A stretch of DNA of 64,000 nt, from the sequence record NC_052661.1; one strand, written 5' to 3'. The notes beneath the pieces were generated by a model. The model saw nothing but the letters and a program-made list of their open reading frames with translations. It ran no database searches and had not been told where the DNA came from. The first letter of the stretch is position 1; the number at the start of each line of letters is the position of its first letter. This stretch comes from Escherichia phage ukendt. Made by a program: the position numbers and the translations under genes. Positions 1 through 64,000 of the stretch are shown here, piece after piece.

Positions 1-30
1 CGCTTTTAACAGTAATTTCTCTATGTATGA

Positions 31-360
31 TCACTTATCCTCCTCAAAATCTAAGAAAATAAAAATATTCACCTTTCCTTCAATCTCTTGTTCTAAAACA
101 AGATCGGCAAATTCTGCATAAGCTTTCTCTTCAACTTTTTCAATATGCTCTGCGGCATCTTTAAAAGGTGTATCCCCATCCACCTTTACTAATAAGAAAA
201 GAGATCGCATTTCGACGCTTTTACTGTTACGAGGAAGGAAATCTACAGCTTCAACAATTCTCCAACCCAAATAGCCAGGAGTTTTATGAATCTCCCCTAA
301 ATGCTTTTCTAAGATTTTACGACCCTCGTCGATAAGGGCTTGTTCTGTAGTAATTTCCAT
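31..360 (-). CDS. hypothetical acidic protein (109 aa)
   Basis: ORF with SD GAGGAGG upstream of ATG at 360; co-directional with early block; no motif recognised. Confidence 0.5.
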   Translation of the reverse strand: MEITTEQALIDEGRKILEKHLGEIHKTPGYLGWRIVEAVDFLPRNSKSVEMRSLFLLVKVDGDTPFKDAAEHIEKVEEKAYAEFADLVLEQEIEGKVNIFIFLDFEEDK

Positions 361-370
361 TCCTTCCTCC

Positions 371-961
371 TCAAATTATTAACGAAACCGCATGACTAAA
401 TTTTGGTTCAGATATAACCTCTGCTACAGTCACATATGTATCGTGCAGCCAAAAAGATTCTACTCTACAAACACAAATACCGTTGATAATGAAATCTACA
501 CAGGCTTTATTATTTTCGCACACTTGTTGTCTATAAACAACCCCTAAAGAGTCATAAAGTGATCTCACTGTTGCTACCATTTCATCTGTTTCATCTTCGT
601 GCGAAACAAAGAAAACGAATACAGACAAGTTGTTAGCGAAAGTACTGCTATTCTCTACTTCAACCGACTTACAAGGTAAAAAGGAGTAATATTTACCGTT
701 AGGTATCAATTTCGCCTCAACCTGGTTAAGTATGCTTTGAGATGGTTTTGTTACATAAAAAAGATTTTCTGTTGGGTTTTCAACATTACTCCTTACTATG
801 CAACGAGTGGGGTTCGAAGGATCAAAAACATGATCGAAATCGACACACACAGGTAAGTTAACAACTTTAAACTTTTTGCTAAGAATGCTTACTGCGGTAA
901 AAATCAAACCAGCGTTTATTTTGCCAGTGAAAGTTGAACGCATAACTACTCCTCGGATCAT
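371..961 (-). CDS. hypothetical protein (196 aa)
   Basis: long ORF, tight packing with neighbours; no motif recognised. Confidence 0.5.
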   Translation of the reverse strand: MIRGVVMRSTFTGKINAGLIFTAVSILSKKFKVVNLPVCVDFDHVFDPSNPTRCIVRSNVENPTENLFYVTKPSQSILNQVEAKLIPNGKYYSFLPCKSVEVENSSTFANNLSVFVFFVSHEDETDEMVATVRSLYDSLGVVYRQQVCENNKACVDFIINGICVCRVESFWLHDTYVTVAEVISEPKFSHAVSLII

Positions 962-1152
962 TCTACCAAAGAGAATTCCGCCTCTTCCAGGTAGATTACA
1001 GACCTTGTTGCATGATATTTAACGCTCCAGAAATTACCTTCGCGCCGTAAAAGTATCTCATTCACATCAAGATTGCTTAGAAAAACCATATAACTTAAAG
1101 CTTGTTGACGCGTTGAGAATTGTTTCTCTAAAAGTTCTTCTCCGCTCTGCAT
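958..1152 (-). CDS. hypothetical protein (64 aa)
   Basis: SD TAAGGAGGG before ATG; 4-nt overlap with downstream gene. Confidence 0.45.
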   Translation of the reverse strand: MQSGEELLEKQFSTRQQALSYMVFLSNLDVNEILLRREGNFWSVKYHATRSVIYLEEAEFSLVE

Positions 1153-1198
1153 AATCCCTCCTTAAAAATACTCCCTCCGAGAAGGGAGTATAAGTATA

Positions 1199-1402
1199 TC
1201 ACGTAGTTGTTATGTTGTCTTCTTGGATACCAGAATCCACTTCTGCAAACATATCTTCTGCACTGTAATTATTTCCAGTCCAGCGTGATAGAAGGATAGC
1301 ACCAATCTCTTTTGCATGAGATTCAGACTCCGCATAAACGTTAGTCCCAGTGTCACCTTTTTTCTTTTCATGTGCATAAATGCAGTAATAATTGTAAGCC
1401 AT
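1199..1402 (-). CDS. hypothetical protein (67 aa)
   Basis: ORF in early operon; start abuts stop of upstream ORF. Confidence 0.4.
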   Translation of the reverse strand: MAYNYYCIYAHEKKKGDTGTNVYAESESHAKEIGAILLSRWTGNNYSAEDMFAEVDSGIQEDNITTT

Positions 1403-1638
1403 TAGTCTTCCCAGTCATTGTCCTCGGTAGAGTGAACCAAAGCTCGCACGATGCCGCCATAGTCTACTGCTTGGTTTGCAGCATGTTCGGCATAAACTTC
1501 AATAGCTTTTTTGAAGAAAAGAGCAGTAGCTGCTTCAATATTATCCATTTCACCCTCTACATCAGTAGAAAGTGAAAGGTTGAGGCTTTCATCTACTTCA
1601 TCAAAATCAATAGCCACTGTCATAATTAGTTTACCCAT
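1402..1638 (-). CDS. hypothetical highly acidic protein (78 aa)
   Basis: ORF; D/E-rich composition. Confidence 0.45.
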   Translation of the reverse strand: MGKLIMTVAIDFDEVDESLNLSLSTDVEGEMDNIEAATALFFKKAIEVYAEHAANQAVDYGGIVRALVHSTEDNDWED

Positions 1639-1650
1639 AGTTCACACTCC

Positions 1651-2160
1651 TTAAACAAAATAAAATGGTTGAGAGAGGCCCAAACGATTCTTTGGGTCGT
1701 ATACATACCAAGCGTATGCTGTCTTATCTGTTCCACCTGCAACAAACGAAGGCCGTTCTGAAAGAACTATAAGGTTTGTCGGTGGATTCTTTTGATGGAA
1801 CTCTCGTCGTTTCTTTGACTCCAAGAAGCCCAACCGAAGAAGATAAATACAAACATCCGCCTCTTTTAAGCTCTTTTCCAAGAACTCCATTGCTAACTTA
1901 AATGGAGGGTTTGTGATTATAATGTCGGGACGATTTTCCCACTCGTGACTAAAATAATCCTTACCTTCTTCAAGTTCACAATATTCTGAACCTTCAGGAA
2001 AATGGCGATAAATCGCTTCAGCTTCACCTCTGCAAGGTTCTGCAAAAACCCAACCTTCTTCCTTTAGATTTTTGAAATCTATAACACTAAACAAACTATT
2101 GATTGCTTTTTGCGGTGTAGGATAATAATCGCTCGTTGGGCGATCATAATCTAATGCCAT
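1651..2160 (-). CDS. putative small DNA N6-adenine methyltransferase (phage Dam-like)
   Basis: motif IIITNPPF (NPPF/DPPY class) in a 169-aa protein; no clear FxGxG motif seen. Confidence 0.45.
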   Translation of the reverse strand: MALDYDRPTSDYYPTPQKAINSLFSVIDFKNLKEEGWVFAEPCRGEAEAIYRHFPEGSEYCELEEGKDYFSHEWENRPDIIITNPPFKLAMEFLEKSLKEADVCIYLLRLGFLESKKRREFHQKNPPTNLIVLSERPSFVAGGTDKTAYAWYVYDPKNRLGLSQPFYFV

Positions 2161-2578
2161 CTAAAATCTCCTCTTTTGTAATATTATCCAACTCTTTAAA
2201 AGATGAAATCTCGTTTAATAATCCTATTTGATCAGCCTCTAGAGGATAAGTGTTTTTATCTGTTTTTCTAGACAGAATATCCTCAACAAACTTATCAATA
2301 GCCAAAGAAGAATCATAAAATTTTAAAAGTTGGTAATCCATAGGAGATATTTTGTCATCTCTTAGAAATATTTCTAACATGTTTTCAGGAGTATCGTGGT
2401 TTAGTTTATGTTCACCAAAAATATTAACTTCGTAAACATCTTTGCCAAACCAACGTTTCTTCTTTTCAACAGTATAGGTTTTTGCCACCAGACCATCTAA
2501 ACAGTTTCTTGCCCTCTTACATGTTTGACGGTAAGAGTGGATAGCGCCTTCAACAAACTTAGCAGGAACTTGTAACAT
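2144..2578 (-). CDS. hypothetical protein (144 aa)
   Basis: ORF with SD; no motif. Confidence 0.5.
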   Translation of the reverse strand: MLQVPAKFVEGAIHSYRQTCKRARNCLDGLVAKTYTVEKKKRWFGKDVYEVNIFGEHKLNHDTPENMLEIFLRDDKISPMDYQLLKFYDSSLAIDKFVEDILSRKTDKNTYPLEADQIGLLNEISSFKELDNITKEEILDGIRL

Positions 2579-2623
2579 TATTAATCTCCTATGTTTAAGA
2601 AATGCCCCCGAAGGGGCAGTTTG

Positions 2624-3316
2624 TTAAATAGCGGTTCCTTCGAAATCCGCCACATTTACGAGATTAATATTTTCAGATTTAGAAGTCAAGTTGTTTTCTG
2701 CAACAGATTTTTCTTCAGTATCCGCCTCGTTACCTGCCACGTTACGAGGTTCTTCTTCACCGTAGGGATTACCGAATTTCAAAAGATTGATCAATTCTTC
2801 TTTGGAGAAGTTTTCTAAATCATCGTCTGTTAATTCAATAATCTCGTCTTGTTCTTCAACAAATGTTTCACCACCAGAAAAAGCATCTCGCTTTTTAGCT
2901 ACTTCCATAGCTTGTTCTGGTGTTGCCCCTGCGTCAAGAGCAGCTAAAGCAAAGTCTGACCCACTTCCTACTGCATAATATTCTTCATCAATCGGATATG
3001 CACGTGTTGGGTTGTTACCTTCGTGCAGGAAAATACGCCCGTCTGGATGAACAACAAGTGCAATAAACTCTTCATCTTCTTTATCTGGATCAGAGTGAAT
3101 CATCAAACCAGGGACAGCATCACGTGCTGCTTCGCACTGTAGATTTTGTTCAAACCATTGAAAGAAAGAAAGCACGGAGGTCAGACGACCAGCACCACCT
3201 ACAAGGTAATCTCCAATTTTTCGGACCTTTTTGAAATTAATAGAATCTACACGTCCACCAAAAGTTACCTTACCGTCACTCAAAATCTTATTTTTGGTTG
3301 CAATAATTGTCGTCAC
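2624..3316 (-). CDS. HslV-like (proteasome beta-type) Ntn-hydrolase peptidase with acidic C-terminal tail
   Basis: N-terminus MTTIIA (Thr right after Met), [32 protein letters not shown] resembles HslV NVKKVRRL...[30 protein letters not shown]; extra ~60 aa D/E-rich tail. Confidence 0.7.
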   Translation of the reverse strand: [230 protein letters not shown]

Positions 3317-3819
3317 TATTCTTCCTCCTCTGTTAATGTTTTAAGAACCGCTTTCCCGCCATTCACATATTTGCAGATGTATTCTATCGCACGTAGTGTC
3401 TCTTTGTCAACAAAAATTTGATCAGACGTTGCGAGCGGGTTATTAAGAAGATCACTACAATCACGAACAAGCAGTGCTTTCTTATTAAACAAATTACTTA
3501 AGAACAGTAACTTCGCCTCTTCTTCTGTTATGTGCAGAAGGCTAGGATCGGAGCCAGCTATTCCTATTATACAATCAAACAAGCTTTCTTTACTATCAGA
3601 AAGTTCTTGAAAATGGTTTAAAAGCCAATCTTCTCCTAGACACCAACATTTAAACATTTCCAGCTTATCTCGGAGGGTCATATTCTCTAAAGTAAGAGCA
3701 ATCTCTTTTTCAATATGGTTTACACAAATTTGACGAAATTCGTTAGGTTTTACGAGTCCCGTTTGATAGCACTCATCTATACCGCTTCTTCCGATAGCTA
3801 TTGTTGCTACACCCATCAA
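3316..3819 (-). CDS. hypothetical protein (167 aa)
   Basis: ORF; stop overlaps start of HslV-like gene. Confidence 0.5.
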   Translation of the reverse strand: MMGVATIAIGRSGIDECYQTGLVKPNEFRQICVNHIEKEIALTLENMTLRDKLEMFKCWCLGEDWLLNHFQELSDSKESLFDCIIGIAGSDPSLLHITEEEAKLLFLSNLFNKKALLVRDCSDLLNNPLATSDQIFVDKETLRAIEYICKYVNGGKAVLKTLTEEEE

Positions 3820-3851
3820 TCCTCCTTATAAATGGCTTCCCTGCCACGTTA

Positions 3852-4610
3852 TTAAATAAACACTTCAGTAATCAGTTTAGACAAACGTCCACGTTTATTA
3901 TCGTCCGTTGTCAGTTCAACATATCCAATAAAATCTACAATTGGCTCACGAACACCTTCTTCATTCTCTGGATATAAAAGTTCCAAAATTTGATGCAGAC
4001 CATTGCTACGTTTTTTAATTGCATATGTCTGGCGAACATCGCCTAATACAATAACATGCGTATTAATACCTGCACGTTCAATAAGAAGTTTAAGTGTTTC
4101 TGTTGACATAAGTTGTGCTTCGTCAATAATGACGATTGTATTATCCAGGGTAGCCCCCAACAAATAGTTAGGAATATTCAATTCGATCTTACCTGATCCA
4201 ATATCGTTTTCCAATTTGTTAGCTGTCATGAATTGCTGGAAAATACGTTTTGTAGATTCATAGTGTGCTGCTAGTTTATCTGTTTTATCCCCAGACAAGA
4301 AACCAATCTGGTCATCTCCGACTTCAGTAGGGTTCTTGATAAAAAGTAGTTTACGGAAGTCTCCTGAACGAAGCATCTGCAAAGCTTTCCATAAAGCAAC
4401 AGAGGTTTTACCAGTCCCTGCCGGAGCATTTACAACAGTCAGATCATTCCAAATCATGCTTTGAACAATCTTATTTTGGTCCCCTTCAGGCATAAATTCA
4501 TCTAAACGGTAATCGTCATTACCTACCGCTTTTGCTGCATAACGGCTTTCAATCTTTGCTGAATTAGCCAGTTTCTGCCGTTGTGTTTTAGCTGCGGTTT
4601 TATTTCCCAT
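3852..4610 (-). CDS. phoH: PhoH-like ATPase
   Basis: Walker A NAPAGTGKTSVAL and PhoH-like layout; start moved to internal ATG at 4610 (SD AAGGAG 8 nt upstream); the track's longer ORF to 4661 overlaps the lysozyme gene. Confidence 0.75.
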   Translation of the reverse strand: MGNKTAAKTQRQKLANSAKIESRYAAKAVGNDDYRLDEFMPEGDQNKIVQSMIWNDLTVVNAPAGTGKTSVALWKALQMLRSGDFRKLLFIKNPTEVGDDQIGFLSGDKTDKLAAHYESTKRIFQQFMTANKLENDIGSGKIELNIPNYLLGATLDNTIVIIDEAQLMSTETLKLLIERAGINTHVIVLGDVRQTYAIKKRSNGLHQILELLYPENEEGVREPIVDFIGYVELTTDDNKRGRLSKLITEVFI

Positions 4611-4628
4611 AGTAGCACTCCTTTTAGA

Positions 4629-4644
4629 AGGGGCCGAAGCCCCT
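4629..4644 (-). repeat. GC hairpin AGGGGC-UUCG-GCCCCU (UUCG tetraloop on transcript), copy 1
   Basis: identical 16-mer also at 10797..10812; lies between lysozyme stop and PhoH start. Confidence 0.6.
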
Positions 4645-4647
4645 TTA

Positions 4648-5148
4648 TTAGTTGTAAGCATCTAAAGTTCCAGAAGTCAGAACTTTAATTACTCGTTCAG
4701 CACGGTTTGGCGTCTGGCTATACCATCGGCTTTTACGCATGTTTTTACCTGCTTGAGTATAATATGCATTGCTGATTAAAGTCAAGCTATTTTTAAACCC
4801 TTCAGCACCTTTTAACCCCAACTGGAAAACCATGTTGATTATTCCCAATTTACGAGTATCACTCACCTTATCATAGATTGGTGATAAGATAGCACTGTTT
4901 TTTATGTCTCTCTTCACTTTTGCAACATCGTCAGCAAAGATTTGACGGGCTTCTTTTTCTGTGATAACTCCATTGGTCTTACGACCAAGGAGATTATCTA
5001 AGATTTGAATAGCCTTTGCTTTATCTTTTATTTTAGTCAGAAGGTGTCCTATGCCGACTGTCCAATAACCAAGATGATCTTGGTAAACAGTAAGCTTCAG
5101 TCCTTCATCGACTCGTAGCATATCAAACTCATCTACTACTTTAGCCAT
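4648..5148 (-). CDS. endolysin, T4 lysozyme family (GH24)
   Basis: MLRVDEGLKLTVYQDHLGYWTVGIGHLL...NMVFQLG...KSRWYSQTPNRAERV is collinear with T4 lysozyme ([28 protein letters not shown]...NMVFQMG...KSRWYNQTPNRAKRV). Confidence 0.85.
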   Translation of the reverse strand: MAKVVDEFDMLRVDEGLKLTVYQDHLGYWTVGIGHLLTKIKDKAKAIQILDNLLGRKTNGVITEKEARQIFADDVAKVKRDIKNSAILSPIYDKVSDTRKLGIINMVFQLGLKGAEGFKNSLTLISNAYYTQAGKNMRKSRWYSQTPNRAERVIKVLTSGTLDAYN

Positions 5149-5155
5149 TTACTTC

Positions 5156-5305
5156 CTATTCGTCGTCTCCTACTCCGTGATCCAACTCATTAAACAACAG
5201 ATGTTCTGGAGAAGTTTCACGTTTTGGTTTCGTTTTCTTTATGTTGGACTTCAGCTCATTTGCCAAAGCACGAGAAAAGATCTTACGTTTCTGTTTACTT
5301 TTCAT
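5156..5305 (-). CDS. small basic protein (49 aa)
   Basis: ORF below the track size cutoff; SD GGAG 8 nt before ATG; K/R-rich. Confidence 0.4.
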   Translation of the reverse strand: MKSKQKRKIFSRALANELKSNIKKTKPKRETSPEHLLFNELDHGVGDDE

Positions 5306-5310
5306 AATTG

Positions 5311-5571
5311 TTACTCCGCAATTTGAGCCATGAGATCACGCAGTTCGGTAAAACCGCCTACGTATGTTACCTCCCCGTTCACTTCAGACAGAATTTGTGG
5401 AAATGTGCGTGGAGGAACTCCGGTAAGATCAACAACTGTTTTAGTCATTGATTCTAAATCGTAGTCTTGGTCAAGACTTAAATATTCAAACTGTTTATTG
5501 CGCATGGTTAATAGTTGTTTTGACATTTCGCAAAATTGACAGTTAGGTTTACCAAAAATTACAAATTCCAT
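5311..5571 (-). CDS. glutaredoxin/NrdH-like redoxin
   Basis: N-terminal CxxC active site (GKPNCQFCE), 86 aa, adjacent to RNR genes. Confidence 0.65.
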   Translation of the reverse strand: MEFVIFGKPNCQFCEMSKQLLTMRNKQFEYLSLDQDYDLESMTKTVVDLTGVPPRTFPQILSEVNGEVTYVGGFTELRDLMAQIAE

Positions 5572-6413
5572 TACCTCTCCTTATTAAGTAATACTGCTAA
5601 AGACCGTTCAATACCTTTATTTAAATCTGATTTTGTAAGATAGTGACTGGTTACTAATTGTGACTTCACCGGACGTGCTGCTGGAGCATTATAGGTTGAA
5701 GCTGATACCGCCGATATCTTAACAGGTTCTGGCATCTGTGTCAAGATCTTTTCCGCAAACTCCGCCCAAGAAATAAGATGGCTTCCTGCAAAATGGTAAG
5801 TCTTAACAGACCTTGACCAACCTGTTTTTAATACTTCAAAAATAGCTTCTGCTAAATCTGGAGCATATGTTGGACAAGAGAACTGATCAGCAACAATAAT
5901 AAAATCACGTTGTCCATCATTATAGCGAGACAACATGGTTTTTAGAAAGTTATTTCCAAATTCGCTATATACCGAGGCTGTTCGAATAATATATGCATTT
6001 GGGTTAACTCCTCGCACCATTTTTTCACCAAGTTCTTTCGTATACCCATAATTGTTTATTGGGTTAGGTGTAGTATCTTCAAAAATAGGATGAGAATAAT
6101 TAAAAATATAGTCTGTAGAAATATGCACAAAATCAATTTTAAGTTTACTGCACACTGCTGCAATGTTTGCAGGGCCGTAGGCATTAACAGCCAAAGCAGT
6201 AGCAAAATCATGTTCTGCTTTATCTACAGCCGTATAAGCAGCGCAATTAATAACACCATCTACATAATCTTCAATAATAGCGTTGCGCACGGCTTCAAAA
6301 TTTGTAATATCTACACGTTCTTTAGGATAAATTAAAGATACGTTTGAAGGAGCCACTTTACGTAAAGCTTGTCCCAGTTGTCCATTACCACCCAATACCA
6401 GATATGTTAGCAT
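5571..6413 (-). CDS. rmlD: dTDP-4-dehydrorhamnose reductase (RmlD-like)
   Basis: Rossmann start [17 protein letters not shown], ~280 aa, last gene of rml operon. Confidence 0.75.
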   Translation of the reverse strand: MLTYLVLGGNGQLGQALRKVAPSNVSLIYPKERVDITNFEAVRNAIIEDYVDGVINCAAYTAVDKAEHDFATALAVNAYGPANIAAVCSKLKIDFVHISTDYIFNYSHPIFEDTTPNPINNYGYTKELGEKMVRGVNPNAYIIRTASVYSEFGNNFLKTMLSRYNDGQRDFIIVADQFSCPTYAPDLAEAIFEVLKTGWSRSVKTYHFAGSHLISWAEFAEKILTQMPEPVKISAVSASTYNAPAARPVKSQLVTSHYLTKSDLNKGIERSLAVLLNKER

Positions 6414-6973
6414 ACACCCTCACTACGTAGCTGTTGAAAAGACTTAGCCATTGCATCTTTTGTTGATAAGATAGGTTTAAAATCTTCGTCAAAAATCATA
6501 TCGAAGCCCCAATCAATCCCTATATCAGGATCATCCCAACGTAAACTTTGCTCGCTGGAAGGGTCGTATGGAGTTGTGCATTTGTATTCGAAGATAGCAT
6601 CCATACTCAAGACTATAAAGCCATGTGCCAAACCAGGTGGAAGCCAGAACTGTGTATGGTGTCGTGCACGAAGAACAACACCGTCCCAAGCACCGTAAGT
6701 TGGACTGTCTTTACGTAAGTCTACAGCGAAATCCAATACTTCACCACTTACACAACGAACAAGCTTGCCTTGTGGATTATTTGTTTGGAAGTGCATTCCT
6801 CGCAAAACACCGAAGTTTGATTTAGACATGTTATCTTGAACGAAAGTTTGTTTACCAATAATATCTTCGTATTTTTGTTCATTGTATGTTTCTAAAAAGA
6901 AACCACGATCATCTTTATAAACGTCTGGTTTGATAATTACCGCACCTTCGATTTTTGTTTTTTCTACTTTCAT
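6407..6973 (-). CDS. rmlC: dTDP-4-dehydrorhamnose 3,5-epimerase (RmlC-like cupin)
   Basis: [10 protein letters not shown]...GMHFQ...[11 protein letters not shown]...YGAWDGVVL epimerase signature; start set at internal ATG 6973 (SD GGAGAG; ATGA overlap with rmlA stop). Confidence 0.75.
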
Positions 6974-7848
6974 TTTCTCTCCGCTAATTTGAGTAGGTAT
7001 TGCCCGTACTCTGTTTTCTTCAGTGAGTTTCCATGGTACACCAAAGTCTCTAAAGAAATCCACCCTTTTTTGAAAGCAATTTCTTCCAGGCACGCAATCT
7101 TCAATCCTTGGCAGTTCTCAATAGTCTGCACGAATTGACCAGCTTCCATCAGACTGGCGTGTGTTCCTGTGTCAAGCCAAGTAAATCCTCGTCCGAGAAC
7201 TTCTACTTGTAACTTCCTGTCTTCGAGGTAGCTGCGATTGATATCTGTGATCTCCAGTTCTCCACGCGAGGAAGGGGTTACTTCTAGTGCGCGTTGAACA
7301 ACAGAATTATCATAGAAATACAAACCTGTGACAGCATAATCTGATTTAGGATTTTCAGGTTTCTCTTCAATAGAAATAGCTTGACGATTACTCCCAAATT
7401 CAACCACGCCGAATCGTTCAGGATCTTTCACCAAATACCCAAAGATACAAGCTCCGCCCCAAACATCTACCATCTCACTGGCATTAATCAGTAGTTTACC
7501 AAAGCTTTGTCCGAAGAATAGGTTGTCACCTAAAATAAGAGCAACAGAGTCTTCTCCGATAAAATCTTTACCGATGATGAAAGCCTCCGCAAGACCTCGT
7601 GGCTCGGATTGGATTGCGTAAGTGAGTTTTATCCCAAACATAGACCCATCTCCGAGAAGATACTTAAAGTCTTCCTGATCGCCTGGTGTGGTGATGATTA
7701 AGATATCTTTAATGTCAGCCAACATCAATACCGATAAAGGGTAGTAGATCATGGGTTTGTCATACACAGGGAGCAATTGCTTGCTCACACTGCGTGTTAC
7801 CGGATGAAGGCGGGTTCCACTTCCTCCCGCCAAAATAATACCTTTCAT
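6970..7848 (-). CDS. rmlA: glucose-1-phosphate thymidylyltransferase (RmlA)
   Basis: [18 protein letters not shown] nucleotidyltransferase signature, 292 aa. Confidence 0.85.
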
Positions 7849-7856
7849 AACCCTCC

Positions 7857-8849
7857 TTAAATCTTCTCACTCCACCATTGAGGGTTGTTTAAGTACCATT
7901 CAATCGTTGAGTAGAGATCTTGTTCAAATGTAGAGTTTGCACTCCAACCCAGTTCAGACTCTATTTTAGAAGGATTGATTTCATAACGCAAGTCATGTCC
8001 TTTACGATCTTCAACAAAAGTTATCAAGTTGGAAGAAGGGTAGGTTCCTGCTTCTGGATGTACAGCATCCATGTAGTCACAAACCATATAGATGATCTCC
8101 ATATTGGTTTTGGGATTACGTGTTCCAATATTATACGTTTGACCTGGTTCTCCACCTGTTGCCACTTGAAGAATAGCTCGCGCATGATCCTCCACAAAAA
8201 GCCAGTCTCGCACCTGATCGCCTTTACCATACACTGGAATCTTTTTATTCGTCAAGATACTTGTGATGATTTTTGGGATCAGCTTTTCTGGATGTTGATA
8301 AGGTCCAAAGTTATTGGAGCAGTTGGTTATCACAACAGGTAAGTCGTAGGTACGGTGCCAAGCTTTCACAAGATGGTCAGATGCTGCCTTAGACGCACTG
8401 TACGGGCTTGAAGGGGCATAAGCTGTCTCTTCGGTAAAAGGAACGCCAGAGTCTGCCATATCGCCGTACACTTCGTCTGTGGAGACGTGTACGAACATCT
8501 TCAGTTTATTCTTTGGGAGGAGCCTTGCAGCTTCCAATAAATTGTATGTACCAATAATATTGGAGTCGATGAAAGCTCGTGGATTCTTGATAGAATTATC
8601 CACATGACTCTCTGCCGCTAAGTGAATGATGAAATCGGGATTGCACTCTACTACTAAACTTTTGACCTGGGCTTCGTTTGCCAAATCTGTTATACTTAGT
8701 TTAGCGTGAGTGATATCGCCTACATTCTTAATGTCTGCTGCATAGCTCATCTTATCAACGACAAAAACTTCGTTATTGGGATCTTGACAAAGAGAGCGCA
8801 CCACGGCGCTCCCAATAAAACCAAGACCACCTGTTACCAGATAGCGCAT
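7857..8849 (-). CDS. rmlB: dTDP-glucose 4,6-dehydratase (RmlB)
   Basis: [21 protein letters not shown]-binding motif, SDR YxxxK (YSASKAAS), 330 aa. Confidence 0.85.
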
Positions 8850-8858
8850 ACGTTCTCC

Positions 8859-9185
8859 TTACCAGACGTTTTGTGATACTAACGTTTCAGTTTCAATATT
8901 ATACTTATTAAGTAGTTCAAAATAGACCTCATTTGCTTTTTTATTTAAGCTTGTGAGGTCTATGGCACAAGCACCACAACCGCTACACAGCTTGATACCG
9001 AAGACACAATCTTCAGGATCTGCATCATACCACGGGGAAATGTTTTCCAAGCCCAAACCTTCGCAGAGAAACCAATTAAAGTCCCCATCGAACTGGTCTT
9101 CGACTTGTGGATCGTCTCCAAATATTTCTTTCCATTTATCATATGGTGCACCCTGTAACATACGCCATTCGATATCAATACCCAT
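8859..9185 (-). CDS. hypothetical Cys-rich protein (108 aa)
   Basis: ORF; CSGCGAC cluster. Confidence 0.45.
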   Translation of the reverse strand: MGIDIEWRMLQGAPYDKWKEIFGDDPQVEDQFDGDFNWFLCEGLGLENISPWYDADPEDCVFGIKLCSGCGACAIDLTSLNKKANEVYFELLNKYNIETETLVSQNVW

Positions 9186-9339
9186 TTTTCATCTCCTCCT
9201 CTTCTTGAGCAGCTTTAATAATTGCTTCATAAATATCGTAAGCAATGCCTCCACAACATCTAGCTTCGAAAGCTATTGCTTCTGCAATGTGATCTGTTAA
9301 TTCTCGTGGAATGCGAACATACTCTTTTTCACTCTCCAT
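9175..9339 (-). CDS. small hypothetical protein (54 aa)
   Basis: hand-translated ORF MESEKEYVRIPRELTDH...; overlaps neighbours; below track cutoff. Confidence 0.3.
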   Translation of the reverse strand: MESEKEYVRIPRELTDHIAEAIAFEARCCGGIAYDIYEAIIKAAQEEEEMKNGY

Positions 9340-9481
9340 CTTCTACCTCCAACCCTTCTTTTTCAAAGATTACTACTCGTCCTTCACCATGACAATTCAG
9401 GCAAGGAAATGTTACCATAATCTCCACTTCCATTTGTCCAGTCCCACCACACACAGGACAAAAAATAAGTTTTTCAGCCAT
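9329..9481 (-). CDS. small zinc-ribbon protein (50 aa)
   Basis: hand-translated MAEKLIFCPVCGGTG...FPCLNCHGEG (CxxC...CxxC); TAATG overlap with upstream stop. Confidence 0.4.
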   Translation of the reverse strand: MAEKLIFCPVCGGTGQMEVEIMVTFPCLNCHGEGRVVIFEKEGLEVEDGE

Positions 9482-9690
9482 TATTCCTCCTTAATTATTT
9501 CAAACTTGGCAACACCATTTACAATAATATGACCACAAGACATAACTCCTAACCAAGGATCGCCGTTTTTCTTCAGGCGTTTACCGAATACATCACAAAA
9601 ACCATTCTTCATTTCGGAGGCTTCATAAGAAGCCCCTTTGTCAAAAACGTCTTTGAATGTGTCGATTATACCAACACATCTCAGAATCAT
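9481..9690 (-). CDS. hypothetical protein (69 aa)
   Basis: ORF directly downstream of nrdB. Confidence 0.45.
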   Translation of the reverse strand: MILRCVGIIDTFKDVFDKGASYEASEMKNGFCDVFGKRLKKNGDPWLGVMSCGHIIVNGVAKFEIIKEE

Positions 9691-10775
9691 TAGAAGTCAA
9701 GCTCCTCATCATCAGAAAGATCTTTGTTAGCTGAATTCAACTTGTAATTAGTTAACTGAATCTCTTGGGCTGCTGACTGAATCAAATCAGGATTCAACCA
9801 TTTTTCCATCCAAGCTAAAGGACTATGTTTAGGTGCTTTAAACTTGGCTTTCATTTTCAATCGACGATAAATAGGAGCAGCATTGAAATAAACCCACTGT
9901 TTAGACAATTCGGCGTTAAGACCTACAATAAAACGACCTTCACTAAACAGGTAGTCACACCACTGTTCCTCTTGTTCAACAACAGTGTCGAGGATCAAAG
10001 TCAACTCTTCAATATTGTCTTCGTAAATTTTACGCCAAATTGGGTCATGCATCAATGCATCAATTACAGCATAATCCATCTTAACATGCAAGATTTCATC
10101 TAGCATAATTTTCTGGATCAGTTTACAAGCCCCAACAAACAGTTGTTGTTCTGCCATAGCAAAAGTAGCAGAGAAGGAAGATATGAACTGAATACCTTCT
10201 AATCCAATCAGGGCTACCATCCCTTTAAGAATCAGCAATCGAAGTTCATCGTTAGCTTCAATCAATCCTAGAGCATACTTATGACCAGCTTCTTCCAACT
10301 GACCCATGATATCAGCAATGATACCCATACGATTGAAAATTTTATCATTAATCATAATCTGATTGATGACTTCAATTGGATCTGGAGTACATTGACGGAT
10401 TATTTCAGAATATGTTAACGCATGGAGAACTTCCATTTCACTCTGCTTCATCATCATAGCACAGGCTTCATTGTTACTCAAGAATGGAGAGAACAAAGTG
10501 ATGATTGATTTTGCAAGAGAATCATTTTCCCATTGGAACGATAAGTTTTTAATCATAACATCATAGTTGTTTTTAGAACAAGCTACGAAATCTTTACGTG
10601 TCTGATCCAGATTGACTTCATTCTCATCCCAATCTTGTGCTTTTTGAAGTTTGTAGAGTTTATGCATTTCTGGATAAGTTACGTTAACAGAATCAAAAAT
10701 CCCTAATTGTTCTCCTAAAAATACTGGATATTTTCCTGTTTTGTAAACTTCATTGTGTAAATTAATTGCTGCCAT
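9690..10775 (-). CDS. nrdB: ribonucleotide reductase class Ia small subunit
   Basis: 361 aa, immediately downstream of nrdA; typical size and helical composition. Confidence 0.85.
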   Translation of the reverse strand: MAAINLHNEVYKTGKYPVFLGEQLGIFDSVNVTYPEMHKLYKLQKAQDWDENEVNLDQTRKDFVACSKNNYDVMIKNLSFQWENDSLAKSIITLFSPFLSNNEACAMMMKQSEMEVLHALTYSEIIRQCTPDPIEVINQIMINDKIFNRMGIIADIMGQLEEAGHKYALGLIEANDELRLLILKGMVALIGLEGIQFISSFSATFAMAEQQLFVGACKLIQKIMLDEILHVKMDYAVIDALMHDPIWRKIYEDNIEELTLILDTVVEQEEQWCDYLFSEGRFIVGLNAELSKQWVYFNAAPIYRRLKMKAKFKAPKHSPLAWMEKWLNPDLIQSAAQEIQLTNYKLNSANKDLSDDEELDF

Positions 10776-10792
10776 TTAAAATTCTCCTCAAT

Positions 10793-10812
10793 AAAAAGGG
10801 GCCGAAGCCCCT
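10793..10812 (-). terminator. intrinsic terminator/attenuator between nrdA and nrdB (hairpin copy 2)
   Basis: minus-strand RNA AGGGGC-UUCG-GCCCCU followed by UUUUUA, then SD and nrdB ATG. Confidence 0.5.
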
Positions 10813-10819
10813 AGTTTCA

Positions 10820-13060
10820 TCACATCTTGCAAGCTTCACAACCACCATCAGAATCTTCTTGTGCTAAAGAATCTGCTGATTTTGTTCTACTATTAAGGTA
10901 ATACAATGACTTACCACCCAGTCTAGCAAAGTTCAAAATAAATTTCATCTCTTCTTTAACTGATAAACGTCCCCCTACCAATTTAGAATAATCTAACCAA
11001 GAATCACAAGAAATTCCTTGGTCCGTAAACTTGGTAAAGATACCATACATTTCTGCAAGATCTTTAGCCGGAGTATCCCAGGCGGACTGGTAAAACATTT
11101 TCAGTTTTTCATAGTCTGGAACAATAAATAATACACTACCTTTCTGACTTTGTTTATACATAATAGTATCACGAACAGGATACAGAGAGTTAGTAGTATT
11201 GCTTACCAAACTGCTGGACTCATTAGGTGCAATAGCAGCCAAGACACTGTTACGGATACCACCTTGTTCAATGATTTCAGCACGTAAGCCTTCCCAGTCC
11301 ATTTTAAGATCAAAATTACCGATACTGTCTACTGTTTTAGCATAAGTGTCAATTGGTAGCCAACCTTGAGGCCATTTGGTTTTATCGATCCATTCCGCAT
11401 TGCCTTTTTCCTTAGCCAGACGCAGAGAGGCTTTTGCCAACCAAAAGTAATGACGTTCTGCAAGTTCATGCATTAATTTTTTAGCATAAGCATCTGAATA
11501 ATTTACAAAATTACTTGCCAAGTAATGCGCTAAGTTTGTAATGCCTACACCAATAGATCTACGTGCTTTAGCAGTTATTTCGTTATGTTTAAATGGATAA
11601 TCCATTGTTTCAATAACGTTGTCAATTGTCAATACAGTGTAGTATGCAACATCCTCATATTCTTCAGGTAAGACACGACCAGCAACAATAGAAGATAAGA
11701 AGCATAAAGCCAATTCTTGATCTTCTGTATTCTCACCAGTAAAGAGATCCGGCATACTGTGGAAAGCTTTAGTTGGTAAGAAGATCTCTTGACACAGGTT
11801 TGATTGATACACCGTATCCAGGAAAGGTGTATGGTTGTTAACGTTGTCAGCAAAGAACATGTAAATACGTCCTGTTTCTGCACGTTGAACAATAATCTCT
11901 GTCAGAAGATCACGAGCCTTAACAAATTTTTTCTTAATGCGACGACGGCTTACTTTGTCATAAACTGCATCAAACTCTTCTTCACTTTTATACAAAGCTT
12001 CATAAAGTTCAGGAGCATCATCACAACTAACTAACATCCAGTCTTCGTTTTTTGCTGCTCGACGCAAGAACGAACGGTTAACAACAATAGAATAATCTAG
12101 TTTGTCTACTCGTTTATCTATAGGTGTTGTTGGATTCTTCAGTCGAATCAGATCGTCGAAGTCTGGTTCAAGTATGGTAAAGGTAACTGTAGCACTACCT
12201 CCACGGCTTGCTTGCTTCGAAGCTCCAACACTATCTTCCATCCATTTCAGATACGGAAGAAGACCACCATGAATAATACGATTATTCTTAACACCTTGAC
12301 CTGTGGCACGAGTTTGAAGATTAACACCAATACCTGCGTTATTCAACGTATACTCATGAGCTAAGTAATTAGCAATGGCTAAAGATTCTGCCGTATCGTC
12401 TGCACGGAATAAACAACAAGACGCACTTCCTTTGATTGGAGTTCGTAGAGTTGTCAGATACGGCGATGGCAGATTAATCTTAAGATCGCTAACATAAGTA
12501 TAAAGTTTTTTAATATCTTCTATACGGCGTTCTTTTGGTTGGATCTCCATAACCTTCATTGCGATACCAATGAAAAGAAACTGTGGAGACTCATGCACCA
12601 CATCGTTTACTGCATCTCGAATAAGATATTTATCTACCATCTGACGTAAAACAGAATAACCATAAGTTAGATTTTTATTATGCTTTACAATCTTACCGAT
12701 TTCTTTGATCTCTTCATCAGTATAATCCATTTTAGCCCAATGTCCACGTTCTACCATATCATGATAAAAGGTATTCAGTGAAGGGATACTGTGGTATCCC
12801 CCATGAGCCTGTTTGTAAATCATACCCAGAAGAAGCCTTCCTGCCATATCACTGTAAGCTTGTGTTTTCTTGTCAATACACGCTGCAATCATTGCTTTAT
12901 GCAGATCACGTGTAGACACACCGTCATAACACCGCTTCACAGCTTCTAATTCAATTTCAGACCAGTTTAGTTTACCTGCTGCAAATTCAGACCACTTGCG
13001 AAGTTTTTCTGGATTAAACTCCTCTGTCTTACCGTTAGATTTAGTTACAAAACGAATCAA
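10820..13060 (-). CDS. nrdA: ribonucleotide reductase class Ia large subunit
   Basis: 746 aa; N-terminal ATP-cone-like region; active-site SNLCQEI (NxCxE); C-terminal Cys pair CEACKM. Confidence 0.9.
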   Translation of the reverse strand: MIRFVTKSNGKTEEFNPEKLRKWSEFAAGKLNWSEIELEAVKRCYDGVSTRDLHKAMIAACIDKKTQAYSDMAGRLLLGMIYKQAHGGYHSIPSLNTFYHDMVERGHWAKMDYTDEEIKEIGKIVKHNKNLTYGYSVLRQMVDKYLIRDAVNDVVHESPQFLFIGIAMKVMEIQPKERRIEDIKKLYTYVSDLKINLPSPYLTTLRTPIKGSASCCLFRADDTAESLAIANYLAHEYTLNNAGIGVNLQTRATGQGVKNNRIIHGGLLPYLKWMEDSVGASKQASRGGSATVTFTILEPDFDDLIRLKNPTTPIDKRVDKLDYSIVVNRSFLRRAAKNEDWMLVSCDDAPELYEALYKSEEEFDAVYDKVSRRRIKKKFVKARDLLTEIIVQRAETGRIYMFFADNVNNHTPFLDTVYQSNLCQEIFLPTKAFHSMPDLFTGENTEDQELALCFLSSIVAGRVLPEEYEDVAYYTVLTIDNVIETMDYPFKHNEITAKARRSIGVGITNLAHYLASNFVNYSDAYAKKLMHELAERHYFWLAKASLRLAKEKGNAEWIDKTKWPQGWLPIDTYAKTVDSIGNFDLKMDWEGLRAEIIEQGGIRNSVLAAIAPNESSSLVSNTTNSLYPVRDTIMYKQSQKGSVLFIVPDYEKLKMFYQSAWDTPAKDLAEMYGIFTKFTDQGISCDSWLDYSKLVGGRLSVKEEMKFILNFARLGGKSLYYLNSRTKSADSLAQEDSDGGCEACKM

Positions 13061-13076
13061 CTTCTCCTCCCTATTA

Positions 13077-13331
13077 TTAATGCATATTCAAAACATCTAC
13101 ATCATAACCGAACTTCATTTCATTAAAAAGTCCATTAGCATATAGAAAACCTTCAAAATGAGTTATGTCATCAAACCCTTTTGCTTTTGCTCGACGGTCT
13201 GCTTCTTGTCTTTTAGGAGATAAACGTTTTGAAGTGTCTAGAATTACAGTTACATTACAACCAACAGTTTCATCAAAATAGACTTCGATTTCACAGCCTT
13301 CATATTTATTATCAGTCATTGTCCCTCTCAT
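13077..13331 (-). CDS. hypothetical protein (84 aa)
   Basis: ORF with start/stop overlap. Confidence 0.45.
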   Translation of the reverse strand: MRGTMTDNKYEGCEIEVYFDETVGCNVTVILDTSKRLSPKRQEADRRAKAKGFDDITHFEGFLYANGLFNEMKFGYDVDVLNMH

Positions 13332-13738
13332 TGATTAGTATCATCTGCTTTCGCAGGATCATAAGAGTTACCGAAATCATCCATCTTAATATGTGACGCA
13401 CCCCAACCTGTAAATTCTTCATCACCAAAATGAAAAATATCATTTTCTTGATAGATTCGTTTAAAACCACAATTAGGTGAAACAGGGAAAGTGAAAAGCG
13501 TTGTATTTGCAAACACTACTCGCTTATCGTTATTGCTTCGGATATTCACATTACGCTCAACAGAATAGTGTGAATCTTCAGCCATACCCAGCATTACAAG
13601 CGACGCTCTAATAACAGCATTTTGTTTCTCGTGTGGGATATTACCATTGTGTTTATTTGATTCTAGTTTCCAGATAGGGGTAGACATTACAGTAGACATG
13701 CTTACGGTAGCCCAAGTTGTAGTATTTACTAATGACAT
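13328..13738 (-). CDS. hypothetical protein (~136 aa)
   Basis: start set at internal ATG (SD AAGGAG); the track's GTG start at 13771 lies inside an upstream hairpin GGGAGGAGGTGAGTCCTCCC. Confidence 0.45.
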   Translation of the reverse strand: MSLVNTTTWATVSMSTVMSTPIWKLESNKHNGNIPHEKQNAVIRASLVMLGMAEDSHYSVERNVNIRSNNDKRVVFANTTLFTFPVSPNCGFKRIYQENDIFHFGDEEFTGWGASHIKMDDFGNSYDPAKADDTNQ

Positions 13739-13836
13739 ATTTTCTCCTTCATTTTGAATGGGAGGACTCACCTCCTCCCAGTATTGTGCTATATTATACT
13801 AAAACTAATACTAAAGTCAATAACTATTTAAACAGA

Positions 13837-14835
13837 TCACCATTTAGTATGATTTGTTAAAAGTTGACGATGTTGAATCCAGCCTTTGAAATTGCCAGAC
13901 CAAAACTTACCATTACGATCTACATGGGTAATACCTGGTTCCCAAGAGTTAAAATCCCAAGGAGCATTGATAAACAAATCTTCAAAACAGTTCTCTCCAT
14001 ATTGTTCGCATGTTTCTTGAATTGGAGTGGCTTGATGTTCAAACGGAGAAGCATGAACCTTGCGCCCAGTCAGCAAGCGACCATAGATATCTAAAGCTTT
14101 ATCTTTAGTTGCATTTAAACGACGATAGCTAACCTGTGCACAACATGAAGCTGAAATAGCTTTGGCTTCTTCCAAAGTAAGCACAACAACTTCTCCAGAT
14201 TCATCTTGAACGTAGTATCCACCAAAAACAAAATGATCGTCACCTTCTGTGCCAATATTATCGTAGAAATGGTCTACATAAGGTGTGTGCCATTGCCCTG
14301 GTTTCAGAACTTCTGGTGTAGATCCTTCATACTCTTTGTGCATCTCTTTAGCCAAAGCTTCGATAGTAGGATCGGCTTCTTTGTCATCACGTAGCCACCA
14401 GAAATTTTCATATTCTGTTGCTGTCAGAACTGTTTTAATTCGTTGGAAAGGTTCCAGAAGACGGTTTGCAACTTGTTTGTGGTACCCTGCCAAAGAGAAT
14501 TCTTCTGCAAAACGTGCTGCACTAAGCGCGGCAAGATCCCACCACTCTTGAGCAGTATAACCTGCATCAATAAGAGCGTCATGATCAACACCTTTATCCT
14601 GCATACCAGGTTGGTTAGCCCCAAAACGATAAGGACGAGCAGGTTGATTTCGCACCATTTCAATCAGTGTTTTAACAGGTATAGCACGGCTAGAAGCAGC
14701 ATTACGACTGAACAGGCGGTGAGTCATCAATTCTGAATGAATAATACGTGGATATTCTAGTTCAAAAGTTACAATCTCTTTTCCGTCTTCAGTGATGGAA
14801 TGCGCAATAATACTAGCCGAAATCTGTTTTGTCAT
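13837..14835 (-). CDS. ThyX-like flavin-dependent thymidylate synthase homologue (extended)
   Basis: MTHRLFSRNAASSR matches the ThyX (R)HRxxSxxxxSxR motif; 332 aa is ~80-100 aa longer than typical ThyX. Confidence 0.55.
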   Translation of the reverse strand: MTKQISASIIAHSITEDGKEIVTFELEYPRIIHSELMTHRLFSRNAASSRAIPVKTLIEMVRNQPARPYRFGANQPGMQDKGVDHDALIDAGYTAQEWWDLAALSAARFAEEFSLAGYHKQVANRLLEPFQRIKTVLTATEYENFWWLRDDKEADPTIEALAKEMHKEYEGSTPEVLKPGQWHTPYVDHFYDNIGTEGDDHFVFGGYYVQDESGEVVVLTLEEAKAISASCCAQVSYRRLNATKDKALDIYGRLLTGRKVHASPFEHQATPIQETCEQYGENCFEDLFINAPWDFNSWEPGITHVDRNGKFWSGNFKGWIQHRQLLTNHTKW

Positions 14836-14844
14836 TTTTTCTCC

Positions 14845-15453
14845 TTAGTTTTTAAAATTGTTCAAAGTGTTAAAAACATCCAAACATGTTAGCCACTGAT
14901 CTTCTAAACCTGTGATCACAACATTTGGTTTTTTCTTTAGTTCTTCTAGATGGTTATCTTTATAAGGCGTATTAAAATATATTTTAACCACTTCATCTGG
15001 AAAATATAGTAGGTTATCAGCCCTGTCATCTATTGCTATATCACAAGGCAATAAGTATTTTTCTTTCGTAGCAAAAAAGCCGTTACCAGATCCTTTGCTA
15101 AAATCAATCGTATCTAACGTTCTTAAAACATGCTTATGTTTAGAACTTAAGTGACCACCTTTTGTCACACTTGCGATCAAAAGATTGCTACCTTTCCTTG
15201 AAACATACTTTAAGAAATCTGGCATACCTGGAACAAAACCCATTGTATCATAGAGATGAGGATTATCCAGAAATCCGTAAGGATCTATATTGAACTCCTC
15301 CCTGAAACCAGGAAAGTAGTTGGTAAGATCATAGTCTGCATTTTTTGTGAATGTGTCTATCTTAACACCAAGTCCACTAATCTTATTCAACCATTCTAAC
15401 CAAGCAATATCTAATGGAGCCACAACTAAATCCCAATCACATACTATCTGCAT
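14845..15453 (-). CDS. HAD-superfamily phosphatase, probable 5'(3')-deoxyribonucleotidase
   Basis: N-terminal DxD nucleophile (VCDWDLV) and later IAIDDRADN (motif IV-like). Confidence 0.45.
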   Translation of the reverse strand: MQIVCDWDLVVAPLDIAWLEWLNKISGLGVKIDTFTKNADYDLTNYFPGFREEFNIDPYGFLDNPHLYDTMGFVPGMPDFLKYVSRKGSNLLIASVTKGGHLSSKHKHVLRTLDTIDFSKGSGNGFFATKEKYLLPCDIAIDDRADNLLYFPDEVVKIYFNTPYKDNHLEELKKKPNVVITGLEDQWLTCLDVFNTLNNFKN

Positions 15454-15489
15454 AAAACCTCCTCTCTCTTTTAGTATAGTTATCTTATA

Positions 15490-16065
15490 CTAACTTTCAA
15501 TTTCCTGCAATAGGATTTTGACTATTTGTTTACGGCGTTTTGCTACTGTGCTTTCAGGTTCTATTTTACGCTTCTTCAGCCACGCTTTATCTTTCTTAGC
15601 TCTACACAAAGCTATCGCTTCTTTTTCAGCTTTTGCTTCTTCAAAAGATATGTCTTGCTTGTCTGCATAAGCAAGAATAGAGTTGCACAATTTACAAACC
15701 ATTCGCAAATCTTCTTCTTTCACATAGATCAAACGGAAAACAAAAAGGGGAATATCCTCAAAACATTGAAGTTGTTTTGCTGCGTGAATATGATCCACTT
15801 GGAAGTCTTTCATTCCTCCTTTATGTCCACATATTTCGCACTCACAATTCCAAACTTGTTTTGGTTTTCCAGTTTTCTTGTCTATCATTACATTGCCGTC
15901 TTTATCTACACGATCAACTTTAAAACGCCTTGCATTGATAACCTTAATTTTATTAGGGTGTCTCATCCATGCTTTTCTAAAACATCCCCTAAGATAAGTA
16001 TAAAATTCAGCTTGTGTTTTCCAGGGTGTTCCTTCACCCCACATTATTTTTGGTTCACCTGCCAA
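15490..16065 (-). CDS. HNH endonuclease (free-standing, homing-type)
   Basis: CECEICGHK...VDHIHA...CKLCN (Cys/His HNH pattern); TTG start. Confidence 0.55.
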   Translation of the reverse strand: MAGEPKIMWGEGTPWKTQAEFYTYLRGCFRKAWMRHPNKIKVINARRFKVDRVDKDGNVMIDKKTGKPKQVWNCECEICGHKGGMKDFQVDHIHAAKQLQCFEDIPLFVFRLIYVKEEDLRMVCKLCNSILAYADKQDISFEEAKAEKEAIALCRAKKDKAWLKKRKIEPESTVAKRRKQIVKILLQEIES

Positions 16066-16111
16066 TATTGCTCACCTTTTTAGCTGTATATTCCCCTGGT
16101 GGGATATTATG

Positions 16112-16144
16112 TTTAAAAAACAAAAGGCGGTCTAACCCCGCCTT
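16112..16144 (-). terminator. intrinsic terminator (minus strand)
   Basis: 7-bp stem AAGGCGG/CCGCCTT, 7-nt loop, U-tract in transcript orientation. Confidence 0.5.
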
Positions 16145-16232
16145 GCACATTGTTTCTGGAATAGTCAAAGTTAGTAAAAGTTTATCACCTTTTCGGTTGA
16201 ATATTTTATAAACTTCTCCTGCTCCATATTGT

Positions 16233-16634
16233 TTAGTATTGCTCGCCACTAATACGTTCCTTAAGTTGTTTAATAGCTTCAACTGCATCTACATAAGAAG
16301 AGTTATACATGTGTTTCAGTGCCACTCGGATTAAAGGATCTTTTGTGAAGAAATCAATAAGAAGCATAGCTTGATCATGTTTAGCTGCATTTGTCATAGA
16401 TGGATAATTTTCACGAACCATATACGTGTTATTTTGCATAAGGGTTCTTTCTAGTTCAATACAATGAATAGCTTTATCTAGGTTAATCTGACGTTCACCT
16501 TTAATACGTGTTGCATATTTTGCCAATTTGCAAAAACAAGGTGTGCCACCAACCAAATAAGCTAGTTCAATAGGTTGCATTGCCATTTTTGTGTAGTGAT
16601 CACCGTCAACCTGATTATCAAAAGCATTAGACAT
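16233..16634 (-). CDS. hypothetical protein (133 aa)
   Basis: ORF; motifs GDHY, QPIEL; function unknown. Confidence 0.5.
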   Translation of the reverse strand: MSNAFDNQVDGDHYTKMAMQPIELAYLVGGTPCFCKLAKYATRIKGERQINLDKAIHCIELERTLMQNNTYMVRENYPSMTNAAKHDQAMLLIDFFTKDPLIRVALKHMYNSSYVDAVEAIKQLKERISGEQY

Positions 16635-16854
16635 AATTTTCCTCCTGAATTCCTACTGCGCCTTCTTCTGGGTAGTCTGTATAATAAGCTACCCTACCTT
16701 GATAGATAACATCACCATCATTATTGTAGATTGCTGTATCTTCTTGAATTGTTATTTCAACATCAAGTAAATCTGGGTCTTTCTCGATGGTATAGTTCAA
16801 ACCTAACATTTCAAACAGTTCGAAAATTTCGTTACCTGTTAATGTAATGCTCAT
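16627..16854 (-). CDS. hypothetical protein (75 aa)
   Basis: start set at ATG 16854 with SD AAGGAGG; the track's GTG start 16890 lies in the promoter region. Confidence 0.45.
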   Translation of the reverse strand: MSITLTGNEIFELFEMLGLNYTIEKDPDLLDVEITIQEDTAIYNNDGDVIYQGRVAYYTDYPEEGAVGIQEENYV

Positions 16855-16881
16855 ATTTCCTCCTTTTATTGTGGTTAGCAG

Positions 16882-16910
16882 AGTATACACTAATATAAAA
16901 TTTTTGTCAA
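16882..16910 (-). promoter_or_regulatory. sigma70-like promoter TTGACA-N17-TATACT (minus strand)
   Basis: read on reverse complement: aTTGACAaaaattttatattagtgTATACT. Confidence 0.45.
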
Positions 16911-16911
16911 T

Positions 16912-16934
16912 AAAAAAGGGAGCAATAAGCTCCC
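16912..16934 (-). terminator. intrinsic terminator (minus strand)
   Basis: hairpin GGGAGC-aataa-GCTCCC followed by U6 on minus-strand transcript. Confidence 0.55.
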
Positions 16935-16940
16935 TGATTA

Positions 16941-17900
16941 TTAGATTCCAATGATAGTTGCTGCTCGTTTATCCTTGGATCTGGTGTTTGCTCTACTACG
17001 TGACAAACCTCCGCAAGATTCACAACGAATGATATCGAAAGAACTTACCGCAGTGTGGTATTGTTTACCAGTAACAACGTGAACGTGATCACTGCCACAA
17101 CGAGAACAACGGACCTTCTCATCTGGGTAATAAGCGGATAAGTTAGGATGCTGCGGAATCCACGGAAGGATTTTCATATACAAATCACGGAGTGAAACAA
17201 CATCACCATCATTGTAAATCTGCATACGTTCAAAAGCATCACGATCACCTTCACAACATGCTTTCCATAAAGGGAACCCCTCGTTATCCAGTTTTTCACT
17301 TTCTGTTTCGAAATATGCTCCCATTTCTTTAAGGGAGTTGGAAGGAAGTGCAAATTGTTTCTTAGCTGCCTTCAATGTATCAACAACTACATAATTAGAA
17401 GGAGGAGCCATATCGTGATATGCAAATCGTTGGTTAATGTATGCACGGTCAAACTTATATCCGTTGTGTGCCACAACTACATCTGCCTCATTCAGAAGGT
17501 TCCAAAGATCTTGGCAAAGCTCCCAATCATCTGTATGATCAATATCAAAAAGAGGATAAGAAGACAAGTTCTTACCTTCTACCTCACCAGTATACAGGTC
17601 AGCAGAAGAGTAAGATAACAAATAACCCCTACGAATTACTTGATCTGGAGAAATGAAGGCTTTGAATCGACGGAAAGTATATGCAATCTCTGGTGCAGTT
17701 TCAACATCAATAATTTTAATAACTGGTTGTTTCTTTTTAACTGGCTCTTGTTTACTTGCTCCAAATCGTGCAAGGAAATCGTTCACTGTGCTTTTTCTTG
17801 TTGGACTACCTAAAACAATTGCTGCAATATTGCGAGAAGACATACCCTCTGCACTCATACTAAGGATATCTGCTTTCTGCTCTTCTGTTAATCTGCTCAC
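16941..17900 (-). CDS. DEDD-family 3'-5' exonuclease with N-terminal HTH and C-terminal zinc ribbon
   Basis: Exo I IIDVETAP, Exo II VVAHNGYKFD, Exo III YNDGDVVSLRDLY; N-terminal HTH-like LSMSAEGMSSRNIAAIV; CSRCGSDH...CESCGG. Confidence 0.55.
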   Translation of the reverse strand: MSRLTEEQKADILSMSAEGMSSRNIAAIVLGSPTRKSTVNDFLARFGASKQEPVKKKQPVIKIIDVETAPEIAYTFRRFKAFISPDQVIRRGYLLSYSSADLYTGEVEGKNLSSYPLFDIDHTDDWELCQDLWNLLNEADVVVAHNGYKFDRAYINQRFAYHDMAPPSNYVVVDTLKAAKKQFALPSNSLKEMGAYFETESEKLDNEGFPLWKACCEGDRDAFERMQIYNDGDVVSLRDLYMKILPWIPQHPNLSAYYPDEKVRCSRCGSDHVHVVTGKQYHTAVSSFDIIRCESCGGLSRSRANTRSKDKRAATIIGI

Positions 17901-18586
17901 TCTGCCTCCTGTTGCGAGATGTATGACTGAAGCATACTCTCAAATGTTGTATCGTCATTATCCCAGCGTTTCATGTATACCAACTGGAAAATTGTTTCTA
18001 TCCATTCATCTGTTGTCATATGGACTTCTTCTCCATCCCAAGAAGTAAAATTAACACCATCTGGGAACCATGAGTAGTAAGTATCTTTAACTGTTTGGAA
18101 AAGTTCTGCTTGAGTTTTACAAGCTGAAAGAAGATTAAAACAAGTAATATCTCCGAACTTAATATCAAAATCTTGATAAGGTCGGATACTATCTGTTTTA
18201 TCTCCCATTAGCATCTGATATGCTAACCAGTAACTGCCCCAACCTTTAACTTCTTTCTTTTTACCTTTATCTACGATCCATATATCGCCAATAGACTCGT
18301 CAATAAGAATTATATCTGGATTTTTAAATACTCCATCCTCTTTGTAGAAATTAAAAAGGATACTAGGAGTATGTAAACTATCTTTATCTATAGACACTAC
18401 GATATAAGAAAATTTACCCGTCCTTTTATAATCTTTATAACCTTGGAAACCATACTTCTCTAACTCATCATCAGCTTCTATTACAGTAACAACATCACCA
18501 TTGTGGAACTCCACAAGATAATCTTTGGTTTCTGAAAGCTGAAGTGGTTTGATATCTAATCGTTCAGATTTATATTCTACAGGCAT
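17897..18586 (-). CDS. hypothetical nuclease-like protein (229 aa from ATG; frame stays open a further 147 codons upstream)
   Basis: ORF from track; IDKDS, ILIDESIGD, LMGDKTDSI acidic motifs; see finding on the start-less extension. Confidence 0.5.
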   Translation of the reverse strand: MPVEYKSERLDIKPLQLSETKDYLVEFHNGDVVTVIEADDELEKYGFQGYKDYKRTGKFSYIVVSIDKDSLHTPSILFNFYKEDGVFKNPDIILIDESIGDIWIVDKGKKKEVKGWGSYWLAYQMLMGDKTDSIRPYQDFDIKFGDITCFNLLSACKTQAELFQTVKDTYYSWFPDGVNFTSWDGEEVHMTTDEWIETIFQLVYMKRWDNDDTTFESMLQSYISQQEAE

Positions 18587-19027
18587 TTTGAAGGCGTGTC
18601 TGAAAGTTTTTCCTACGCCAATAACTCCGCAATATTTTTCTAAACGTAGATGTTTTAGAATACCTAAGACTTTTGTTTTAGCTGCTTGGAAGGTGTGTCC
18701 GATATCTTCTGGCGGGTATTGCTTATCAATGATTTCGAACTCTTCCTTTGTGAAGGGACGTTTGTTTTTGGAGGCTCTTTCTGCATTTGTATCTCCTAGC
18801 CAACCTCCAATTTTAGTCTTGCTTTTACCCCAAAACTCTGTCTTATTTTTAAATTCCTTTTGAGCACCTGAAGGGATGTGCTTCGCAATGATTGTTCTTT
18901 TCTCTAATGCAGACGCTGCTTGGAAAGCGATCTGATCATAATCAATTGCAGCTATTGTTTCTTCGTTGACATATAAATGAAGATCTTCAGGTTTAATTAA
19001 AATATAACCGCTAATATTTCCCCCTAA
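18587..19027 (-). other. in-frame open extension (147 codons) with no ATG/GTG/TTG
   Basis: hand translation LGGNISGYILIKPEDLHLYVNEETIAAIDYDQ...YCGVIGVGKTFRHAFK runs without a stop into the ATG at 18586; bounded upstream by the in-frame TAA of ORF 19028..19237. Confidence 0.5.
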
Positions 19028-19237
19028 TTATTCATCGTCATCCTCTGTTGAGAATGTTTTAGTATACGGACATTGACGACTTTTCGGGATTGCTATAACT
19101 TCATCTTGGTTAGCGTTAGAATAGTAACAATATTTTGTATTGCCATTAACTTCAGAATCAGACAAGATTAAAGTAATTTGACCTGCTGCTACTGTGAAAC
19201 TAAAAGCTAAAAGAATGACTGTTAGAATCTTTTTCAT
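19028..19237 (-). CDS. small secreted/lipoprotein-like protein (69 aa)
   Basis: signal-peptide-like MKKILTVILLAFSFTVAAGQ; SD GGAGG; directly downstream of a terminator. Confidence 0.55.
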   Translation of the reverse strand: MKKILTVILLAFSFTVAAGQITLILSDSEVNGNTKYCYYSNANQDEVIAIPKSRQCPYTKTFSTEDDDE

Positions 19238-19247
19238 AACGCCTCCT

Positions 19248-19276
19248 AAAAAGCCTACCTCATTAAGTAGGTAGGC
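19248..19276 (-). terminator. intrinsic terminator (minus strand)
   Basis: 8-bp stem GCCTACCT/AGGTAGGC, 8-nt loop, followed by UUUUUA on minus-strand transcript. Confidence 0.55.
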
Positions 19277-19309
19277 ATAGTATCATAACTAATCCCGCAA
19301 GTCAAGAAC

Positions 19310-20188
19310 TTATTTAAGGATTGTTGCTTTGGTTAAATCTTCCATCAGACCTCGAATCTCATTGAAGCACAGAAGGACTGAAGCTTCAATACTGCCTTCT
19401 TCGTCTGCAAAATATTTCGGAAAACGTAGTTTAGAAAGTTTAAACTCTTTATCCACTACAAAATCTACAACACCGTCATATTCAAGACCGATTGCAACAA
19501 CATCTTTACCATCTTCTTTTAGTTCGACAGCTTTAGACTCGTATAGGGATTCTTTACTCCAAACAACAACGCCCTCGCTATCCTCCATTTTGATATAATT
19601 TCCTAGAGTAATACGATCTGCTTCGTGATTCTCCAGCAATTCACCAAAACCTTTTACAATAGCTTCTTCGTGCACACTAAAACCTACCGAAGGGAAAGTC
19701 CCCAGAACGGAACGGAGGAAAGAAGTAATCTCTTCTGCAACCTTTTTACTTCCATTAAGAACATAAAGAAGATTCGTAGTTTTATCCAAGACAACATAGT
19801 TAAAGAAATCTTCAGGTTCTGTTTCAGGCAATAGTGCAAATTCAATATCTTCTTTCATTGCTTTGACTACTTCTTTATCGACATAAAACTCTTTACCCTC
19901 GCTCTCCATATCCTGACGCATTTCTTCTAGACGTTCATTCAGAATACGTTTAACTTTCTTTTTATCTACCTTCTTCACAGATTGACCTACATTAAGCAGT
20001 TCAAGATCTGAAAACTCTTTTACAAATTTGGAGTCATCTTCGAAACGAACAAGACCGATAGTGTGTGACTGGGAGCCTTCTGCTGTTACAAATTCCAGAG
20101 GAATATCTGTAATGTTGTTAAGGGATGCTACAGAAGCATTGTCACCAACAACCATAGGCAGAGCGGATTTAAAAGATTTTACAAACAT
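19310..20188 (-). CDS. hypothetical protein (292 aa), possibly RdgC-like
   Basis: ORF; weak overall resemblance to recombination-associated RdgC; not verified. Confidence 0.45.
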   Translation of the reverse strand: MFVKSFKSALPMVVGDNASVASLNNITDIPLEFVTAEGSQSHTIGLVRFEDDSKFVKEFSDLELLNVGQSVKKVDKKKVKRILNERLEEMRQDMESEGKEFYVDKEVVKAMKEDIEFALLPETEPEDFFNYVVLDKTTNLLYVLNGSKKVAEEITSFLRSVLGTFPSVGFSVHEEAIVKGFGELLENHEADRITLGNYIKMEDSEGVVVWSKESLYESKAVELKEDGKDVVAIGLEYDGVVDFVVDKEFKLSKLRFPKYFADEEGSIEASVLLCFNEIRGLMEDLTKATILK

Positions 20189-20244
20189 GTTTCCTCCTAT
20201 TTAATACATCTCACATTACCGCCCGTAAAGGGCGGCTTACAACA

Positions 20245-20970
20245 TTACTTGTTAATAATACCTGCAATATTAGGTTTGACAAAGGTCGATGGTTTCATGA
20301 TCTTACCTTTATCATCAAAGAACACATACACTTTCTGTTTTTCATTATAAACAGCATGAACACCAGTGTATGCCCCTTCTGGACGATTGGCATTTCGTTC
20401 TTCAATTGCAGCGCATTCTTGTGCAATGGCTGAATCGATATCCGAAGTTTTCCAAGTTTTCAGCAACTGTTGTTTAGTTGGATACTTGGAATCATTACTT
20501 TTCAATACCTCTTTAATAACTTTCTTTTCTGGATATTTTGAACGGATTAGAGTGTCACGAGACATACGCATAATACCAGCAGCCATTAGTGCCATTTGAA
20601 CTGGCTCTGTAAATGTTTGTTCCAAAGCATCAAAATCAGTATACACAGTTGGAGTAAAAACATCGCCTACAGCATAGTCCAAGAAATTCATCGTATGTTC
20701 TTCACCAAAGAACATGTAAGTCAGATAACTGGATACTACAAAAATATCTGCTGCTGCGTCCAAGAGTTCTACATGATCGTTTACTTTCGCGGCTGTTTCA
20801 TACTCTTTAAGTTCTTCACGAACGAATCCGATTTGGGACATAAATAGCTCTTGAGTGAATTCAGGTTGTTCACCACCTCGTGCTTTGGCATTCCAATCAA
20901 TCACGTGCTTTGCTGCATTTTTGAAAAATTCAGTATCGAATTTAATATCTTTAAAAAAATTCTCGATCAT
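20245..20970 (-). CDS. MazG-like nucleoside triphosphate pyrophosphohydrolase domain protein
   Basis: REELKEYETAAK...VELLDAAADIFVV resembles the MazG ExxE...ExxD motif. Confidence 0.45.
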   Translation of the reverse strand: MIENFFKDIKFDTEFFKNAAKHVIDWNAKARGGEQPEFTQELFMSQIGFVREELKEYETAAKVNDHVELLDAAADIFVVSSYLTYMFFGEEHTMNFLDYAVGDVFTPTVYTDFDALEQTFTEPVQMALMAAGIMRMSRDTLIRSKYPEKKVIKEVLKSNDSKYPTKQQLLKTWKTSDIDSAIAQECAAIEERNANRPEGAYTGVHAVYNEKQKVYVFFDDKGKIMKPSTFVKPNIAGIINK

Positions 20971-20979
20971 TATAACTCC

Positions 20980-21162
20980 TTATTTAAAATAGCTTTCTAG
21001 AAAGTTGCTAATATTTACTACAGTCTCACCCATGTAAATTCCTGCGAAACCGAAAACAAGCATACGTGGAATATTGAAATACCATTTATCCGCTGGAAAA
21101 GATGCCAGAATTACAATAGCAATTGCTATCAGCATCATAAGAATTGTTGCTAAAATTATCAT
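20980..21162 (-). CDS. small membrane protein (60 aa)
   Basis: start at internal ATG with SD GGAGG; ATGA overlap with upstream ORF; two hydrophobic segments. Confidence 0.4.
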   Translation of the reverse strand: MIILATILMMLIAIAIVILASFPADKWYFNIPRMLVFGFAGIYMGETVVNISNFLESYFK

Positions 21163-21353
21163 AAAAATGCCTCCAGGTATTTTGAACAATGATAAGCTAA
21201 GAAACAAGAAACTACCGCATACCCAACTCCAGACATACATGAATCAATCACAACACATACGGTTCTTTTCTTTGAATTCTTAGGAAAGTTTTCCGAAGCA
21301 TTCATACAATAAAAAGAAAGCACACTGAAAACAATTAAAATGGCTAAGAACAT
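21159..21353 (-). CDS. small membrane protein (64 aa)
   Basis: hydrophobic N-terminus MFLAILIVFSVLSFY. Confidence 0.4.
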   Translation of the reverse strand: MFLAILIVFSVLSFYCMNASENFPKNSKKRTVCVVIDSCMSGVGYAVVSCFLAYHCSKYLEAFL

Positions 21354-21362
21354 TTTTCCTCC

Positions 21363-22490
21363 TTACTCTGCTGGTTCCCAAGTGCCTGGGATCATTTCTC
21401 GAATACGAACACCAACAGGTTTTGTTGGAATACCTTCATCTGAAAATTCTTCATACTCTATTTCAACGAACTGATTAATCAAGGTAGAAGCATTCTCTGC
21501 TTTACGATAATTGATAGTCTCATGAGCATCTTTACGCATTAAGAATTCGACTACTTTACCATTTTCCATCTCACCTGTCAACACTCCATCACCATTTTTA
21601 TCACTTTTTGAATTTGTTACTTTAACTTCAAGGGTGTGGCGAGGCTTACGTTTAATAACGTCATAAGAACGTTTATCAAATTCGTAAACTCCGTTAGCAT
21701 TACGATATACTACACCTTCAGCTTTCTCAAGTAAAGCTTTTTCATAGAAAGCATCAAACTGTTCTTGGTTTTCAATATACTCTGTATGAACTACGCAAAT
21801 AAGCTCGTCAAGACCATAATCTTCAACTACTGCCTTAAGAGCAGCAAGAACATCAACACGTTTTTCAAACGGTAGATCTGGAACTGGAATATCATATACG
21901 TAATAATTCAGCAAAGGTGTATTTGCATTATGCTTCTTCCAGGCACTGTTAATTTGTTGCAGACTAAGGACACCTAACCCAGCAAACACTTCACCATCAA
22001 GAGGATGACCAACAACTTCACTAATAAAGTTTGGAATACCTTTCCAATGAGGTGGCAGGTTATACACTTCCCCAGCTTTTGATAAACACTCTCCTTTCAT
22101 GTTAATCATAGAACGTAACCCGTTCAGTTTGTATTGTGCATAACCAGGGAACACAACCCTTTCAGGATAATCTTTATAATCCTGGCATTTCATTGGTGTG
22201 GAAGGAACATGGTTTTCAGCTTCTTCTTTTGTTTTATAATAGCCATTCTTTAACTGTTTTGTCCATTTGGCAAAAGCTTCAAGTTCAGCTTGTTCTTCCG
22301 GTGTTGTTTCATTGGAACGACCAATGTTTTTTGCTTCTGCTGTATAAGATTTTTCTGTGATTTTTCCACCTACTCTTCCATGAGCTACAGTAACAACTGC
22401 ACCATCTGTATACACTGTCCACTGTTTAAGTTTTCCTTTTGAATCTTTACCATACAGCGTTTGATTTGTTTGTTGCATCAGTCCTCCCAT
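21363..22490 (-). CDS. ATP-dependent polynucleotide ligase (covalent nucleotidyltransferase; RNA- or DNA-ligase)
   Basis: motif I YKLNGLR (KxNG), motif III LDGEVF, motif IV EGVVYR, motif V DVIKRK; 375 aa. Confidence 0.6.
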   Translation of the reverse strand: MGGLMQQTNQTLYGKDSKGKLKQWTVYTDGAVVTVAHGRVGGKITEKSYTAEAKNIGRSNETTPEEQAELEAFAKWTKQLKNGYYKTKEEAENHVPSTPMKCQDYKDYPERVVFPGYAQYKLNGLRSMINMKGECLSKAGEVYNLPPHWKGIPNFISEVVGHPLDGEVFAGLGVLSLQQINSAWKKHNANTPLLNYYVYDIPVPDLPFEKRVDVLAALKAVVEDYGLDELICVVHTEYIENQEQFDAFYEKALLEKAEGVVYRNANGVYEFDKRSYDVIKRKPRHTLEVKVTNSKSDKNGDGVLTGEMENGKVVEFLMRKDAHETINYRKAENASTLINQFVEIEYEEFSDEGIPTKPVGVRIREMIPGTWEPAE

Positions 22491-22699
22491 TTAAAAACTG
22501 AAATTTTCAATCTATTACACACTTCATCCAAATCTGCGTCGAGTAACGTTGTAGATGTTGCCAATATGTAATCAATGCTTGTGAAACCTTGTCCTTTGGC
22601 ATAGTCAAGCATATCTTCATACATATCTTCAAGATCACCGTCATCAAAAGTAGCTAGAAAATCCTCGTCTCCGCTACGAACATAAAATGCAGTACTCAT
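22478..22699 (-). CDS. hypothetical highly acidic protein (73 aa)
   Basis: ORF; D/E-rich. Confidence 0.45.
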   Translation of the reverse strand: MSTAFYVRSGDEDFLATFDDGDLEDMYEDMLDYAKGQGFTSIDYILATSTTLLDADLDEVCNRLKISVFKWED

Positions 22700-22887
22700 T
22701 CTTCTTCATCCCAAGATTCAAAAGCACAACAATCATCGGTTTCTATAATACCAACACGTCCGCAGGTATTGCAAGTGATTTTATCCCCGTAGAATAAATA
22801 ATTTTTATCACCCTCTGTGTTTACAGTTATGTCATTACTACCACAAGGGCAAGTCAGCCAACCAACAACAACGATATCTTTTTTCAT
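22696..22887 (-). CDS. small zinc-ribbon protein (63 aa)
   Basis: CPCG...CNTCG Cys pairs. Confidence 0.45.
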   Translation of the reverse strand: MKKDIVVVGWLTCPCGSNDITVNTEGDKNYLFYGDKITCNTCGRVGIIETDDCCAFESWDEEE

Positions 22888-22896
22888 AATCCCTCC

Positions 22897-23223
22897 TTAA
22901 GCGTTAAGTTCGTTGTTGAGTTCGTAAATCTCTTCTTGAAGAGCATCAATCTCTTCCTCCAAACGGGAGATCTCTTCTCTTAGATATACCATTTCGGATT
23001 CTTTCTCTTCTAATTCATTTTCAAATTTTACTTTATTAGCCTCATTTTCATAATGCAGTTCAGCGTAATCATCACGCATTTGTTCAATAAGATGAATCAG
23101 AGACAAGATATAATTGTCTCCCGTTTCATCACGCCACTCTTCACCGTGACGGAGAACGGTAATTCGTCCAGTATCTTCATCTAAAATTGTCTCATATTTA
23201 CGATCATCTGTATAAATCTGCAT
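22897..23223 (-). CDS. coiled-coil protein (108 aa)
   Basis: heptad-like EEISRLEEEIDALQEEIYELNNE. Confidence 0.45.
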   Translation of the reverse strand: MQIYTDDRKYETILDEDTGRITVLRHGEEWRDETGDNYILSLIHLIEQMRDDYAELHYENEANKVKFENELEEKESEMVYLREEISRLEEEIDALQEEIYELNNELNA

Positions 23224-23232
23224 TATTTCTCC

Positions 23233-23637
23233 TTATTGAAGTTTAAGTGAACCACGAAGACGTTTCTCTTGCTGATCACGGATATATTGTGGAACCTCGT
23301 GAATTGAATCATTACCGTGCCTATTTTCAACAACTAAAGAGATAACTTGATAACCAAACTCTTCAGCAAGAGCTAGATAAGGTTTAAGTTCTTTCTCTGT
23401 GGTTGAAGTATTAGAAACAATAATCTTGTTAAGATTAGATGCCATAGCATCACGAACAATACCCTGACACCATGCGTGTGCTTTACCTACATTTTCTGGC
23501 TTCCAATCGTAAACACCACTCTCTGTGTAATGATATTGATCTGCCTCACAGATAGGCCAATAACCTTCAGAAATAATTTCTGCTACTGTAGATTTACCAG
23601 CACCTGAAACGCCACGTAAAATGATAAGTTGTTTCAT
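23233..23637 (-). CDS. polynucleotide 5'-kinase (Pnk-type P-loop kinase domain)
   Basis: P-loop GVSGAGKST; KIIVSNTSTTEKE parallels T4 Pnkp kinase VIISDTNLNPERR; TAATG overlap with ligase stop. Confidence 0.65.
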   Translation of the reverse strand: MKQLIILRGVSGAGKSTVAEIISEGYWPICEADQYHYTESGVYDWKPENVGKAHAWCQGIVRDAMASNLNKIIVSNTSTTEKELKPYLALAEEFGYQVISLVVENRHGNDSIHEVPQYIRDQQEKRLRGSLKLQ

Positions 23638-24570
23638 TTATCCTCCAAAAAAGTTTTCGATTTTTTCACGTCGCTCTTGCTGATTTAAAGCAGCCCATTG
23701 AATCTTCGTAAAATTATTTCGAATCCATTCTAACAAAGCGTAATATTCTTCGTCAACCATTTGTTTGGCATTTTTTGGATTATCCCAAATCAGATCCCAC
23801 TTTTTATCTCCACCGCGCATAAGAAACTTCTTAGTAAGATAGTGTGGTGATTTAATTTTTAAAAGTAAGTTGAACGGATAGTTTGTTTCACGAACTACAA
23901 ACCCTTCGTGTTTACAATGTTTAGACATTTCAACAACATCTGAAAACTTAACCATTGGATGAACTTCAGGACGCTTAAATTTGGTGACAGAAGCAATTCC
24001 ATCAAGAGCACCTTCAGGTAACATAAAACTTGTCCCATCAGGATTTTGAATTCTGGCACCAATTAAGTATGCACCTGGTTCTTCTTCGACAATATGCGGA
24101 TCAGAAGGATCACAGATTTCAAAAAGGAAAGTTGCTTTTGCGCTCTCTGTCCATTTGATGAAATGTTCTATGTCATCACACTCTGAAACAATATGATTCT
24201 TTGCAATACTTGCAAAATCTGATTCAAGGCTTCCTGTTGTCGATACAATAAGTTGACCTTTATATACACCTACAGAGGCCATAAAACCATTTACTTTACG
24301 AACCACATCTACAAGTTCATCCGCTGGTAGATCTGTGCCATTCTCAAAACGATTAAAAATCTTAGTGAAAGGCCAAATAACAACATTGTCATCAGCATCA
24401 ACAACGATTCCGCGACATTCTAGAAGACGAGAATCAATGCTCCATAAGTTATCCCAGAAAACTTTGTTCTTATACTTAAGAACAGATAGACCAGAATACT
24501 CTCCTTCTTTATATGTTTTCTTATGAACTAAACCTTTTTCAACCAAATCGTCGCAATTAAATTTAGTCAC
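23638..24570 (-). CDS. RNA ligase, Rnl1 family
   Basis: LLECRGIVVDADDN vs T4 Rnl1 ALECRGIMFEMDGE; motif I RKVNGFMASV vs TKEDGSLVST; PFTKIFN vs PMEKFFN; GTG start. Confidence 0.75.
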   Translation of the reverse strand: MTKFNCDDLVEKGLVHKKTYKEGEYSGLSVLKYKNKVFWDNLWSIDSRLLECRGIVVDADDNVVIWPFTKIFNRFENGTDLPADELVDVVRKVNGFMASVGVYKGQLIVSTTGSLESDFASIAKNHIVSECDDIEHFIKWTESAKATFLFEICDPSDPHIVEEEPGAYLIGARIQNPDGTSFMLPEGALDGIASVTKFKRPEVHPMVKFSDVVEMSKHCKHEGFVVRETNYPFNLLLKIKSPHYLTKKFLMRGGDKKWDLIWDNPKNAKQMVDEEYYALLEWIRNNFTKIQWAALNQQERREKIENFFGG

Positions 24571-24571
24571 A

Positions 24572-25123
24572 TTACTCTCCTTTGATTATTTTGTGATGGT
24601 CTACAGTCACGATATCTCGTTTACTCATCATAGAAATTATCTCATCAAAATGCAAGATTTTTCCGTGTGCATCCCAACCCACATCTAACATTTTACCATA
24701 AGCTTCATCAGGGAAAGATCCGTGGGAATGCCCATGTAGCATGATTGATCCACGACCTTGTTTATTCCAGGAGGCAATAGGGTAATGACTTAAGACGAAG
24801 AACAGCTTCTGGTATTTCACTTCGTCATAATACACCACTTCGCCATACTCTGCAAGCACTTCTCGGTGTTTGCTGTAGTCATGGTTCCCAACACAGTAGG
24901 TGATATCTCCTTGGAGACGGGAAGCAATTTTACGGGTATCTTCTTCAGTTCCGAAACAGAAGTCGCCCAAATGCCACATCTTAACACCAGGAGTAGTAGC
25001 ACATTTGTTCCATGCTTCGATCAAGGCTTCTGTCATGTGGTCCATATCTTCCCACGGACGATATTCAGGAGCAAACTCTCGAATACGTTTATGCATAAAA
25101 TGCAAATCGCTTGTAATAAACAT
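24572..25123 (-). CDS. calcineurin-like metallophosphoesterase (candidate RNA 2',3'-phosphoesterase)
   Basis: SDLHF (DxH), LGDF (GD), GNHDY (GNHD), LHGHSHG; 183 aa; separated from ligase stop by 1 nt. Confidence 0.7.
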   Translation of the reverse strand: MFITSDLHFMHKRIREFAPEYRPWEDMDHMTEALIEAWNKCATTPGVKMWHLGDFCFGTEEDTRKIASRLQGDITYCVGNHDYSKHREVLAEYGEVVYYDEVKYQKLFFVLSHYPIASWNKQGRGSIMLHGHSHGSFPDEAYGKMLDVGWDAHGKILHFDEIISMMSKRDIVTVDHHKIIKGE

Positions 25124-25479
25124 TAGTATAATCCCTCGCTAAATAATTCATGATCGTGACCATTACGCTCATGGTCGATCTGGTCAGCATTTTCCGCGAT
25201 GATGTAAGCATCCGCACGACTCCACCAATTGTAATACTGATCGATAAAGCCTTGATTATCTGGTGTGCACAAAGTTTTGTTGATTACACCTGCTTCTTTC
25301 AACACGTTTAACTGTGCATATAGTACAGGATTTGCATGTCGAACACAAGGAATAATTAACTCTTCACCATTATTCAAAATATACTTATTTGCAGCACAGA
25401 CGATAACACGTTGCGCATAATGACCCTCACCCATCCAGGTAAGAGGTTGGTAACAAATATTGTTTTCAATACCACTCAT
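25123..25479 (-). CDS. hypothetical protein (118 aa)
   Basis: ORF with SD GAGGAGGA. Confidence 0.5.
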   Translation of the reverse strand: MSGIENNICYQPLTWMGEGHYAQRVIVCAANKYILNNGEELIIPCVRHANPVLYAQLNVLKEAGVINKTLCTPDNQGFIDQYYNWWSRADAYIIAENADQIDHERNGHDHELFSEGLY

Positions 25480-25485
25480 TGTTTC

Positions 25486-25629
25486 CTAATCCTCCTCTCT
25501 TAAGTTATCCTCGAAAAAACTAGTGTCTGGAAGTAAAAGATCATTACTTGTGTCGGGCCAATCCTCTTCTTCTCGGTAGATAAAGTAACCTTCGTCCTCT
25601 TCTTGTTCCGACCAAACCGAATGATGCAT
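25486..25629 (-). CDS. small acidic protein (47 aa)
   Basis: hand-translated MHHSVWSEQEEDEGYF...; SD AAGGAGAG. Confidence 0.35.
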   Translation of the reverse strand: MHHSVWSEQEEDEGYFIYREEEDWPDTSNDLLLPDTSFFEDNLREED

Positions 25630-25638
25630 GTTCTCTCC

Positions 25639-25995
25639 TTAATAGTGCACACGAATCATTTTAATACCATAACGCAGCATGGATTCTTTTGCAAGCATGA
25701 ATTTATCCCCAGCGGCGGGATTAGAAGTATGCACGAAAATGGTAGGTGAACCAAAGCAAGGTTTACCAAACGCCAAAAGTTCTTCCAGGCGCAGGAAAAC
25801 ATCATACCCATCTTGGTCAGAATCTTCACCCAAATCGTTGTCAAAATGCCACTCGTCTACAAAACGATAACCCTTCTGCACCTCGTTCATGTAGCGAGAG
25901 GCAAGAAGTTCCTGTGATGTTTTAAACCAGATTGCATCTGGACAACCATAATCTTTTGGATCACGTAAATCATCAAGCCAAATAATAGTACCCAT
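25639..25995 (-). CDS. hypothetical alpha/beta-type protein (118 aa)
   Basis: N-terminus MGTIIWLDDLRDP; sits next to the RNA-repair cassette; family not confirmed. Confidence 0.5.
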   Translation of the reverse strand: MGTIIWLDDLRDPKDYGCPDAIWFKTSQELLASRYMNEVQKGYRFVDEWHFDNDLGEDSDQDGYDVFLRLEELLAFGKPCFGSPTIFVHTSNPAAGDKFMLAKESMLRYGIKMIRVHY

Positions 25996-26005
25996 ATAAC
26001 CTCCT

Positions 26006-26476
26006 CTAAGCTGGCATGATTAAAAAAGAACTCTCCACTTCAAAATGCCAATCATCTACAAGCCCTGATTCCCAATCCTTCTCTTCATGGAAAGAGCAAA
26101 TCCAACGGTACATACCTGGCGGTGTATTCTCAACATCTTCTGGCAACCCATAATCCAAAGCTGTCTTACCGTTCTCGGTAAAACCAGGATGGAGATTAGG
26201 AGCTTTCAGTACAGAAACCATACCTCCAACATCTACAGCCACGATCCACTCTGTCATGTATGGGCTGTCATATTGAGGCTCATCAGAACCTACCTCAACA
26301 GCCTCTGTGCGTAAGATGATAATAGCCTGCTCTGTGATTGGGGCTTTGACAATATACCCGTGATCCTCAAAAAGATCGATAACCTCGAACTCATCGCCGT
26401 TTTCGATACCATAGCTCTTATTCAAAGAGATAAACTTCGGGTTATCATCGTAAGCTTTAGTTACTTTAATTTTCAT
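26006..26476 (-). CDS. hypothetical protein (156 aa)
   Basis: ORF in early block. Confidence 0.5.
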   Translation of the reverse strand: MKIKVTKAYDDNPKFISLNKSYGIENGDEFEVIDLFEDHGYIVKAPITEQAIIILRTEAVEVGSDEPQYDSPYMTEWIVAVDVGGMVSVLKAPNLHPGFTENGKTALDYGLPEDVENTPPGMYRWICSFHEEKDWESGLVDDWHFEVESSFLIMPA

Positions 26477-26697
26477 TTTTCCTCCTTCACTTTAACCTCA
26501 AATTCTACAGGCTTACCCTCAATGTAAAAACACTGATACTCTGCCTTATCATCCTCATCACGAGGCCAAGTTACCAAGGAGTTATAGCAATCTTCTGGTG
26601 CTTTGAAGATGGTTTTAGTCTCCACAGTAACATTCCCATTAAGTGTTGCCAATACCACCCACCCAGCTACAGGGATCATAGTGCCTCCACTTTCCAC
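26473..26697 (-). CDS. hypothetical protein (74 aa)
   Basis: ORF; 4-nt overlap. Confidence 0.4.
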   Translation of the reverse strand: MESGGTMIPVAGWVVLATLNGNVTVETKTIFKAPEDCYNSLVTWPRDEDDKAEYQCFYIEGKPVEFEVKVKEEK

Positions 26698-26858
26698 GTT
26701 TTACCCTTATCAACCAAGGTCTTTGCTACAGCATACTCCTTCCCATTAACAATGAAATAATAAACTATAAAAGATTTTCCGATTGTTACTGTCTTAGTAA
26801 CCTCTACGCGTTTAACACCTTGCATGTATTTCGCCTTACCGGAATAAAGTAAAATCAT
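26676..26858 (-). CDS. hypothetical protein (60 aa)
   Basis: ORF; overlaps neighbours. Confidence 0.35.
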   Translation of the reverse strand: MILLYSGKAKYMQGVKRVEVTKTVTIGKSFIVYYFIVNGKEYAVAKTLVDKGKTWKVEAL

Positions 26859-27136
26859 TTTGCATTCCTCTTATTATTGATAACATCCATAGCAGTATAT
26901 GGTTTATTAGTGCCATGATACTCCAGAATCATTGGAGAGCCTTCTTGCACTACTTCAAAAATACCATAAACAGAACTTTCAGCAAATACCATTTGCTTCG
27001 TGCCTTCATCGTTTACAACGAGAGAAAACTTCTTGCCTGTCCCGTTGAGGATCTCGTATTTCTTGCCAGCAGTGAATAATCCAGAGTACCACTCGTTATC
27101 TGTTGCTTTTACACACTTCAGGAAAGTCTTGATCAT
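26855..27136 (-). CDS. hypothetical protein (93 aa)
   Basis: ORF. Confidence 0.45.
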   Translation of the reverse strand: MIKTFLKCVKATDNEWYSGLFTAGKKYEILNGTGKKFSLVVNDEGTKQMVFAESSVYGIFEVVQEGSPMILEYHGTNKPYTAMDVINNKRNAK

Positions 27137-27486
27137 TTCTTTTTGCTCCTCTTTTTAGATTTCTCATACAAACCTAACACAGCCGCCTCTTTTGCACAAG
27201 TAGGAACTGAAGTCATTCCTCTTCGTTTTGCTTCTGGTAGTTGCAAAGTCCATATTCCCCACCAATAAATTTGGTCTGCCGTGAGTGGTTCAGCCATTGG
27301 ATCTGCCTCCTGCTCCTCAAGACGTTGCAACGCTTCTTCAATCTTCTCGATTGGTGTGTCAAAGACGAATGCCTCCGTATCAAATTTATCTTTCTTAGGA
27401 ACTGATTTGGCTACTTTGAGAACCTCGTTTTTCGGTTTCTTAGTAACGTTCTTTGGCTTTGATAACTTCTTCGGTGTTTTCGCCAC
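27133..27486 (-). CDS. lysine-rich putative nucleic-acid-binding protein (117 aa)
   Basis: K-rich N- and C-termini (MAKTPKKLSKPKNVTKKPK...KKRSKKK). Confidence 0.45.
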   Translation of the reverse strand: MAKTPKKLSKPKNVTKKPKNEVLKVAKSVPKKDKFDTEAFVFDTPIEKIEEALQRLEEQEADPMAEPLTADQIYWWGIWTLQLPEAKRRGMTSVPTCAKEAAVLGLYEKSKKRSKKK

Positions 27487-27679
27487 TTACTACCTCCATA
27501 CGATCTAAAAAGTCATTCACAAATCTCCAGTAACGTTGACCTGTTCTAAGATCTTCATAGATAACCACAGGATCAAACACTTTAGATATTCCGGCAGGTT
27601 TTGGAAATTCCACTACCGTATATAAACCACCTTTTGCTACACAAGAATAGGTTACGCCTGTAATTGGATAGTTGCTCAT
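27440..27679 (-). CDS. hypothetical protein (79 aa)
   Basis: ORF. Confidence 0.4.
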   Translation of the reverse strand: MSNYPITGVTYSCVAKGGLYTVVEFPKPAGISKVFDPVVIYEDLRTGQRYWRFVNDFLDRMEVVSGENTEEVIKAKERY

Positions 27680-27870
27680 TTCTTTACGTACTCCATGATT
27701 GGGGTATGGTCGCCAGTAAGTGTAACACGGCTGTAGGACACATCTTGTGTCTTCAGTGTATCAATCCACTCTAAGAAGTGTTCTTTCGCTTCTGTGTAGT
27801 TCTGTGTGCCTTTAACAACGTGTATACCATCTAGAGTTACACGGAATACCATTTGAATAACGTCTTTCAT
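27676..27870 (-). CDS. hypothetical protein (64 aa)
   Basis: ORF. Confidence 0.4.
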   Translation of the reverse strand: MKDVIQMVFRVTLDGIHVVKGTQNYTEAKEHFLEWIDTLKTQDVSYSRVTLTGDHTPIMEYVKK

Positions 27871-27983
27871 TTCTTACCTCCTTTGTTGTCAAAATAACTT
27901 ACCAGAACATCGTGAACCACACACATGGCAAAAATCAGAACAATTGTTGTCAGGACTGGATTCTCACTAATTAGTGCTATCAT
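27867..27983 (-). CDS. small membrane protein (38 aa)
   Basis: internal ATG with SD GGAGGTGG; single hydrophobic helix; the longer track ORF would overlap the upstream gene by ~100 nt. Confidence 0.3.
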   Translation of the reverse strand: MIALISENPVLTTIVLIFAMCVVHDVLVSYFDNKGGKK

Positions 27984-28290
27984 CTTTAACCACCTCCAAT
28001 TGCCTTTCGAGTTTGACTTTGTTTGAGAACTGATAATGACACAACTTACATTGCATGTCAACAATCTGATCGTGATTTAACCCTACAATTTTAACTTCCT
28101 TTGCACCATCCCATTCCAAATACTCAAAGCCATCCAAATGATTACTCTTGTCCAACAGGAATGCTATCTGCTGCCATTCAATCTGAATATCATTTAAATG
28201 ATATGCTGCACAGAAGATATCCTCATAGTAAAAGACGACCATTGTCATTGCTTCGTCCAGTACAACTACCTCTTGTCTTGTAAATCTCAT
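27967..28290 (-). CDS. hypothetical protein (107 aa), first gene of minus-strand block
   Basis: SD GGAGG before ATG at 28290. Confidence 0.45.
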   Translation of the reverse strand: MRFTRQEVVVLDEAMTMVVFYYEDIFCAAYHLNDIQIEWQQIAFLLDKSNHLDGFEYLEWDGAKEVKIVGLNHDQIVDMQCKLCHYQFSNKVKLERQLEVVKDDSTN

Positions 28291-28334
28291 TCTAGCCTCC
28301 TAAACGCGTCTCTGACGCACTTTTTATATATAAG

Positions 28335-28363
28335 ATGATAAATCACCTTACCTAGTAAGTAAA
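28335..28363 (-). promoter_or_regulatory. candidate early promoter TTTACT-N17-TATCAT (minus strand)
   Basis: read on reverse complement upstream of the 28290 start; a small hairpin (GCGTC-TCT-GACGC, ~28306..28318) lies in the 5'UTR. Confidence 0.35.
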
Positions 28364-28542
28364 CTTGCTCTACGAGCCTCTTATGAAGCTTATGTTATAG
28401 GCTATACTATTGCTACCTGTTTAAGCAAGGTTTTTGCACACAGAAAATAATTTTTAATAAAACTCTTGACTTTTGTGTTCGAAGTATGCTACCCTAGAAA
28501 TCTATTAACGAGCGAAGCGAGTTAAGGTTTTAGGTTGTTGAT

Positions 28543-28656
28543 GTAGTACTCTGTACTCAAGTACTGTACTCCGTACTAGATTAATAATTATTAAATATTA
28601 ATAATAAATAATTATTAGATCTAACAAACAGGTACAGTGTATCAGAACTGGTACGT
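28543..28656. repeat. GTAC(T) direct-repeat cluster flanking a 40-bp A/T-only tract (candidate origin or regulatory hub)
   Basis: five GTACT copies in tagtactctgtactcaagtactgtactccgtactag, then a pure A/T tract, then further GTAC motifs (ggtacagtg...ggtacgtacag). Confidence 0.5.
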
Positions 28657-28711
28657 ACAGATCAACTTCTATCAATTAAAAAATAAAATAATAAATTATT
28701 ATAAATAATAC

Positions 28712-28740
28712 TTGATCTATAGATCAGTATGAAGTATAGT
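28712..28740 (+). promoter_or_regulatory. promoter TTGATC-N17-TATAGT overlapping the palindrome GATCTATAGATC
   Basis: ttgatctatagatcagtatgaagTATAGT; perfect 12-bp palindrome with two GATC sites at 28714..28725. Confidence 0.45.
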
Positions 28741-28772
28741 ACGGAACATCTTAACAAGAATGGAGGTGTGCA

Positions 28773-28958
28773 ATGATTAGTGAGAATCCGTGCAAATGGC
28801 ATCATGTGCCTATTAAAGATTGTATGTCTTGTAATCCACGTTCTATTTATAACATTGCATCTTATGATGATGACAATGTGTTAGACGATGATGAAGGCTG
28901 GGAGGATTTAGATTGGACTGGTTATGAAACCAAAAAGGATAAAATTATTCCTAGTTGA
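28773..28958 (+). CDS. hypothetical Cys-containing protein (61 aa)
   Basis: SD GGAGG before ATG; first plus-strand gene. Confidence 0.5.
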   Translation: MISENPCKWHHVPIKDCMSCNPRSIYNIASYDDDNVLDDDEGWEDLDWTGYETKKDKIIPS

Positions 28959-28995
28959 CTTAAGATATCCTTCGTGCTAAACTAGAAATGAGGAG

Positions 28996-29247
28996 ATGCC
29001 GATCACTCCCCATTTGGGGTTCGAAGGATATATGCAAAATAGCTTTTATTTTAGGTGCCGTGCTTGTAATAGGCATTTGACAAACCACTCCAGACGTGAT
29101 AAAAATGGAGTCATCAAGGAATCAGACCTCTGTTCTATTTGCACAGGTTTGGCTTTTGATGATAGTCCCGAAAGGGTTTATCAGCATCAATGTATAACAG
29201 ACGTTCTCGTGTCAAACTTGGTAGAGGACGAACAACTAACAGATTAG
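28996..29247 (+). CDS. small zinc-finger protein
   Basis: CRACNRH...CSIC; start ambiguous (28996 or ATG 29032 with SD AAGGA). Confidence 0.45.
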   Translation: MPITPHLGFEGYMQNSFYFRCRACNRHLTNHSRRDKNGVIKESDLCSICTGLAFDDSPERVYQHQCITDVLVSNLVEDEQLTD

Positions 29248-29255
29248 GAGGAACA

Positions 29256-29504
29256 ATGTCTCTATTAGAAAAACACGTGTTTGAAGATGGTAACGGCAAT
29301 GCAGTTTTTCTTTTCCATCCAGAAAAATACACATCTGAAAACAATGGTACAACTTCTATTGTAATCACTAAAGATGTTAAAGTTATTGATTTCTTGGCTC
29401 TGATGCGAGAGATGGATCTTGAAATTAATACTTTTAACGCAGAAGCTTTGGTTGTTGCTCTTCTGGAAAAGAAAGATAGTGAAGAAGTAGCAGAATATGC
29501 TTAA
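29256..29504 (+). CDS. hypothetical protein (82 aa)
   Basis: start at internal ATG with SD AGGAGG (track ORF begins earlier at 29190). Confidence 0.5.
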   Translation: MSLLEKHVFEDGNGNAVFLFHPEKYTSENNGTTSIVITKDVKVIDFLALMREMDLEINTFNAEALVVALLEKKDSEEVAEYA

Positions 29505-29511
29505 ATAACTA

Positions 29512-29541
29512 TTGACAAACGTATCCTTCATATGTTAGGAT
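29512..29541 (+). promoter_or_regulatory. promoter TTGACA-N18-TAGGAT with extended TG
   Basis: ctaTTGACAaacgtatccttcatatgtTAGGAT; upstream of the tRNA array leader. Confidence 0.4.
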
Positions 29542-29751
29542 ACGTTCATCAAGTGTGGTAACAGGGTCGTTGACTTTTGTTAAGAGAGGCTTGCACTGCG
29601 GATAGTGTTAGAGACTACTTCTTCAGAGGTTAGCTACCAAAGAGGAAAAGGAATAGTCTCGGCTCAAGAACTTTTACGCTGAAAGTTGGGCTTGGTCTTA
29701 GAGAATGTAGCGGTTCTCTACAATCGTCAGCGTCTCTGTTACCACATTTAT

Positions 29752-29826
29752 GGCCCTGTAGCTCAATGGGAGAGCTGTCGGCTCATAACCGATAGGTAGC
29801 TGGATCGAAACCAGCCAGGGCCACCA
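29752..29826 (+). tRNA. tRNA-Met/Ile2 (anticodon CAT)
   Basis: manual cloverleaf: acceptor GGCCCTG/CAGGGCC, D-stem GCTC/GAGC, anticodon loop CTCATAA, encoded CCA; acceptor resembles tRNA-Ile2. Confidence 0.75.
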
Positions 29827-29828
29827 AC

Positions 29829-29903
29829 GTCTTTATGGTGTAATGGATAGCACAGGAGTCTTCTAAACTCTTAGTCAAGGTTCGATTCCTTGTAAAGACA
29901 CCA
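29829..29903 (+). tRNA. tRNA-Arg (anticodon TCT)
   Basis: acceptor GTCTTTA/TAAAGAC, anticodon loop CTTCTAA, T-arm CAAGG-TTCGATT-CCTTG, CCA. Confidence 0.75.
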
Positions 29904-30099
29904 GAACATTTTAACATGAATTAGCTCAAGTGATTTGAACCCACTACTGATCATGGTGGCAGAGAATGAGGTAAGTATGTCAGACATTATAAACAAAGGC
30001 CACGGTTATATTAGAAGACATAAATGCTCGAAGAGCACCGTTCGCTGAGAACGGGGGTTGGTGGAGTCACCATTCATGGTAAAATGTTTTAAAAAACTA

Positions 30100-30128
30100 T
30101 TGACAACTAACACTATTTTATGTTAGAT
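30100..30128 (+). promoter_or_regulatory. promoter TTGACA-N18-TAGATT with extended TG
   Basis: ctaTTGACAactaacactattttatgtTAGATT; upstream of the tRNA-Ser genes. Confidence 0.45.
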
Positions 30129-30137
30129 TATAAGCAT

Positions 30138-30228
30138 GGAAGGGCAAATCGACGTGGCGACGAAAACGGTCTTGAAAACCGCCGAGCTTGAAAGAGCCTT
30201 GGGAGTTCGACTCTCCCTCCTTCCGCCA
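30138..30228 (+). tRNA. tRNA-Ser (anticodon TGA), class II
   Basis: anticodon arm ACGGT-CTTGAAA-ACCGC and long variable arm as in E. coli tRNA-Ser(UGA); 3' end TCCTTCC-G-CCA; D-region irregular. Confidence 0.6.
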
Positions 30229-30232
30229 GATT

Positions 30233-30318
30233 GGTAGATTGGTGAAATGGTAGCCACGACAGTTTGCTAAACTGTAGTCGGAAACGGCGTGTAGGTTCGA
30301 GTCCTACATCTACCGCCA
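30233..30318 (+). tRNA. tRNA-Ser (anticodon GCT), class II
   Basis: acceptor GGTAGAT/ATCTACC, anticodon arm ACAGT-TTGCTAA-ACTGT, long variable arm, G73, CCA. Confidence 0.75.
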
Positions 30319-30448
30319 AGTTCTTTTTAATGTAGCTTACTTTAGCAGAGTAAATCTTCGGCAAGTGGCGGTAACCACTTTACCGATACCTCATAGTTAG
30401 TGGTGTGAACACTGGCTATTTTAAAAAGAATTTAAATATTAGTATTTA

Positions 30449-30536
30449 GGTGAGTTAATTCCGTAGGGGTAGCGGGGCAGACTGTAAATCTGTTATCATT
30501 GCGATTCGGGTGGTTCGACTCCATCACTCACCACCA
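30449..30536 (+). tRNA. tRNA-Tyr (anticodon GTA), class II
   Basis: acceptor GGTGAGT/ACTCACC, anticodon arm GCAGA-CTGTAAA-TCTGT (as E. coli tRNA-Tyr), long variable arm, A73, CCA. Confidence 0.7.
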
Positions 30537-30542
30537 AATTAA

Positions 30543-30628
30543 GATGAGTTGGCTGAATGGTTTAAGCGGCGGACTGTTAATCCGTGTTCGAAAGAACAAT
30601 ATAGGTTCGAATCCTATACTCATCGCCA
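30543..30628 (+). tRNA. class-II (Ser-type) tRNA with anticodon GTT (Asn codons)
   Basis: acceptor GATGAGT/ACTCATC, 3-bp D-stem GCT/AGC, anticodon arm GCGGA-CTGTTAA-TCCGT, 15-nt variable hairpin GTTC-GAAA-GAAC, T-arm ATAGG-TTCGAAT-CCTAT, G73, CCA. Confidence 0.6.
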
Positions 30629-30635
30629 GAATTAT

Positions 30636-30712
30636 GGACTTGTAGAGTTAAGGTAAACCCCCAGTCGCCAATAGGCTTCTGGAATTGCAGGTATCGAATC
30701 CTGCCGAGTCCC
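30636..30712 (+). pseudogene. degenerate tRNA-like element
   Basis: acceptor-like GGACTTG/CGAGTCC and T-arm-like GCAGG-TATCGAAT-CCTGC, but no canonical anticodon arm and no CCA. Confidence 0.25.
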
Positions 30713-30718
30713 AGCATT

Positions 30719-30793
30719 GCTCCTATAGTATAATGGCTATTACAACGGTTTTGTAATCCGTGGATCTCTGTTCGATTCAGTGTGGGAGCACCA
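30719..30793 (+). tRNA. tRNA-Thr (anticodon TGT)
   Basis: acceptor GCTCCTA/TGGGAGC, anticodon loop TTTGTAA, T-loop TTCGATT, CCA; T.T mismatches in anticodon and T stems. Confidence 0.5.
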
Positions 30794-31065
30794 ACACAAC
30801 ATTAAGAGCACTGTGATTGATCGTCGTATCCTGTGCACAAGGTCTGCTCGAAAGACAGTGTTCTTAGTATTGTGTTGATCACAAAAAGAGTCACCCGAAA
30901 CTTGACCGGAGTAGGGTTGGATGGGGCAAAATGAGAAGCGGCTCTCCCATCGACAGCAACGAAGAATAATATTTGACTTTGGTTTTGTATTATTTAAGTT
31001 AGCTTACCGAACGTAGGGCTAGTCACCCAACGGGATACTCGTCACTGTCCCAATCAATAAAAGTC

Positions 31066-31095
31066 TTGACAACAAATAGTAAAATGTAGTATAGT
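31066..31095 (+). promoter_or_regulatory. promoter TTGACA-N18-TATAGT
   Basis: cTTGACAacaaatagtaaaatgtagTATAGT, ~12 nt before tRNA-Gly. Confidence 0.45.
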
Positions 31096-31106
31096 AAAGA
31101 TATAGG

Positions 31107-31180
31107 GCGTTCTTGGTGTAGCGGTAGCATTCCGTCCTTCCAAGTCGGCGGCACGAGTTCGATCCTCGTAGAACGCTCCA
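31107..31180 (+). tRNA. tRNA-Gly (anticodon TCC)
   Basis: acceptor GCGTTCT/AGAACGC, anticodon loop CTTCCAA, T-arm ACGAG-TTCGATC-CTCGT, CCA. Confidence 0.6.
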
Positions 31181-31277
31181 AATTATTTAATAAAGGGTTG
31201 CCAGAAAACTTTCTCTTTTACTCATGGTTTTCTCCTTCTCTCACACTTCTTCTGGTTGCCCTTCATTAAATGATTTT

Positions 31278-31353
31278 TGGTTTGTAGTGTAGTCCGGTAG
31301 CACACGACACTTTGACTGTCGTAGGTTTGGTTCAAATCCAGACAGACCAGCCA
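31278..31353 (+). tRNA. tRNA-Gln (anticodon TTG)
   Basis: U1-A72 acceptor TGGTTTG/CAGACCA (as in E. coli tRNA-Gln), anticodon arm CGACA-CTTTGAC-TGTCG, G73, CCA. Confidence 0.7.
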
Positions 31354-31358
31354 TATAA

Positions 31359-31435
31359 CGGAATTTAGCTCAGTTTGGTAGAGTGTACGCTTTGGGAGCG
31401 TATTGTCGCAGGTTCGAATCCTGCAATTCCGACCA
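31359..31435 (+). tRNA. tRNA-Pro (anticodon TGG)
   Basis: acceptor CGGAATT/AATTCCG, D-arm TAGCTCAGTTTGGTAGAG, anticodon arm TACGC-TTTGGGA-GCGTA, T-arm GCAGG-TTCGAAT-CCTGC, CCA. Confidence 0.8.
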
Positions 31436-31441
31436 ATTAAA

Positions 31442-31515
31442 TGTTTCGTAGTTCAATGGTAGAACCCACGACTGATAATCGTGAGACACAAGTTCGATTC
31501 TTGTCGAAACAACCA
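31442..31515 (+). tRNA. tRNA-Ile (anticodon GAT)
   Basis: acceptor TGTTTCG/CGAAACA, anticodon arm CACGA-CTGATAA-TCGTG, T-arm ACAAG-TTCGATT-CTTGT, CCA. Confidence 0.75.
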
Positions 31516-31517
31516 GT

Positions 31518-31587
31518 TTCCCGTTAGACTTACAGGATAAGAGTTCCACAGCTTATTGTGATGCTGGTTCGAATCCAGCACGGGATA
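31518..31587 (+). pseudogene. degenerate tRNA-like element
   Basis: good T-arm GCTGG-TTCGAAT-CCAGC and D-arm-like region, but short aberrant anticodon arm, 1-72 mismatch and no CCA. Confidence 0.25.
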
Positions 31588-31593
31588 CATAAT

Positions 31594-31672
31594 AGCGGGA
31601 TAGAGGAGTCTGGTCGTCCTCGCCAGTTTCATATGCTGGAGATCATTGGTTCAAATCCGATTCCCGCCTCCA
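31594..31672 (+). tRNA. tRNA-Met (anticodon CAT), 1-72 mismatched
   Basis: acceptor AGCGGGA/TCCCGCC (A1.C72), D-stem GAGG/CCTC, anticodon arm CCAGT-TTCATAT-GCTGG, T-loop TTCAAAT, CCA. Confidence 0.6.
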
Positions 31673-31787
31673 AATATCGCTTGCCAGCGGTATCTTTGAA
31701 GACCTTGCCTGGTTCCTTCTAAGATGGAGGGGTGCGACTCCTTAACGCACAATTATAATAAAGCATTTCAAATTAACAGTATTTATT

Positions 31788-31810
31788 AGCCTCCTTATTG
31801 GAGGCTTTTT
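31788..31810 (+). terminator. intrinsic terminator closing the tRNA array
   Basis: AGCCTCC-ttatt-GGAGGCT followed by TTTTT. Confidence 0.7.
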
Positions 31811-31829
31811 GCTATCTATTGAATAAAAC

Positions 31830-31858
31830 TTGACTTATTATTTTTTATATGTTAAGAT
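31830..31858 (+). promoter_or_regulatory. promoter TTGACT-N17-TAAGAT
   Basis: TTGACTtattattttttatatgtTAAGAT, ~20 nt before SD of gene 31880. Confidence 0.5.
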
Positions 31859-31879
31859 AAAGTTTAGGAGGATTTTATT

Positions 31880-32176
31880 ATGCCTAAACTAAAACGTGGT
31901 CGTGGAAGACCAACAGCCGAAATGCAACAGATCTACGCAATGGATGCGGCGCAAGCAAGTGTAAAAGAATTATTTGCAGAGCATTATTTAGAAGCTATGC
32001 GATATATTGTTGAACTTGTTAATGATAAGGATGCAGCAAAACCTCTCCGCTTCCAAGCAGCTAAAGCTATTAAAGAGCAAGTAGAAGAATGGTTAGAAGA
32101 ACATTATGAAGCTATGGAAGAAGAAACCCCTGCCGTGCAGAATACAGATGACGTTCCTAAAAAGATCGTAATCTAA
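31880..32176 (+). CDS. putative DNA-binding protein with AT-hook-like RGRGRP (small-terminase candidate)
   Basis: SD AGGAGGA; N-terminal KLKRGRGRPTAE; monocistronic between terminators. Confidence 0.5.
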   Translation: MPKLKRGRGRPTAEMQQIYAMDAAQASVKELFAEHYLEAMRYIVELVNDKDAAKPLRFQAAKAIKEQVEEWLEEHYEAMEEETPAVQNTDDVPKKIVI

Positions 32177-32225
32177 TCCCTCTCCTCTCTTGGGGCTTTG
32201 CCCCTCCTCCTTGTTATTTTTAACA

Positions 32226-32254
32226 CCCCTCTCCGAAAGGTTAGGGGCTTTTTT
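32226..32254 (+). terminator. intrinsic terminator
   Basis: CCCCT...AGGGG hairpin followed by CTTTTTTATTTTT; a smaller GGGGC-ttt-GCCCC hairpin precedes it at ~32192..32204. Confidence 0.45.
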
Positions 32255-32265
32255 ATTTTTAATGC

Positions 32266-32295
32266 TTGCAATTGTATATCATTTTGTGATAAGAT
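32266..32295 (+). promoter_or_regulatory. promoter TTGCAA-N18-TAAGAT with extended TG
   Basis: TTGCAAttgtatatcattttgtgaTAAGAT. Confidence 0.4.
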
Positions 32296-32316
32296 CAGAT
32301 ATGAGGAGGATAAAAT

Positions 32317-32487
32317 ATGCGCAATTTTGTAGTTAAAAATGATTTTAACCGTTCTTCTTATCATAAAGATAAAAAGAATGATTACACACGGGTTTGGAAC
32401 TTGGAGGAAGAACTTTATGATGACAGAGAAGACTTGGGAAGAGATCCTAGCGGAGGCTCAACCAATGGAAGTGAAGAAGATAGTTAA
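32317..32487 (+). CDS. small charged protein (56 aa), uncertain
   Basis: ATG with SD GAGGAGGA; overlaps the alternative ORF 32417..32554 in another frame. Confidence 0.3.
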   Translation: MRNFVVKNDFNRSSYHKDKKNDYTRVWNLEEELYDDREDLGRDPSGGSTNGSEEDS

Positions 32488-32554
32488 CAACGCCCCTTCT
32501 CTTCCTAAAATAAAATTTTATGAGGAAGTAGAAGATAATGAATCTAAAGACTAA
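32417..32554 (+). CDS. small protein (45 aa), uncertain
   Basis: ATG with SD GGAGGAAG; same frame as track ORF 32339..32554. Confidence 0.3.
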   Translation: MMTEKTWEEILAEAQPMEVKKIVNNAPSLPKIKFYEEVEDNESKD

Positions 32555-32930
32555 AACTGTATTAAGTTTTGTTTTAATTGTTGTTCTTATTCTTGCCGGA
32601 ATGTTTGCTTATAACAAGATACGTGAGTCTGGCTACAAAGATGGTGTTGCCTATCAAACGCAAGTATATCAAGCAGCCCAAGCAAAAGCAAAACAAGATT
32701 TCGATGTTCTTCAAAAAAGAGCGGATGAAGAAAGAGCATTATTAAATACTCAAATAAACAACTTGTCTAAAAACAATGCACAATTAAAAGCAGATTTAGA
32801 GAAGAAGAAACAAACGATCAATGAGGATACAACGAATTATGCAAAAACTAATTCTGGCAGTATGTCTTGCTTTGCCCCTAATGATGACGGGTTGTTCATC
32901 ATCAACAAAAGTTTCCCCAGTTCTTATTGA
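32538..32930 (+). CDS. i-spanin (Rz-like inner-membrane spanin)
   Basis: N-terminal TM VLSFVLIVVLILAGMFAY then coiled-coil periplasmic domain; o-spanin gene overlaps in another frame. Confidence 0.6.
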   Translation: MNLKTKTVLSFVLIVVLILAGMFAYNKIRESGYKDGVAYQTQVYQAAQAKAKQDFDVLQKRADEERALLNTQINNLSKNNAQLKADLEKKKQTINEDTTNYAKTNSGSMSCFAPNDDGLFIINKSFPSSY

Positions 32931-33165
32931 TGAGTGTAAGGCCGTAGCAATAGAAAAGGTTAAAGGTCCAGATTCGGACTTGATGGATAAAGTATCGACA
33001 CCTGTGCCATACACTAAAAATCAAATTGCAAAAGGGGTTAGTAGATCTGAAGTTGTCAACAACCAAACTCAAAACAATGCTCTTTGGGAGCAAGATAGAC
33101 GAAAGGTTTTAGGTTTACAAGCATATATTAAAACACTGCAAGAAAAAGGTATTATTGCTGAATAA
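32821..33165 (+). CDS. o-spanin (Rz1-like outer-membrane lipoprotein)
   Basis: signal peptide plus lipobox LALPLMMTGC; starts inside the i-spanin gene and extends beyond it; start may be the ATG at 32839. Confidence 0.6.
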   Translation: MRIQRIMQKLILAVCLALPLMMTGCSSSTKVSPVLIDECKAVAIEKVKGPDSDLMDKVSTPVPYTKNQIAKGVSRSEVVNNQTQNNALWEQDRRKVLGLQAYIKTLQEKGIIAE

Positions 33166-33174
33166 GGAGGGAAT

Positions 33175-35250
33175 GTGGCAAAGAAAAAGGCAGCAGGTAG
33201 TTTAGCTGGAGTAGATATTGAAGTAAAGGCTCAACCAGGTAAACAGACTCTTGCAATGGATTTAATGCCAGAAGTTATGATTTATGGTGGTGCCGCTGGA
33301 TGTGTTTCTGCTGAAACGGAATATCTTACAAAAGATGGTTGGAGACAGATTAGTGAATATTCGGGAGAAGATATTTACCAATACAACCCTAAGAATAAGC
33401 GTTTAGAATTGGTAACACCTTACTTTGTAGAATACGATTTAAATGGAGATAATCTATACAGAATAACAAATGGTGTAGGATTGTTCCAAGAACTTAGTAT
33501 GGAACACCGTTTTGTATTCTATAAGAAAAAGAAATCAAAGAAACATTTCGAGATTCTTGTAGGAGATCTTATTGCATTACAGCAAATAGGAAAACCCCTG
33601 CAAGGTTATGTAGAAAATCCATTCGGTAAACGTGTTCCTTTTAACATACCTGGTAAAAAGAGCACTTACTTAAAAATACACGAGGTTATTTCAACAGATG
33701 ATAAGAAATATTGTTTTGAGACTCCAAGCAGCTATATTGTCTTTAGACGTGGCGATCACTGCTTCGTTACTGGGAATAGCGGCAAGTCTCGTCTGCTATT
33801 GCTGAAAGCTTTAAAATACGCCTACAAAGACCCTTTGTTTGGTGGAATACTTTTCCGTAAGAACACCACTGCTCACCGTAAACCAGGTGGTCTGTTTACA
33901 GAAGCAAAACGTTTGTATCTTCCTTTACAACCGCACGTAAAAGAAAGTACAATGGATATCATTTTTGAAGCCACTGGCGGTGGAACCCTCAAATTTGACC
34001 ATTTGGAAAACGATAACGTAACCGCAGAAACAAACCATCAGGGTACACAGTATTCAATGGTAGGTTTTGACGAGTTAACCCACTTCACACAGTATGAAAT
34101 GCTCTATCTTCTGGGACGTATGCGTTCAGAATCAGAAACAAGCTTCATGTTGTGCACATGTAACCCCGATGCAGATAGTTGGGTTTTGAATTGGGTACTA
34201 CCTTATCTCGATGAGGGCGGTTATCCTAGAGAAGATATGTGTGGTAAACAAAAATATTTCATCATTGTTAACGATGAACCTGTTTTTGCTGACACACCTG
34301 AAGAACTGAAAGAAAAATATCCAGAAAACTGTTTCATGGAAAACCCTAATACAGGGGAGACAGTTATTATTGAACCACAAACTTTCGTATTTATCGGTGG
34401 GACAATATTTGATAACCCAGAATTGATTAGGCTTAACCCTAATTATTTAGCACAGCTTAAATCACAAACAGCAATCAAAAGAGCACAACTCTTGGACGGC
34501 TGTTGGTTTGCACGTATACAGAAAGAGTCTTTCTTCCAACGTGAATGGTTGCATAAGATATCTTATAAAGATGTTCCTAATAATCTTAAACTAATGCGAG
34601 CATGGGATAAAGCTGTTTCAGTTCCTACAGAAACTTATCGTTATCCAGACTATACAACATCTGTCAAAATGGGTAAAGACCAAGATGGTAATATCTACAT
34701 CTTTGGTGACTATGATTATGATGCTGTGGATGAGAAAAGTAAAATTTTCGGAAGGTTTCGAAGATTACCTGGGGAAAGGGATAACCTGATTCTAAATCAA
34801 TGTAAGATTGATGGACCAGAAGTTACAGTAGTTCTTCCTAAAGACCCATCTGGTGCTGGGACAATAGAATATACAGAGTCTGCAAAGAAACTTATTCTAG
34901 AGGGTTTTGTTGTTAAACCGGATGCTATGCCAGGTAACAAGAAAAAGCTTCAGCGTTTTATGCCTTTTAGTAGTGCGTGTCAAAACGGTTTTGTTTATAT
35001 TGTTGAAGATTCTTTCCCTAATGTGGAAACTTTAACCCACTTTTATAAAGAATTGGAATCTTTCAATGGTGAAAGATCTACAGCCACTATTAAAGATGAC
35101 ATTCCCGATGCTGCTGCTTCTTGTTTCAATACTCTGTCAAAAGAGAATACTTTCAAAGCAGTAGCTATCCCTGCAACAACAAATGCTCCTACAGGATACA
35201 GTAGAATGAACAGCGGATTTCACCAACCGTATAGTGTCCGTAAAAGATAA
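33175..35250 (+). CDS. terL: terminase large subunit (intein-containing precursor)
   Basis: GTG start with SD; N-extein ...IYGGAAG and C-extein SGKSRLL... rebuild Walker A GAAGSGKS; 691-aa precursor directly upstream of portal. Confidence 0.8.
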   Translation: MAKKKAAGSLAGVDIEVKAQPGKQTLAMDLMPEVMIYGGAAGCVSAETEYLTKDGWRQISEYSGEDIYQYNPKNKRLELVTPYFVEYDLNGDNLYRITNGVGLFQELSMEHRFVFYKKKKSKKHFEILVGDLIALQQIGKPLQGYVENPFGKRVPFNIPGKKSTYLKIHEVISTDDKKYCFETPSSYIVFRRGDHCFVTGNSGKSRLLLLKALKYAYKDPLFGGILFRKNTTAHRKPGGLFTEAKRLYLPLQPHVKESTMDIIFEATGGGTLKFDHLENDNVTAETNHQGTQYSMVGFDELTHFTQYEMLYLLGRMRSESETSFMLCTCNPDADSWVLNWVLPYLDEGGYPREDMCGKQKYFIIVNDEPVFADTPEELKEKYPENCFMENPNTGETVIIEPQTFVFIGGTIFDNPELIRLNPNYLAQLKSQTAIKRAQLLDGCWFARIQKESFFQREWLHKISYKDVPNNLKLMRAWDKAVSVPTETYRYPDYTTSVKMGKDQDGNIYIFGDYDYDAVDEKSKIFGRFRRLPGERDNLILNQCKIDGPEVTVVLPKDPSGAGTIEYTESAKKLILEGFVVKPDAMPGNKKKLQRFMPFSSACQNGFVYIVEDSFPNVETLTHFYKELESFNGERSTATIKDDIPDAAASCFNTLSKENTFKAVAIPATTNAPTGYSRMNSGFHQPYSVRKR
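33301..33777 (+). mobile_element. mini-intein (159 aa) in the terminase Walker A motif
   Basis: starts CVSAETEYLTKDGW (block A: Cys1, ...ET.YLT.DG), ends ...HCFVTGN followed by +1 Ser; removal restores the P-loop; no homing-endonuclease domain. Confidence 0.65.
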
Positions 35251-35253
35251 TTG

Positions 35254-35282
35254 TTGACAAAAGTCACTTTAAAGTGTATTAT
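35254..35282 (+). promoter_or_regulatory. promoter TTGACA-N17-TATTAT with extended TG
   Basis: gtTTGACAaaagtcactttaaagtgTATTAT after terL stop. Confidence 0.45.
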
Positions 35283-35351
35283 AACTAGATAGGTGAGGTT
35301 GTATATAATACAGCCTTGCCTTAACGATTTTATACCTGACTGGAGGAACAA

Positions 35352-36917
35352 GTGTCAACAGGAAAAAGAACGTACACTAAAAAGTCAGAATACTGGGACA
35401 AAGGTGCTGCAAATAAAGCTGCTCTCTCTCCAACAAAAGAGGCAGAGAAAGAGAAAACGTTACTCCTGTCACCTGAAATAGGAACGATCGGATTAAACTC
35501 AATCAAAGCATTTACGAATTTCATGCAACCTTATGAGACTCGTTTCCCAGAATGTATTCGCACTTTTAAAGAGATGGGTGAAGACCCTGATGTAGCTACT
35601 GCTCTTGACGCTACATATATCTTTGTAGATAGAGCATTCTTTGATTTCAAGATAAAATACAATGTAAACTCGGCAAAGTCAAGAAAAGCTGCTAAGTTTA
35701 TTGATTACATGTTACGCAATATGCAAGCCCCTCTACGTCAATATGTTAGATCACTTTTGACATATAAGCAATATGGTTTTGCATTCGCAGAGAAAGTTTA
35801 TGAGTTGGATGAAGATCCTAAAAGTCCTTACTTTGGGTATTGGCGATTGACCAAACTGGCTTTTAGACCACAAGACACTCTTCACATGGCTCAACCTTTT
35901 ACATATTCGGCAGACGGACGTTCTATTCTATCTGTTAACCAGAATATCACCAATACGATGTTAGCTCCAGGTAATACAACTTTAGAAACTGGTATTAAAG
36001 AAATTCCTTTCAGTAAAGTTTTATTTGTTGGTAGTAACATTACAGAGAATAACCCACTAGGAGTTAGTCCGCTTTTAGCTGTATATCGTAGCTGGCGTGA
36101 AAAATCTCTTATTCAGGAATTTGAGGTTATTGGGGTATCTAAAGATTTAGGTGGTATGCCAGTTCTTAAGGTTCCAAGTGACATTCTAAACAGAGCATCT
36201 TTAGATCCTGCTGGGGATGAAGCACAATCTCTTCGAGTTCTCCAAGCCAACATCGCTAACCTGCACTCTGGTGAGCAAGCCTACATGGTATTGCCTTCAG
36301 ACGTTTATGAAGGCACAGTGATGCGTCAATACGATCTTGTATTCCAAGGTGTTGATGGCACGGGTAAACAGTTTGACACTCAAGCACTAATCAAACAACG
36401 CAAGCTAGATATTTATAACCGCTTTGGTGCGGGTGTGTTGATTATGGGTGATGGTGATGCAGGAAGTTTTGCGCTTTCTGACAACAAACAAACACTATTG
36501 TCTCATTTTATTGAGCGAGATGTAGATATTGTTGTAGAAGCTATAAACTCTCAACTGATCCCTCAAACACTACGACTAAACAATATCTTCCTTTCTGATG
36601 AAGATATGCCTAAGTTTGTCAGTGGTGAAATGGGTGATCCTGATATTGAAGTAAATGCTAAAGCTATTCAGCAGTTGGTAGCCTCTGGTGCAATACCTTT
36701 AACACCAGAAGTTATTAACGAGTTCCTTGAAAAAATTGGTTTTGAATATCGTATCCCTGACGATATTGTTGCCAATAAAGAGAAATTCTTTGAATTCATG
36801 GATAACTACATGCCTGACAAAACTTCACGATCAGGAGATGGTTTAGCTACAGCGGGAACTGGAACGTCTGATACTGTTTCTGCTTTAGATCCTTCAGCAC
36901 AAAACCTGTCGAATTAA
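35352..36917 (+). CDS. portal protein (putative)
   Basis: 521 aa, GTG start with SD GGAGGA, directly after terL; assigned by position and size. Confidence 0.55.
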   Translation: MSTGKRTYTKKSEYWDKGAANKAALSPTKEAEKEKTLLLSPEIGTIGLNSIKAFTNFMQPYETRFPECIRTFKEMGEDPDVATALDATYIFVDRAFFDFKIKYNVNSAKSRKAAKFIDYMLRNMQAPLRQYVRSLLTYKQYGFAFAEKVYELDEDPKSPYFGYWRLTKLAFRPQDTLHMAQPFTYSADGRSILSVNQNITNTMLAPGNTTLETGIKEIPFSKVLFVGSNITENNPLGVSPLLAVYRSWREKSLIQEFEVIGVSKDLGGMPVLKVPSDILNRASLDPAGDEAQSLRVLQANIANLHSGEQAYMVLPSDVYEGTVMRQYDLVFQGVDGTGKQFDTQALIKQRKLDIYNRFGAGVLIMGDGDAGSFALSDNKQTLLSHFIERDVDIVVEAINSQLIPQTLRLNNIFLSDEDMPKFVSGEMGDPDIEVNAKAIQQLVASGAIPLTPEVINEFLEKIGFEYRIPDDIVANKEKFFEFMDNYMPDKTSRSGDGLATAGTGTSDTVSALDPSAQNLSN

Positions 36918-36945
36918 AAATATTTAATATTTTTTAATTTTTCTA

Positions 36946-36974
36946 TTGACAAAACAACAAATATCCTGTAGACT
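36946..36974 (+). promoter_or_regulatory. promoter TTGACA-N17-TAGACT
   Basis: ctaTTGACAaaacaacaaatatcctgTAGACT. Confidence 0.45.
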
Positions 36975-37010
36975 AAGATTTATGGGATATCTGTTTTTAA
37001 GAGGTTTCAA

Positions 37011-37490
37011 ATGGAACTCAATAAAGATACACTGTGGGAACTCTTCAAAACCTTCGCTGGTTTTAAAGAGAATTCTGAATCCCAACAAGATTCTATACCA
37101 TCTCAAAAACCTGAAACTCTAGTCAAACAAAATAAATTTGATGAAGAAAAGATGCAGGTTATTGAGGTCTTGTATTGTCCACCTGAAGAAGACGATCTCC
37201 ACGGAGAGCGCATGTCTGATTTGGAAATCAGGAAGATGGTTGACAACTTCAATGAGAATATTACCAATATTAGTGGTAATCTTGGTCACATGAAGAACAC
37301 CGATAAGTTTTCTCCAATTAAAGCTTGGGTAAATGAAGTCGATTGTTACATTGGTGACGAACTCGTTGTGGAAGGAACTCCCCTCGTTAAAATCCAATTC
37401 AACGACCCTGAATTATATCAAGCTCGTAAAGACGGCGTTCTTAAAGGTTTGAGTATAGGCGCAATGGGCGTTAAAGTCAAGAAGGACTAA
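37011..37490 (+). CDS. head morphogenesis protein (possible prohead protease)
   Basis: 159 aa between portal and scaffold; no catalytic motif confirmed. Confidence 0.35.
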   Translation: MELNKDTLWELFKTFAGFKENSESQQDSIPSQKPETLVKQNKFDEEKMQVIEVLYCPPEEDDLHGERMSDLEIRKMVDNFNENITNISGNLGHMKNTDKFSPIKAWVNEVDCYIGDELVVEGTPLVKIQFNDPELYQARKDGVLKGLSIGAMGVKVKKD

Positions 37491-37492
37491 TC

Positions 37493-38608
37493 GTGGCAAA
37501 TACATATTTAACTAACGTAGACTTTTCTGGAAAAGCTACGGAAGAGTCACTAGGTGCTCATATTGCTTACACTTTTGATTTTCAAGGTGGAGCGGCATCT
37601 GGTTATAATACCCCCCTTTTATTTAAGTCAGACGGATCTCCAGACATAACTTTTGAAAAGTTAGAAGCTCTCACTAAAATGGGAGAAGATGTTACAGAGT
37701 TACGTAAAAGCTATATTCAACAAGTGATGGATCGCATTTCTGAAAAAGTGCGTGAAAAATTTGAAGCTGGTTGGGATTGGGTTTACGTTATTGATGCTGA
37801 CTTCGATGCGAACGTTGCAATTTTCTGTTCAGATAACGGTATGTTCTCTGTTGGCTTTAAAGTTGACGGACTGAATATTGAAGTTGAAGAGGTTGCTAAA
37901 CCTGTTGTTCGTGTTACTGATTATCAAGTTGTTGATGGTGATGTAATGATCTCCATTGATTTCTTTGAGGACGTTTTAGACGATGCTTTGAGTAATCTCG
38001 TTAAGAGTTCCTTGAAACAAAGTCAAGTTAAAGATTATTTAGTGAAAGCTCACGCTAAAGCTAATACAAACTCTGTGGATGCAGAGGCTAACCCCGCAGG
38101 TGATAAATCTGCAAACACAACTGGAATCAATAAAGGAGAAACCCCTTTGGAAAATATCAACAAAGAAGAATTCCTGAAATCTGCTGAATTCCAAGAACTG
38201 ATGAAAGCACAAATCGCTGAAGCTGTAGAAAAAGCAGCCGCAGATGCACGTGCAGCCGCAGAACTTGAAGCACAGGAAAAAATCGCTAAGGCAGAACAGG
38301 AAGCAGAAGAACTTCGTAAAGCTGAACAAGCTCGTATCGAAGAAGAATATACAACTGTTGTTAAATCCTATTCTTTCGTAGAAGAAGACAAAGTTGAAGC
38401 TCTCGTTAAATATCTGGTAGACAATAAAGATATCGCTGAAACTATCGTCAAAGCATTCGAAAAAGCACGTGCAGAAGTGGACGCAGTTAAGAAAGAATTT
38501 GGAACAGAACGTGGTGTTGACGTGATCAATACTCAACCTGTAGCTAAATCTTCTTCTGAACTGATTAGTCAGAAAGCTGCTGAACTTAAAAAAGCCCAGA
38601 AACAATAA
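37493..38608 (+). CDS. scaffolding protein (putative)
   Basis: GTG start; Ala/Glu-rich coiled-coil region AAADARAAAELEAQEKIAKAEQEAEELRKAEQARIEEE; position before decoration/capsid genes. Confidence 0.5.
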   Translation: MANTYLTNVDFSGKATEESLGAHIAYTFDFQGGAASGYNTPLLFKSDGSPDITFEKLEALTKMGEDVTELRKSYIQQVMDRISEKVREKFEAGWDWVYVIDADFDANVAIFCSDNGMFSVGFKVDGLNIEVEEVAKPVVRVTDYQVVDGDVMISIDFFEDVLDDALSNLVKSSLKQSQVKDYLVKAHAKANTNSVDAEANPAGDKSANTTGINKGETPLENINKEEFLKSAEFQELMKAQIAEAVEKAAADARAAAELEAQEKIAKAEQEAEELRKAEQARIEEEYTTVVKSYSFVEEDKVEALVKYLVDNKDIAETIVKAFEKARAEVDAVKKEFGTERGVDVINTQPVAKSSSELISQKAAELKKAQKQ

Positions 38609-38627
38609 TCTTAGGAGATTAAATTAA

Positions 38628-39026
38628 ATGGCTAAAGGAATTACTTTATCTAACTCTCGCCAGGAATTCGGACACCTGGTTCTGGGTGGAGTGTTTAGCT
38701 CTGACCTTGGACACTGTGTACGTGAAGTTAACCTGGTTAAAACAGCAACCATGAAAATTGGTTCTATCCTGAAAGCTGACAACACTGAAGCTGCTAAAGC
38801 TGAAGCTGCCGATGCTGCTAAAGTTCTGATTTGGACTGATGCTCTGTTCGGTATTGACGATGTAGCAGTAGGTGACACTTTCACCGCAGTTGTTGGCGTA
38901 CGTGATCTTACTCTGAACCGCTTTGCAGTATACTACAAAGATGGCTCCCTGGTAGATGACGCTGGCGTAGCAGCACTGGAAACACATGATCTGAAACTGA
39001 CCGAAAAAGTCGTTTTCACTTCTTAA
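38628..39026 (+). CDS. head decoration protein (lambda gpD-like)
   Basis: 132 aa just upstream of capsid gene; VLIWTDALFGIDDVAVGDTFTAVV resembles gpD from memory; host-optimal codons (ctg, cgt, ggt). Confidence 0.5.
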   Translation: MAKGITLSNSRQEFGHLVLGGVFSSDLGHCVREVNLVKTATMKIGSILKADNTEAAKAEAADAAKVLIWTDALFGIDDVAVGDTFTAVVGVRDLTLNRFAVYYKDGSLVDDAGVAALETHDLKLTEKVVFTS

Positions 39027-39047
39027 TTTTAATAGGAGATTAATATA

Positions 39048-40049
39048 ATGCCAGCAGTAATTTTAGATCAGGTTGTAGATTTCAGCCCTATGATCGAACT
39101 TCAGGATTCCCCTGATACACTGATTGCCAGCCTGAATCTGTTCAGTGTTGACTATCATTCAACTACCGCTATTGAAATCGGTAAAGAAAAAGCTGAAGAT
39201 GCTCTGATCTCCGCTCGTGAGCGTGGTGGTGAGCGTAACTTCCTGACCATGAAAAATCCAGAACTGAAAGCGTTCCGCATTCCGTTCTTCCCTCTGGATA
39301 AAAACATCAAAGCTCAAGATATTCAATCTTTCCGTAGCTTTGCAATGGCAGGAATCAATGACTCTCTGCGCACAGACGCTGAAGTTGTTAACCGCTATAT
39401 GTCCCAGATTCTGCGTGATGTAGCAAAAACCAAAGAAAAAATCTTTGCAGAAGCAGTTATGGGTCGTGCCTATAACGGCGTAGGTGGTGCAGCTAACTCT
39501 GCATACAACTGGTATACCGAATGGGGTGCTACCCAGAAATCTGTTGCTGTAGACTTTGCTTCTACCACTGTTTCTCCAGCAGCCACTATCGAACAAGAAG
39601 CTCGTGCTTACATCATCGATACTAAACAAGATGGCTCTACCGCTACCCGTATCGTAGCTCTGTGCTCTCGTGAATTTTTCGCATCTCTGGTTAACTCTCC
39701 ATTTGTTCGCCAGGCGTATCAGTATTTCCAGGGAACTCCTAACCTTCTGCGTGACCGCCTTAGCGGTAACATGGATGTTCAGGTGTTCGAATGGAACGGT
39801 GTAACTTACATTGAAGATATCCACGGTAACATCCCTGCTGGTGAAGCATATGTTCTGCCTATGGGTATCGAAGGTATGTTCCAGGCGCACTACGCTCCTG
39901 CGGATACTCCAGAACTGGCTAACACCCAGGCTCGTGAACTGTATACCTTCATGATCAGCCAGCACCGCACTATTCAGCTTCAGTCTGAATTCTCGCTGCT
40001 CGCAGTTAACACCCGTCCAGAACTGGTAGTTAAACTGACTACGGCTTAA
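39048..40049 (+). CDS. major capsid protein (lambda gpE-like)
   Basis: 333 aa, host-optimal codon usage, followed by a terminator; C-terminal LANTQARELYTFMISQ resembles lambda gpE LGNTQARGLRTYGCIQ (from memory). Confidence 0.7.
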   Translation: MPAVILDQVVDFSPMIELQDSPDTLIASLNLFSVDYHSTTAIEIGKEKAEDALISARERGGERNFLTMKNPELKAFRIPFFPLDKNIKAQDIQSFRSFAMAGINDSLRTDAEVVNRYMSQILRDVAKTKEKIFAEAVMGRAYNGVGGAANSAYNWYTEWGATQKSVAVDFASTTVSPAATIEQEARAYIIDTKQDGSTATRIVALCSREFFASLVNSPFVRQAYQYFQGTPNLLRDRLSGNMDVQVFEWNGVTYIEDIHGNIPAGEAYVLPMGIEGMFQAHYAPADTPELANTQARELYTFMISQHRTIQLQSEFSLLAVNTRPELVVKLTTA

Positions 40050-40069
40050 TAGAACTCTGTTAAGATTAG

Positions 40070-40097
40070 AGGCTCGTCCGTGATGGGCGAGCCTTTT
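40070..40097 (+). terminator. intrinsic terminator after capsid gene
   Basis: AGGCTCGTCC-gtgat-GGGCGAGCCT followed by TTTTCTGTTT. Confidence 0.55.
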
Positions 40098-40133
40098 CTG
40101 TTTACAATAAGAGTTTACAACGAGGAGATTGAT

Positions 40134-40478
40134 ATGTCAAACCCAGAATTGAAACGTTACTTTAGTTATCACGAAATGATTCGTGATTTCGAATCGCTTT
40201 CACCACTGATCGATGCTGATAAAACATTAGTATCTGCGCCACCAATGTCTTTCTATCTGAAAGATGGTCGTATTGCATTAGGTGGAAACTTCATTCACTT
40301 CCTCACGCGTTTGAGAGAAGAAACAGGTATTCTTGTGCATCCTTTTGCAAGTGAAGAACACATGGGTTACTATCTTGTAAGTTACGAAGACTATGCACCT
40401 GTAAAAATCAAAGAAGAAGTTTTAAAAGTAGAAGCGGTAGACACTCCAGCTAAAAAACGTTCCCTTCGTAAAAAATAA
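40134..40478 (+). CDS. hypothetical head/neck protein (115 aa)
   Basis: start at ATG with SD GAGGAG; the track's upstream ATG lies inside the terminator hairpin. Confidence 0.45.
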   Translation: MSNPELKRYFSYHEMIRDFESLSPLIDADKTLVSAPPMSFYLKDGRIALGGNFIHFLTRLREETGILVHPFASEEHMGYYLVSYEDYAPVKIKEEVLKVEAVDTPAKKRSLRKK

Positions 40479-40487
40479 GGTGGGCTT

Positions 40488-41036
40488 ATGCTGAATGCGG
40501 TAGAGTTGGCACCACTGATCCGAATTCTTGTTTATAACCCTTCTCAAGAAGTATTGCCAGATGTGATGCTGATTCAGATCATCCAAACTTGGATTGATAT
40601 TATAGGGAATGAAGATAAGGATAAGTGTGCAGTATTGTGGAACAGCTTGATTTCTGTTTTAGAGTATTTATGGAACAACGATGTTCTTAACAACAGTACT
40701 CAAACAGGAGGAGCTATGTCCCGCAGAGAAAAGATGGGTGAAGTCGAAGTTGAAGTTAAATTTAACAACGGTCAAGTCACTTATAAATCTCCGTGGGAAG
40801 ATATCTATCATAACTATTTAAATGGTCTTATGGTGATCCCTGGGTGCACGGCAGGACGAGGAGCAACCAGCAAAGTTCTTATTGGCGGTGTGGATGCTCG
40901 TGAGATTGATCGAGTAAACAGCGATCCTAACTCTGTAAATGGTCTTGGTAATGTTGCAAGTGTTGATCGTAATACACGCAACGTTAATTATTTGCGAAAT
41001 TATGGACCTGTTTCTTTTTATCGTAGGGACAAATAA
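40488..41036 (+). CDS. putative head-tail connector/neck protein
   Basis: 182 aa, position between head and tail modules. Confidence 0.4.
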   Translation: MLNAVELAPLIRILVYNPSQEVLPDVMLIQIIQTWIDIIGNEDKDKCAVLWNSLISVLEYLWNNDVLNNSTQTGGAMSRREKMGEVEVEVKFNNGQVTYKSPWEDIYHNYLNGLMVIPGCTAGRGATSKVLIGGVDAREIDRVNSDPNSVNGLGNVASVDRNTRNVNYLRNYGPVSFYRRDK

Positions 41037-41524
41037 TGGAAAGTGAGATCTTACCAGGTGACGATACAGATTGGGAAACCATTATCAAAAAGATGATGGA
41101 CCTTGAACAAGTTCAAATCGAAGCTGGTTTTTTAACAAACAAAAGGCATCCTGAATCAGATCTCACTATTCCTGCAATAGCAGCTATTCAACAATATGGT
41201 AATGAAACAAATAACATACCTGCTCGCCCTTTTATAACAGATGGTGCTGTTATCTCACAGAACGATATCGCTAAAAAGATGAAGCAGGTTTTTTCAAATT
41301 ACCTAATGAACAATGTTGGGTTGGCTGTTTTTGAGCCTATAGCGAGAGCCTCTAGAGAAGGAATAGCTCAAGCGATTGCAATGCAACGTTATCGTCCTTT
41401 ATCTCCTGTGACAATTAAGATACGACAAGATAAAGGCAACTATTCTAATCATATCTTAATAGATACGGCATATATGATAAATGCAATCGAAACAAAAATC
41501 ACAAAAAGCAAGTCTAAAAAATAA
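41036..41524 (+). CDS. putative head completion/neck protein
   Basis: 162 aa, ATGA overlap with upstream gene. Confidence 0.4.
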   Translation: MESEILPGDDTDWETIIKKMMDLEQVQIEAGFLTNKRHPESDLTIPAIAAIQQYGNETNNIPARPFITDGAVISQNDIAKKMKQVFSNYLMNNVGLAVFEPIARASREGIAQAIAMQRYRPLSPVTIKIRQDKGNYSNHILIDTAYMINAIETKITKSKSKK

Positions 41525-41525
41525 C

Positions 41526-41554
41526 TTGCATAAACTTTGTTTTTGATGTATACT
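41526..41554 (+). promoter_or_regulatory. promoter TTGCAT-N17-TATACT
   Basis: cTTGCATaaactttgtttttgatgTATACT; overlaps the track's TTG start at 41537, favouring the GTG start at 41570. Confidence 0.5.
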
Positions 41555-41569
41555 AAAAAGGAGATACAA

Positions 41570-41986
41570 GTGTTACTAGATCAATTTACTCTCCTTGATC
41601 TAACTGAATACCAAGGTCGTAGACGAGTCTACAAAGAGGCAGTTGATTCAGTTATTGCTAACTTAGACAGTAGTGTAGAGTATGAACCATTTACTATTGA
41701 AGCAGCAAGCTTACAACCGATATCTGGTAAAACACTGAATGCACTACCTGAAGGTTACAGATCTAAGGCTCAATATAGTTTCTGGACTAAAACAGAAATG
41801 AAGGGGTTACAACAAGGAACAGAACAGTTATCAGATCAGATATTGATAGATGGTAAATGGTATTCTGTTTATTCCCTTAAGGATTGGACCAGAACATCTT
41901 TCTTAGTCCATCATCACTGTGTTGCAATATTAGACGATCAAAACAACTCCTGGTCTTATGGAACAGAAGGAGGAAACTTTGGCTAA
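41570..41986 (+). CDS. hypothetical neck/tail protein
   Basis: GTG start with SD AAGGAG downstream of promoter. Confidence 0.4.
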   Translation: MLLDQFTLLDLTEYQGRRRVYKEAVDSVIANLDSSVEYEPFTIEAASLQPISGKTLNALPEGYRSKAQYSFWTKTEMKGLQQGTEQLSDQILIDGKWYSVYSLKDWTRTSFLVHHHCVAILDDQNNSWSYGTEGGNFG

Positions 41987-42617
41987 TATTTACCAACAAA
42001 TAGAAGCATACGAAAATGCCATCTACTTAAATATAGGTGGCTTCCTTCAAGAATTAGTGGGGTTGCCAGTCTATGTTATGGATAAGCCATTCATTAAACC
42101 GGATACTCCTTACCTAGCACTACGTATTATCACTTCCAGCGATTCTGGAGGTTGGTCTTACCGAAGCTCTATTCAAAATGATATGTATTCCTACGAGATG
42201 GATAATACCTACGAGATTGAACTTGTAGCCTATCGTGGAAGACCTACTACTTTGATGAGCTATGTTCTGGCTGCTCTCCGTGGTGCAGAGGAATTAAAAT
42301 ACAAACATCTCTATTCTAAAGGTCTTGGTTTTTTAGGAGCCTCCAATATAGCTCAAGCCAATACAATTGTAGACGGAGATAAGACTGAATTAAGAGCGCG
42401 TATGGTTATGACGTTCAACACTCGTATGAGTATTGAAGATATTGCTACTACACCAATAGAAGCAATCAACATGCACATCCGTTCATTCAGAGATAGTTAC
42501 AATGATCCTATCCCTTTAGATTTAATTCTAAACAGGGTTTATGCAATTACTTTGGTTCCAGGCGAATACTCGTCAGTTAATCAAAATGGATCATTATTTA
42601 ACAACCCTACCGAATAA
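41958..42617 (+). CDS. putative tail completion/terminator protein
   Basis: position just upstream of sheath; start may be TTG 41979 (SD AAGGAGG) rather than ATG 41958. Confidence 0.4.
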   Translation: MEQKEETLANIYQQIEAYENAIYLNIGGFLQELVGLPVYVMDKPFIKPDTPYLALRIITSSDSGGWSYRSSIQNDMYSYEMDNTYEIELVAYRGRPTTLMSYVLAALRGAEELKYKHLYSKGLGFLGASNIAQANTIVDGDKTELRARMVMTFNTRMSIEDIATTPIEAINMHIRSFRDSYNDPIPLDLILNRVYAITLVPGEYSSVNQNGSLFNNPTE

Positions 42618-42651
42618 ACTCATTGGAATTAAGTTTCTAACAGGAGCATAA

Positions 42652-44025
42652 ATGGCAACTTTTCGTGAAAAGGTAGCAACCGTAACTTTACTGTATGGTG
42701 CTACATCAATTCGTGAAACCCAGTTCGATATTCCCCTGATCCTTACAGGTCAGAACGTAACTGGCGAAGCGATTCAATATTACTCTTCTTCCGATGCACT
42801 TTTGGAAGCAGGTTATGGATTAAATGATCCAGCGTATATTATGGCAGTCAAACTGTTTAACGGTTTGTTCCCACCAGATCAAGTTATGGTTGGTAAGCGT
42901 GAAGTTACAAACTTTACTCTAACTCCAATCGTAGAAGATAGTACAACTTACACAATTACCATCAAAAATGGTACCAAGAAAAAAGAATTTAAATTCATTG
43001 CTGATGACACTGCAACTGCACAAGAGATTGTAGTTGGTCTGACTGAAATGATCAATGCAGATCTTGTTTATGGCCCACTGTTTACAGTAGCTAACAACGG
43101 CGCTGCAATGACTTTCACTCCAGTAGAAGGTAAGTTTGGTTCTATTGACAGCACAGGTTTCACTCAAGAAACTGTCTATGCTAATGCTATTACGGAAGAT
43201 ATCGCTGCTCTGCATGATATTGATAGTAGCTGGTTCTGGACCCTTTCAGATTCCCATGAAACAGAAGATGTTCTAGCTTTGGCTGCATGGGTAGAAGAGA
43301 ATGATAAAGTTTACTTCTTCTCTAGCTCTGAACCTGGAATTAAAACGAAAGCAGAAGATAACGTTCTGGAACGACTGAATGACCTCGGTTATAATAACAC
43401 TTGCTTTGCTTTGTGGATGACTGATGCAGATTCTGTATTCCCAGAAGCAGCAGTTGTTGGTGCAATCTGTTCTCGTCAACCTGGTTTAACTACTCTTCAC
43501 GGTAAAACACTGGTAGGTGTAGAGATCGAGAAACTGGATCAGACTTCGGAAAACAATATTGTTCAACAGAACGGTAACATCTATCGTAAAGAGCATGGAA
43601 CTCTGTTCTATCGTGATGGATTGATGGTTAGCGGTTTCTTTGTTGACTATGTTGTTCATGCTTTGTGGTTTAAAGCTCGCACAGAAGAATCACTGTTTAC
43701 ACTGTTTAAACAACAGTCTATGCTGGGTGGTGGTGTTCGTGCTACTTCAAACGGTCTAGCTTTGATTCGACAAGCTGTTCTGGCTAACCCGATCCAAGTA
43801 GGTATCCTCAACGGTTCCATCGCTAATGAAGTTGTTACTTCTGAAGAGACTGGTTTGCGTGTCGATCTGAAACCTATTGTTTATATTCCTTCTCGTGCCG
43901 ATATGACCGATGCGCAAATCAATGCTCGTCTGGTTGATGGGATGAAGATTGAATATGTTTACGCTGGCTTCTTCCATTACGTTAAAGTTCAGGTCAACGT
44001 CCTGACTAACCGTACTGCAAACTAA
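42652..44025 (+). CDS. tail sheath protein
   Basis: 457 aa directly upstream of 159-aa tube gene; sheath-tube-chaperone-tape-measure order. Confidence 0.7.
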   Translation: MATFREKVATVTLLYGATSIRETQFDIPLILTGQNVTGEAIQYYSSSDALLEAGYGLNDPAYIMAVKLFNGLFPPDQVMVGKREVTNFTLTPIVEDSTTYTITIKNGTKKKEFKFIADDTATAQEIVVGLTEMINADLVYGPLFTVANNGAAMTFTPVEGKFGSIDSTGFTQETVYANAITEDIAALHDIDSSWFWTLSDSHETEDVLALAAWVEENDKVYFFSSSEPGIKTKAEDNVLERLNDLGYNNTCFALWMTDADSVFPEAAVVGAICSRQPGLTTLHGKTLVGVEIEKLDQTSENNIVQQNGNIYRKEHGTLFYRDGLMVSGFFVDYVVHALWFKARTEESLFTLFKQQSMLGGGVRATSNGLALIRQAVLANPIQVGILNGSIANEVVTSEETGLRVDLKPIVYIPSRADMTDAQINARLVDGMKIEYVYAGFFHYVKVQVNVLTNRTAN

Positions 44026-44071
44026 TACGGCGGGGGTTAAGCCCCCGTTATCAAAATAAAGAGGATCTATA

Positions 44072-44551
44072 ATGGATAAAATGCTTACTGGCGTAATGGC
44101 CTACGACCCATCTCAAGTTATCCTTTCATTAGGTGGTTGGGAACCGTGGGGTTTTGCGGCTGATACTAAAATCGTTATTGCTAAATCTAACGATATTATC
44201 AACCCTTATTCAGGGACTGATGGGGACGTTTCATTAGCTTTGAGTCGTAACCGTTTGGGAACACTCACAATGTCTTTGCAACGCACATCTCCAGCTAACG
44301 AAGTACTTGCAACATATGCACAAACAATGTATTCTACTCGTCAAGTAGCATTCAGTGTTTACTTGGAAGACCCACGTGGCTATTACATTAGCACGATTGG
44401 ATGGATTCAAAGTCAGCCTGAAGATACTATTGGCGAAATGATTACAGAGAACCAATGGGTTATTGGTCTTAAAGATGCAAGCCTTCTGCGTAATGAAGTT
44501 GGTGTAGGTTTGAGCACCCTTAACTCAATCTCTGCTCTGACAATTCAATAA
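44072..44551 (+). CDS. tail tube protein
   Basis: 159 aa after sheath, followed by a strong terminator. Confidence 0.6.
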   Translation: MDKMLTGVMAYDPSQVILSLGGWEPWGFAADTKIVIAKSNDIINPYSGTDGDVSLALSRNRLGTLTMSLQRTSPANEVLATYAQTMYSTRQVAFSVYLEDPRGYYISTIGWIQSQPEDTIGEMITENQWVIGLKDASLLRNEVGVGLSTLNSISALTIQ

Positions 44552-44557
44552 TAAATA

Positions 44558-44578
44558 AAGGGCAGAAATGCCCTTTTT
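44558..44578 (+). terminator. intrinsic terminator after tube gene
   Basis: AAGGGCA-gaaa-TGCCCTT followed by TTTTT. Confidence 0.65.
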
Positions 44579-44596
44579 ATCATTAGAGAGGAAAAT

Positions 44597-45079
44597 ATGT
44601 CACAAGAACAAGATAACACAATTCAAAAATATGCTCGACCAGAAGAAGTAGTTGAGATTCCATTAGATGGAAACAGATCTGTTACTTTCCGTATTATGAA
44701 ATGGAGTCCATCTAAAGTGTTCGACAGGATTCCAGAATTAGGTAGTGTTCTGGTTGTTCCTATGACTATGTATAGCACAGCAACAATGTCCGCAGACGAA
44801 GACCTTGAGTCACGTATTGCTATGGCACTGATCCAACTTTTTGCAGGTTTGGAAGAAAAGAATTTAACTGTCTTTTTGCGTAAAATTTTAGATGAGGTTT
44901 ATACCCAAGACGGTTATAACGTTGCAGAAAATTTTGATGAATTATTTATGGCTCACCCAGAACTAGTGTTAGATCTTACTGCTAAAGTTCTGGAGGTAAA
45001 CTACGGCCCTTTTTTCAAACGAGGTTTCGGAAAACTGTTCACACAGCTTCAGGCGATGACGAGTTTAGCAGCAAATTAA
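44597..45079 (+). CDS. tail assembly chaperone (putative)
   Basis: 160 aa immediately upstream of tape measure gene. Confidence 0.45.
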   Translation: MSQEQDNTIQKYARPEEVVEIPLDGNRSVTFRIMKWSPSKVFDRIPELGSVLVVPMTMYSTATMSADEDLESRIAMALIQLFAGLEEKNLTVFLRKILDEVYTQDGYNVAENFDELFMAHPELVLDLTAKVLEVNYGPFFKRGFGKLFTQLQAMTSLAAN

Positions 45080-45126
45080 CACCTGCGATTGAACATGCTA
45101 TCGACACAGCAACGAAAACCCTTACT

Positions 45127-45345
45127 TTGAAGTGGTATGAGGTTATTCTTTGCAAAGTCGTTAAAGATACCTCGGAAACACTGAAAACATTAGATAACTA
45201 CGGTGTAGATTATCTTTTAAAACTATATGAGTATTTAACATACGAAGAGTATGTTGAAGCCATGTATGTTAAAGACACTTCAATAAAGAGAAAACATCAA
45301 AACCAGACAAATAAAATGTCAGATTTGTTTAAGAAACTTGTTTAA
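45127..45345 (+). CDS. possible second chaperone ORF / frameshift extension
   Basis: -1 frame relative to 44597..45079, open from 45070; TTG start without SD; no canonical slippery heptamer found. Confidence 0.3.
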   Translation: MKWYEVILCKVVKDTSETLKTLDNYGVDYLLKLYEYLTYEEYVEAMYVKDTSIKRKHQNQTNKMSDLFKKLV

Positions 45346-45365
45346 TCCAACACGAGGAACATACT

Positions 45366-47354
45366 TTGTTAGAAATTAACGCCTCCAGAATTAGTAACGT
45401 GGTTACGTTTAAGGTGGACAAGAACAGTCTCAAGGAAGCAAAAGATGCCGTGTTGAGTGTTCAGAAGTTTGCAAATAAAATGCAACCCACTATGAACATG
45501 ACCAAGTTTAGACAACAAATGAAAGAGATTGAACGTGAACTTAAGAAAGCTCAAACTCAAAGCCAAAAACCTATGCGAGCACCTACTCCCGCTGGAGCGG
45601 GTGCTCCTGTAGGTGGTTCTGGTAGACCTAGAACTCCTAAAACCCCACAAGGTAGAGAAGAAGAAAAAGCTCGTAAAGCGGCTGAACGCGAAGCTAAAGC
45701 AGCAGCACGTAGGGAAGACTTAGGTAATCTTCGTTTACAGAACTTTAACTATCGAGCAAGAGCATTTAGTAAAGCCAGTCCTGGAGCTATGCAAGAAGCT
45801 AGAGACGTTATGGGTAAAGCTGTAGAGCAATACAAAAAAGGTGAAATAACTCTTCAACGTATGAACCAAGCTCTTGCTCACCAGTTAGATGCTTTACGCA
45901 GATCTCATCGTGAAAAGAATGCTGAAATAGAAGATGAGGTTCGCGGTCGTCGCCGTATTCGTAGAGAGCTAGAAGCAGAAGCTAAAATGCGTATACGTAT
46001 GCGAAATCGTGAACTTAGGGATATAGAACGAAATCGTAAGCGTGAATTGGCACAACAAAAACGTGATCGTGATCGTAGATATGGACAACTAAAAGAAGGT
46101 GCAGCAGGTCTTAATCCACGCATGATTGCATCCTCTTTGATTGGTGCTGGGCTGTTTGCAGGTGGTTCTGTAGTTGGTAACACGTTGATGAATACTAACG
46201 AAAGAATTAAACTTGTAAGCCGTGGTGCTGAAAACGTTCAGACAAACGCCAACGCTATTTTGGCAATGACAGCTTGGGGTGAACAGAACGGTGTAGACTC
46301 TGCAAATATTATTAAATCAATAGATAATATTAAAGACGTTCGTGAACGTCTTGGTAATACAGTTTTAGCTGCAAAGTGGAATGAGAAAGAAGGGAAGTGG
46401 AAAGGCGGTGATAATGGCATAACTGACATTATGAACTTGTTTGGATGGAATCCAGAACAGCTTAAACCTTTACAGAACGATCCTTTAGCTTTTATTCAGG
46501 CTACTGTTAATGAAGGTGAGCGTCGAGGTATGAACTCTGCTCAAATAGGGCGACTTCTTGAAAACCTTGGTGATGACCTTATGCACTACCAACGTATGTT
46601 TAGTAAAAACGGCGAAGGGTATAATGAAGTATTGAAAATGCTTCAAAGAACAGGTGCAACATTAACTCAAGAACAAATAGATGCTTCTAAAGAGTTTACT
46701 CGTTTTGCTGCAACAGTTCAGCTTGTAGGTCAAGGTATGCAGAACCACTTCTTAGAGGGTTTTGTGAAAGCCTTACCTAAAGATGATTCTTGGTTGGATA
46801 ACGTTAAAGTGCTAGATCAGTTTGCCAAAGATTTAGGTGAAGAACTCGGTAAGACAACAGTTCAATTAGGAGGTTTTGCTAAAGAATTGGGAGATGGTTT
46901 CGGATCTTTTACCAATTGGCTTAAAGAAACATTCCCAGATACATTCGGAGACAACACAGATCCTAATAAATCTATGGCACAAAAAGCATACGAGGCAACG
47001 CAAAGTGGAGACAGCAATCCTGTAGCAGATTGGTTGTACAATTTAACAGGTATTGATACACAAGACATTGGTCGTATGTGGAGAGGAGAACAAACAAGGA
47101 CACGTGCTTTTGGATTTGGTAATCCTCTTGAAGATTTACGTGAATCAGCCTACACACCTAACGTAAGTTTGGCTCGTAATCAACCTGTTGTTGAGAATAC
47201 GGTAGCAATACCAAGTGATCTTATCAAAGTTACGATCAGCCCTTCTTCAGAGTTTGGAAATATTCTTGATGCAAGAATTCAAAATAGCGGAAATAGCATT
47301 TTCCAACGTTTGTCTCTTTCAACTCTAAGTGGACAATCTAACACTGGTGGTTAA
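45366..47354 (+). CDS. tail tape measure protein
   Basis: 662 aa, TTG start; highly charged helical region (RRRIRRELEAEAKMRIRMRNRELRDIERNRKRELAQQKRDRDRR), Gly-rich segments; position after chaperones. Confidence 0.65.
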   Translation: MLEINASRISNVVTFKVDKNSLKEAKDAVLSVQKFANKMQPTMNMTKFRQQMKEIERELKKAQTQSQKPMRAPTPAGAGAPVGGSGRPRTPKTPQGREEEKARKAAEREAKAAARREDLGNLRLQNFNYRARAFSKASPGAMQEARDVMGKAVEQYKKGEITLQRMNQALAHQLDALRRSHREKNAEIEDEVRGRRRIRRELEAEAKMRIRMRNRELRDIERNRKRELAQQKRDRDRRYGQLKEGAAGLNPRMIASSLIGAGLFAGGSVVGNTLMNTNERIKLVSRGAENVQTNANAILAMTAWGEQNGVDSANIIKSIDNIKDVRERLGNTVLAAKWNEKEGKWKGGDNGITDIMNLFGWNPEQLKPLQNDPLAFIQATVNEGERRGMNSAQIGRLLENLGDDLMHYQRMFSKNGEGYNEVLKMLQRTGATLTQEQIDASKEFTRFAATVQLVGQGMQNHFLEGFVKALPKDDSWLDNVKVLDQFAKDLGEELGKTTVQLGGFAKELGDGFGSFTNWLKETFPDTFGDNTDPNKSMAQKAYEATQSGDSNPVADWLYNLTGIDTQDIGRMWRGEQTRTRAFGFGNPLEDLRESAYTPNVSLARNQPVVENTVAIPSDLIKVTISPSSEFGNILDARIQNSGNSIFQRLSLSTLSGQSNTGG

Positions 47355-47361
47355 TAAAATA

Positions 47362-47383
47362 CCTCGCTTCGGCGGGGTTTTTT
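47362..47383 (+). terminator. intrinsic terminator after tape measure gene
   Basis: CCTCGC-ttcg-GCGGGG (UUCG tetraloop) followed by TTTTTT. Confidence 0.7.
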
Positions 47384-47391
47384 CGTTTCCC

Positions 47392-47421
47392 TTGACACGA
47401 AGTTTCTATATGTGTTACAAT
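47392..47421 (+). promoter_or_regulatory. promoter TTGACA-N18-TACAAT
   Basis: cTTGACAcgaagtttctatatgtgtTACAAT before baseplate genes. Confidence 0.5.
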
Positions 47422-47480
47422 AATCAATATGGGAAGATCTTGCATCTTCCTTTTGGCATTATCATTACTACGAGGTTATC

Positions 47481-48182
47481 ATGGCAGCAATGACTCCACA
47501 ACAGTCGGTGAGAGCCGTCTATAAGGCAGAACAGGAAATCAACTCTACCGAGAATAAAAATACCTCGGCATCTACTGTAAAGGGTGATAATGGTTTCTGC
47601 ATTTTAGCAAGTGTTTATAATAGTTCAAGTGATCAATACATTCAAAACTTTAAAGCAATTACTTTCGATTCAGTCCCTGAAATAGGTGTAACTCGTGAGG
47701 CAGATGTTACAAGTTTTCCAGTAGAATCAGGATCGGATGTAAGTGACCACGTTCAAATAAAAAACAACAGATTTAAACTTTCAGGTATAATTACCGAAAC
47801 ACCAATTCGGCTTATGCGAGATCAATTATACAGTGCAGGTGTAAATGGTGCAAGGATTTCTCAAGCAATAGAATATCTAGATCAAATATTTGAGTCAAGA
47901 CAACCAATAGTTCTTTTGACAGAACACAGAACTTTTGAAAATGTTATTCTCAAAGGTTATTCGTATGATTATAAATCTGAATTTGCTATGCAATTTGATT
48001 TAGAGTTTGAACAAATCCGTCTCGTTTCTAAGGCCACTACTAATGCTATTGCTGTAAAAACAGCACCAAATAAATCGACGGGTGGTGATGTGAAAGGTCA
48101 AGTTGCTTCGAATGGTCCTAAGTCAGATATTACAGTAAGAACGGCTGAAGCTACTAATACCCCAACAAACAACGGAGGTTAA
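47481..48182 (+). CDS. putative tail/baseplate assembly protein
   Basis: 233 aa, first gene of baseplate operon. Confidence 0.4.
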   Translation: MAAMTPQQSVRAVYKAEQEINSTENKNTSASTVKGDNGFCILASVYNSSSDQYIQNFKAITFDSVPEIGVTREADVTSFPVESGSDVSDHVQIKNNRFKLSGIITETPIRLMRDQLYSAGVNGARISQAIEYLDQIFESRQPIVLLTEHRTFENVILKGYSYDYKSEFAMQFDLEFEQIRLVSKATTNAIAVKTAPNKSTGGDVKGQVASNGPKSDITVRTAEATNTPTNNGG

Positions 48183-48184
48183 TA

Positions 48185-48598
48185 GTGACAACTTATTCTA
48201 AAACAACAAGGTCTACAAGTAATACAGGCTACAGTGCAGTTTATCTAGAGGACCATTCTACTTATTTTGCATGGTACCTGAAAACTGAAGAGTATCCTGA
48301 TCAAACATATACAGTTACATTGGATGGAGTTGATTATGACATTCGTTTAAGGTGGAACACTAGGGACGAGTCTTGGCAATGTCAGATTGGATTATCTGGA
48401 GATGATCCAAGTATAAGTTTCAAAGTTACAAATGGTTTAGATCTTCTTAAACCTTATAAATATCTTGAAAGTGTGCCAGATGGTCAATTGTATATAGTAG
48501 ATACAGTTAAGATTAATGGTCGTCCTGGGTATACAACTACAGGTCGAGATAAACGTTTTGTATTGGTTTATATTGATAACAAACCTAATCAGGCGTAA
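48185..48598 (+). CDS. putative baseplate protein
   Basis: 137 aa, GTG start. Confidence 0.4.
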   Translation: MTTYSKTTRSTSNTGYSAVYLEDHSTYFAWYLKTEEYPDQTYTVTLDGVDYDIRLRWNTRDESWQCQIGLSGDDPSISFKVTNGLDLLKPYKYLESVPDGQLYIVDTVKINGRPGYTTTGRDKRFVLVYIDNKPNQA

Positions 48599-48607
48599 GG
48601 AGATAAT

Positions 48608-49618
48608 ATGGCAGAAAGAGAGTATACAAAAGCTCCTGCCCCTAATTTAAACAGGGCATACAAATTATTAATTGGTTCTGCCACAAACACAATACAGAAG
48701 AGAACTAAGAACTCGGCATTTAAATCTACAGTAGATTTGGATACCAAGTTAGGAACAACAGAAAAATCCTCTTCTAATTTGTATTTGTTGCAAGACCATC
48801 AAATAACCTTCAGTATTAAGAAAGATAATAACAAAGATCCTAACCAAGCAGAGATTGTAGTTTATAACCTTTCGGATGATACTGTTAACTATATAAACCG
48901 TGGTATCCGAAATAACTTGGCTGTTGCTTTAGCGGTAGGATACGAAGGTGAAGAGTTGGTTATGGTCTTCAAAGGAACTATCCAGTGGGTTAGTGATACT
49001 TTTGACTCGGTAGACAGGAAAACCACTTTACACTGTTTGGATGGCGGTATTAACATTGCAGAAGCAAGAACAAGCCGCAGTTATCCAAAAGGAACTAAAA
49101 TCAAACGTGTTGTGACAGATTTGGTAAAGGATTTAGGAACTACAGAAGGTAATATACACGTAGATAATGATCAAACCTTATCCTCAGCAACAGCTATGTG
49201 TGGAAACACTTCACATTACCTAGAACATATTTGTAAAAGTATTGATCACAATGTGTCAATACAAGATGGATCTGTTTATGTCACTCCTCGTTCACAAATG
49301 TCTAGTGCACGTAGCGCCTACATTAGCCCTGAAACTGGTCTGATAGGAAGTCCAGAACCATTCCACAACGATATAAAACCTACTAAAAAAGTTACCAAGT
49401 CATCTAAGAAGGCAAAGAAACCTACAGATGGTGTTAAATTCAAATGCCAAATGAATGGTGCAATATTACCAGAAAAAACAATCTGGTTAAAAAGCCGAGA
49501 TTATGATGGTCCATTTAAAGTTGTTTCTGTTTCTCACAATGGTGATAAAGAGGGTAAAGAGTGGGTTACTGAGGTGGAGTGTGTATCCGTGTCTGAAATA
49601 ATGACTAAGGAGAAATAA
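48608..49618 (+). CDS. putative baseplate hub protein
   Basis: 336 aa directly upstream of spike gene. Confidence 0.45.
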   Translation: MAEREYTKAPAPNLNRAYKLLIGSATNTIQKRTKNSAFKSTVDLDTKLGTTEKSSSNLYLLQDHQITFSIKKDNNKDPNQAEIVVYNLSDDTVNYINRGIRNNLAVALAVGYEGEELVMVFKGTIQWVSDTFDSVDRKTTLHCLDGGINIAEARTSRSYPKGTKIKRVVTDLVKDLGTTEGNIHVDNDQTLSSATAMCGNTSHYLEHICKSIDHNVSIQDGSVYVTPRSQMSSARSAYISPETGLIGSPEPFHNDIKPTKKVTKSSKKAKKPTDGVKFKCQMNGAILPEKTIWLKSRDYDGPFKVVSVSHNGDKEGKEWVTEVECVSVSEIMTKEK

Positions 49619-50352
49619 TGGATGCATTGAATTTTGTCACAGCAATGCGTGGCTTAATGACAGAACAATTAGCAGAAGTCCATACAGCCTTGCCAGTCCG
49701 TGTGACTGGCGTTAATTATGGTGCTAAAACTGTCACTTTAGAATCTATTGTTAAAAACACACGATCTAGTGAAGATGAAATAGATTATCCTACTTTTGAA
49801 GATGTTCCTTTTATGGTTAATGGTGGGGGGACAGGAAGAATCTCATTCCCTATTAAAGCTGGTGATTTAGGAACTGTTATATTTTCTGAAAGAGATCCTT
49901 CTAATGCACTGCAAACTAGTGGAGAAACCTCTTCATCATCCACTTTTATGCAGCCTTGTGGATTATACCCTATTTGTTTTATTCCCAAAATAGCTACAGG
50001 AACAGATTCAACAGAAGCTGTAGATTCTGAAAAGGTAGTTATTTCTAATAACAAAAACACGTACGCTTCTTTCGACCCTACAGGTAATATTTCAATATGG
50101 AATAGTCAAGGGATGAAAATAGATATTACTACCTCTGGTATTACTATTACAGATGGCACAGGGACTTTGGATCTAAAAGGTGGTAATTTAACTTTCAAAG
50201 GCGGCGTAGCAGATATTAATGGTCTTAAAATAGATCAGAACGGTTTGATGACAGATGGTAATGGCATCGGATTCCATACTCACACACACACGGTTCGTAA
50301 CATTCAGAGCGGTAGCTCAAGTGCCGAGTCCTTAAAACCAACAGGAGCCTAA
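49618..50352 (+). CDS. baseplate central spike (gpV-like) with C-terminal HxHxHxH apex
   Basis: 244 aa; C-terminal GIGFHTHTHTVRNIQSG (metal-binding His repeat typical of spike tips). Confidence 0.6.
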   Translation: MDALNFVTAMRGLMTEQLAEVHTALPVRVTGVNYGAKTVTLESIVKNTRSSEDEIDYPTFEDVPFMVNGGGTGRISFPIKAGDLGTVIFSERDPSNALQTSGETSSSSTFMQPCGLYPICFIPKIATGTDSTEAVDSEKVVISNNKNTYASFDPTGNISIWNSQGMKIDITTSGITITDGTGTLDLKGGNLTFKGGVADINGLKIDQNGLMTDGNGIGFHTHTHTVRNIQSGSSSAESLKPTGA

Positions 50353-50353
50353 C

Positions 50354-50980
50354 ATGGGAATCCCTTTTGACTTAAAGCTTGGACCAAACAACGACCTCAT
50401 CATGGACGATGGGGATTTGGTCCTCACCACAACCAGAACAGAAATTGCAGCACAAACTCTTGGGATAACTCTGAACACGTATCGTGGAGAGTGGTTTTTA
50501 AATACTAACTTCGGTGTTCCTTACTTACAAGAGATTATTGGTGTTGCTAGAAAGAAAGATATTGTAGACAGAATATTTTTAGCGGAGATTGCCAAAAACG
50601 TTTACATAGATACAATAAACAGTTATAAATCTGCTTATGACATGGATCAACGTTATTACTCAATGACAGTTATGGTGACAGTTGGAGCAGATACAGTAAC
50701 ATCCGTATTCAATACTCAACCTTCTGAAGAGTTTATTTACCCTGAAGCTGGTGAAGACAATGCAGCGATCATTTGTGAAGCTTACAGTATTGTTGAGAAT
50801 TCGAATAGACTTTATCGCTTTATCAACTTTGTTGGTTTGCCACGTGATACCTACTCTACTTGGTGGAATGAATGGTCTACAGAGTCAGCAGGGGAAAGAA
50901 TCATGGTTAACGAAAAAGGTGATGCATTAGCTACAAACAATAATTTCGGTATAACAGCTATGACAGGAGTAGAAGAATAA
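50354..50980 (+). CDS. baseplate wedge protein (gp25/GpW-like domain, extended)
   Basis: N-terminal GDLVLTTTRTEIAAQTLGITLNTYRGEWFLNTNFGVP resembles gp25/W family. Confidence 0.55.
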   Translation: MGIPFDLKLGPNNDLIMDDGDLVLTTTRTEIAAQTLGITLNTYRGEWFLNTNFGVPYLQEIIGVARKKDIVDRIFLAEIAKNVYIDTINSYKSAYDMDQRYYSMTVMVTVGADTVTSVFNTQPSEEFIYPEAGEDNAAIICEAYSIVENSNRLYRFINFVGLPRDTYSTWWNEWSTESAGERIMVNEKGDALATNNNFGITAMTGVEE

Positions 50981-51453
50981 TGGCAGATTTAACTACGATC
51001 AAAGTTTCTGATCTTACACAAACAACCTCTGTATCTGATACAGATTTCTTTGTAACAGATCAGGCTGGAATAACAAAGAAGACTTCTTTGAAAGTGCTGT
51101 TGAGTGGTGCAGGGGTAACTAGAAACCGTTTAAATGCACGGGGAACAGTAACTAGCACCTTGGCATTAGATATTAGTTCAGCAGAATATTTTTCGGCAAC
51201 CTTATCTTCTGCAACGTGCACAATTAGTTTTACTAATATTCCAGTAGCAACGAATGCAGTTTTAAACTTTACTTTATCTTTGCGTCAAGGAAGTGGCGCA
51301 AATAAAGTCGTATGGCCTTCTTCTGTAAAATGGAGTTTTGGTCGTTCCCCAGTTTTGAGTTATCGTCAAGGTGCAACAGACACTTTTGAATTTATCAGTT
51401 ATGATAATGGTGCAACTTGGACAGGTAGCTTAGTTTTAGCAGGAGTTATTTAA
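50980..51453 (+). CDS. hypothetical tail protein (157 aa)
   Basis: ATGA overlap; Ser/Thr-rich beta-type composition. Confidence 0.4.
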   Translation: MADLTTIKVSDLTQTTSVSDTDFFVTDQAGITKKTSLKVLLSGAGVTRNRLNARGTVTSTLALDISSAEYFSATLSSATCTISFTNIPVATNAVLNFTLSLRQGSGANKVVWPSSVKWSFGRSPVLSYRQGATDTFEFISYDNGATWTGSLVLAGVI

Positions 51454-54329
51454 TGTCAAGAGTTAAGCACAATATTGACAACACGTTTCAGTTGATTGAA
51501 GGGTTGGTTCAGTTTTTGGAAAGAAATACTGGGCTTACCATAGATCCTACGGTTCAGCATTACATTATCAACCCACAAAACGTATTGGCGAACAACAGAC
51601 ACTTTATTAACTGGACAGCGCAGGAAGGGCAACCAAACGGTGACGCTACTACCGAAGGTCAATCTGTGCTTATCACTGGTTTTGCTTATGCATATTTGGC
51701 TACAGGGGATAAAAAATATCTTGAATCTGCCGAGAAGTATTGGCAAGCCTATATAGATCACTTCTTCGGGGGCCAACCTATTCCTGATCCTCCGGCTAAG
51801 TATCGTCCCAACTGGATCATCAATGGTAAAGAACCACGTTTAGCACATTACCCTCTCACAGATGATGGGTATCCTACGCACGGTGGGTTCAAAGGTAGCA
51901 TGATGACTTGGATTAACGGAAGGACTGTTATTCCTAAAGGTGCACCGCATTGGGGGGAATACTTAGATAAAGCTTGGTTTGCTTTCAATGGCAATCTTGG
52001 TTGGAACTCCGTTAACGCAACAGTTTATGCAACTAATCCAGATGGTTCAACCAACTGGAAAGAATATGGAGATCAGTGGGACGTTGAATGGATTATAGAT
52101 CGTCTAGGACGTAAAGTTGATTGGGATGGTAACATTTTATCTACAGGTCACAGCTTCGCAGAATATGGAACAGTGCAACTTAAAAATGCTTCTGTGAACG
52201 GTGATTATAAATTCAACTACGCTACATGCAACCCTGTAGAACACGGTGGATATCTGCTTAAGCGTAATGAGATGTGGCATAACCGTCCTGTAAACGTTCC
52301 GGTAGAGTTAGGTTATCAAGATAATGCTTCCGATGCTGAAACGTGGTGGTGTGATGCAAACTACTTGATGTATCAGATCACAGGAGAGAGAAAATACTGG
52401 CTTTGCTGGCAATCTTCTTTATTGTTGTGTCAAGACTACTCAAACATCGATATGTTTGATAAATTCTTCCGTAGATCTACGACAGCAATAATTCCTTTTA
52501 CAGATGGTATCTCTTATGATTACTCATACCCATCTACAGCAATACCTAAATATTCTCGTGACGAATTAGGATACACAGTAATTCGCCAAGATGTTGCAGC
52601 ACAAACAACTCTAGAACAACAGGCAGTTTGGTTCAGAGTGGATCAGAATTCAAAACTGCGTATTGAGTTTCAAGGTGTAGATGATGCAGGGGAAGGTGTT
52701 CTTTTCCGTCCAGAGTTAGAATTAAGCAAGACTAAGAGTGAAACAGACACAGTGACATATCGTTGTGGCTTACCTCTTGGTGCAGCTAATATGACTAAGA
52801 TGGATATACCTTTATCTAGTTTTATGCGCACTGAACCTCCTGGAGGTGGTGTATATATTATTGCTGAACCTAGAATAATTGTTGACTGGGGAAGCAATAC
52901 TGTGGTACAATATAAATATGCAACTGGTATTGCTGGGACAAATAGTGATCAGATAGTTTCTGCTAATATGGATTCAGATGGTGGTTTTACTATTGGATTT
53001 TGGTTAACACCAACTAAAACAGCTAATTTAAAATCTATTACGTATCGTTCATATGCAGATGATTTTAACATCACTATTACGGATTCCGCAGGTTGGAGAT
53101 GGTGGGCCATGTTAGAAAAAACAAATTCTGCATGGGTTACTAAAGCTTTAAGTCCTGCTGATTTCAAATTAAGCACTTGGCAACCTAATCACAATGACAC
53201 AGAGACAAAACCTTCGTCAATAAACCTGACTACTGTTGATCAGATCAACATTGCATTGGATTCTGAACCTGCAAATGGCTTGACAGGGGCAATCGACTTT
53301 TATTGCGTTAACGATATCCCATCTTTGTATTCTTCAGCCGCTGGCGATGATTACACAATGTATTTCAGGGTTACAGTTTCATCTGAAAATCCTTATACAG
53401 CAAAACTTGGAGATTGTACAATACTGGACTACAAACTTGACAGTTTGAATTATACTCCAGGAATCATTCCATTTTCCAATATTAGTGATCCTAACACAGC
53501 ATTATATGACGGTTGGCGTGGTATTCCTTACCCAGGTTATCAATACCCATCCTTATATTGTTTTAAAGGGAGAGATATTGACTGGGTTCGTATGAACAAC
53601 AGTATAGACTTTTTATATGATTCCCAAATGTGGTTTTATAATAAGTTTGCCCCTGTGATGCCTGGGCCAATGGCACAAGCTTATGTTTGGGATCGTTGGG
53701 ATGCTCATAAATACGGAAACAAGAATGAGTTCACAATGTATCATTGGAACGATAAAGCTTGGGATGGTTATGAAGCACGAGCATTCTTCTGTGCGTGTCA
53801 TACAGTATACGAACTGAAGCAACGAGGAGCAGAAGTTCCTGAAAAACTTTTAACAGTTTGTAAAAACTGGATCAATTATCTGAAGTGGTTCCAAGATAAC
53901 AACGAAGGAAGAACACCAACAATATTTTATCCCAACGGAGAAGTGGCTGCGCCTGTAGATGACTTTACAAGTCACATGTCTGCGCTCTTTATGGCGGGAT
54001 GTGCTATAATGGGGATGGCTGGATATGATTCAGAAATTCCTAACATTAAAATAGTAGCAGATCGCTGTTTTGAACTTATTCAGGAAAATTATATTGTTCT
54101 TGGTCCTAATCACGTTATGAATGGTTGTTGGAGTGCTGCTCCTAGACCAGACAGTGATAACGGAGTCTTCTTTGGCTTCCACGCCGGAGAGTTGTTACGT
54201 GGTTTTGGGTTGTATGCCTTATACAAAAAACTTAATCCCCAAAATGCATTACCTGTTTTGGATTCGAGCAATATTCCTGCACTTACTGTTTTGACAATGG
54301 CAAACATTAGTGTGGACGTTACCGAGTAA
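51453..54329 (+). CDS. large tail-associated protein (958 aa), possible glycoside-hydrolase-like
   Basis: Trp/Tyr-rich; QSVLITGFAYAYLATGDKKYLESAEKYWQ resembles alpha/alpha-toroid enzymes; unverified. Confidence 0.45.
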   Translation: MSRVKHNIDNTFQLIEGLVQFLERNTGLTIDPTVQHYIINPQNVLANNRHFINWTAQEGQPNGDATTEGQSVLITGFAYAYLATGDKKYLESAEKYWQAYIDHFFGGQPIPDPPAKYRPNWIINGKEPRLAHYPLTDDGYPTHGGFKGSMMTWINGRTVIPKGAPHWGEYLDKAWFAFNGNLGWNSVNATVYATNPDGSTNWKEYGDQWDVEWIIDRLGRKVDWDGNILSTGHSFAEYGTVQLKNASVNGDYKFNYATCNPVEHGGYLLKRNEMWHNRPVNVPVELGYQDNASDAETWWCDANYLMYQITGERKYWLCWQSSLLLCQDYSNIDMFDKFFRRSTTAIIPFTDGISYDYSYPSTAIPKYSRDELGYTVIRQDVAAQTTLEQQAVWFRVDQNSKLRIEFQGVDDAGEGVLFRPELELSKTKSETDTVTYRCGLPLGAANMTKMDIPLSSFMRTEPPGGGVYIIAEPRIIVDWGSNTVVQYKYATGIAGTNSDQIVSANMDSDGGFTIGFWLTPTKTANLKSITYRSYADDFNITITDSAGWRWWAMLEKTNSAWVTKALSPADFKLSTWQPNHNDTETKPSSINLTTVDQINIALDSEPANGLTGAIDFYCVNDIPSLYSSAAGDDYTMYFRVTVSSENPYTAKLGDCTILDYKLDSLNYTPGIIPFSNISDPNTALYDGWRGIPYPGYQYPSLYCFKGRDIDWVRMNNSIDFLYDSQMWFYNKFAPVMPGPMAQAYVWDRWDAHKYGNKNEFTMYHWNDKAWDGYEARAFFCACHTVYELKQRGAEVPEKLLTVCKNWINYLKWFQDNNEGRTPTIFYPNGEVAAPVDDFTSHMSALFMAGCAIMGMAGYDSEIPNIKIVADRCFELIQENYIVLGPNHVMNGCWSAAPRPDSDNGVFFGFHAGELLRGFGLYALYKKLNPQNALPVLDSSNIPALTVLTMANISVDVTE

Positions 54330-54337
54330 GGGGTAAA

Positions 54338-56491
54338 ATGAAACAAGCTATATTTACTGTCACGCGAGACAAGAGAGTAAATGCGAGTTCATTTAACTAC
54401 ACGACTGTTGACGGAACAGCAGTCGCTGGTAGAGATTATATTGCAAAATCGGGAACACTTGTGTTCCCTGATGATGCTGATTCTGCTACCATTGTGGTTG
54501 AAGTATTTGAACGACCAAAGAACTCAATAGATCTTAACTTCTCCCTCCAAGTTTCAGGGATTAGTCAAAATAATATGATGGTTGAAACAATCATCAATTG
54601 TATTATAACTACTATCCAAGAAAATACCACTCCAATAACTTGGACTACAAAAGACGTTAAAATGTTCTCTCCTATGTATTGGACAATAGATTCTCAAGCA
54701 ACGGAAAGTTGTTCTATTGTATCTCATGGAGACTCTTTTACTGCAAGATTTGTAAACAGAACAACAGCAGGTTTGGCAGGGGTTATCTGGAGCACAGTTG
54801 ACAAATATGACCATAAAGGTGTTGGGTATTTACCCCACACAGATTTAAGTTCAGAGAAACTTTGGTTTAAAATGGAAATTAGTCAAAACATGCCAGGTTT
54901 TAAAGAAGAACCTTTGGTGCCGACTTTGACTGTAACTCTCCTGGATAAAAGTGTTCATTATGTCAGTTTAGGATTCTACGCTTCAGATATTTCAGAAGAT
55001 GGTAAAACAGCTACAATCAAGTTAGATTTTGGTAATATCTTTTCTGGCCCTAATAATGATATTCCTTTGGATATGAGTGCTGTAGATAATATTTTCTTCT
55101 CTTTGATTACAGCAAGGTATGAAGAAATAGAAGAGATTGTACCTATTGCCAGTCTAGAGGCTTGGTTTACTTTCACTCTTCTTGAACCTACTTCTGGTTA
55201 CAGTATGATGAAAGTCAGCAACCTTGTCCAGCCTGAACATGATATTCGCATGTGCACATCTTATGATGATATGTATAACCTGACTCCAGAGAGAGTTATT
55301 TATAATACATATGCACTAGGTTATCGTGGAATGATTAACCATTATAACGGAATGTCTCACTATTATGAGTTCTCATGGAACGGAACATCTTGGGCTTTAA
55401 ATAGATCTGTTTTCCTGAATCCGGCTACAGAAGCTTGGCTTAACAGTTTCCATTCTATAGCTAATGAAAATGGCTACACAATAATGAACTCTTTGAGTTT
55501 TGAGTTGATGAGCACAGTTTGTCCTGTTGAATGGGTCCAGCATGATTGGAACGATGCTCTTGCAGCAACAGGGTATAAGCCTCCTAGTTACGTGTTGTCT
55601 CCAACTATTGACGAAGGCATGGAATATTTGCAAAATGTTATTAACAAAATAGCATCTATTTCTCAAGCTAATAACATTCCAGTCGTCATTCAAATTGGTG
55701 AACCTTGGTGGTGGTATAATACAGCAAGTAAAATGCCTTGTATATATGATTACACTACCAAACTGGCATTCAATACAGAAACAGGCTTATTTGCACAAGA
55801 TGCAGGAACAATAGATAATTATAAAACAGGAACGCCATTTGACGAATACTATGCATTTCTGTCTCGTAAACTAGGGTTAAGAGTTACAAAGTTTGCAACA
55901 GACACCAGAGCAACTTATCCTGGAGCTAAAGTAACATTGCTTCCGTTCTTACCATCAATTATCGGCAACGGTTTGATGGAGAAAGTTAACTTTCCGTCTG
56001 ATTACTACATTCCTGAAGCTTTTGATTTTTATTGTTCAGAATGTTACGACTGGCTTCTGGAAGGTAAAATGATGAAAGCATTCGATGCAATTACCATACC
56101 ACATGAAAAATTAGGTTTTGAATATTCTGATATTCACTATCTTTCGGGTTTTGTTCCAGATGCTACTCTTGCACCTTTGTATGGCTTCGATCCTGAATCA
56201 AACTACCGCACGTATCTTTGGAAAATGATTATAGGTAATATAGTGTTGAACGCCAATAAGTTTGACGGACTTACACAATATATATGGGCCTATCCTCAAA
56301 TAATGCATGATTCTATCACGGTAGTTAATTCTCAATCCCAAGTTTTCTATATGGGTAACGTGCCTTTGAACGTCTATTTACAGGATATCACTCTTAAACA
56401 GGCAAATGTTGAGATTGCCACCATAAGTGGAATTACATTAGCCACTAAATCTGGAGAAGATTTAGTAACAACACAAAAATTTTATATATAG
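54338..56491 (+). CDS. large tail-associated protein with N-terminal Calx-beta-like domain (717 aa)
   Basis: FTVTRD...SSFNYTTVDGTAVAGRDYIAKSGTLVFPDDADSATIVVEV matches Calx-beta pattern (T.DGTA.AG.DY....GTL.F). Confidence 0.5.
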   Translation: MKQAIFTVTRDKRVNASSFNYTTVDGTAVAGRDYIAKSGTLVFPDDADSATIVVEVFERPKNSIDLNFSLQVSGISQNNMMVETIINCIITTIQENTTPITWTTKDVKMFSPMYWTIDSQATESCSIVSHGDSFTARFVNRTTAGLAGVIWSTVDKYDHKGVGYLPHTDLSSEKLWFKMEISQNMPGFKEEPLVPTLTVTLLDKSVHYVSLGFYASDISEDGKTATIKLDFGNIFSGPNNDIPLDMSAVDNIFFSLITARYEEIEEIVPIASLEAWFTFTLLEPTSGYSMMKVSNLVQPEHDIRMCTSYDDMYNLTPERVIYNTYALGYRGMINHYNGMSHYYEFSWNGTSWALNRSVFLNPATEAWLNSFHSIANENGYTIMNSLSFELMSTVCPVEWVQHDWNDALAATGYKPPSYVLSPTIDEGMEYLQNVINKIASISQANNIPVVIQIGEPWWWYNTASKMPCIYDYTTKLAFNTETGLFAQDAGTIDNYKTGTPFDEYYAFLSRKLGLRVTKFATDTRATYPGAKVTLLPFLPSIIGNGLMEKVNFPSDYYIPEAFDFYCSECYDWLLEGKMMKAFDAITIPHEKLGFEYSDIHYLSGFVPDATLAPLYGFDPESNYRTYLWKMIIGNIVLNANKFDGLTQYIWAYPQIMHDSITVVNSQSQVFYMGNVPLNVYLQDITLKQANVEIATISGITLATKSGEDLVTTQKFYI

Positions 56492-56499
56492 GAGTAAAA

Positions 56500-58914
56500 A
56501 TGTCAACTACAATTACTAATTTACCCGAAACATCAAAAGTTAATGGTTCAGATTACCTGGTTTTAGATCAACCTGATAAAACTGTTAAAAGCACAGTTTC
56601 CAACTTTCTTGCTGACACTGGGGTGGTTTTAGCCACCCAGTTGAAAGATACAGATGGAGCAGATTTAATACAATCCTCAAATGGTAATACTGTTCAGGAA
56701 GAGTTGAATAACAATCTTCTTAATGATCGTGAACAGTGGCGTCGTAGTCTTGCTGAAGCAGGGCTAACACTGGTAAGCGGTAGCTTTGAGGAAGGCGCTA
56801 CAGTAAATAGTAAAACGGATGCTGTTTGGCACATTTCTGTTGGACAGTGTTATACATGGCATGGCGCTTTCCCTAAAACTGTTCCTGCTGACTCAACCCC
56901 TACATCAACCGGTGGTGTTGGTCCTAGTGCGTGGGTTAGTGTTGGTGATGCGAGTTTGCGGTCAATAGCTCAATATAGAGCCAATAACATCGAAGCGTTA
57001 AAATCATTGCCGCTTGCAGTTGGAGACATTGTTAATATTGCTGGATATTATGATGTTTTTGATGGAGCGCAGCATTACCGAGTGATTAGTGATGCAGATG
57101 ATGGAACAGGAGTTCAGCTCAATAATGGTTTATGGGCAAATATTATCATTAATGGCGATGCTTGTGTTGATTGGTTCGGGGCTAAAGGTGACGGTGTAGC
57201 TGATGATTGGTGGGCTATCAATAAAGCCATTAATGCTTCAATTTCTACCGCTTATCAGGGCGGTTGGTGGGAAACGTCAAGTAGAAACCCTAAATTTAAG
57301 GTGCATCTCAGTCGCCGCTCTTATCGTATTACTCGGCAAATACTACTACCTCCTTACATAGAGTTTTATGGTATGGGTTCGCGCTGGTATTTTTCTGGTG
57401 ATAATAATTCTCGCTTAATCCCTGATTTTGATAATCCGTTGCAATTCGCTGTGAAATCTGCTAGCTATATTGTTGAAACCGGTGAACTAGCACCTGAGGG
57501 GTGGTATTCTGGGGTGGTTTGGGTTGACCCAAAAAAACTAACGACTTGTCATGGTATTAAAACTTATGGATATAGCATCGAACCAACAAAACAAATTTTA
57601 GGCGGTATAAGACTGATAGCGAGCCCAATTTCTCATGTATATGATATATTCATAACAAATGTTGATTTTGGAGTTTTACTGAATTGTTCATGGGTGAGTA
57701 AGGTTGACGTTAAAACTCATCATAATAAATGTGGGGTTATGTCTAGTCATGATGGTAATAACACTCACGTGGATGGTTATTTTACAGGGACAGAAATCAA
57801 ACCGCTTGATGGTAATCCTTACCTCAACCCAATAGAGTCTTTAGACCCTACAACAGGGCTCCAAGACAAATCTATATCTGACCCAGACAGTAAAATAGGT
57901 GTGATTTTTTATTGGTCACAGGGGTCAACAAGTACGAATATGACGTGTGAGGGTAACACTATTTCGTTGGCTGTGGCTAAGGGTGGTGCTGATGTAAGGT
58001 GTTTATACTCAGAACGTAATTCAGATTGTACATTTACTGGGTACAGTTCACTAGTTACAATTGGTGAAATAACTGGCATTGGTGACGGTGGAACTTTTGA
58101 GCTTGGTGTAAATAATACTATTTCGTTAGACAAAGACACTCAGTATGGTGTCGCTAAACGATTTAAGTACGTGAGCGAGTGGGGTAATAAGATGTTTATG
58201 CCCTCTAGCTGGAAAGAATACACCAAAGGTTGTTTAGTTAAAGGATTTGATTATAGCGAAATTTTTGTAGATGCGATAAATGGAGATGACACTAATGTTG
58301 GTTCCAGTCTTTACCCTGTGAAAACTTTGGAGAGAGCTCTAACGCTTGTGAATTCAGTGTATACTACATCTAACTTGCTAAGCTCAGTGCCGAGGGATAG
58401 AGTAATAAAGTTAGTAGGCTCAGCAACATACTATCCAGACGGACAGCATAGGTTCATAGGTGGATCGTTGACAATTACAAAAGCTGATAACTCACGACCG
58501 ATTGTTAATTTATCAAAACCAATCCGAATTAACGACACATCTCTAGTATTTGAGGAAGTAAATTTAGTGCGACCAACAGATGACCACGGGAATGGTGAGA
58601 ATGGCGCAATTTTCCTTGAGGATGGGAGTAATGAAGTCAGATTGAAAAACTGTGATCTAAGTCTACAAAAATTCAGCTTCTTATATCCTACTTGGGGTTT
58701 TGCTGGAATATGTACCTTGGTGTTACACGGGGTTAGTGTTACTGGTGATTCAACAACAAGAATGATACAAACAGCTGATGGATATCATGATTTGCACTTG
58801 TTTAATGTAATTAGCTACGAGACAACTTACACTGGAGGAATAGAGTCAAGACTAGATAAAGGCTATGATATACCAGCAGATAGACGTGGTCATATATTGG
58901 GTGTATCAATATAA
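56500..58914 (+). CDS. tailspike/depolymerase with pectate-lyase-like beta-helix
   Basis: DACVDWFGAKGDGVADDWWAINKAINAS (FGAKGDG.TDD hallmark); N-terminal anchor-like MSTTITNLPETSKVNGSDYLVL; 804 aa. Confidence 0.6.
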   Translation: MSTTITNLPETSKVNGSDYLVLDQPDKTVKSTVSNFLADTGVVLATQLKDTDGADLIQSSNGNTVQEELNNNLLNDREQWRRSLAEAGLTLVSGSFEEGATVNSKTDAVWHISVGQCYTWHGAFPKTVPADSTPTSTGGVGPSAWVSVGDASLRSIAQYRANNIEALKSLPLAVGDIVNIAGYYDVFDGAQHYRVISDADDGTGVQLNNGLWANIIINGDACVDWFGAKGDGVADDWWAINKAINASISTAYQGGWWETSSRNPKFKVHLSRRSYRITRQILLPPYIEFYGMGSRWYFSGDNNSRLIPDFDNPLQFAVKSASYIVETGELAPEGWYSGVVWVDPKKLTTCHGIKTYGYSIEPTKQILGGIRLIASPISHVYDIFITNVDFGVLLNCSWVSKVDVKTHHNKCGVMSSHDGNNTHVDGYFTGTEIKPLDGNPYLNPIESLDPTTGLQDKSISDPDSKIGVIFYWSQGSTSTNMTCEGNTISLAVAKGGADVRCLYSERNSDCTFTGYSSLVTIGEITGIGDGGTFELGVNNTISLDKDTQYGVAKRFKYVSEWGNKMFMPSSWKEYTKGCLVKGFDYSEIFVDAINGDDTNVGSSLYPVKTLERALTLVNSVYTTSNLLSSVPRDRVIKLVGSATYYPDGQHRFIGGSLTITKADNSRPIVNLSKPIRINDTSLVFEEVNLVRPTDDHGNGENGAIFLEDGSNEVRLKNCDLSLQKFSFLYPTWGFAGICTLVLHGVSVTGDSTTRMIQTADGYHDLHLFNVISYETTYTGGIESRLDKGYDIPADRRGHILGVSI

Positions 58915-58936
58915 ATAATTGATATTATGCTTCATG

Positions 58937-58969
58937 GTAATTGTGGGTGAATCACTCACAATTACTTTT
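58937..58969 (+). terminator. intrinsic terminator after tailspike gene
   Basis: 9-bp stem GTAATTGTG/CACAATTAC, 11-nt loop, followed by TTTT. Confidence 0.55.
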
Positions 58970-59494
58970 AGGTACTACAGTTGATAATTCAGATTGATAC
59001 ATTGGATTAGCAGGTGCGTGTACTACTAGCACTTGAATTTTGATACATAAATCCGGCACCCTCCCTCACCCTCAACGCGCCCAATTGCCTCCATAGGAGG
59101 CTCATTACCTCCTTGTGGGCTTTGTTGTAGGCATGATTGCTGTTCAATATTTTAGGCACTAACCAGCCGACATTGTTGATGGAAATATAAACGTAAACAA
59201 CAATGCATATAACTCAGTTGTTGTGGCACTAAATTCTTACGTAGGTTATAGGTTGTTGTAAAACAAAACCCCGACTCGGCGGAGAATTATAAAGGTACTA
59301 TCATGGACTTCATTACGATTCAAACAAACTATGTCCTGCAAGCGCATGTCATCGCCATGTGATAAAATGATGAAAACATATCGTAGCAGGGTTAATCTTG
59401 TCTTTAGTTACTATCGTACTAACTCAAAGTGTTGTCACTACCACTGCAAGCCCCCTCCAAAGAGGGGCTTACTTAGAAAAACAAAGAGGTTTAT

Positions 59495-59803
59495 ATGAAC
59501 GAATTATTCTCACAAGGTGGTAAGGGTTCAACAGGAATCCTAACCAACAAGCAAGCAGTAGCCCGTCACTTTGGGGTTAAACAATCTGAGGTTGTTTACT
59601 TCTCAGTAGGTGCTCTGCTTACAGGTTACAAAGTCATCTATGACAAAGTGTCACAGAGGGCTTACTCATTACCTGCTGATATTGCCCCAGGTACTACTGC
59701 CATTAGTCTTAGTGCTGCTGTACTTGTGCATTCAGCGGGTTCTGTAGACCTTGGGGAATTAGCTATATCTCGTGATTTAAAAAGTAATGAGAACGCACTA
59801 TGA
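59495..59803 (+). CDS. hypothetical protein (102 aa)
   Basis: SD AAGAGG; preceded by GC hairpin at ~59450..59468. Confidence 0.45.
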   Translation: MNELFSQGGKGSTGILTNKQAVARHFGVKQSEVVYFSVGALLTGYKVIYDKVSQRAYSLPADIAPGTTAISLSAAVLVHSAGSVDLGELAISRDLKSNENAL

Positions 59804-60042
59804 GAAAATTTTTAATAGGTATGTTCTGTACATATCCTGATAATAAAGTCAGTTCTACTAAAGTCTGGAACGCTGTAGGCATGTCGGTTATGACAGGCAT
59901 GTTTATCTTTTTAGGAATAGAAAAAGAAATTCCTGAATGGATGGGTTGGGCTTTTGTTTTCATGATAACTCCTTCTCGCCTCATGAAAAATCTTATTGAT
60001 TTACGCTGGGGCAGATCACAATCTACCAAAGAGGATGACTAA
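59800..60042 (+). CDS. small membrane protein (80 aa)
   Basis: two hydrophobic segments and a charged C-terminus; ATGA overlaps on both sides. Confidence 0.4.
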   Translation: MRKFLIGMFCTYPDNKVSSTKVWNAVGMSVMTGMFIFLGIEKEIPEWMGWAFVFMITPSRLMKNLIDLRWGRSQSTKEDD

Positions 60043-61529
60043 TGGACGAATATGGTTTGACAGATGCGGGATTTGTAATCCCGACTTTTGACGATGTTTT
60101 AAACAACTACATGACAGCAGTAAAAAACACATTTGGTGCAGATGCAGCCACTTCGGAAGATACTGTGATCGGACAACTGTTTAGAATAATTGCATACACA
60201 GATTACACATTGTGGGAAGGTATGCAAGGGGTTTATAATACTCAAACACTGGATGGTGCAGAAGGTATTTATCTTGACGAAATCTTTTCTAAACGTGGTT
60301 TCTATCGAGCAGGGGCAGCAGCAAGTACAGGTTATGCCTATGTTAAGAGTAATAACAAAGCAGCTTGGACTTATGAGTTAGGCACAGATATTTACTTCAA
60401 CTCTGATAGTGATATGAACTACTATGTTAGCACACCAACTATGTTGAATGCTAAGATTGCAGCTTATCAAATTTCTCGTGCTAATGCAACTGCTACAGGT
60501 GTTCCAAATATTACTTTTTATGCACAAAGTGCGATAGATGGAGGACTAAACAGTAAAACACTTGCACCTGGTTCTTCTACATTTATAACCGATCTTGAAA
60601 CTTTTATCAAGGCGAATTTAACAGAAGCTGATCGTAGTCTTGTATTTTCTGATTCAGGTAACTTATCAATTGGTTTTACTTCTTTAACCAGTGATACTCC
60701 AGTGGGGCTGGTAACTCCTATTAAATTTTATGCTAGTGTTCCGGTTGGAACCAAGTGGAGTGAGATTCCGGTAGTTGCAGCAGAGAAAGGATACAATCCT
60801 GTTGGTGTGGAGTCTATTACAGGGATATCTTCTACCTTTACAGGTTATCTTGACAGTGGTAACTTTTATTCATTTTCTCCTGGTCGGGATGTTGAGACAG
60901 ACGCAGAATTCCGCTCTCGTTTCAATGACAACGTTGATGAAGCTAACGCAGGGACACGAGCAGCTATTGTGAAAGCTCTGTTACTTACAGATGGTGTTAC
61001 TAAGGTGAAGATTTATGATAACCCTACATTACATGATCAAGAACACGCTCCAGCTATGACTTTCCAGACTATAGTTTATGGTGGCAGTGCAGAAGAAATT
61101 GCAAATGTTATCTATAAAACCAAACCAATCAACACTTTGACACACGGAACAACAAACATAACTGTTACAACGGAAGACGGAGGACAAGAAATTATTCGTT
61201 TTTCTCCTGGTGCTTCTGCTACATATTCCGTAAAACTTGTTTATCAAACTGTCAACGGAACAACTTTAAGTGGAACAGAAAAACAAAACATTGTAGAAGC
61301 TTTACAAAACCTGCAAGCTTACTTTGAATTAGGTTCTTCAGTAACGAACGATCAAATCAAAGGTGTTATTTATGCAGCACTTGCTTTTGGACGCTTGACT
61401 TCTCTTCGTGTTTATGTTAAACTTAATACTGAGGATGACAGTAAATATACAGAGAATAATATAGTTCCTGCTTATAATGTTGTCCCTTCTTTTGACCTTG
61501 ATAACATTTCTTACGAGTATGGAGTGTAA
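60042..61529 (+). CDS. baseplate protein J-like
   Basis: 495 aa; N-terminal region DEIFSKRGFYRAGAAASTGYAY is J-like; followed by I-like, fibre and Tfa genes. Confidence 0.6.
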   Translation: MDEYGLTDAGFVIPTFDDVLNNYMTAVKNTFGADAATSEDTVIGQLFRIIAYTDYTLWEGMQGVYNTQTLDGAEGIYLDEIFSKRGFYRAGAAASTGYAYVKSNNKAAWTYELGTDIYFNSDSDMNYYVSTPTMLNAKIAAYQISRANATATGVPNITFYAQSAIDGGLNSKTLAPGSSTFITDLETFIKANLTEADRSLVFSDSGNLSIGFTSLTSDTPVGLVTPIKFYASVPVGTKWSEIPVVAAEKGYNPVGVESITGISSTFTGYLDSGNFYSFSPGRDVETDAEFRSRFNDNVDEANAGTRAAIVKALLLTDGVTKVKIYDNPTLHDQEHAPAMTFQTIVYGGSAEEIANVIYKTKPINTLTHGTTNITVTTEDGGQEIIRFSPGASATYSVKLVYQTVNGTTLSGTEKQNIVEALQNLQAYFELGSSVTNDQIKGVIYAALAFGRLTSLRVYVKLNTEDDSKYTENNIVPAYNVVPSFDLDNISYEYGV

Positions 61530-61531
61530 AA

Positions 61532-62161
61532 ATGGCAGTGAGTGTTGACCATGTAACAACTTGGGCCAGTATCAATGAAGACGTTAAAAACCTTCTGATT
61601 GAAGATTTTAAATCTTCTCCTAACATTGTCAAGCTCCTCTACATCGTATCCAGTGAAAAGCAAAAGATAGATCAGGCAATGATCTATCTTGCTAAACACC
61701 GCTTGATCTCCACAGCCACAGGCAAATACCTAGATATTTTAGGAGAAGAAATGGGGATTGAACGTAATGGCTCTGATGATGAAGAGTATAGAACAATATT
61801 AAAAATCAGGGCTTACCGCGTAGCCTCATCGGGGACTCGTGGTGACATAATTGATATCTTCGCCCGTTTCACAGGGACAGAGCGTGAAACGCTTAATACT
61901 TATGTAGGTTTGAATAAAACCTTTGACGTGTTTTTCTACAACCTGTGTCTTCAATCTGATCAAGCTTTAGAGCAGTTACTAAGTGTTTTCCCTATTATTA
62001 GTAGCTACCGTCTTGGAGCAAAAGCAGGATCAGCTTTTGGTTTTAGTTCTTATTATGCTACCAAACCGCCTCATGGTATTGGTGGTTTAGGTTCCCTGTA
62101 CATGGAATCTACTGGGGATGAAACAGGACGCATGTGTACGCTTCTCAAGCAAATAGATTAA
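61532..62161 (+). CDS. baseplate/tail protein I-like
   Basis: 209 aa downstream of J-like gene. Confidence 0.45.
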   Translation: MAVSVDHVTTWASINEDVKNLLIEDFKSSPNIVKLLYIVSSEKQKIDQAMIYLAKHRLISTATGKYLDILGEEMGIERNGSDDEEYRTILKIRAYRVASSGTRGDIIDIFARFTGTERETLNTYVGLNKTFDVFFYNLCLQSDQALEQLLSVFPIISSYRLGAKAGSAFGFSSYYATKPPHGIGGLGSLYMESTGDETGRMCTLLKQID

Positions 62162-62170
62162 GGAGTTTAA

Positions 62171-63202
62171 ATGGCGAAGCCAATATATTATCCTGACTGG
62201 GCTACACAAACTGTAACGCTCCCAGGAACTTTAAACACAAACAAAATTAGACCTAAAGAAACTATCCGCACAGTCGGTATGGACTATGGTCAGATCATGA
62301 CTTGCGAAGAAATGAACTGGATTCTTAATAATATCGGTTTGTGGATTCGTTATTTGGTTGATGATTTTATTCCTACTTTGCCTGATACTTACTTGCCTTT
62401 AGTGGGAACTAAGATTACAATGGCTGGTGATGCTACTGGTGAGGCTACTTGGAATGGTAATAAAGAAGTTATTTTATCTATACAAGTTCAAGATAACAGC
62501 CATAATCACTTATCGGCAAACATTACAGACGCTACTAGTTCAATAGTAAAACCAAATGTATTGGTAAAACGTGATGCAGGTGGTGCTATTTACGGTGGTG
62601 ATATTTATGTTAATGGCACTTCCACAACAGATCCTGCAACCCTGTTCTTCAAAAACTTTGCAGGACAAACAAATGGTGAGATTTCTGCCGAGTATCAAAC
62701 CGGAGGCCAGCTTTACATCTATCGTAGAAATCCTAGCACAGGTGGCGTTGCGGCTGGCGTTCGTTTATATGATGCTGGTTATGTTCTAATTGACAATCCA
62801 AGATCGAATAGTGGACAAGATACTTCAAACGGAAACGCTTTGGTCCGCTTAGATTATTTGAACTCTCGTTTAAGCTCTCTTCAAAATACATTACAAACAA
62901 ACATTAACAGTGTTCAAAATAATTTGAATAATGTTAATAGCAATTTAAATTCTCGTATTGATAATTTGCAAAACAGCTTACAAAGTCAGATAAACTCGCT
63001 TCAAAGTCAAGTGAATGCACGTGTAACGGCAGTTCGTATTAATGGACGTATTCAGTTAGGTGTATCAGAATCCCCTTACTATGCTGGTCACGTTATGACT
63101 GGTTGGGCTTTCGGTGATAAGAAAGAACTTCGTGGTGCTTCTTATTGGTCTGGTCCATTGCAGTACTATGTAAATGGTAGATGGGTAACAGTAAGCTACT
63201 AA
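62171..63202 (+). CDS. tail fibre protein
   Basis: 343 aa; repetitive N/S/Q-rich coiled coil NSVQNNLNNVNSNLNSRIDNLQNSLQSQINSLQSQVNAR. Confidence 0.55.
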   Translation: MAKPIYYPDWATQTVTLPGTLNTNKIRPKETIRTVGMDYGQIMTCEEMNWILNNIGLWIRYLVDDFIPTLPDTYLPLVGTKITMAGDATGEATWNGNKEVILSIQVQDNSHNHLSANITDATSSIVKPNVLVKRDAGGAIYGGDIYVNGTSTTDPATLFFKNFAGQTNGEISAEYQTGGQLYIYRRNPSTGGVAAGVRLYDAGYVLIDNPRSNSGQDTSNGNALVRLDYLNSRLSSLQNTLQTNINSVQNNLNNVNSNLNSRIDNLQNSLQSQINSLQSQVNARVTAVRINGRIQLGVSESPYYAGHVMTGWAFGDKKELRGASYWSGPLQYYVNGRWVTVSY

Positions 63203-63217
63203 GTAGGAGAATAAATA

Positions 63218-63757
63218 ATGAATATTGTTTACGATGGTTTTGAACTATATACTCCAGAACCTAATGAAGAGACGCTCTTTTTAATTGGTTTAGGGGTAGG
63301 ATTTTTAAGAGATTCCTCTGGCAGGGATTGGTATGATTTATCGAAAGAGTTAGATGCTAAGTATCCTGATGCATATTTTGTTAGTTTAAATACTGATAAC
63401 TTAGTCTTAGGTGTAGGGGAAGATGCAGTAGGATTATTCCCCCACAATATGCGTGTTGTTGTTACAGATAACGTTCCAAAAGGTATGGCTGAATACCCAA
63501 GACAATGGAGATATAATGGAACAACTTTTGAAAAACATAACACTTGGACGCAAGAAGATGTGGATACTACACTAGAGACAGAATTGACGTGGGCTGGAAA
63601 CCAAATAGGTGCTTTGACAGATTTGCAAGAGTTACAAGGTTTGTCAGAGGAACAAGAAAAATGGTTAAAAGCTGTTAAGTTATATCGAGCATCTTTAGTT
63701 TTGTTAGATCTGAAAGACTTGAACAACATTCAATGGCCCGATAGACCTACTCAGTAA
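63218..63757 (+). CDS. tail fibre assembly chaperone (Tfa-like)
   Basis: 179 aa immediately after fibre gene. Confidence 0.55.
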   Translation: MNIVYDGFELYTPEPNEETLFLIGLGVGFLRDSSGRDWYDLSKELDAKYPDAYFVSLNTDNLVLGVGEDAVGLFPHNMRVVVTDNVPKGMAEYPRQWRYNGTTFEKHNTWTQEDVDTTLETELTWAGNQIGALTDLQELQGLSEEQEKWLKAVKLYRASLVLLDLKDLNNIQWPDRPTQ

Positions 63758-63767
63758 GGGATACAGT

Positions 63768-64000
63768 ATGGAATTTCAAGAAGCATGGGGACTTGCCAAG
63801 GATGCAATCATCCCTTTAATCGGAGTCATCTGGTTCTTTTTCAAACAAAAAATGGATAAATTCGGCTCTGATCTTGAGGAAATGGAGGAGAAAAGTCGAG
63901 AGCTAGAGAAGAAGTTGGTCTTTGTTGAATCAACTTATGCAACTAAAGCCGAACTTACCCAGATGCTAAATCAAATTAACTCTACATTAATGGCAAATAA
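63768..64000 (+). CDS. membrane-anchored coiled-coil protein (partial, runs off window)
   Basis: SD AAGGGA; N-terminal TM AIIPLIGVIWFFF then coiled coil; no stop before window end. Confidence 0.4.
   Translation, partial: MEFQEAWGLAKDAIIPLIGVIWFFFKQKMDKFGSDLEEMEEKSRELEKKLVFVESTYATKAELTQMLNQINSTLMAN

What the first reader, a model, noticed from the sequence alone, without database searches (positions are those of the whole stretch)
16882..47421. One sigma70-type promoter family (TTGACA-N17/18-TAnnnT, often with extended TG) across early, tRNA and late units
At least nine promoter-like sites share an almost perfect -35 TTGACA, frequently in the context cTATTGACAa, with a 17-18-nt spacer and a TA-rich -10 (TAGATT, TAGGAT, TATAGT, TAAGAT, TATTAT, TAGACT, TATACT, TACAAT), several preceded by TGn. 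They lie upstream of tRNA blocks, spanin, portal, head, neck and baseplate operons, and on the minus strand near 16882. Late structural operons seem to use host-like promoters rather than a phage-specific late motif, so timing may rely on terminators, antitermination or DNA state.
Basis: seen in the sequence. Interest (0 to 1): 0.4.

Follow-up and report, generated by a model that had tools for sequence, protein, structure and literature searches.

The report
Host-type promoters in a phAPEC8-like phage
The window is part of a phAPEC8-like E. coli phage, and the flagged sites are real, evolutionarily conserved promoters of the ordinary host (sigma-70) type placed in front of its tRNA, lysis, head and baseplate gene blocks, a layout already described for related phages.

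Summary
The window is a Phapecoctavirus (phAPEC8-like E. coli myovirus, 99.5-99.7% identical to TSP7_1 and ESCO13). TTGAC[AT]-N16-18-TAnnnT occurs 27 times. Thirteen sites lie in the roughly 9% of sequence that is intergenic, and all 13 point at the downstream gene. Dinucleotide shuffles of the same intergenic DNA give 0.29 +/- 0.52 sites, and the antisense strand has none. Matches inside genes are at chance level and strand-symmetric.

The three late-region promoters (terminase>portal, portal>protease, tape measure>baseplate) keep an invariant TTGACA and a correctly spaced TAnnnT in five to six lineages of Stephanstirmvirinae, although the surrounding intergenic DNA has diverged. Pfam finds no phage RNA polymerase, sigma factor or AsiA/MotA-type protein in a near-identical complete genome. 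No T4-type late motif precedes the late genes.

"One family" is too simple: the true early region, outside the window, has a distinct stereotyped class. No "neck" promoter exists, and timing remains untested. The same conclusion was drawn for phage rV5 in 2013, and a Klebsiella relative (FBKp34) already has promoters annotated at two of these junctions. This is a new member of a known kind, of low interest.

The parts
13793..13820 (-). Promoter TTGACT-16-TATAAT, upstream of gene 13771-13328 and after the thymidylate synthase gene. It is followed by a leader stem-loop, GGGAGGA..TCCTCCC.
   Evidence: An orthologous TTGACT-17-TAGTAT is present in Justusliebigvirus alia, with a leader hairpin of different sequence.
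16882..16910 (-). Promoter TTGACA-17-TATACT, immediately downstream of terminator 16935-16917(-).
   Evidence: It is not conserved in Justusliebigvirus alia, where only the terminator is present.
16917..16935 (-). Intrinsic terminator (7-bp stem, T-run) preceding promoter 16910, forming a terminator-promoter cassette.
19277..19305 (-). Promoter TTGACT-17-(TGa)TACTAT. A terminator hairpin (19276-19253) starts right after the -10.
   Evidence: Both the promoter and the hairpin are conserved in alia.
28466..28495 (+). Promoter-like site TTGACT-18-(TGc)TACCCT, first site of the rightward domain, followed by the box CGAGCGAAGCGAGT at 28509-28522. It belongs to the TACCCT subclass.
   Evidence: The same cassette occurs near the other divergent junction of the genome and in alia.
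28955..28983 (+). Promoter TTGACT-17-(TGc)TAAACT, upstream of small ORFs.
   Evidence: The orthologue in alia is TTGACT-17-(TGa)TAAGAT.
29512..29541 (+). Promoter TTGACA-18-(TGt)TAGGAT, upstream of tRNA-Met and tRNA-Arg (29752-29903).
30100..30129 (+). Promoter TTGACA-18-(TGt)TAGATT, upstream of the tRNA-Ser/Asn/Thr block.
   Evidence: TTGACA and TTTTATGTTAGATT are conserved in alia.
30973..31000 (+). Weak candidate TTGACT-16-TAAGTT within the tRNA region.
   Evidence: Pattern match only, no conservation test.
31066..31095 (+). Promoter TTGACA-18-TATAGT. tRNA-Gly starts 12 nt after the -10, and this site heads the Gly/Gln/Pro/Ile/Met block.
31788..31806 (+). Intrinsic terminator closing the tRNA cluster, directly upstream of promoter 31830.
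   Evidence: The hairpin is conserved in alia.
31830..31858 (+). Promoter TTGACT-17-(TGt)TAAGAT, heading the unit with gene 31880, the Rz-like spanins and the terminase.
   Evidence: In alia the -35 is weaker (TTTACA) and the -10 is TGtTATCCT.
35254..35282 (+). Late-region promoter TTGACA-17-TATTAT, between terminase (ends 35250) and portal (starts 35352).
   Evidence: TTGACAAAA is invariant and TAnnnT is kept at the right spacing in 6 lineages (A1). FBKp34 annotates a promoter at this junction.
35291..35321 (+). Strong stem-loop (-18.2 kcal/mol) starting a few nt after the predicted start of the portal transcript.
   Evidence: A hairpin sits at the same place in all 6 lineages with unrelated sequences (z from -1.0 to -4.8). 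The ASO2A record annotates a 'terminator' at this junction.
36946..36974 (+). Late-region promoter TTGACA-17-TAGACT, between portal and the XkdF-type protease, scaffold and capsid block.
   Evidence: TTGACA is invariant and the -10 reads TAGACT, TAGAAT or TAAAAT in 6 lineages (A2). FBKp34 annotates a promoter here.
47361..47378 (+). Intrinsic terminator after the tape measure gene, directly upstream of promoter 47392.
   Evidence: A terminator is present, with changed sequence, in relatives (A3).
47392..47421 (+). Late-region promoter TTGACA-18-(TGt)TACAAT, heading the baseplate/tail-fibre block (47481 onward). It is followed by the leader hairpin 47431-47451.
   Evidence: TTGACA and TGnTAnnAT are invariant in 5 lineages (A3). 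The hairpin is shown.
40112..40140 (-). NOT a member: an antisense TTGACA-17-TAAACT match inside gene 40080-40478. It is the only match near the capsid>neck junction.
   Evidence: It is consistent with the coding-region chance background.

Best explanation
**What the sites are.** They are genuine promoters read by the host E. coli RNA polymerase carrying sigma-70.

**How they are built.**
- Each has a consensus or near-consensus -35 (TTGACA or TTGACT).
- The spacer is 16-18 nt, 17-18 in all but two sites.
- The -10 is imperfect (TAnnnT, 3-6 of 6 matches to TATAAT).
- In about half the sites a TG at -15/-14 (extended -10) props up the weak -10.

**How they are arranged.**
- They sit in the short gaps between operons, always pointing at the next gene.
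- Several sit right after the intrinsic terminator that closes the previous operon. The genome is therefore cut into insulated, separately promoted units: three tRNA blocks, the lysis-terminase unit, portal, the head block, the baseplate/fibre block, and several nucleotide-metabolism units on the other strand.

**Shown here:** the motif, its enrichment, its orientation, its positional conservation across genera, and the absence of a recognisable phage polymerase or sigma factor.

**Inferred, not shown:** that RNA polymerase actually starts there, and that late genes are expressed from these promoters at late times without a phage-specific specificity factor.
For: - **Enrichment:** 13 sense-strand intergenic sites against 0.29 +/- 0.52 in dinucleotide shuffles, and 0 antisense.
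- **Background:** the coding-region background is strand-symmetric, 44 against 42.
- **Whole genome:** in the near-identical genome DIJ07P1, 31 of 61 sites are intergenic and sense, in the 9% of the genome that is intergenic. A different genus (Justusliebigvirus alia) has the same layout: 35 intergenic sites, with late ones at the same three junctions.
- **Footprints:** -35 and -10 positions are invariant while flanks diverge, at terminase>portal, portal>protease and tape measure>baseplate (A1-A3). Sites 13820, 19305, 28955 and 30100 are also conserved.
- **Cassettes:** terminator-promoter pairs are seen.
- **Geometry:** the tRNA-Gly 5' end lies 12 nt after the -10 of site 31066. Stem-loops are phase-locked a few nt after the predicted starts.
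- **No alternative machinery found:** Pfam finds no RNA polymerase, sigma, AsiA or MotA family in 253 ORFs. No TATAAATA lies upstream of late genes.
- **Independent annotation:** promoters are annotated at two of the same junctions in Klebsiella phage FBKp34.
- **Literature:** the same picture was reported for rV5, with 33 sigma-70-like promoters spread over the genome, 11 of them with an extended -10 (PMC3606486).
Against: - I found no transcription start mapping for any Phapecoctavirus in the searchable literature.
- Site 16910 is not conserved in Justusliebigvirus.
- Sites 30973 and 28466 have poor -10 hexamers.
- Most of the many small early ORFs have no Pfam match, so a novel polymerase-modifying or specificity factor cannot be excluded. 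Three Pfam family lists were truncated at 25 rows.
- Consensus -35 promoters in front of structural genes would by themselves predict early expression. Some further control must therefore exist, and it is not identified.
Confidence: 0.78

Rival explanations
1. The sites are functional sigma-70 promoters, but late structural genes are gated at a step after promoter recognition. The gate would be promoter-proximal stem-loops acting as attenuators that need a phage antiterminator, or a phage repressor or operator overlapping the -10. The promoters would then be necessary but not sufficient for late timing.
For: - A strong hairpin immediately follows the terminase>portal promoter in all six lineages, with unrelated sequences. 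ASO2A annotators called the element at this junction a terminator.
- At 19305 the promoter overlaps a canonical terminator.
- At portal>protease, a 45-nt block from the spacer to about +25 is about 92% conserved, against about 75% for the neighbouring genes. Inverted repeats bracket the -10 in three lineages with different arm sequences (read directly from A2).
Against: - The hairpin at 35291-35321 is not followed by an adjacent T-run in the window.
- 5' stem-loops are equally typical of the early class, where a simpler reading is mRNA stabilisation.
- The portal>protease and baseplate leaders are not significantly structured (z from about 0 to -0.7).
- Short AT-rich inverted repeats arise easily by chance.
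- No antiterminator or repressor gene was identified.
Confidence: 0.15
2. Late genes are really transcribed through a phage-specific mechanism that uses another element, for example -10-only or T4-late-like motifs read with an unrecognised phage factor. The sigma-70-like sites in the late region would then serve only early or middle or low-level expression.
For: - The rV5 authors found a TggTAaAAtA motif upstream of late genes and an Srd-like anti-sigma candidate (PMC3606486).
- Most small early ORFs here have no Pfam match.
Against: - No TATAAATA or T[GA]GTA[AT]AATA motif lies in late intergenic regions of the window.
- Every sizeable late intergenic gap is occupied by a terminator and/or one of the sigma-70-type sites, which leaves little room for another element.
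- The rV5 motif reads like an extended -10 (TGnTAnAAT) of the same promoter type (my inference).
- The late sites are the best-conserved ones.
Confidence: 0.06
3. The matches are chance occurrences in AT-rich intergenic DNA and have no function.
For: - The generic promoter scan is not enriched over shuffles.
- The window is 39% G+C, so TA-rich hexamers are common.
Against: - 13 observed against 0.29 expected in composition-matched shuffles of the same intergenic DNA, with complete strand bias.
- Conservation of exactly the hexamer positions across genera.
Confidence: 0.01

Closest known systems
Predicted sigma-70-like promoters of phage rV5 (Vequintavirinae; Kropinski et al. 2013, PMC3606486)
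   Same: - A large E. coli myovirus without its own RNA polymerase, with four strand-switching transcription blocks.
- Thirty-three consensus-like sigma-70 promoters spread over early and late regions, 11 of them with an extended -10.
- The authors concluded that T4-style reprogramming of the polymerase may not occur.
   Different: - It belongs to a different subfamily.
- The sites are not orthologous as far as I tested.
- rV5 additionally has a proposed TggTAaAAtA late motif and an Srd-like protein. Neither was found here (motif), and Srd was not specifically tested.
Promoters annotated in Klebsiella phage vB_KpM_FBKp34 (Stephanstirmvirinae, MW394390)
   Same: - Promoter features are annotated at the same two junctions, terminase>portal and portal>protease.
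- They align with window sites 35254 and 36946, with an invariant TTGACA.
   Different: - The flanking genes are only about 67% identical.
- The -10 hexamers and leader sequences differ.
- The annotation is in silico only.
Certrevirus early promoter AAAA-N3-TGTTGAC-N19-TATAAT (phage CB7, PMC7344957)
   Same: - A sigma-70-like motif with an A-rich upstream element.
- It is repeated 13-21 times and concentrated in the block of small early ORFs, like the early class I found outside the window.
   Different: - It is reported only for early and middle regions, not in front of structural genes.
- The consensus details differ.
Classical strong sigma-70 promoters of coliphage T5, and T4 early promoters with associated stem-loops (from my own knowledge, not checked here)
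   Same: - Host holoenzyme is used.
- The hexamers are near consensus, with AT-rich upstream DNA.
- Promoter and stem-loop cassettes are repeated in the early region.
   Different: - T4 switches to MotA/AsiA middle promoters and gp55/gp33 late promoters (TATAAATA).
- No such motif or protein family was detected here.

Membership tests
E. coli sigma-70 (-35/-10) promoter | A -35 hexamer close to TTGACA | tested here: met
   Exact TTGACA at 7 sites and TTGACT at 6 sites.
E. coli sigma-70 (-35/-10) promoter | A -10 hexamer TAnnnT at a 16-18 nt spacing | tested here: met
   All 13 sites. The spacer is 17 or 18 in 11 sites and 16 in 2. Matches to TATAAT range from 3 to 6 of 6.
E. coli sigma-70 (-35/-10) promoter | Located upstream of, and co-oriented with, transcription units, and more frequent than chance | tested here: met
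   13 sense and 0 antisense sites in intergenic DNA, against 0.29 expected. The coding background is symmetric.
E. coli sigma-70 (-35/-10) promoter | Hexamers under purifying selection relative to flanking non-coding DNA | tested here: met
   Alignments A1-A3 and pairwise alignments with alia. The exception is 16910, which is absent in alia.
E. coli sigma-70 (-35/-10) promoter | Transcription initiates 6-8 nt downstream of the -10, with sigma-70 holoenzyme | not testable with these tools
   No mapped 5' ends for this genus were found in the literature searches.
Extended -10 (TGn) promoters | TG at -15/-14, one base upstream of the -10 hexamer | tested here: met
   Met at 19305, 28466, 28955, 29512, 30100, 31830 and 47392. 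Not met at 13820, 16910, 31066, 35254 and 36946, where TG abuts the hexamer or is absent.
T4-type late promoters (gp55/gp33, TATAAATA) | TATAAATA at -10, with no -35, upstream of late genes | tested here: not met
   Seven TATAAATA in the window, none in a gap upstream of a late operon.
T4-type late promoters (gp55/gp33, TATAAATA) | A phage-encoded late sigma and co-activator | tested here: not met
   No sigma-like family in the Pfam scans of 253 ORFs of the near-identical genome. This is a weak negative: three lists were truncated, and I did not check whether gp55 and gp33 are represented in Pfam.
Phage-RNA-polymerase promoters (T7-like or N4-like) | A phage-encoded RNA polymerase | tested here: not met
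   No RNA polymerase family was found in any of the Pfam scans.

The most novel reading that the evidence does not exclude
The sigma-70-type promoters in front of the late operons may be competent from the start of infection and held back by conserved promoter-proximal elements.
- One candidate is the stem-loop right after the terminase>portal promoter. It is kept in six lineages with no sequence similarity, that is, maintained by compensatory change.
- The other is the hyper-conserved block with inverted repeats around the -10 of the portal>protease promoter.

These would act as attenuators or operators released by an unidentified phage antiterminator or anti-repressor. That would give late timing without any change of sigma factor.
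Probability: 0.15. Interest if true: 0.5.

Novelty: new member of a known kind. Interest (0 to 1): 0.2.

Why it matters
**What it adds.** It gives a clean, conservation-backed promoter and terminator map for the central 64 kb of a phage genus (Phapecoctavirus) that is widely isolated for therapy and biocontrol. Public records for this genus annotate almost no promoters here. ESCO13 annotates none and ASO2A none in this region.

**The open question it sharpens.** Large rV5/phAPEC8-like phages have no polymerase or sigma factor of their own, and they carry consensus host promoters even in front of head and baseplate genes. How they time late gene expression is unknown.

**Why it is not surprising.** It changes no concept. 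The same inference was published for rV5 in 2013.

Tried and rejected
1. **Generic promoter scan.** It was not enriched over shuffles, so it is useless as evidence. I replaced it with an exact pattern, an intergenic versus coding comparison and a strand test.
2. **T4-like late motif TATAAATA and the rV5 motif T[GA]GTA[AT]AATA.** No relevant hits.
3. **Annotated promoters in close relatives.**
   - ESCO13 has only ribosome-binding sites.
   - ASO2A annotates three promoters in its first 50 kb, all in its early region, and none in the stretch matching window 28-48 kb. Its paper reports nine in total.
4. **Literature searches for transcriptomics or start-site mapping in Phapecoctavirus, Stephanstirmvirinae or phi92.** Nothing experimental was found, and one search was unproductive.
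5. **Pfam scan of all ORFs of a near-identical genome for polymerase, sigma or anti-sigma families.** Negative.
6. **A T7-like reading of the early-class box (TCACATAGGGCGG resembles the T7 promoter end CACTATAGGG).** Rejected, because no phage RNA polymerase is encoded.
7. **A 'neck' promoter at the capsid>neck junction.** Only an antisense coding match exists there.
8. **Leader structure at the portal>protease and baseplate promoters.** Not significant.

Full report
**Identity and layout.**
- The window is 99.5-99.7% identical over its structural region to Dompiswa phage TSP7_1, Escherichia phage ESCO13 and many other members of Phapecoctavirus (Stephanstirmvirinae). These are phAPEC8-like E. 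coli myoviruses of about 150 kb.
- Genes on 1-28290 run on the minus strand. They cover nucleotide metabolism, dTDP-rhamnose synthesis, ribonucleotide reductase, ligases and exonucleases.
- A 480-nt divergent gap follows.
- From about 28.7 kb everything runs on the plus strand: small ORFs, ten to eleven tRNAs (29752-31672), spanins, terminase (33175-35250), portal (35352-36917), protease/scaffold/capsid, tail, baseplate and fibres.

**Checking the observation.**
- The exact pattern TTGACA-N16-19-TANNNT occurs 15 times, against 5.4 +/- 2.2 in shuffles of the whole window.
- The excess is entirely intergenic. With TTGAC[AT]-N16-18-TAnnnT there are 27 sites. Thirteen lie in gaps between genes and all 13 point at the downstream gene.
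- Dinucleotide-preserving shuffles of the same 5.7 kb of intergenic DNA give 0.29 +/- 0.52 sites (largest 3 in 1000). The antisense strand of the same DNA has none.
- With relaxed criteria the coding DNA holds 44 sense and 42 antisense matches, a symmetric chance background. Intergenic DNA holds 15 sense and 1 antisense.
- The loose consensus scan offered by the tool is not enriched, so only the high-scoring intergenic sites carry signal.
- In six of the seven TTGACA sites a TG lies exactly 15 nt after the -35 (read). This gives either a true extended -10 (spacer 18) or a TG abutting the hexamer (spacer 17).

**Anatomy.**
- Several sites form terminator-promoter cassettes:
  - terminator 16935-16917(-), then promoter 16910;
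  - terminator 31788-31806, then promoter 31830;
  - terminator 47361-47378, then promoter 47392.
- At 19305(-) the order is reversed. A canonical terminator hairpin begins right after the -10.
- The tRNA cluster is cut into three promoter-headed blocks. tRNA-Gly begins 12 nt after the -10 of site 31066.
- Site 31830 heads the unit containing two Rz-like spanins and the terminase.
- There is no plus-strand promoter at the capsid>neck junction.

**Whole-genome context.**
- I assembled the near-identical unannotated genome DIJ07P1 (OZ035743.1). Its blocks that align to the window are 94-98.5% identical.
- It has five strand domains in the linear record, comparable to the four transcriptional units described for rV5.
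- Sixty-one pattern sites occur genome-wide. Thirty-one are intergenic and sense, in the 9% of the genome that is intergenic. One is intergenic and antisense, and 29 are coding.
- Thirteen sites are packed into 78.7-84 kb, in the block of small ORFs that is evidently the true early region and lies outside the window. These form a distinct stereotyped class:
  - a 16-nt spacer;
  - often TGaTAAGAT;
  - an A-rich tract upstream;
  - a conserved start region, gTATCACATAGGGCGG, that folds into a GC-rich stem-loop (for example GCGGGAAtagTTCCCGC) at about +5 to +28.
- The window's sites use 17-18-nt spacers and lack that box.
- A third subclass (TTGACTTTT...ATGCTACCCTA followed by CGAGCGAAGCGAGT) occurs at window 28466 and again near the other divergent junction. 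It is also present in a different genus.
- 'One family' is therefore an over-simplification. These are at least three variants of one host-type promoter.

**Conservation.**
- For the three late-region sites I aligned the intergenic regions from relatives whose flanking genes are 67-80% identical: phiWec186 and phiWec190, phi92 and ECGD1 (Justusliebigvirus), Klebsiella phages KP13-26, 05F01 and FBKp34, and PsgM04F.
- In all of them TTGACA is invariant and a TAnnnT hexamer is kept at the right distance, while spacer and flanks diverge:
  - TATTAT, TACAAT, TAAAGT or TAATAT at terminase>portal;
  - TAGACT, TAGAAT or TAAAAT at portal>protease;
  - TGnTAnnAT at tape measure>baseplate.
- The FBKp34 record annotates promoters at two of these junctions.
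- A second complete genome from another genus (Justusliebigvirus alia) shows the same distribution. It has 35 intergenic sites, three late ones at the same junctions, the early cluster with its stem-loop, and tRNA promoters.
- That genome also has orthologues of window sites 13820, 19305, 28955, 30100 and, more weakly, 31830. Site 16910 is not conserved there.

**Other transcription machinery.**
- Pfam scans of 253 ORFs of DIJ07P1 found no RNA polymerase, sigma factor, AsiA, MotA or similar family.
- This negative is weak for small novel proteins, and three family lists were truncated at 25 rows.
- TATAAATA and the rV5 'late' motif are absent from late intergenic gaps. Each sizeable late gap is already filled by a terminator and/or one of these promoters.

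**Mechanism.**
- The best-supported reading is that these are ordinary sigma-70 holoenzyme promoters. A consensus -35, and often a TG element, compensate for an imperfect -10.
- They are arranged with terminators to make insulated operons.
- That the late operons are actually expressed from them, and when, is inference.
- Consensus -35 elements in front of head and baseplate genes argue against a T4-like strategy of blocking -35 recognition (inference from established T4 biology, my own knowledge). They also imply that some other layer sets timing.
- A lead for that layer is a strong stem-loop that follows the terminase>portal promoter in all six lineages, with unrelated sequences (-12.6 to -18.2 kcal/mol).
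- Leaders of intergenic promoters are more structured than those of chance coding sites (median -9.7 against -5.4 kcal/mol, p = 0.018) or random 45-mers (p = 2e-5).
- The plain reading is 5' stem-loops that stabilise mRNA. An attenuator role is the more novel alternative.
- At portal>protease, a block from the spacer to about +25 is much better conserved than the neighbouring genes, and inverted repeats bracket the -10. The leader itself is not significantly structured. This remains unexplained.

**Comparison with what is known.**
- The rV5 paper reported 33 sigma-70-like promoters spread across early and late regions, 11 with an extended -10. It drew the same inference that T4-style reprogramming may not occur (PMC3606486).
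- The Certrevirus paper describes a comparable early and middle promoter (PMC7344957).
- For Phapecoctavirus itself, the ASO2A paper counts nine promoters (PMC10612097). The three I saw annotated in that record lie in its early region, and none is annotated in the stretch matching window 28-48 kb.
- I found no experimental start-site mapping for this group.

**Verdict.** The feature is real and well supported, but it is a new member of a known kind. Interest is low (0.2).

Noticed in passing
Outside the window: L005:28764-33964 (DIJ07P1 78.7-84 kb), and alia 81-89 kb: There is a dense cluster of 13 or more stereotyped early promoters. Each has an A-rich tract, TTGACA, a 16-nt spacer, (TGa)TAAGAT or TAAACT, and the box gTATCACATAGGGCGG. 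Their transcripts would begin with a GC-rich stem-loop such as GCGGGAAtagTTCCCGC. The loop and stem sequences vary between copies while the pairing is kept.
   Followed up: partly
window 28466-28522; also L005:19281 (minus strand) and alia 72834 (minus strand): A conserved cassette, TTGACTTTT-N-ATGCTACCCTA-N12-CGAGCGAAGCGAGT, with an unusual TACCCT -10. It occurs near both divergent strand-switch junctions of the genome and in another genus. Its function is unknown. It could be a special promoter class or an origin-associated transcript.
   Followed up: partly
window 28543-28620: Five GTACT repeats spaced 7-8 nt apart (gtaGTACTctGTACTcaaGTACTGTACTccGTACTag) are followed directly by a roughly 40-nt pure A+T stretch, inside the 480-nt divergent gap. 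GTAC occurs 9 times in 351 nt, against about 1 per kb in the window. It looks like iterons plus an unwinding element, or a regulator binding array.
   Followed up: partly
window 30449-30533 and about 30140-30232: Rfam finds an eleventh tRNA (39 bits) that ARAGORN missed. It sits where ASO2A annotates tRNA-Tyr. The stretch just before tRNA-Ser(GCT) ends in a T-arm/acceptor/CCA-like sequence, at the place where ASO2A has tRNA-Ser(TGA). It may be a decayed tRNA.
   Followed up: partly
window 40068-40096: A strong terminator hairpin (13 pairs) lies right after the major capsid gene, and its loop contains the start codon region of the next gene. This is a likely partial terminator or translational coupling device that sets the ratio of capsid to neck proteins.
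   Followed up: no
window 19253-19305 (minus strand): A promoter and an intrinsic terminator overlap, with the hairpin starting directly after the -10. Upstream read-through would terminate, while transcripts started here would lack the full 5' arm of the hairpin. The arrangement is conserved in Justusliebigvirus alia.
   Followed up: partly
window 36962-37000: A block from the promoter spacer to about +25 (AAATATCCTGTAGACTAAGATTTATGGGATATTTG) is about 92% identical across genera whose neighbouring genes are about 75% identical. In relatives the arms AAATATCC and GGATATTT are a perfect 8-bp inverted repeat around the -10 (7 of 8 in the window). 05F01 and FBKp34 have different inverted repeats at the same place.
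   Followed up: partly
window 36975-36990 and 47422-47437: Both late promoters carry TATGGGA exactly 6 nt after the -10 hexamer. Related start regions read ATAGGG or TAAGGGA in other promoters and lineages, which suggests a preferred initial transcribed sequence.
   Followed up: no
window 58915-59330: A 416-nt stretch with no ORF follows the large tail-fibre gene. No promoter of the family is found in it, and its content is unexplained.
   Followed up: no
Outside the window (DIJ07P1 ORFs in alignments A4, A5, A7): The genome encodes TerD/TerC/TelA-type proteins, a Sir2 protein, an Acb2/Tad1 hairpin-domain protein (anti-defence sponge family), a NADAR domain and a T7 gene 1.1-like protein.
   Followed up: no

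What the first reader, a model, noticed from the sequence alone, without database searches (positions are those of the whole stretch)
17897..19027. 147-codon in-frame upstream extension with no ATG, GTG or TTG
Upstream of the annotated ATG (18586) the same frame stays open for 441 nt (hand-checked codon by codon), encoding protein-like sequence that includes a helix-hairpin-helix-like CGVIGVGKTF. It is bounded only by the TAA stop of the signal-peptide ORF 19028..19237, which is in the same frame. A 147-codon stop-free run in AT-rich DNA is very unlikely by chance. Either the gene starts at a non-canonical codon (an ATT lies 3-4 nt after GGGGGA next to the TAA), or a longer gene was split by an in-frame stop, or the single TAA is read through or is a sequencing artefact.
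Basis: seen in the sequence. Interest (0 to 1): 0.6.

Follow-up and report, generated by a model that had tools for sequence, protein, structure and literature searches.

The report
Phage exonuclease gene starting at ATT
The "missing" front third of this phage's DNA-repair/replication nuclease gene is real coding sequence that is translated from a rare non-standard start codon (ATT), a weak-start arrangement kept by the whole phage subfamily and mis-annotated as a truncated gene in almost all public genomes.

Summary
On the minus strand the frame of the annotated 229-aa "putative exonuclease" (ATG 18586) stays open for 147 more codons with no ATG/GTG/TTG, up to the TAA of the upstream 69-aa ORF. 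The window is a phAPEC8-like coliphage (Phapecoctavirus).

The extension is coding. Homologues in many phages align across it, it evolves under purifying selection, and it holds invariant residues including a predicted catalytic Asp. The full 372-aa protein models confidently as a FEN-type 5'-3' exonuclease.

Translation most likely begins at ATT 19015..19013, 4 nt after GGGGG, which is the commonest SD spacing in this window. In 54 related loci (22 clusters at 90% identity) the homologous codon is ATT, ATC, ATA or once CTG, and never a canonical start. It always follows GGAGG/GGGGG. Four distinct relative sequences have an in-frame TAA directly before it. The frame relative to the upstream ORF varies, which excludes readthrough or a split gene.

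More distant relatives use TTG, GTG or ATG at the same codon. One GenBank record (ESCO13) already annotates the ATT start; the others sampled truncate the gene. This is a new, clade-wide example of a known phenomenon (infC/pcnB-type near-cognate initiation), inferred by comparison and not yet shown experimentally.

The parts
17897..19015 (-). Full-length FEN-superfamily 5'-3' exonuclease gene: 372 codons from ATT plus TGA stop (17899..17897)
   Evidence: tblastn: 899 phage records cover at least 80% of the conceptual protein. PHROG 107 'exonuclease' matches residues 10-367, E 1.4e-55. AlphaFold2 model has mean pLDDT 95. Foldseek top PDB hits are ExoIX, T5 D15 FEN and Plastid Localized Exonuclease 1. 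dN/dS is 0.2 or less in the extension.
19013..19015 (-). Proposed initiation codon ATT (AUU), read as fMet
   Evidence: The homologous codon is ATT/ATC/ATA/CTG in 22 of 22 clusters of relatives. In four distinct relative sequences (loci L013/L052, L036, L037, L039) it is directly preceded by an in-frame TAA. It aligns with the TTG/GTG/ATG starts of Vequintavirinae homologues. GenBank KX552041.2 (ESCO13) annotates the CDS from this ATT.
19020..19024 (-). Shine-Dalgarno element GGGGG (GGAGG in most relatives), followed by the 4-nt spacer AAAT (19019..19016)
   Evidence: Read directly from the sequence. GG[AG]GG is conserved 4-5 nt upstream of the start in all relatives although the reading frame across it is not conserved. 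A 4-nt spacing is the mode (19 of 42) for GG[AG]GG followed by a canonical start in this window.
18587..19012 (-). N-terminal 142 codons missing from most public annotations; encode beta1 with invariant Asp25 (18943..18941), Phe55, Phe138 and Arg139, and two core strands of the PIN-like domain
   Evidence: Alignment A1: D25, F55 and R139 are invariant in 33 diverse homologues. Structure elements E16-25 and E127-137 lie in this part. Codon position 3 varies in 139 of 140 codons, against 91 and 75 for positions 1 and 2.
18584..18586 (-). ATG used as start in most annotations; actually internal Met144
   Evidence: No SD-like sequence precedes it (ACGCCTTCAAA-ATG). The residue is Leu in many homologues. 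A product starting here would lack Asp25 and two core strands.
19028..19237 (-). Upstream 69-aa ORF with predicted signal peptide (PHROG 4641, unknown function); its TAA (19030..19028) lies 12 nt before the ATT, allowing translational coupling
   Evidence: The phi92 homologue is annotated with a SignalP signal peptide. The stop lies within or next to the SD in relatives.
16941..17900 (-). Downstream DnaQ/RNase_H_2-like 3'-5' exonuclease gene; its GTG start overlaps the TGA stop of the FEN gene (GTGA)
   Evidence: PF13482, E 9.5e-10. The same gene order holds in all relatives.
19253..19305 (-). Promoter-like TTGACT-17-TACTAT (19305..19277) followed by a GC-rich hairpin with a T-run (19276..19253), upstream of the small ORF
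   Evidence: Consensus scans only. A terminator is annotated here in phage ASO2A. Function not tested.

Best explanation
The region is one intact gene for a 372-aa flap-endonuclease-type 5'-3' exonuclease. Its translation starts at the near-cognate codon AUU (19015..19013, minus strand). The 30S subunit is positioned by a strong Shine-Dalgarno sequence (GGGGG, with GGAGG in relatives) 4 nt upstream, and initiator fMet-tRNA pairs with AUU with a third-position mismatch, so the protein begins fMet-Ser-Gly-Tyr. Ribosomes terminating at the TAA of the small upstream ORF, 12 nt away, probably add some re-initiation, as at the thrS-infC junction. The start codon is weak: published E. coli reporter values range from about 1-2% of AUG to 6-8-fold below AUG. 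The gene is therefore translated at a low level that should also be sensitive to IF3, and selection has kept it that way. Across the Stephanstirmvirinae and their metagenomic relatives the codon drifts among AUU, AUC, AUA and CUG but is never AUG, GUG or UUG. Shown here: the extension is coding, the frame boundary, the conserved SD and near-cognate codon, and the fold. Inferred: that initiation really occurs at this codon, that the N-terminal residue is fMet, that coupling contributes, and that low or IF3-tuned expression is the selected trait.
For: (1) The extension is coding. Homologues from rV5-like, PVP-SE1-like, phi92-like, ICP1 and Pseudomonas phages align from residues ~2-20 onward. D25, F55 and R139 are invariant and lie in the extension. 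dN is 0.09-0.47 with saturated dS, giving dN/dS of 0.2 or less where it could be computed.
(2) Fold. The AF2 model of the 372-aa protein has pLDDT 95, with the N-terminal part forming core strands. The best PDB matches are FEN-family nucleases at probability 1.0. A profile aligns the FRH..YK, EADD, DKD and GDxxDN motifs to the Taq 5' nuclease.
(3) Start site. In 54 loci forming 22 clusters at 90% identity, the codon 22-24 codons upstream of IDYDQ is ATT (10 clusters), ATC (7), ATA (5) or CTG (1), always 4-5 nt after GGAGG/GGGGG.
(4) Upstream boundary. Four distinct relative sequences (loci L013/L052, L036, L037, L039) have TAA directly 5' of the ATC. The SD-to-start spacer varies by 1 nt, so the SD nucleotides are conserved but their reading frame is not.
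(5) No usable canonical start. In several lineages the first canonical start lies 5 to 172 codons downstream of the invariant Asp.
(6) Outgroups. Vequintavirinae homologues have TTG, GTG or ATG at the homologous codon, followed by the same Gly-Tyr.
(7) Spacing. Four nt is the modal SD spacing in this window, 19 of 42.
(8) Published measurements. AUA, AUC, AUU and CUG form one class of near-cognate start codons in E. coli at 1-2% of AUG, and initiate with Met (bioRxiv 10.1101/063800). AUU gave 6-8-fold lower expression than AUG, and the infC stop-SD-AUU junction gains about 2-fold from coupling (PMC3592434).
(9) Independent annotation. The ESCO13 GenBank record annotates exactly this ATT start.
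Against: There is no direct evidence here: no N-terminal peptide, ribosome profiling or toeprint. ATT/ATC/ATA are also synonymous Ile codons, so the third-base pattern alone would fit an internal Ile. The case rests on the upstream stops, the frame inconsistency and the SD. A second conserved Ile codon lies 6 codons downstream (I7), and other near-cognate codons follow. Predicted local RNA structure partly pairs the SD and start (MFE -15.9 kcal/mol, z -2.3); its significance is unknown. Pfam 5_3_exonuc_N does not reach significance on this protein, and the Asp equivalent to T5 FEN D68 is Gly/Val in this clade, so nuclease activity is itself inferred. The selective reason for a weak start is speculation.
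Confidence: 0.85

Rival explanations
1. Translation starts at a different non-canonical codon a few codons downstream in the same frame (for example ATT at codon 5 or codon 7 of the 372-aa reading), giving a protein a few residues shorter.
For: Several ATT/ATA codons follow within the first 11 codons. The Ile at position 7 is conserved as ATT/ATC/ATA in most relatives.
Against: Those codons lie 16-22 nt from the SD, outside the 2-12 nt range seen for starts in this window. Codon 5 is not conserved: it is Lys or Ile in L019, L020 and L022. The first ATH aligns exactly with the canonical TTG/GTG/ATG starts of outgroups, followed by the same Gly-Tyr.
Confidence: 0.06
2. The exonuclease is made as a fusion with the upstream signal-peptide ORF, by readthrough of TAA 19030..19028 (or by a frameshift in relatives); equivalently, one ancestral gene was split by an in-frame stop.
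For: In the window the two ORFs are in the same frame and separated by a single TAA. One database protein (P0005, 444 aa) looks like such a fusion.
Against: The frame relation is not conserved. It is 0 in the window, L012 and L014; -1 in phi92, L009 and L017; and there are two in-frame stops in L013, L036, L037 and L039. In L023, L062 and L063 the upstream neighbour is a different gene. P0005 is a gene-caller artefact: its contig has TAG where the protein has Q, and the look-up reports 'translates_to_query: no'. Outgroup homologues are stand-alone genes with their own starts. A secretion signal on a DNA nuclease makes no functional sense (inference).
Confidence: 0.02
3. The annotated 229-aa ATG-initiated protein is the real product, and the upstream 147 codons are a decaying remnant (pseudogenised N-terminus).
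For: This is how nearly all public records annotate it. The ATG is the first canonical start.
Against: The extension is under purifying selection with saturated synonymous change and no stop or frameshift in 22 divergent clusters. It contains invariant Asp25, Phe55 and Arg139 and two core beta-strands. No SD precedes the ATG. Met144 is Leu in many homologues. In other lineages the first canonical start falls at quite different places.
Confidence: 0.02
4. Sequencing or assembly artefact: the true genome has a canonical start, or lacks the TAA.
For: None beyond the oddity itself.
Against: The start-region sequence is identical in independently sequenced genomes and metagenomes (L003, L007, L008, L024, L033, L047 and the window). 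Sixty-three phage records match the whole conceptual protein at 99% identity or more.
Confidence: 0.01

Closest known systems
E. coli infC (IF3) AUU start codon at the thrS-infC junction
   Same: A near-cognate AUU start placed a few nucleotides after an SD and just after the stop codon of the upstream cistron. Expression is several-fold lower than with AUG, with a contribution from coupling (PMC3592434). The AUU is conserved among relatives.
   Different: infC's AUU serves autoregulation by its own product IF3, which has been shown experimentally. Here the gene encodes a nuclease, no regulation has been tested, and the codon varies among AUU, AUC, AUA and CUG across the clade.
E. coli pcnB (poly(A) polymerase I) AUU start
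   Same: A weak AUU start used to limit translation of an enzyme that is harmful when over-produced (Binns & Masters 2002, cited; one of only two confirmed non-canonical starts in E. coli according to bioRxiv 10.1101/063800). This is the closest functional analogy: dosage limitation of a nucleic-acid enzyme.
   Different: pcnB is a host gene with experimental proof. The phage case is inferred from comparison only.
Phage T4 gene 26* internal AUU initiation (Nivinskas et al. 1992; recalled from memory, could not be verified in the paper library)
   Same: A coliphage gene product initiated at AUU.
   Different: That is an internal, secondary start producing a shorter peptide. Here AUU would be the only start of the full-length enzyme and is conserved across a subfamily.
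FEN-family 5'-3' exonucleases: T5 D15 flap endonuclease, E. coli ExoIX, Pol I 5' nuclease domain
   Same: The same fold by Foldseek (E 4e-5 to 3e-4, probability 1.0). Shared acidic motifs: IDYD (Asp25), IEADD, DKD and GDKTD.
   Different: Only 10-14% sequence identity. About 100 residues longer, with insertions: a beta-hairpin/helix at residues ~39-100 and beta-rich inserts at 218-259. The Asp equivalent to T5 D68 is Gly/Val. Pfam PF02739 is not significant on this protein.

Membership tests
FEN / 5'-3' exonuclease superfamily (PIN-like nuclease domain plus H3TH) | PIN-like alpha/beta fold followed by an H3TH DNA-binding motif | tested here: met
   AF2 model has pLDDT 95. Foldseek against PDB: ranks 1-14 are all FEN-family nucleases or Pol I (Plastid Localized Exonuclease 1, ExoIX, T5 D15, M. 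smegmatis Pol1), and nine have E <= 0.001; TM normalised to the target is 0.38-0.59 for ranks 1-13.
FEN / 5'-3' exonuclease superfamily (PIN-like nuclease domain plus H3TH) | Conserved carboxylates of the two metal sites (T5 numbering D26, D68, E128, D130, D153, D155, D201, D204) | tested here: inconclusive
   D25, E180, D182, D183, D210, D212, D272 and D275 are invariant in 33 homologues and align with the Taq 5' nuclease motifs. The D68 equivalent is Gly/Val in this clade. T5 residue numbers are from memory.
FEN / 5'-3' exonuclease superfamily (PIN-like nuclease domain plus H3TH) | Significant match to the Pfam 5_3_exonuc_N (PF02739) family model | tested here: not met
   No Pfam hit at E <= 1 for the 376-aa or partial proteins. 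More distant homologues (P0035, P0073-75, P0077 and others) do carry PF02739 in precomputed annotation, and PHROG 107 'exonuclease' matches at 1.4e-55.
FEN / 5'-3' exonuclease superfamily (PIN-like nuclease domain plus H3TH) | Structure-specific 5' nuclease activity | not testable with these tools
   Needs a biochemical assay.
Genes initiated at a near-cognate (non-AUG/GUG/UUG) codon, infC/pcnB type | No canonical in-frame start available upstream of residues essential for the protein | tested here: met
   First ATG/GTG/TTG is at codon 148 of the open frame, 119 codons downstream of invariant Asp25. In relatives the first canonical start is often downstream of the Asp.
Genes initiated at a near-cognate (non-AUG/GUG/UUG) codon, infC/pcnB type | Shine-Dalgarno sequence at functional spacing from the near-cognate codon | tested here: met
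   GGGGG plus 4 nt plus ATT. Four nt is the modal spacing for canonical starts in this window. GGAGG/GGGGG is conserved in all 22 clusters.
Genes initiated at a near-cognate (non-AUG/GUG/UUG) codon, infC/pcnB type | Reading frame demonstrably begins at that codon (closed or not conserved upstream) and the near-cognate codon is conserved in relatives | tested here: met
   In-frame TAA immediately upstream in L013/L052, L036, L037 and L039. A 1-nt spacer indel changes the frame across the SD. ATT/ATC/ATA/CTG in 22 of 22 clusters.
Genes initiated at a near-cognate (non-AUG/GUG/UUG) codon, infC/pcnB type | Protein N-terminus is (f)Met decoded from the near-cognate codon; initiation is discriminated by IF3 | not testable with these tools
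   Needs N-terminal proteomics, toeprinting, and IF3 titration or infC mutants.
Programmed stop-codon readthrough or frameshift fusion | A fixed frame relationship and a conserved recoding signal between the two ORFs | tested here: not met
   The frame relation is 0 or -1, or there are two stops, depending on lineage, and the upstream gene differs in some lineages.

The most novel reading that the evidence does not exclude
The near-cognate start is a regulatory device and not only a throttle. AUU, AUC, AUA and CUG are the codons that IF3 discriminates against. The phage may therefore use host IF3 activity, or the ribosome-to-IF3 ratio as it changes during infection, to time or scale production of its flap endonuclease. 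This would be an infC-like translational sensor co-opted by a virus and kept for the whole history of a phage subfamily. The trend in the wider family towards weak starts (TTG or GTG in four of five Vequintavirinae representatives examined) would be part of the same selection.
Probability: 0.15. Interest if true: 0.7.

Novelty: new member of a known kind. Interest (0 to 1): 0.45.

Why it matters
[quoted passage not shown] If confirmed, this gene would be a third, virus-encoded case translated by E. coli ribosomes. It would also be the first I am aware of in which natural relatives use all four 'near-cognate class' codons (AUU, AUC, AUA, CUG) interchangeably at one homologous start, while canonical codons are excluded over deep divergence. 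That is a natural experiment on start-codon strength and selection.

Practically, the gene is truncated in nearly all public Phapecoctavirus and Justusliebigvirus annotations: 229 aa in phAPEC8-type records, and phi92 gp085 starts after the catalytic Asp. Spurious small ORFs are annotated inside it, and a gene caller even switched genetic code to explain the region. Standard phage gene callers that allow only ATG/GTG/TTG will keep repeating the error. These phages are used in therapy cocktails, so correct annotation of a core replication and recombination nuclease is useful.

Tried and rejected
- Pfam scan of the full, N-terminal and C-terminal proteins: nothing significant.
- phmmer of the single protein against PDB sequences: no hit. 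The profile search gave only a weak Taq 5' nuclease match (E 0.12), so fold comparison was needed.
- The P0005 'fusion' protein (444 aa) first looked like support for the split-gene idea. Its contig has TAG where the protein has Q, so it is an artefact.
- A TTG 12 codons before the IDYDQ anchor, used by gene callers in L009, L015, L018, L019 and L021, was rejected as a start. It is CTT, CTG, TTA or CTA in other lineages and has no SD.
- The ATG 15 codons before the anchor in the 53-57% identity clade (L023, L061, L062) was rejected as the start. The nine codons upstream of it are conserved as protein with synonymous changes and follow SD plus ATA/ATT, and no SD precedes the ATG.
- A window-wide search for other SD-plus-near-cognate starts found three more sites. 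All are internal to ORFs that have canonical starts 90-383 codons upstream.
- RNA folding around the start gave a weak AU-rich structure (z -2.3). It was not pursued.
- Literature searches for phAPEC8, ESCO13 or phage ATT/ATC starts found no description of this start. The T4 gene 26* AUU precedent could not be verified in the library.
Full report
**What the window is.** The 1.8-kb region matches 63 phage genomes at 95-99.6% nucleotide identity. These are phAPEC8, ESCO5/13, nieznany, tuntematon and other Phapecoctavirus (Stephanstirmvirinae) coliphages. Genes in this part of the window are on the minus strand. Their order is: RdgC-like protein (20188..19310); a 69-aa ORF with a signal peptide (19237..19028); the gene in question; then a DnaQ/RNase_H_2-like exonuclease (17900..16941).

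The minus-strand frame 19027..17897 is open for 376 codons. The first ATG/GTG/TTG is ATG 18586 at codon 148. The frame is closed upstream by TAA 19030..19028, the in-frame stop of the 69-aa ORF.
- From base composition, 147 stop-free codons have a probability of about 4.5e-5, and 147 sense codons without a canonical start about 4e-4 to 6e-4.
- It is the longest canonical-start-free leader among 95 long frames in the window (median 6 codons, 99th percentile 86).
- Of the longer runners-up, the four I examined are antisense shadow frames or the -1 frame of a tail-chaperone frameshift.

**The extension is coding.**
- tblastn of the 376-aa conceptual protein finds 1,378 phage records, and 899 of them cover at least 80% of it. 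phi92-like phages (78% identity) align over residues 1-374. PVP-SE1/KNP2-like and rV5-like Vequintavirinae (37-42%) align from residues 2-20. ICP1, Pakpunavirus and others (26-30%) align from residues 11-15.
- PHROG 107 'exonuclease' matches residues 10-367 of the 372-aa reading. The N-terminal 143 aa match it on their own at E 5e-7.
- In an alignment of 33 diverse homologues, D25, F55 and R139 are invariant, and D27, A34, E38, H46, S49, G50, T59, L73, N77, G133 and F138 are nearly invariant. All lie in the extension.
- Across 15 lineages, codon position 3 varies in 139 of 140 extension codons, against 91 and 75 for positions 1 and 2. dN is 0.09-0.47 while dS is saturated, so dN/dS is 0.2 or less where it could be computed. 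The C-terminal part behaves the same way.

**What the protein is.**
- AlphaFold2 with this alignment gives mean pLDDT 95 and pTM 0.88. The N-terminal part contributes core elements: strand 16-25 ending in Asp25, helix 26-37 and strand 127-137.
- In Foldseek against the PDB, ranks 1-14 are all FEN-family 5' nucleases or Pol I, and nine of them have E <= 0.001: Plastid Localized Exonuclease 1, E. coli ExoIX, T5 D15 flap endonuclease and M. smegmatis Pol1 (E 4e-5 upward, probability about 1.0 for the best).
- A profile search aligns FRH..YK..R, EADD, DKD and GDxxDN with the Taq polymerase 5' nuclease domain (E 0.12).
- Pfam itself gives no significant hit on this protein, but distant homologues carry PF02739.
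The H3TH-type motif is GDKTDSIRPYQDF, in the C-terminal part.
- A product starting at Met144 would lack Asp25 and two core strands. No SD precedes that ATG, and the residue is Leu in many homologues.

**Where translation starts.** Directly after the TAA the sequence reads TTA GGG GGA AAT ATT AGC GGT TAT. That is GGGGG (19024..19020), a 4-nt spacer, and ATT (19015..19013). I collected 54 related loci from GenBank phages, IMG/VR, metagenomes and Logan assemblies. They form 22 clusters at 90% protein identity and reach down to 50% identity to the window.
- At the homologous position, 22-24 codons before the IDYDQ motif, the codon is ATT in 10 clusters, ATC in 7, ATA in 5 (one cluster has both ATC and ATA) and CTG in 1. 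It is never ATG, GTG or TTG. It always lies 4-5 nt after GGAGG or GGGGG.

Three observations fix the upstream boundary of the coding region.
- Four distinct relative sequences (loci L013/L052, L036, L037, L039) have an in-frame TAA immediately before the ATC (GGAGGAGTAA-ATC or GGAGGATTAA-ATC).
- The SD-to-start spacer differs by one nucleotide between lineages. The SD nucleotides are therefore conserved while their 'translation' changes (GG versus ED, EE or EG). This is what a non-coding ribosome-binding site would show.
- The frame relative to the upstream ORF is 0 in some lineages and -1 in others, and in L023, L062 and L063 the upstream gene is a different one.

In several lineages the first canonical start lies 5 to 172 codons downstream of the invariant Asp. 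In outgroups the homologous codon, followed by the same Gly-Tyr, is a canonical start behind an SD:
- TTG in rV5-like CarlMeissner (GGAGGGTCT-TTG) and in KNP2 (GGAGGAATG-TTG);
- GTG in PVP-SE1, and in phiTE judged by its SD;
- ATG in PBES 02.

Within this window, 19 of 42 GG[AG]GG motifs that precede a canonical start of an ORF of at least 50 codons use exactly 4-nt spacing. The only SD-plus-near-cognate site not embedded in a canonical ORF is this one.

**Mechanism.** The simplest reading is SD-directed initiation by fMet-tRNA on AUU.
- Published E. coli measurements put AUA, AUC, AUU and CUG in one class at 1-2% of AUG, with Met at the N-terminus. The same study notes that only infC and pcnB, both AUU, are confirmed natural cases (bioRxiv 10.1101/063800).
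- Another study found AUU 6-8-fold weaker than AUG or GUG. It also found that the infC-type junction (stop, SD, AUU) gains about 2-fold from translation of the upstream cistron (PMC3592434).
- The arrangement here, with the stop of the small ORF inside or next to the SD and 0-21 nt from the start in the loci read directly, is of the same type, so coupling probably contributes. That step is inferred.
- The four codons seen in nature at this site are exactly that experimental class, and the single change to ATG is never seen despite saturated synonymous divergence. This suggests selection for a weak start, which is plausible for a nuclease, as for pcnB. The third-base pattern alone would also fit an Ile codon, so this step is inference.

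**Rivals.**
- Readthrough, frameshift fusion or a split gene is contradicted by the variable frame relation, the double stops and the different upstream neighbours. The one 'fusion' protein in the database (P0005, 444 aa) comes from a contig that has TAG where the protein has Q, which is a gene caller using a recoded table.
- A pseudogenised N-terminus is contradicted by purifying selection and the invariant catalytic residue.
- A sequencing artefact is excluded by identical sequence in many independent genomes.
- A start at a nearby downstream near-cognate codon cannot be fully excluded without experiment. It fits the SD spacing and the outgroup alignment poorly.

**Prior knowledge.**
- GenBank KX552041.2 (phage ESCO13) annotates this CDS from the ATT (372 aa, AQM50955.1) with an RBS feature. 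Its genome announcement does not mention this.
- Of 12 Phapecoctavirus records sampled at 99% identity or more, only ESCO13 covers the extension with the exonuclease CDS. The others leave it empty or place spurious small ORFs there.
- I found no paper describing the start or its clade-wide conservation.

**Verdict.** It is a new, well-supported but experimentally unproven member of the small class of near-cognate-initiated genes. The unusual aspect is the conserved interchange of AUU, AUC, AUA and CUG across a phage subfamily, together with widespread mis-annotation. Interest is moderate (0.45). It would be higher if the weak start proves to be an IF3-linked regulatory device.

Noticed in passing
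window 44597..45345 (+), slippery run about 45016..45025: A 160-aa ORF (44597..45079) is overlapped by a -1 frame that is open from 44986 to 45345 and has no canonical start until 45127. It lies directly upstream of a tape-measure-like ORF (45366..). The zero frame contains C CCT TTT TTC. This looks like the classic tail-assembly-chaperone G/GT programmed -1 frameshift.
   Followed up: partly
window 18664..18786 (-); L001 2115..2237; L003 2013..2237: Small 'hypothetical protein' CDSs annotated in phAPEC8 (YP_007348489.1, 40 aa) and WPEC4 (two CDSs) lie out of frame inside the N-terminal part of the exonuclease gene. They are almost certainly spurious fillers of the apparent gap.
   Followed up: partly
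L014 1201..2535 (Logan SRR30397360 contig), protein P0005: A 444-aa database protein fuses the signal-peptide ORF to the exonuclease and has Q where the contig has TAG. The gene caller apparently chose a TAG-recoded genetic code, probably because the long start-less coding stretch scored better that way.
   Followed up: yes
L063 620..660 (Logan SRR7990610 contig; 50% identical homologue next to an HNH gene): At the homologous start position this lineage has CTG 4 nt after GGAGG (TAGGAGGTAAC-CTG). The frame opens only 5 codons upstream, and the first canonical start comes just before the catalytic Asp. This would be a natural CUG start.
   Followed up: partly
L004 897 (phi92 gp085); L025 946; L026 913: phi92 gp085 is annotated from a GTG after the IDYDQ catalytic motif. 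The Klebsiella phage 05F01 and phiWec188 homologues are annotated from non-conserved internal TTG codons. All appear to be N-terminally truncated annotations of the same ATT/ATC-initiated gene.
   Followed up: yes
window 18602..18634 (-), residues 128-138 of the 372-aa protein (CGVIGVGKTF): The position equivalent to the second metal-site Asp of FEN enzymes (FDA in Taq; 'FDG' or 'LDH' in two distant homologues) is Gly/Val throughout this clade. This recalls ExoIX-like enzymes with an incomplete second metal site.
   Followed up: no
window 18975..19065 (-): The predicted local mRNA structure pairs part of the SD (UUAGG) with CCUGA downstream and places the AUU in a weak AU-rich hairpin (MFE -15.9 kcal/mol, z -2.3 against shuffles). 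Whether it is conserved or regulatory was not examined.
   Followed up: no
window 19253..19305 (-): A good sigma-70-like promoter (TTGACT-17 nt-TACTAT with an upstream TG) directly abuts a GC-rich hairpin with a T-run between the RdgC-like gene and the small signal-peptide ORF. This would be a terminator and promoter packed into about 55 nt.
   Followed up: no
window 17897..17900 (-): The downstream DnaQ-like exonuclease starts at a GTG that overlaps the FEN gene's TGA stop (GTGA), with AGGAGG just upstream. Its translation is therefore probably coupled to that of the weakly initiated FEN gene.
   Followed up: no

What the first reader, a model, noticed from the sequence alone, without database searches (positions are those of the whole stretch)
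16941..17900. DEDD exonuclease fused to an HTH and a zinc ribbon
Exo I (DVET), Exo II (HNGYKFD) and Exo III (YNDGD) motifs sit between an N-terminal helix-turn-helix-like segment and a C-terminal CxxC...CxxC ribbon. This architecture is unusual for a proofreading or RNase T-type exonuclease and could indicate a sequence-targeted nuclease used in host DNA degradation, recombination or RNA processing.
Basis: partly seen in the sequence, partly recalled or inferred. Interest (0 to 1): 0.4.

Follow-up and report, generated by a model that had tools for sequence, protein, structure and literature searches.

The report
Phage exonuclease with HTH and zinc ribbon
This gene encodes a real but already catalogued phage 3'-to-5' DNA exonuclease with two small DNA-binding add-ons, a design shared by thousands of phage proteins, so it is ordinary although nobody has tested what it does.

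Summary
ORF 16941..17900 (- strand, 319 aa) has an N-terminal three-helix HTH, a DEDD exonuclease core (D65/E67, N146/D151, Y229/D233) and a C-terminal CxxC...CxxC zinc ribbon. All of these are conserved in homologues.

It is not unusual. The window is a phAPEC8-like coliphage, and the protein is about 99% identical to phAPEC8 gp143. It matches PHROG 403 ("DNA polymerase exonuclease subunit") end to end, with relatives in 1,586 phage records and about 3,600 cluster representatives. At least 173 phage records carry the HTH.

The core is DEDDy, closest in fold to family-B polymerase exonuclease domains. It is not DnaQ or RNase T (DEDDh).

The "polymerase subunit" label is doubtful. The phage's own PolA, 54 kb away, carries its own Exo I-III motifs.

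The gene is translationally coupled (GTGA overlap, AGGAGG) to a FEN-type 5'-3' exonuclease. In most lineages examined it lies between replication nucleases and nucleotide-supply genes (DUF3310, NT5C, ThyX, RNR).

The best reading is a DNA-end-processing or nucleotide-salvage exonuclease. Sequence targeting is unsupported. Interest is low, and the function is untested.

The parts
16941..17900 (-). Whole gene, 319 aa: HTH, DEDDy 3'-5' exonuclease and zinc ribbon. About 99% identical to phAPEC8 gp143 / YP_007348487.
17757..17900 (-). N-terminal three-helix HTH domain (aa 1-48). The conserved motif is G-x-SSR-x-IA...KSTVND.
   Evidence: AF2 helices 6-17, 22-30 and 33-47. Homologues hit HTH_23, HTH_38, HTH_7 and HTH_SB. 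Profile versus PDB. Alignments.
17721..17756 (-). Flexible basic linker (aa 49-60).
   Evidence: pLDDT below 50 for residues 49-55. Length is variable in the alignment.
17130..17720 (-). DEDDy exonuclease core (aa 61-257) with an RNase H-like fold closest to family-B polymerase exonuclease domains.
17700..17708 (-). Exo I motif, D65-V-E67.
   Evidence: Invariant in 30 sequences.
17448..17465 (-). Exo II motif, N146-G-Y-K-F-D151.
   Evidence: D151 invariant; N146 and F150 at least 90% conserved.
17202..17216 (-). Exo III motif, Y229-N-D-G-D233. This is Y-x3-D, the DEDDy subtype.
   Evidence: Y229 invariant; D233 at least 90% conserved.
16986..17117 (-). C-terminal zinc ribbon (aa 262-305): C265-x2-C268 and C293-x2-C296 flanking three beta strands.
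   Evidence: All four Cys at least 90% conserved. Strands 273-282, 287-293 and 299-305 at pLDDT about 95. Weak zinc-ribbon Pfam hits.
16944..16985 (-). Conserved basic C-terminal tail (aa 306-319, R-x-R-x-N-x2-x-K-x2-R...).
   Evidence: Alignment consensus.
17905..17910 (-). AGGAGG Shine-Dalgarno, 4 nt before the GTG start. It lies inside the last codons of the upstream gene. The GTG start overlaps the upstream TGA stop (GTGA), giving translational coupling.
   Evidence: The same arrangement occurs in phage EmilieFrey.
17897..19015 (-). Upstream partner gene: FEN-type 5'-3' exonuclease. About 372 aa if it starts at ATT 19015. Databases annotate it as only 229 aa (17897..18586).
   Evidence: PHROG 107. 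Homologues carry PF02739. Full-length homology. No ATG, GTG or TTG in the upstream part.
16917..16935 (-). Terminator-like hairpin plus T-run, 6 nt after the stop codon. It closes the two-exonuclease transcription unit.
19253..19276 (-). Terminator-like hairpin upstream of the unit, after the RdgC-like gene.

Best explanation
The gene encodes a stand-alone, catalytically competent DEDDy 3'-to-5' exonuclease of the widespread phage family PHROG 403 / Pfam RNase_H_2. The catalytic core resembles the proofreading domain of family-B DNA polymerases. It should remove nucleotides from 3' ends by two-metal catalysis, using D65, E67, D151, D233 and Y229.

The enzyme has two small accessory modules. 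A resolvase/transposase-type HTH is tethered by a flexible linker. A C-terminal zinc ribbon with a basic tail packs onto the core. These most likely hold the enzyme on DNA: the HTH on duplex and the ribbon and tail on the single strand or junction. This would give substrate grip or processivity rather than sequence targeting.

The protein is made from the same short transcription unit as a FEN-type 5'-3' exonuclease and is translationally coupled to it. I infer that the two act together on DNA ends and nicks. They could process replication and recombination intermediates, or degrade host DNA to dNMPs. Those dNMPs would feed the adjacent nucleotide-supply genes (DUF3310 gp1.7-like kinase, NT5C, MazG, ThyX, RNR).

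Shown: the fold, the motifs, their conservation, the coupling and the synteny. Inferred: DNA as the substrate, the roles of the accessory modules, and the physiological role.
For: Identity:
- Pfam and PHROG matches.
- Invariant catalytic residues and conserved Cys4.
- Confident AF2 model.

Not a missing proofreader:
- phAPEC8 PolA (865 aa, 54 kb away) has its own WDIEANG, VAHNGINYD and YCIYD motifs. They align to Exo II and Exo III of this family.
- The phiKMV-like PolA also has an N-terminal exonuclease-like region.

Coupling:
- GTGA overlap plus AGGAGG, conserved in Justusliebigvirus.
- Terminator-like hairpins bracket the unit.

Synteny:
- A 5'-3' exonuclease lies upstream within 5 kb in phAPEC8, EmilieFrey, AlexBoehm, Epa24, TbilisiM32, L012, L013 and L015.
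- A thymidylate-synthase or other nucleotide-supply gene (DUF3310, NT5C, ThyX, thymidine kinase, dUTPase, RNR) lies downstream in phAPEC8, AlexBoehm, Epa24, ICP1, EmilieFrey and L012-L016.
- DUF3310 is the domain of the T7 gp1.7 nucleotide kinase (PMC10700055, PMC12846349).
Against: - No member of this family has been assayed in any paper I could find.
- Synteny within large early/middle DNA-metabolism gene blocks is weak evidence for a specific pathway.
- Two lineages break the pattern. In the mycobacteriophage MilleniumForce the gene lies between the lysis genes and the integrase. In the crAss-like phage DAC15 it lies inside a tRNA array.
- The evidence that PolA has its own exonuclease is motif-level plus a weak hhalign score (E=0.013), not a strong domain hit. 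Pfam found only the polymerase domain.
- Physical interaction with the 5'-3' exonuclease is untested.
Confidence: 0.55

Rival explanations
1. It is what the database label says: a trans-acting proofreading subunit of the phage DNA polymerase, analogous to the epsilon subunit (DnaQ) of Pol III.
For: - RefSeq and PHROG label it 'DNA polymerase exonuclease subunit'.
- The fold is closest to polymerase proofreading domains.
- There are sub-threshold NCBIfam hits to DnaQ models.
- In L015 and TbilisiM32 a PolA gene lies a few kb upstream.
Against: - phAPEC8 PolA carries its own Exo I, II and III motifs. So does the phiKMV-like PolA, with variation.
- The gene is about 54 kb from polA in phAPEC8.
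- DnaQ NCBIfam scores are 17-22 bits against cut-offs of 196-245.
- Exo III is Y-x3-D, not the H-x4-D of epsilon.
- Homologues occur outside any replication module.
- The label is transferred by homology, and no experiment was found.
Confidence: 0.15
2. It is an RNA exonuclease, for example one that trims the 3' ends of phage tRNA precursors as RNase D or RNase T do.
For: - The crAss-like DAC15 homologue sits inside a tRNA array.
- This phage encodes 11 tRNAs about 10 kb away.
Against: - Structural neighbours rank DNA polymerase exonuclease domains well above RNases.
- Conserved synteny is with DNA nucleases and dNTP-supply genes.
- The phiKMV-like locus examined shows only DNA-metabolism genes and the RNA polymerase around the homologue, and no tRNA genes.
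Confidence: 0.08
3. One reading: the HTH directs the exonuclease to a specific DNA sequence, making it a sequence-targeted nuclease.
For: - A transposase/resolvase-type HTH is fused through a flexible linker.
- Such HTHs are often sequence-specific. This point rests on general knowledge.
Against: - The putative recognition helix K36-S-T-V-N-D is almost unchanged across phages with unrelated genomes and hosts. A phage-specific target is therefore unlikely.
- About two thirds of the best family representatives do not align over this HTH, yet keep the core and the ribbon.
- Exonucleases need ends, not sites.
Confidence: 0.07
4. It is a counter-defence enzyme that destroys a nucleic-acid immune signal or effector, such as cyclic or linear oligonucleotides or retron msDNA.
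Against: - There is no PADLOC match.
- The neighbourhood is DNA and nucleotide metabolism, not an early anti-defence cluster.
- The similarity to Cap18 and DEDDh proteins is only at the superfamily level.
Confidence: 0.05

Closest known systems
PHROG 403 / phAPEC8 gp143 (YP_007348487), annotated as 'DNA polymerase exonuclease subunit' or 'DnaQ-like 3'-5' exonuclease' in rV5-like, phAPEC8-like, Nankokuvirus, phiKMV-like, ICP1 and actinophage genomes
   Same: Full-length profile match (E=6.8e-107, residues 5-318). About 99% identical to phAPEC8 gp143, at the same genome position.
   Different: Nothing differs. This is that protein. The family name is a homology-derived label with no experimental basis that I could find.
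3'-5' proofreading exonuclease domain of family-B DNA polymerases (archaeal PolB, Pol epsilon, E. coli Pol II, T4/RB69 gp43)
   Different: This protein is stand-alone, with no polymerase domain. It carries an HTH and a zinc ribbon that the polymerase domains lack. Sequence identity is only 15-19%.
DnaQ / Pol III epsilon and RNase T (DEDDh exonucleases)
   Different: Exo III is Y-x3-D rather than H-x4-D. NCBIfam DnaQ scores are about one tenth of the cut-off. There is no known polymerase or theta-binding region.
Phage T7 host-DNA breakdown and salvage set: gp3 endonuclease, gp6 5'-3' exonuclease and gp1.7 nucleotide kinase
   Same: The gene-neighbourhood logic is similar: a FEN-type 5'-3' exonuclease, sometimes an endonuclease VII, a DUF3310 (gp1.7-like) protein and dNTP-supply genes around this gene.
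   Different: T7 has no separate 3'-5' exonuclease of this family. The salvage role here is an inference from synteny only.

Membership tests
DEDD 3'-5' exonuclease superfamily, DEDDy subtype | Exo I motif D-x-E | tested here: met
   D65-V-E67, invariant in 30 homologues.
DEDD 3'-5' exonuclease superfamily, DEDDy subtype | Exo II motif N-x2-3-(F/Y)-D | tested here: met
   N146-G-Y-K-F-D151. D151 is invariant.
DEDD 3'-5' exonuclease superfamily, DEDDy subtype | Exo III motif Y-x3-D (as opposed to H-x4-D in DEDDh) | tested here: met
   Y229-N-D-G-D233. Y229 is invariant and D233 is at least 90% conserved.
DEDD 3'-5' exonuclease superfamily, DEDDy subtype | RNase H-like alpha/beta fold | tested here: met
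DEDD 3'-5' exonuclease superfamily, DEDDy subtype | Metal-dependent 3'-5' exonuclease activity | not testable with these tools
   Needs a biochemical assay.
Pfam RNase_H_2 (PF13482) / PHROG 403 | HMM score above the family threshold over the domain or the full length | tested here: met
   PF13482: 39.1 bits against a cut-off of 22. PHROG 403: E=6.8e-107 over profile positions 3-319 of 321.
DnaQ / DNA polymerase III epsilon subunit | Equivalog HMM score above the NCBIfam cut-off | tested here: not met
   Best score 22.4 bits against a cut-off of 196.
DnaQ / DNA polymerase III epsilon subunit | DEDDh Exo III motif (H-x4-D) | tested here: not met
   Exo III is Y-x3-D.
DnaQ / DNA polymerase III epsilon subunit | Binds and proofreads for a polymerase that lacks its own exonuclease | tested here: inconclusive
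   The phage PolA shows its own Exo I-III motifs, but only at motif level (hhalign E=0.013). Binding is not testable here.
Zinc ribbon | Two CxxC knuckles flanking a three-stranded antiparallel sheet | tested here: met
   C265/C268 and C293/C296 are at least 90% conserved. Strands 273-282, 287-293 and 299-305 are predicted. Pfam zinc-ribbon models hit only below threshold.
Zinc ribbon | Binds zinc | not testable with these tools
   Needs metal analysis.
Homeodomain-like / resolvase-type HTH (Pfam HTH_23, HTH_38, HTH_7) | Three-helix bundle with a helix-turn-helix | tested here: met
   AF2 helices 6-17, 22-30 and 33-47 at pLDDT about 90.
Homeodomain-like / resolvase-type HTH (Pfam HTH_23, HTH_38, HTH_7) | Significant HMM match | tested here: inconclusive
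   No Pfam hit for this protein at E<=1. Aligned homologues hit HTH_23 (3e-6), HTH_38 (1.5e-4) and HTH_7 (5.6e-4). The domain profile against PDB gives E=0.003-0.4.

The most novel reading that the evidence does not exclude
The HTH-exonuclease-zinc-ribbon protein and the co-translated FEN-type 5'-3' exonuclease form a dedicated two-polarity nuclease machine. The HTH and the ribbon clamp it onto duplex ends or nicks. The machine converts host DNA into dNMPs for the adjacent gp1.7-like kinase, ThyX and RNR module. That would be a conserved and so far undescribed host-DNA salvage pathway in many large lytic phages.
Probability: 0.2. Interest if true: 0.4.

Novelty: already known. Interest (0 to 1): 0.15.

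Why it matters
The finding matters little as a discovery. The gene, its family and its architecture are already in public phage annotations. Two modest points are useful.

1. The widely propagated name "DNA polymerase exonuclease subunit / DnaQ-like" is probably misleading. The enzyme is DEDDy and PolB-like. It fails the DnaQ models. It coexists with a polymerase that has its own exonuclease motifs.

2. The family is very large (about 3,600 clusters at 50% identity) and has never been assayed. It also shows conserved coupling to a 5'-3' exonuclease and to nucleotide-supply genes. A simple biochemical study would therefore annotate thousands of phage genes.

Tried and rejected
- Direct sequence search of the protein against PDB gave only insignificant hits (E>=0.3). 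Fold comparison was needed.
- Pfam on the protein itself finds no HTH and only sub-threshold zinc-ribbon models.
- PADLOC gave no hit, so a defence or counter-defence relationship was dropped.
- NCBIfam gave only far-sub-threshold DnaQ hits, so DnaQ membership was rejected.
- Pfam and PDB searches of the PolA N-terminus alone gave nothing. The claim that PolA has its own exonuclease domain therefore rests on motifs and a weak hhalign match.
- Five literature searches found no experimental work on this family.
- The afdb50 fold library was unavailable.
- BLASTP of the window's gp152 against the Epa24 DUF3310 protein was not significant. Only the comparison with the L015 DUF3310 protein gave E=8e-4.
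The position of the ribbon and HTH relative to the active site could not be measured.

Full report
**Where the window comes from.** Megablast of window 14000-21000 finds 84 phage records, 66 of them covering at least 80% of the query at mostly 95-99% identity. The best matches are phAPEC8-like coliphages (Phapecoctavirus, Stephanstirmvirinae). Window coordinates map one-to-one onto phAPEC8 NC_020079.1 (window x = record x + 31875). The finding is phAPEC8 gp143 (YP_007348487), annotated "DNA polymerase exonuclease subunit". tblastn gives 99.4% identity to phAPEC8.

**The observation.** The ORF listing returns a single ORF at 16941..17900 on the minus strand: 319 aa with a GTG start.
- The motifs read by the first stage are all there: D65-V-E67 (Exo I), H-N146-G-Y-K-F-D151 (Exo II) and Y229-N-D-G-D233 (Exo III).
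- The two cysteine pairs are C265-x2-C268 and C293-x2-C296.
- Pfam gives RNase_H_2 (PF13482) at E=9.5e-10, above threshold, plus a weak DNA_pol_B_exo1 hit and several sub-threshold zinc-ribbon models.
- PHROGs gives phrog_403 at E=6.8e-107, aligned from residue 5 to 318 against profile positions 3-319 of 321. The whole three-part architecture is therefore the family consensus.

**Conservation.**
- A search of 5.8 billion proteins gave 83 relatives. Thirty of them, down to 27% identity, were aligned.
- D65, E67, D140, D151 and Y229 are invariant. N146, F150, D233 and all four cysteines are at least 90% conserved.
- A regex survey of the 80 relatives of at least 240 aa finds the CxxC...CxxC pattern in 74 and the KST[VI] HTH motif in 54.
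- Exo III is Y-x3-D, so this is the DEDDy subtype found in polymerase proofreading domains, RNase D and WRN. It is not the DEDDh subtype of DnaQ and RNase T.

**Structure.**
- AlphaFold2 on that alignment gives mean pLDDT 92.7 and pTM 0.78.
- The model has three N-terminal helices (6-17, 22-30, 33-47) and a disordered linker (49-55). The exonuclease core follows, then a three-stranded sheet (273-282, 287-293, 299-305) between the two cysteine knuckles. That is a classical zinc ribbon.
- Foldseek against PDB puts archaeal family-B polymerases and Pol epsilon first (E about 3e-7).

**The HTH.**
- The protein itself gets no Pfam HTH hit. Aligned homologues hit HTH_23 (3e-6), HTH_38, HTH_7, HTH_28 and HTH_SB.
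- A profile of 20 N-terminal domains weakly finds an HTH protein (2lvs), the Sleeping Beauty PAI subdomain and NarL.
- Together with the confident three-helix model, this is a resolvase/transposase-type HTH.
- Its putative recognition helix (K36-S-T-V-N-D) is almost invariant across relatives from phages of different hosts. That argues against recognition of a phage-specific sequence.

**How common it is.**
- tblastn finds relatives in 1,586 phage records from Mycobacterium, Escherichia, Pseudomonas, Vibrio, Xanthomonas, Klebsiella, Acinetobacter and other hosts.
- Residues 1-110 (HTH plus Exo I) match at least 80% of their length in 173 records.
- An exhaustive phmmer search over 1.84 billion cluster representatives gives 3,588 hits at E<=1e-3 and 618 at E<=1e-30. 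Of the best 150, 48 align from within the first 20 residues, and essentially all extend through the ribbon.
- The architecture is therefore a standard phage design, not an oddity.

**Is it a polymerase subunit?**
- The only DNA polymerase in phAPEC8 is a family-A enzyme of 865 aa at record 103624-106221, about 54 kb away.
- Its polymerase domain matches the T7 DNA polymerase (E=1e-22).
- Its N-terminus carries WDIEANG, VAHNGINYD and YYCIYD. hhalign places these on Exo II and Exo III of the present family (E=0.013).
- The phiKMV-like PolA, whose phage also has a homologue of this gene, likewise starts with LDLETE...VAHNAMFE.
- NCBIfam DnaQ models score 17-22 bits against cut-offs of about 200.
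- In the mycobacteriophage MilleniumForce the homologue sits between the lysis genes and the integrase. In the crAss-like DAC15 it sits inside a tRNA array.
- The "subunit" label therefore looks like transferred homology. Five literature searches found no experiment on this family.

**Context.**
- The gene's GTG start overlaps the TGA stop of the upstream gene (GTGA). An AGGAGG lies 4 nt upstream. The same arrangement occurs in Justusliebigvirus EmilieFrey.
- The upstream gene belongs to phrog_107, "exonuclease". Its homologues carry PF02739, the 5'-3' exonuclease N-terminal domain.
- Terminator-like hairpins lie at 19276-19253 and 16935-16917. They bracket a unit made of a small signal-peptide ORF, the 5'-3' exonuclease and this gene. 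A near-consensus promoter follows at 16910-16882.
- Eleven lineages were examined. A 5'-3' exonuclease lies upstream within 5 kb in eight of them, sometimes with an endonuclease VII between.
- Downstream genes for DUF3310, NT5C, MazG, ThyX, thymidine kinase, dUTPase or RNR are present in most lineages.
- DUF3310 is the domain of the T7 gp1.7 dGMP/dTMP kinase (PMC10700055, PMC12846349).
- This pattern fits a role on DNA, either in end processing during replication and recombination or in turning host DNA into dNMPs. It remains inference from synteny.

**Verdict.**
- The protein is an already catalogued member of a very large, biochemically unstudied phage family.
- The most useful corrections are the DEDDy, PolB-like classification and the doubt about the "polymerase subunit" name.
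- Interest is low (0.15).

Noticed in passing
window 17897..19027 (- strand): The upstream 5'-3' exonuclease is annotated as 229 aa (17897..18586) in phAPEC8 and many relatives. The frame is open to 19027 and is homologous over its whole length to 330-380 aa relatives. Invariant acidic residues D29 and D31 lie in the unannotated part. That stretch contains no in-frame ATG, GTG or TTG. The likely start is ATT at 19015, just after a GGGGGA Shine-Dalgarno. This matches the N-termini of homologues (M-GYPVV...).
   Followed up: yes
window 18664..18786 (- strand): The 40-aa 'hypothetical protein' annotated in phAPEC8 (gp266) lies in another frame inside the extended 5'-3' exonuclease ORF. It is probably a spurious gene call.
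   Followed up: partly
window 19028..19237 (- strand); protein P0088: A 69-aa ORF with a signal-peptide-like N-terminus (phrog_4641, function unknown) ends in the same frame directly before the exonuclease ORF. In one relative (P0088, 444 aa, 48 member sequences) the stop codon is absent and the two are called as one fused protein. It is unclear whether that is a real fusion or a gene-calling artefact.
   Followed up: partly
window 16233..16634 (- strand): The 133-aa protein two genes downstream (phrog_10946) gets no Pfam hit. It aligns with a DUF3310 protein from locus L015 at E=8e-4 over the GxHY...KY core. It sits where DUF3310 (the T7 gp1.7 nucleotide-kinase domain) sits in other lineages.
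   Followed up: partly
window 16882..16935 (- strand): A terminator-like hairpin (AGGGAGC-TTATT-GCTCCCT plus a T-run) lies 6 nt after the stop codon. It is followed immediately by an 11/12 sigma-70 consensus promoter (TTGACA-17-TATACT). Together they look like a compact terminator-promoter junction between operons.
   Followed up: no
L009 4576..5484 (Bacteroides crAss-like phage DAC15): A homologue without the HTH is embedded in an array of ten tRNA genes, with HNH endonucleases nearby. This context is quite different from the replication and nucleotide module seen elsewhere.
   Followed up: no
L015 6001..6960 (protein P0074): This homologue keeps the HTH and all the exonuclease motifs but has lost the zinc-ribbon cysteines. 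The ribbon's metal site is therefore dispensable in at least one lineage.
   Followed up: no
L015 10652..12960: The ribonucleotide reductase large-subunit gene downstream of the homologue carries a LAGLIDADG domain inserted between two halves of the RNR C-terminal domain. This is likely an intein or a homing endonuclease.
   Followed up: no
window 5256..8534 (- strand): The phage carries a block of four nucleotide-sugar genes: glucose-1-phosphate thymidylyltransferase, dTDP-4-dehydrorhamnose 3,5-epimerase and two nucleotide-sugar epimerases. This looks like a dTDP-rhamnose-type pathway. phAPEC8 also has four glycosyltransferase genes next to its primase/helicase, outside the window.
   Followed up: no
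window about 26000..28000: GC skew flips from negative to positive here. This coincides with the switch from minus-strand to plus-strand genes and with the tRNA array (27268..29273).
   Followed up: no
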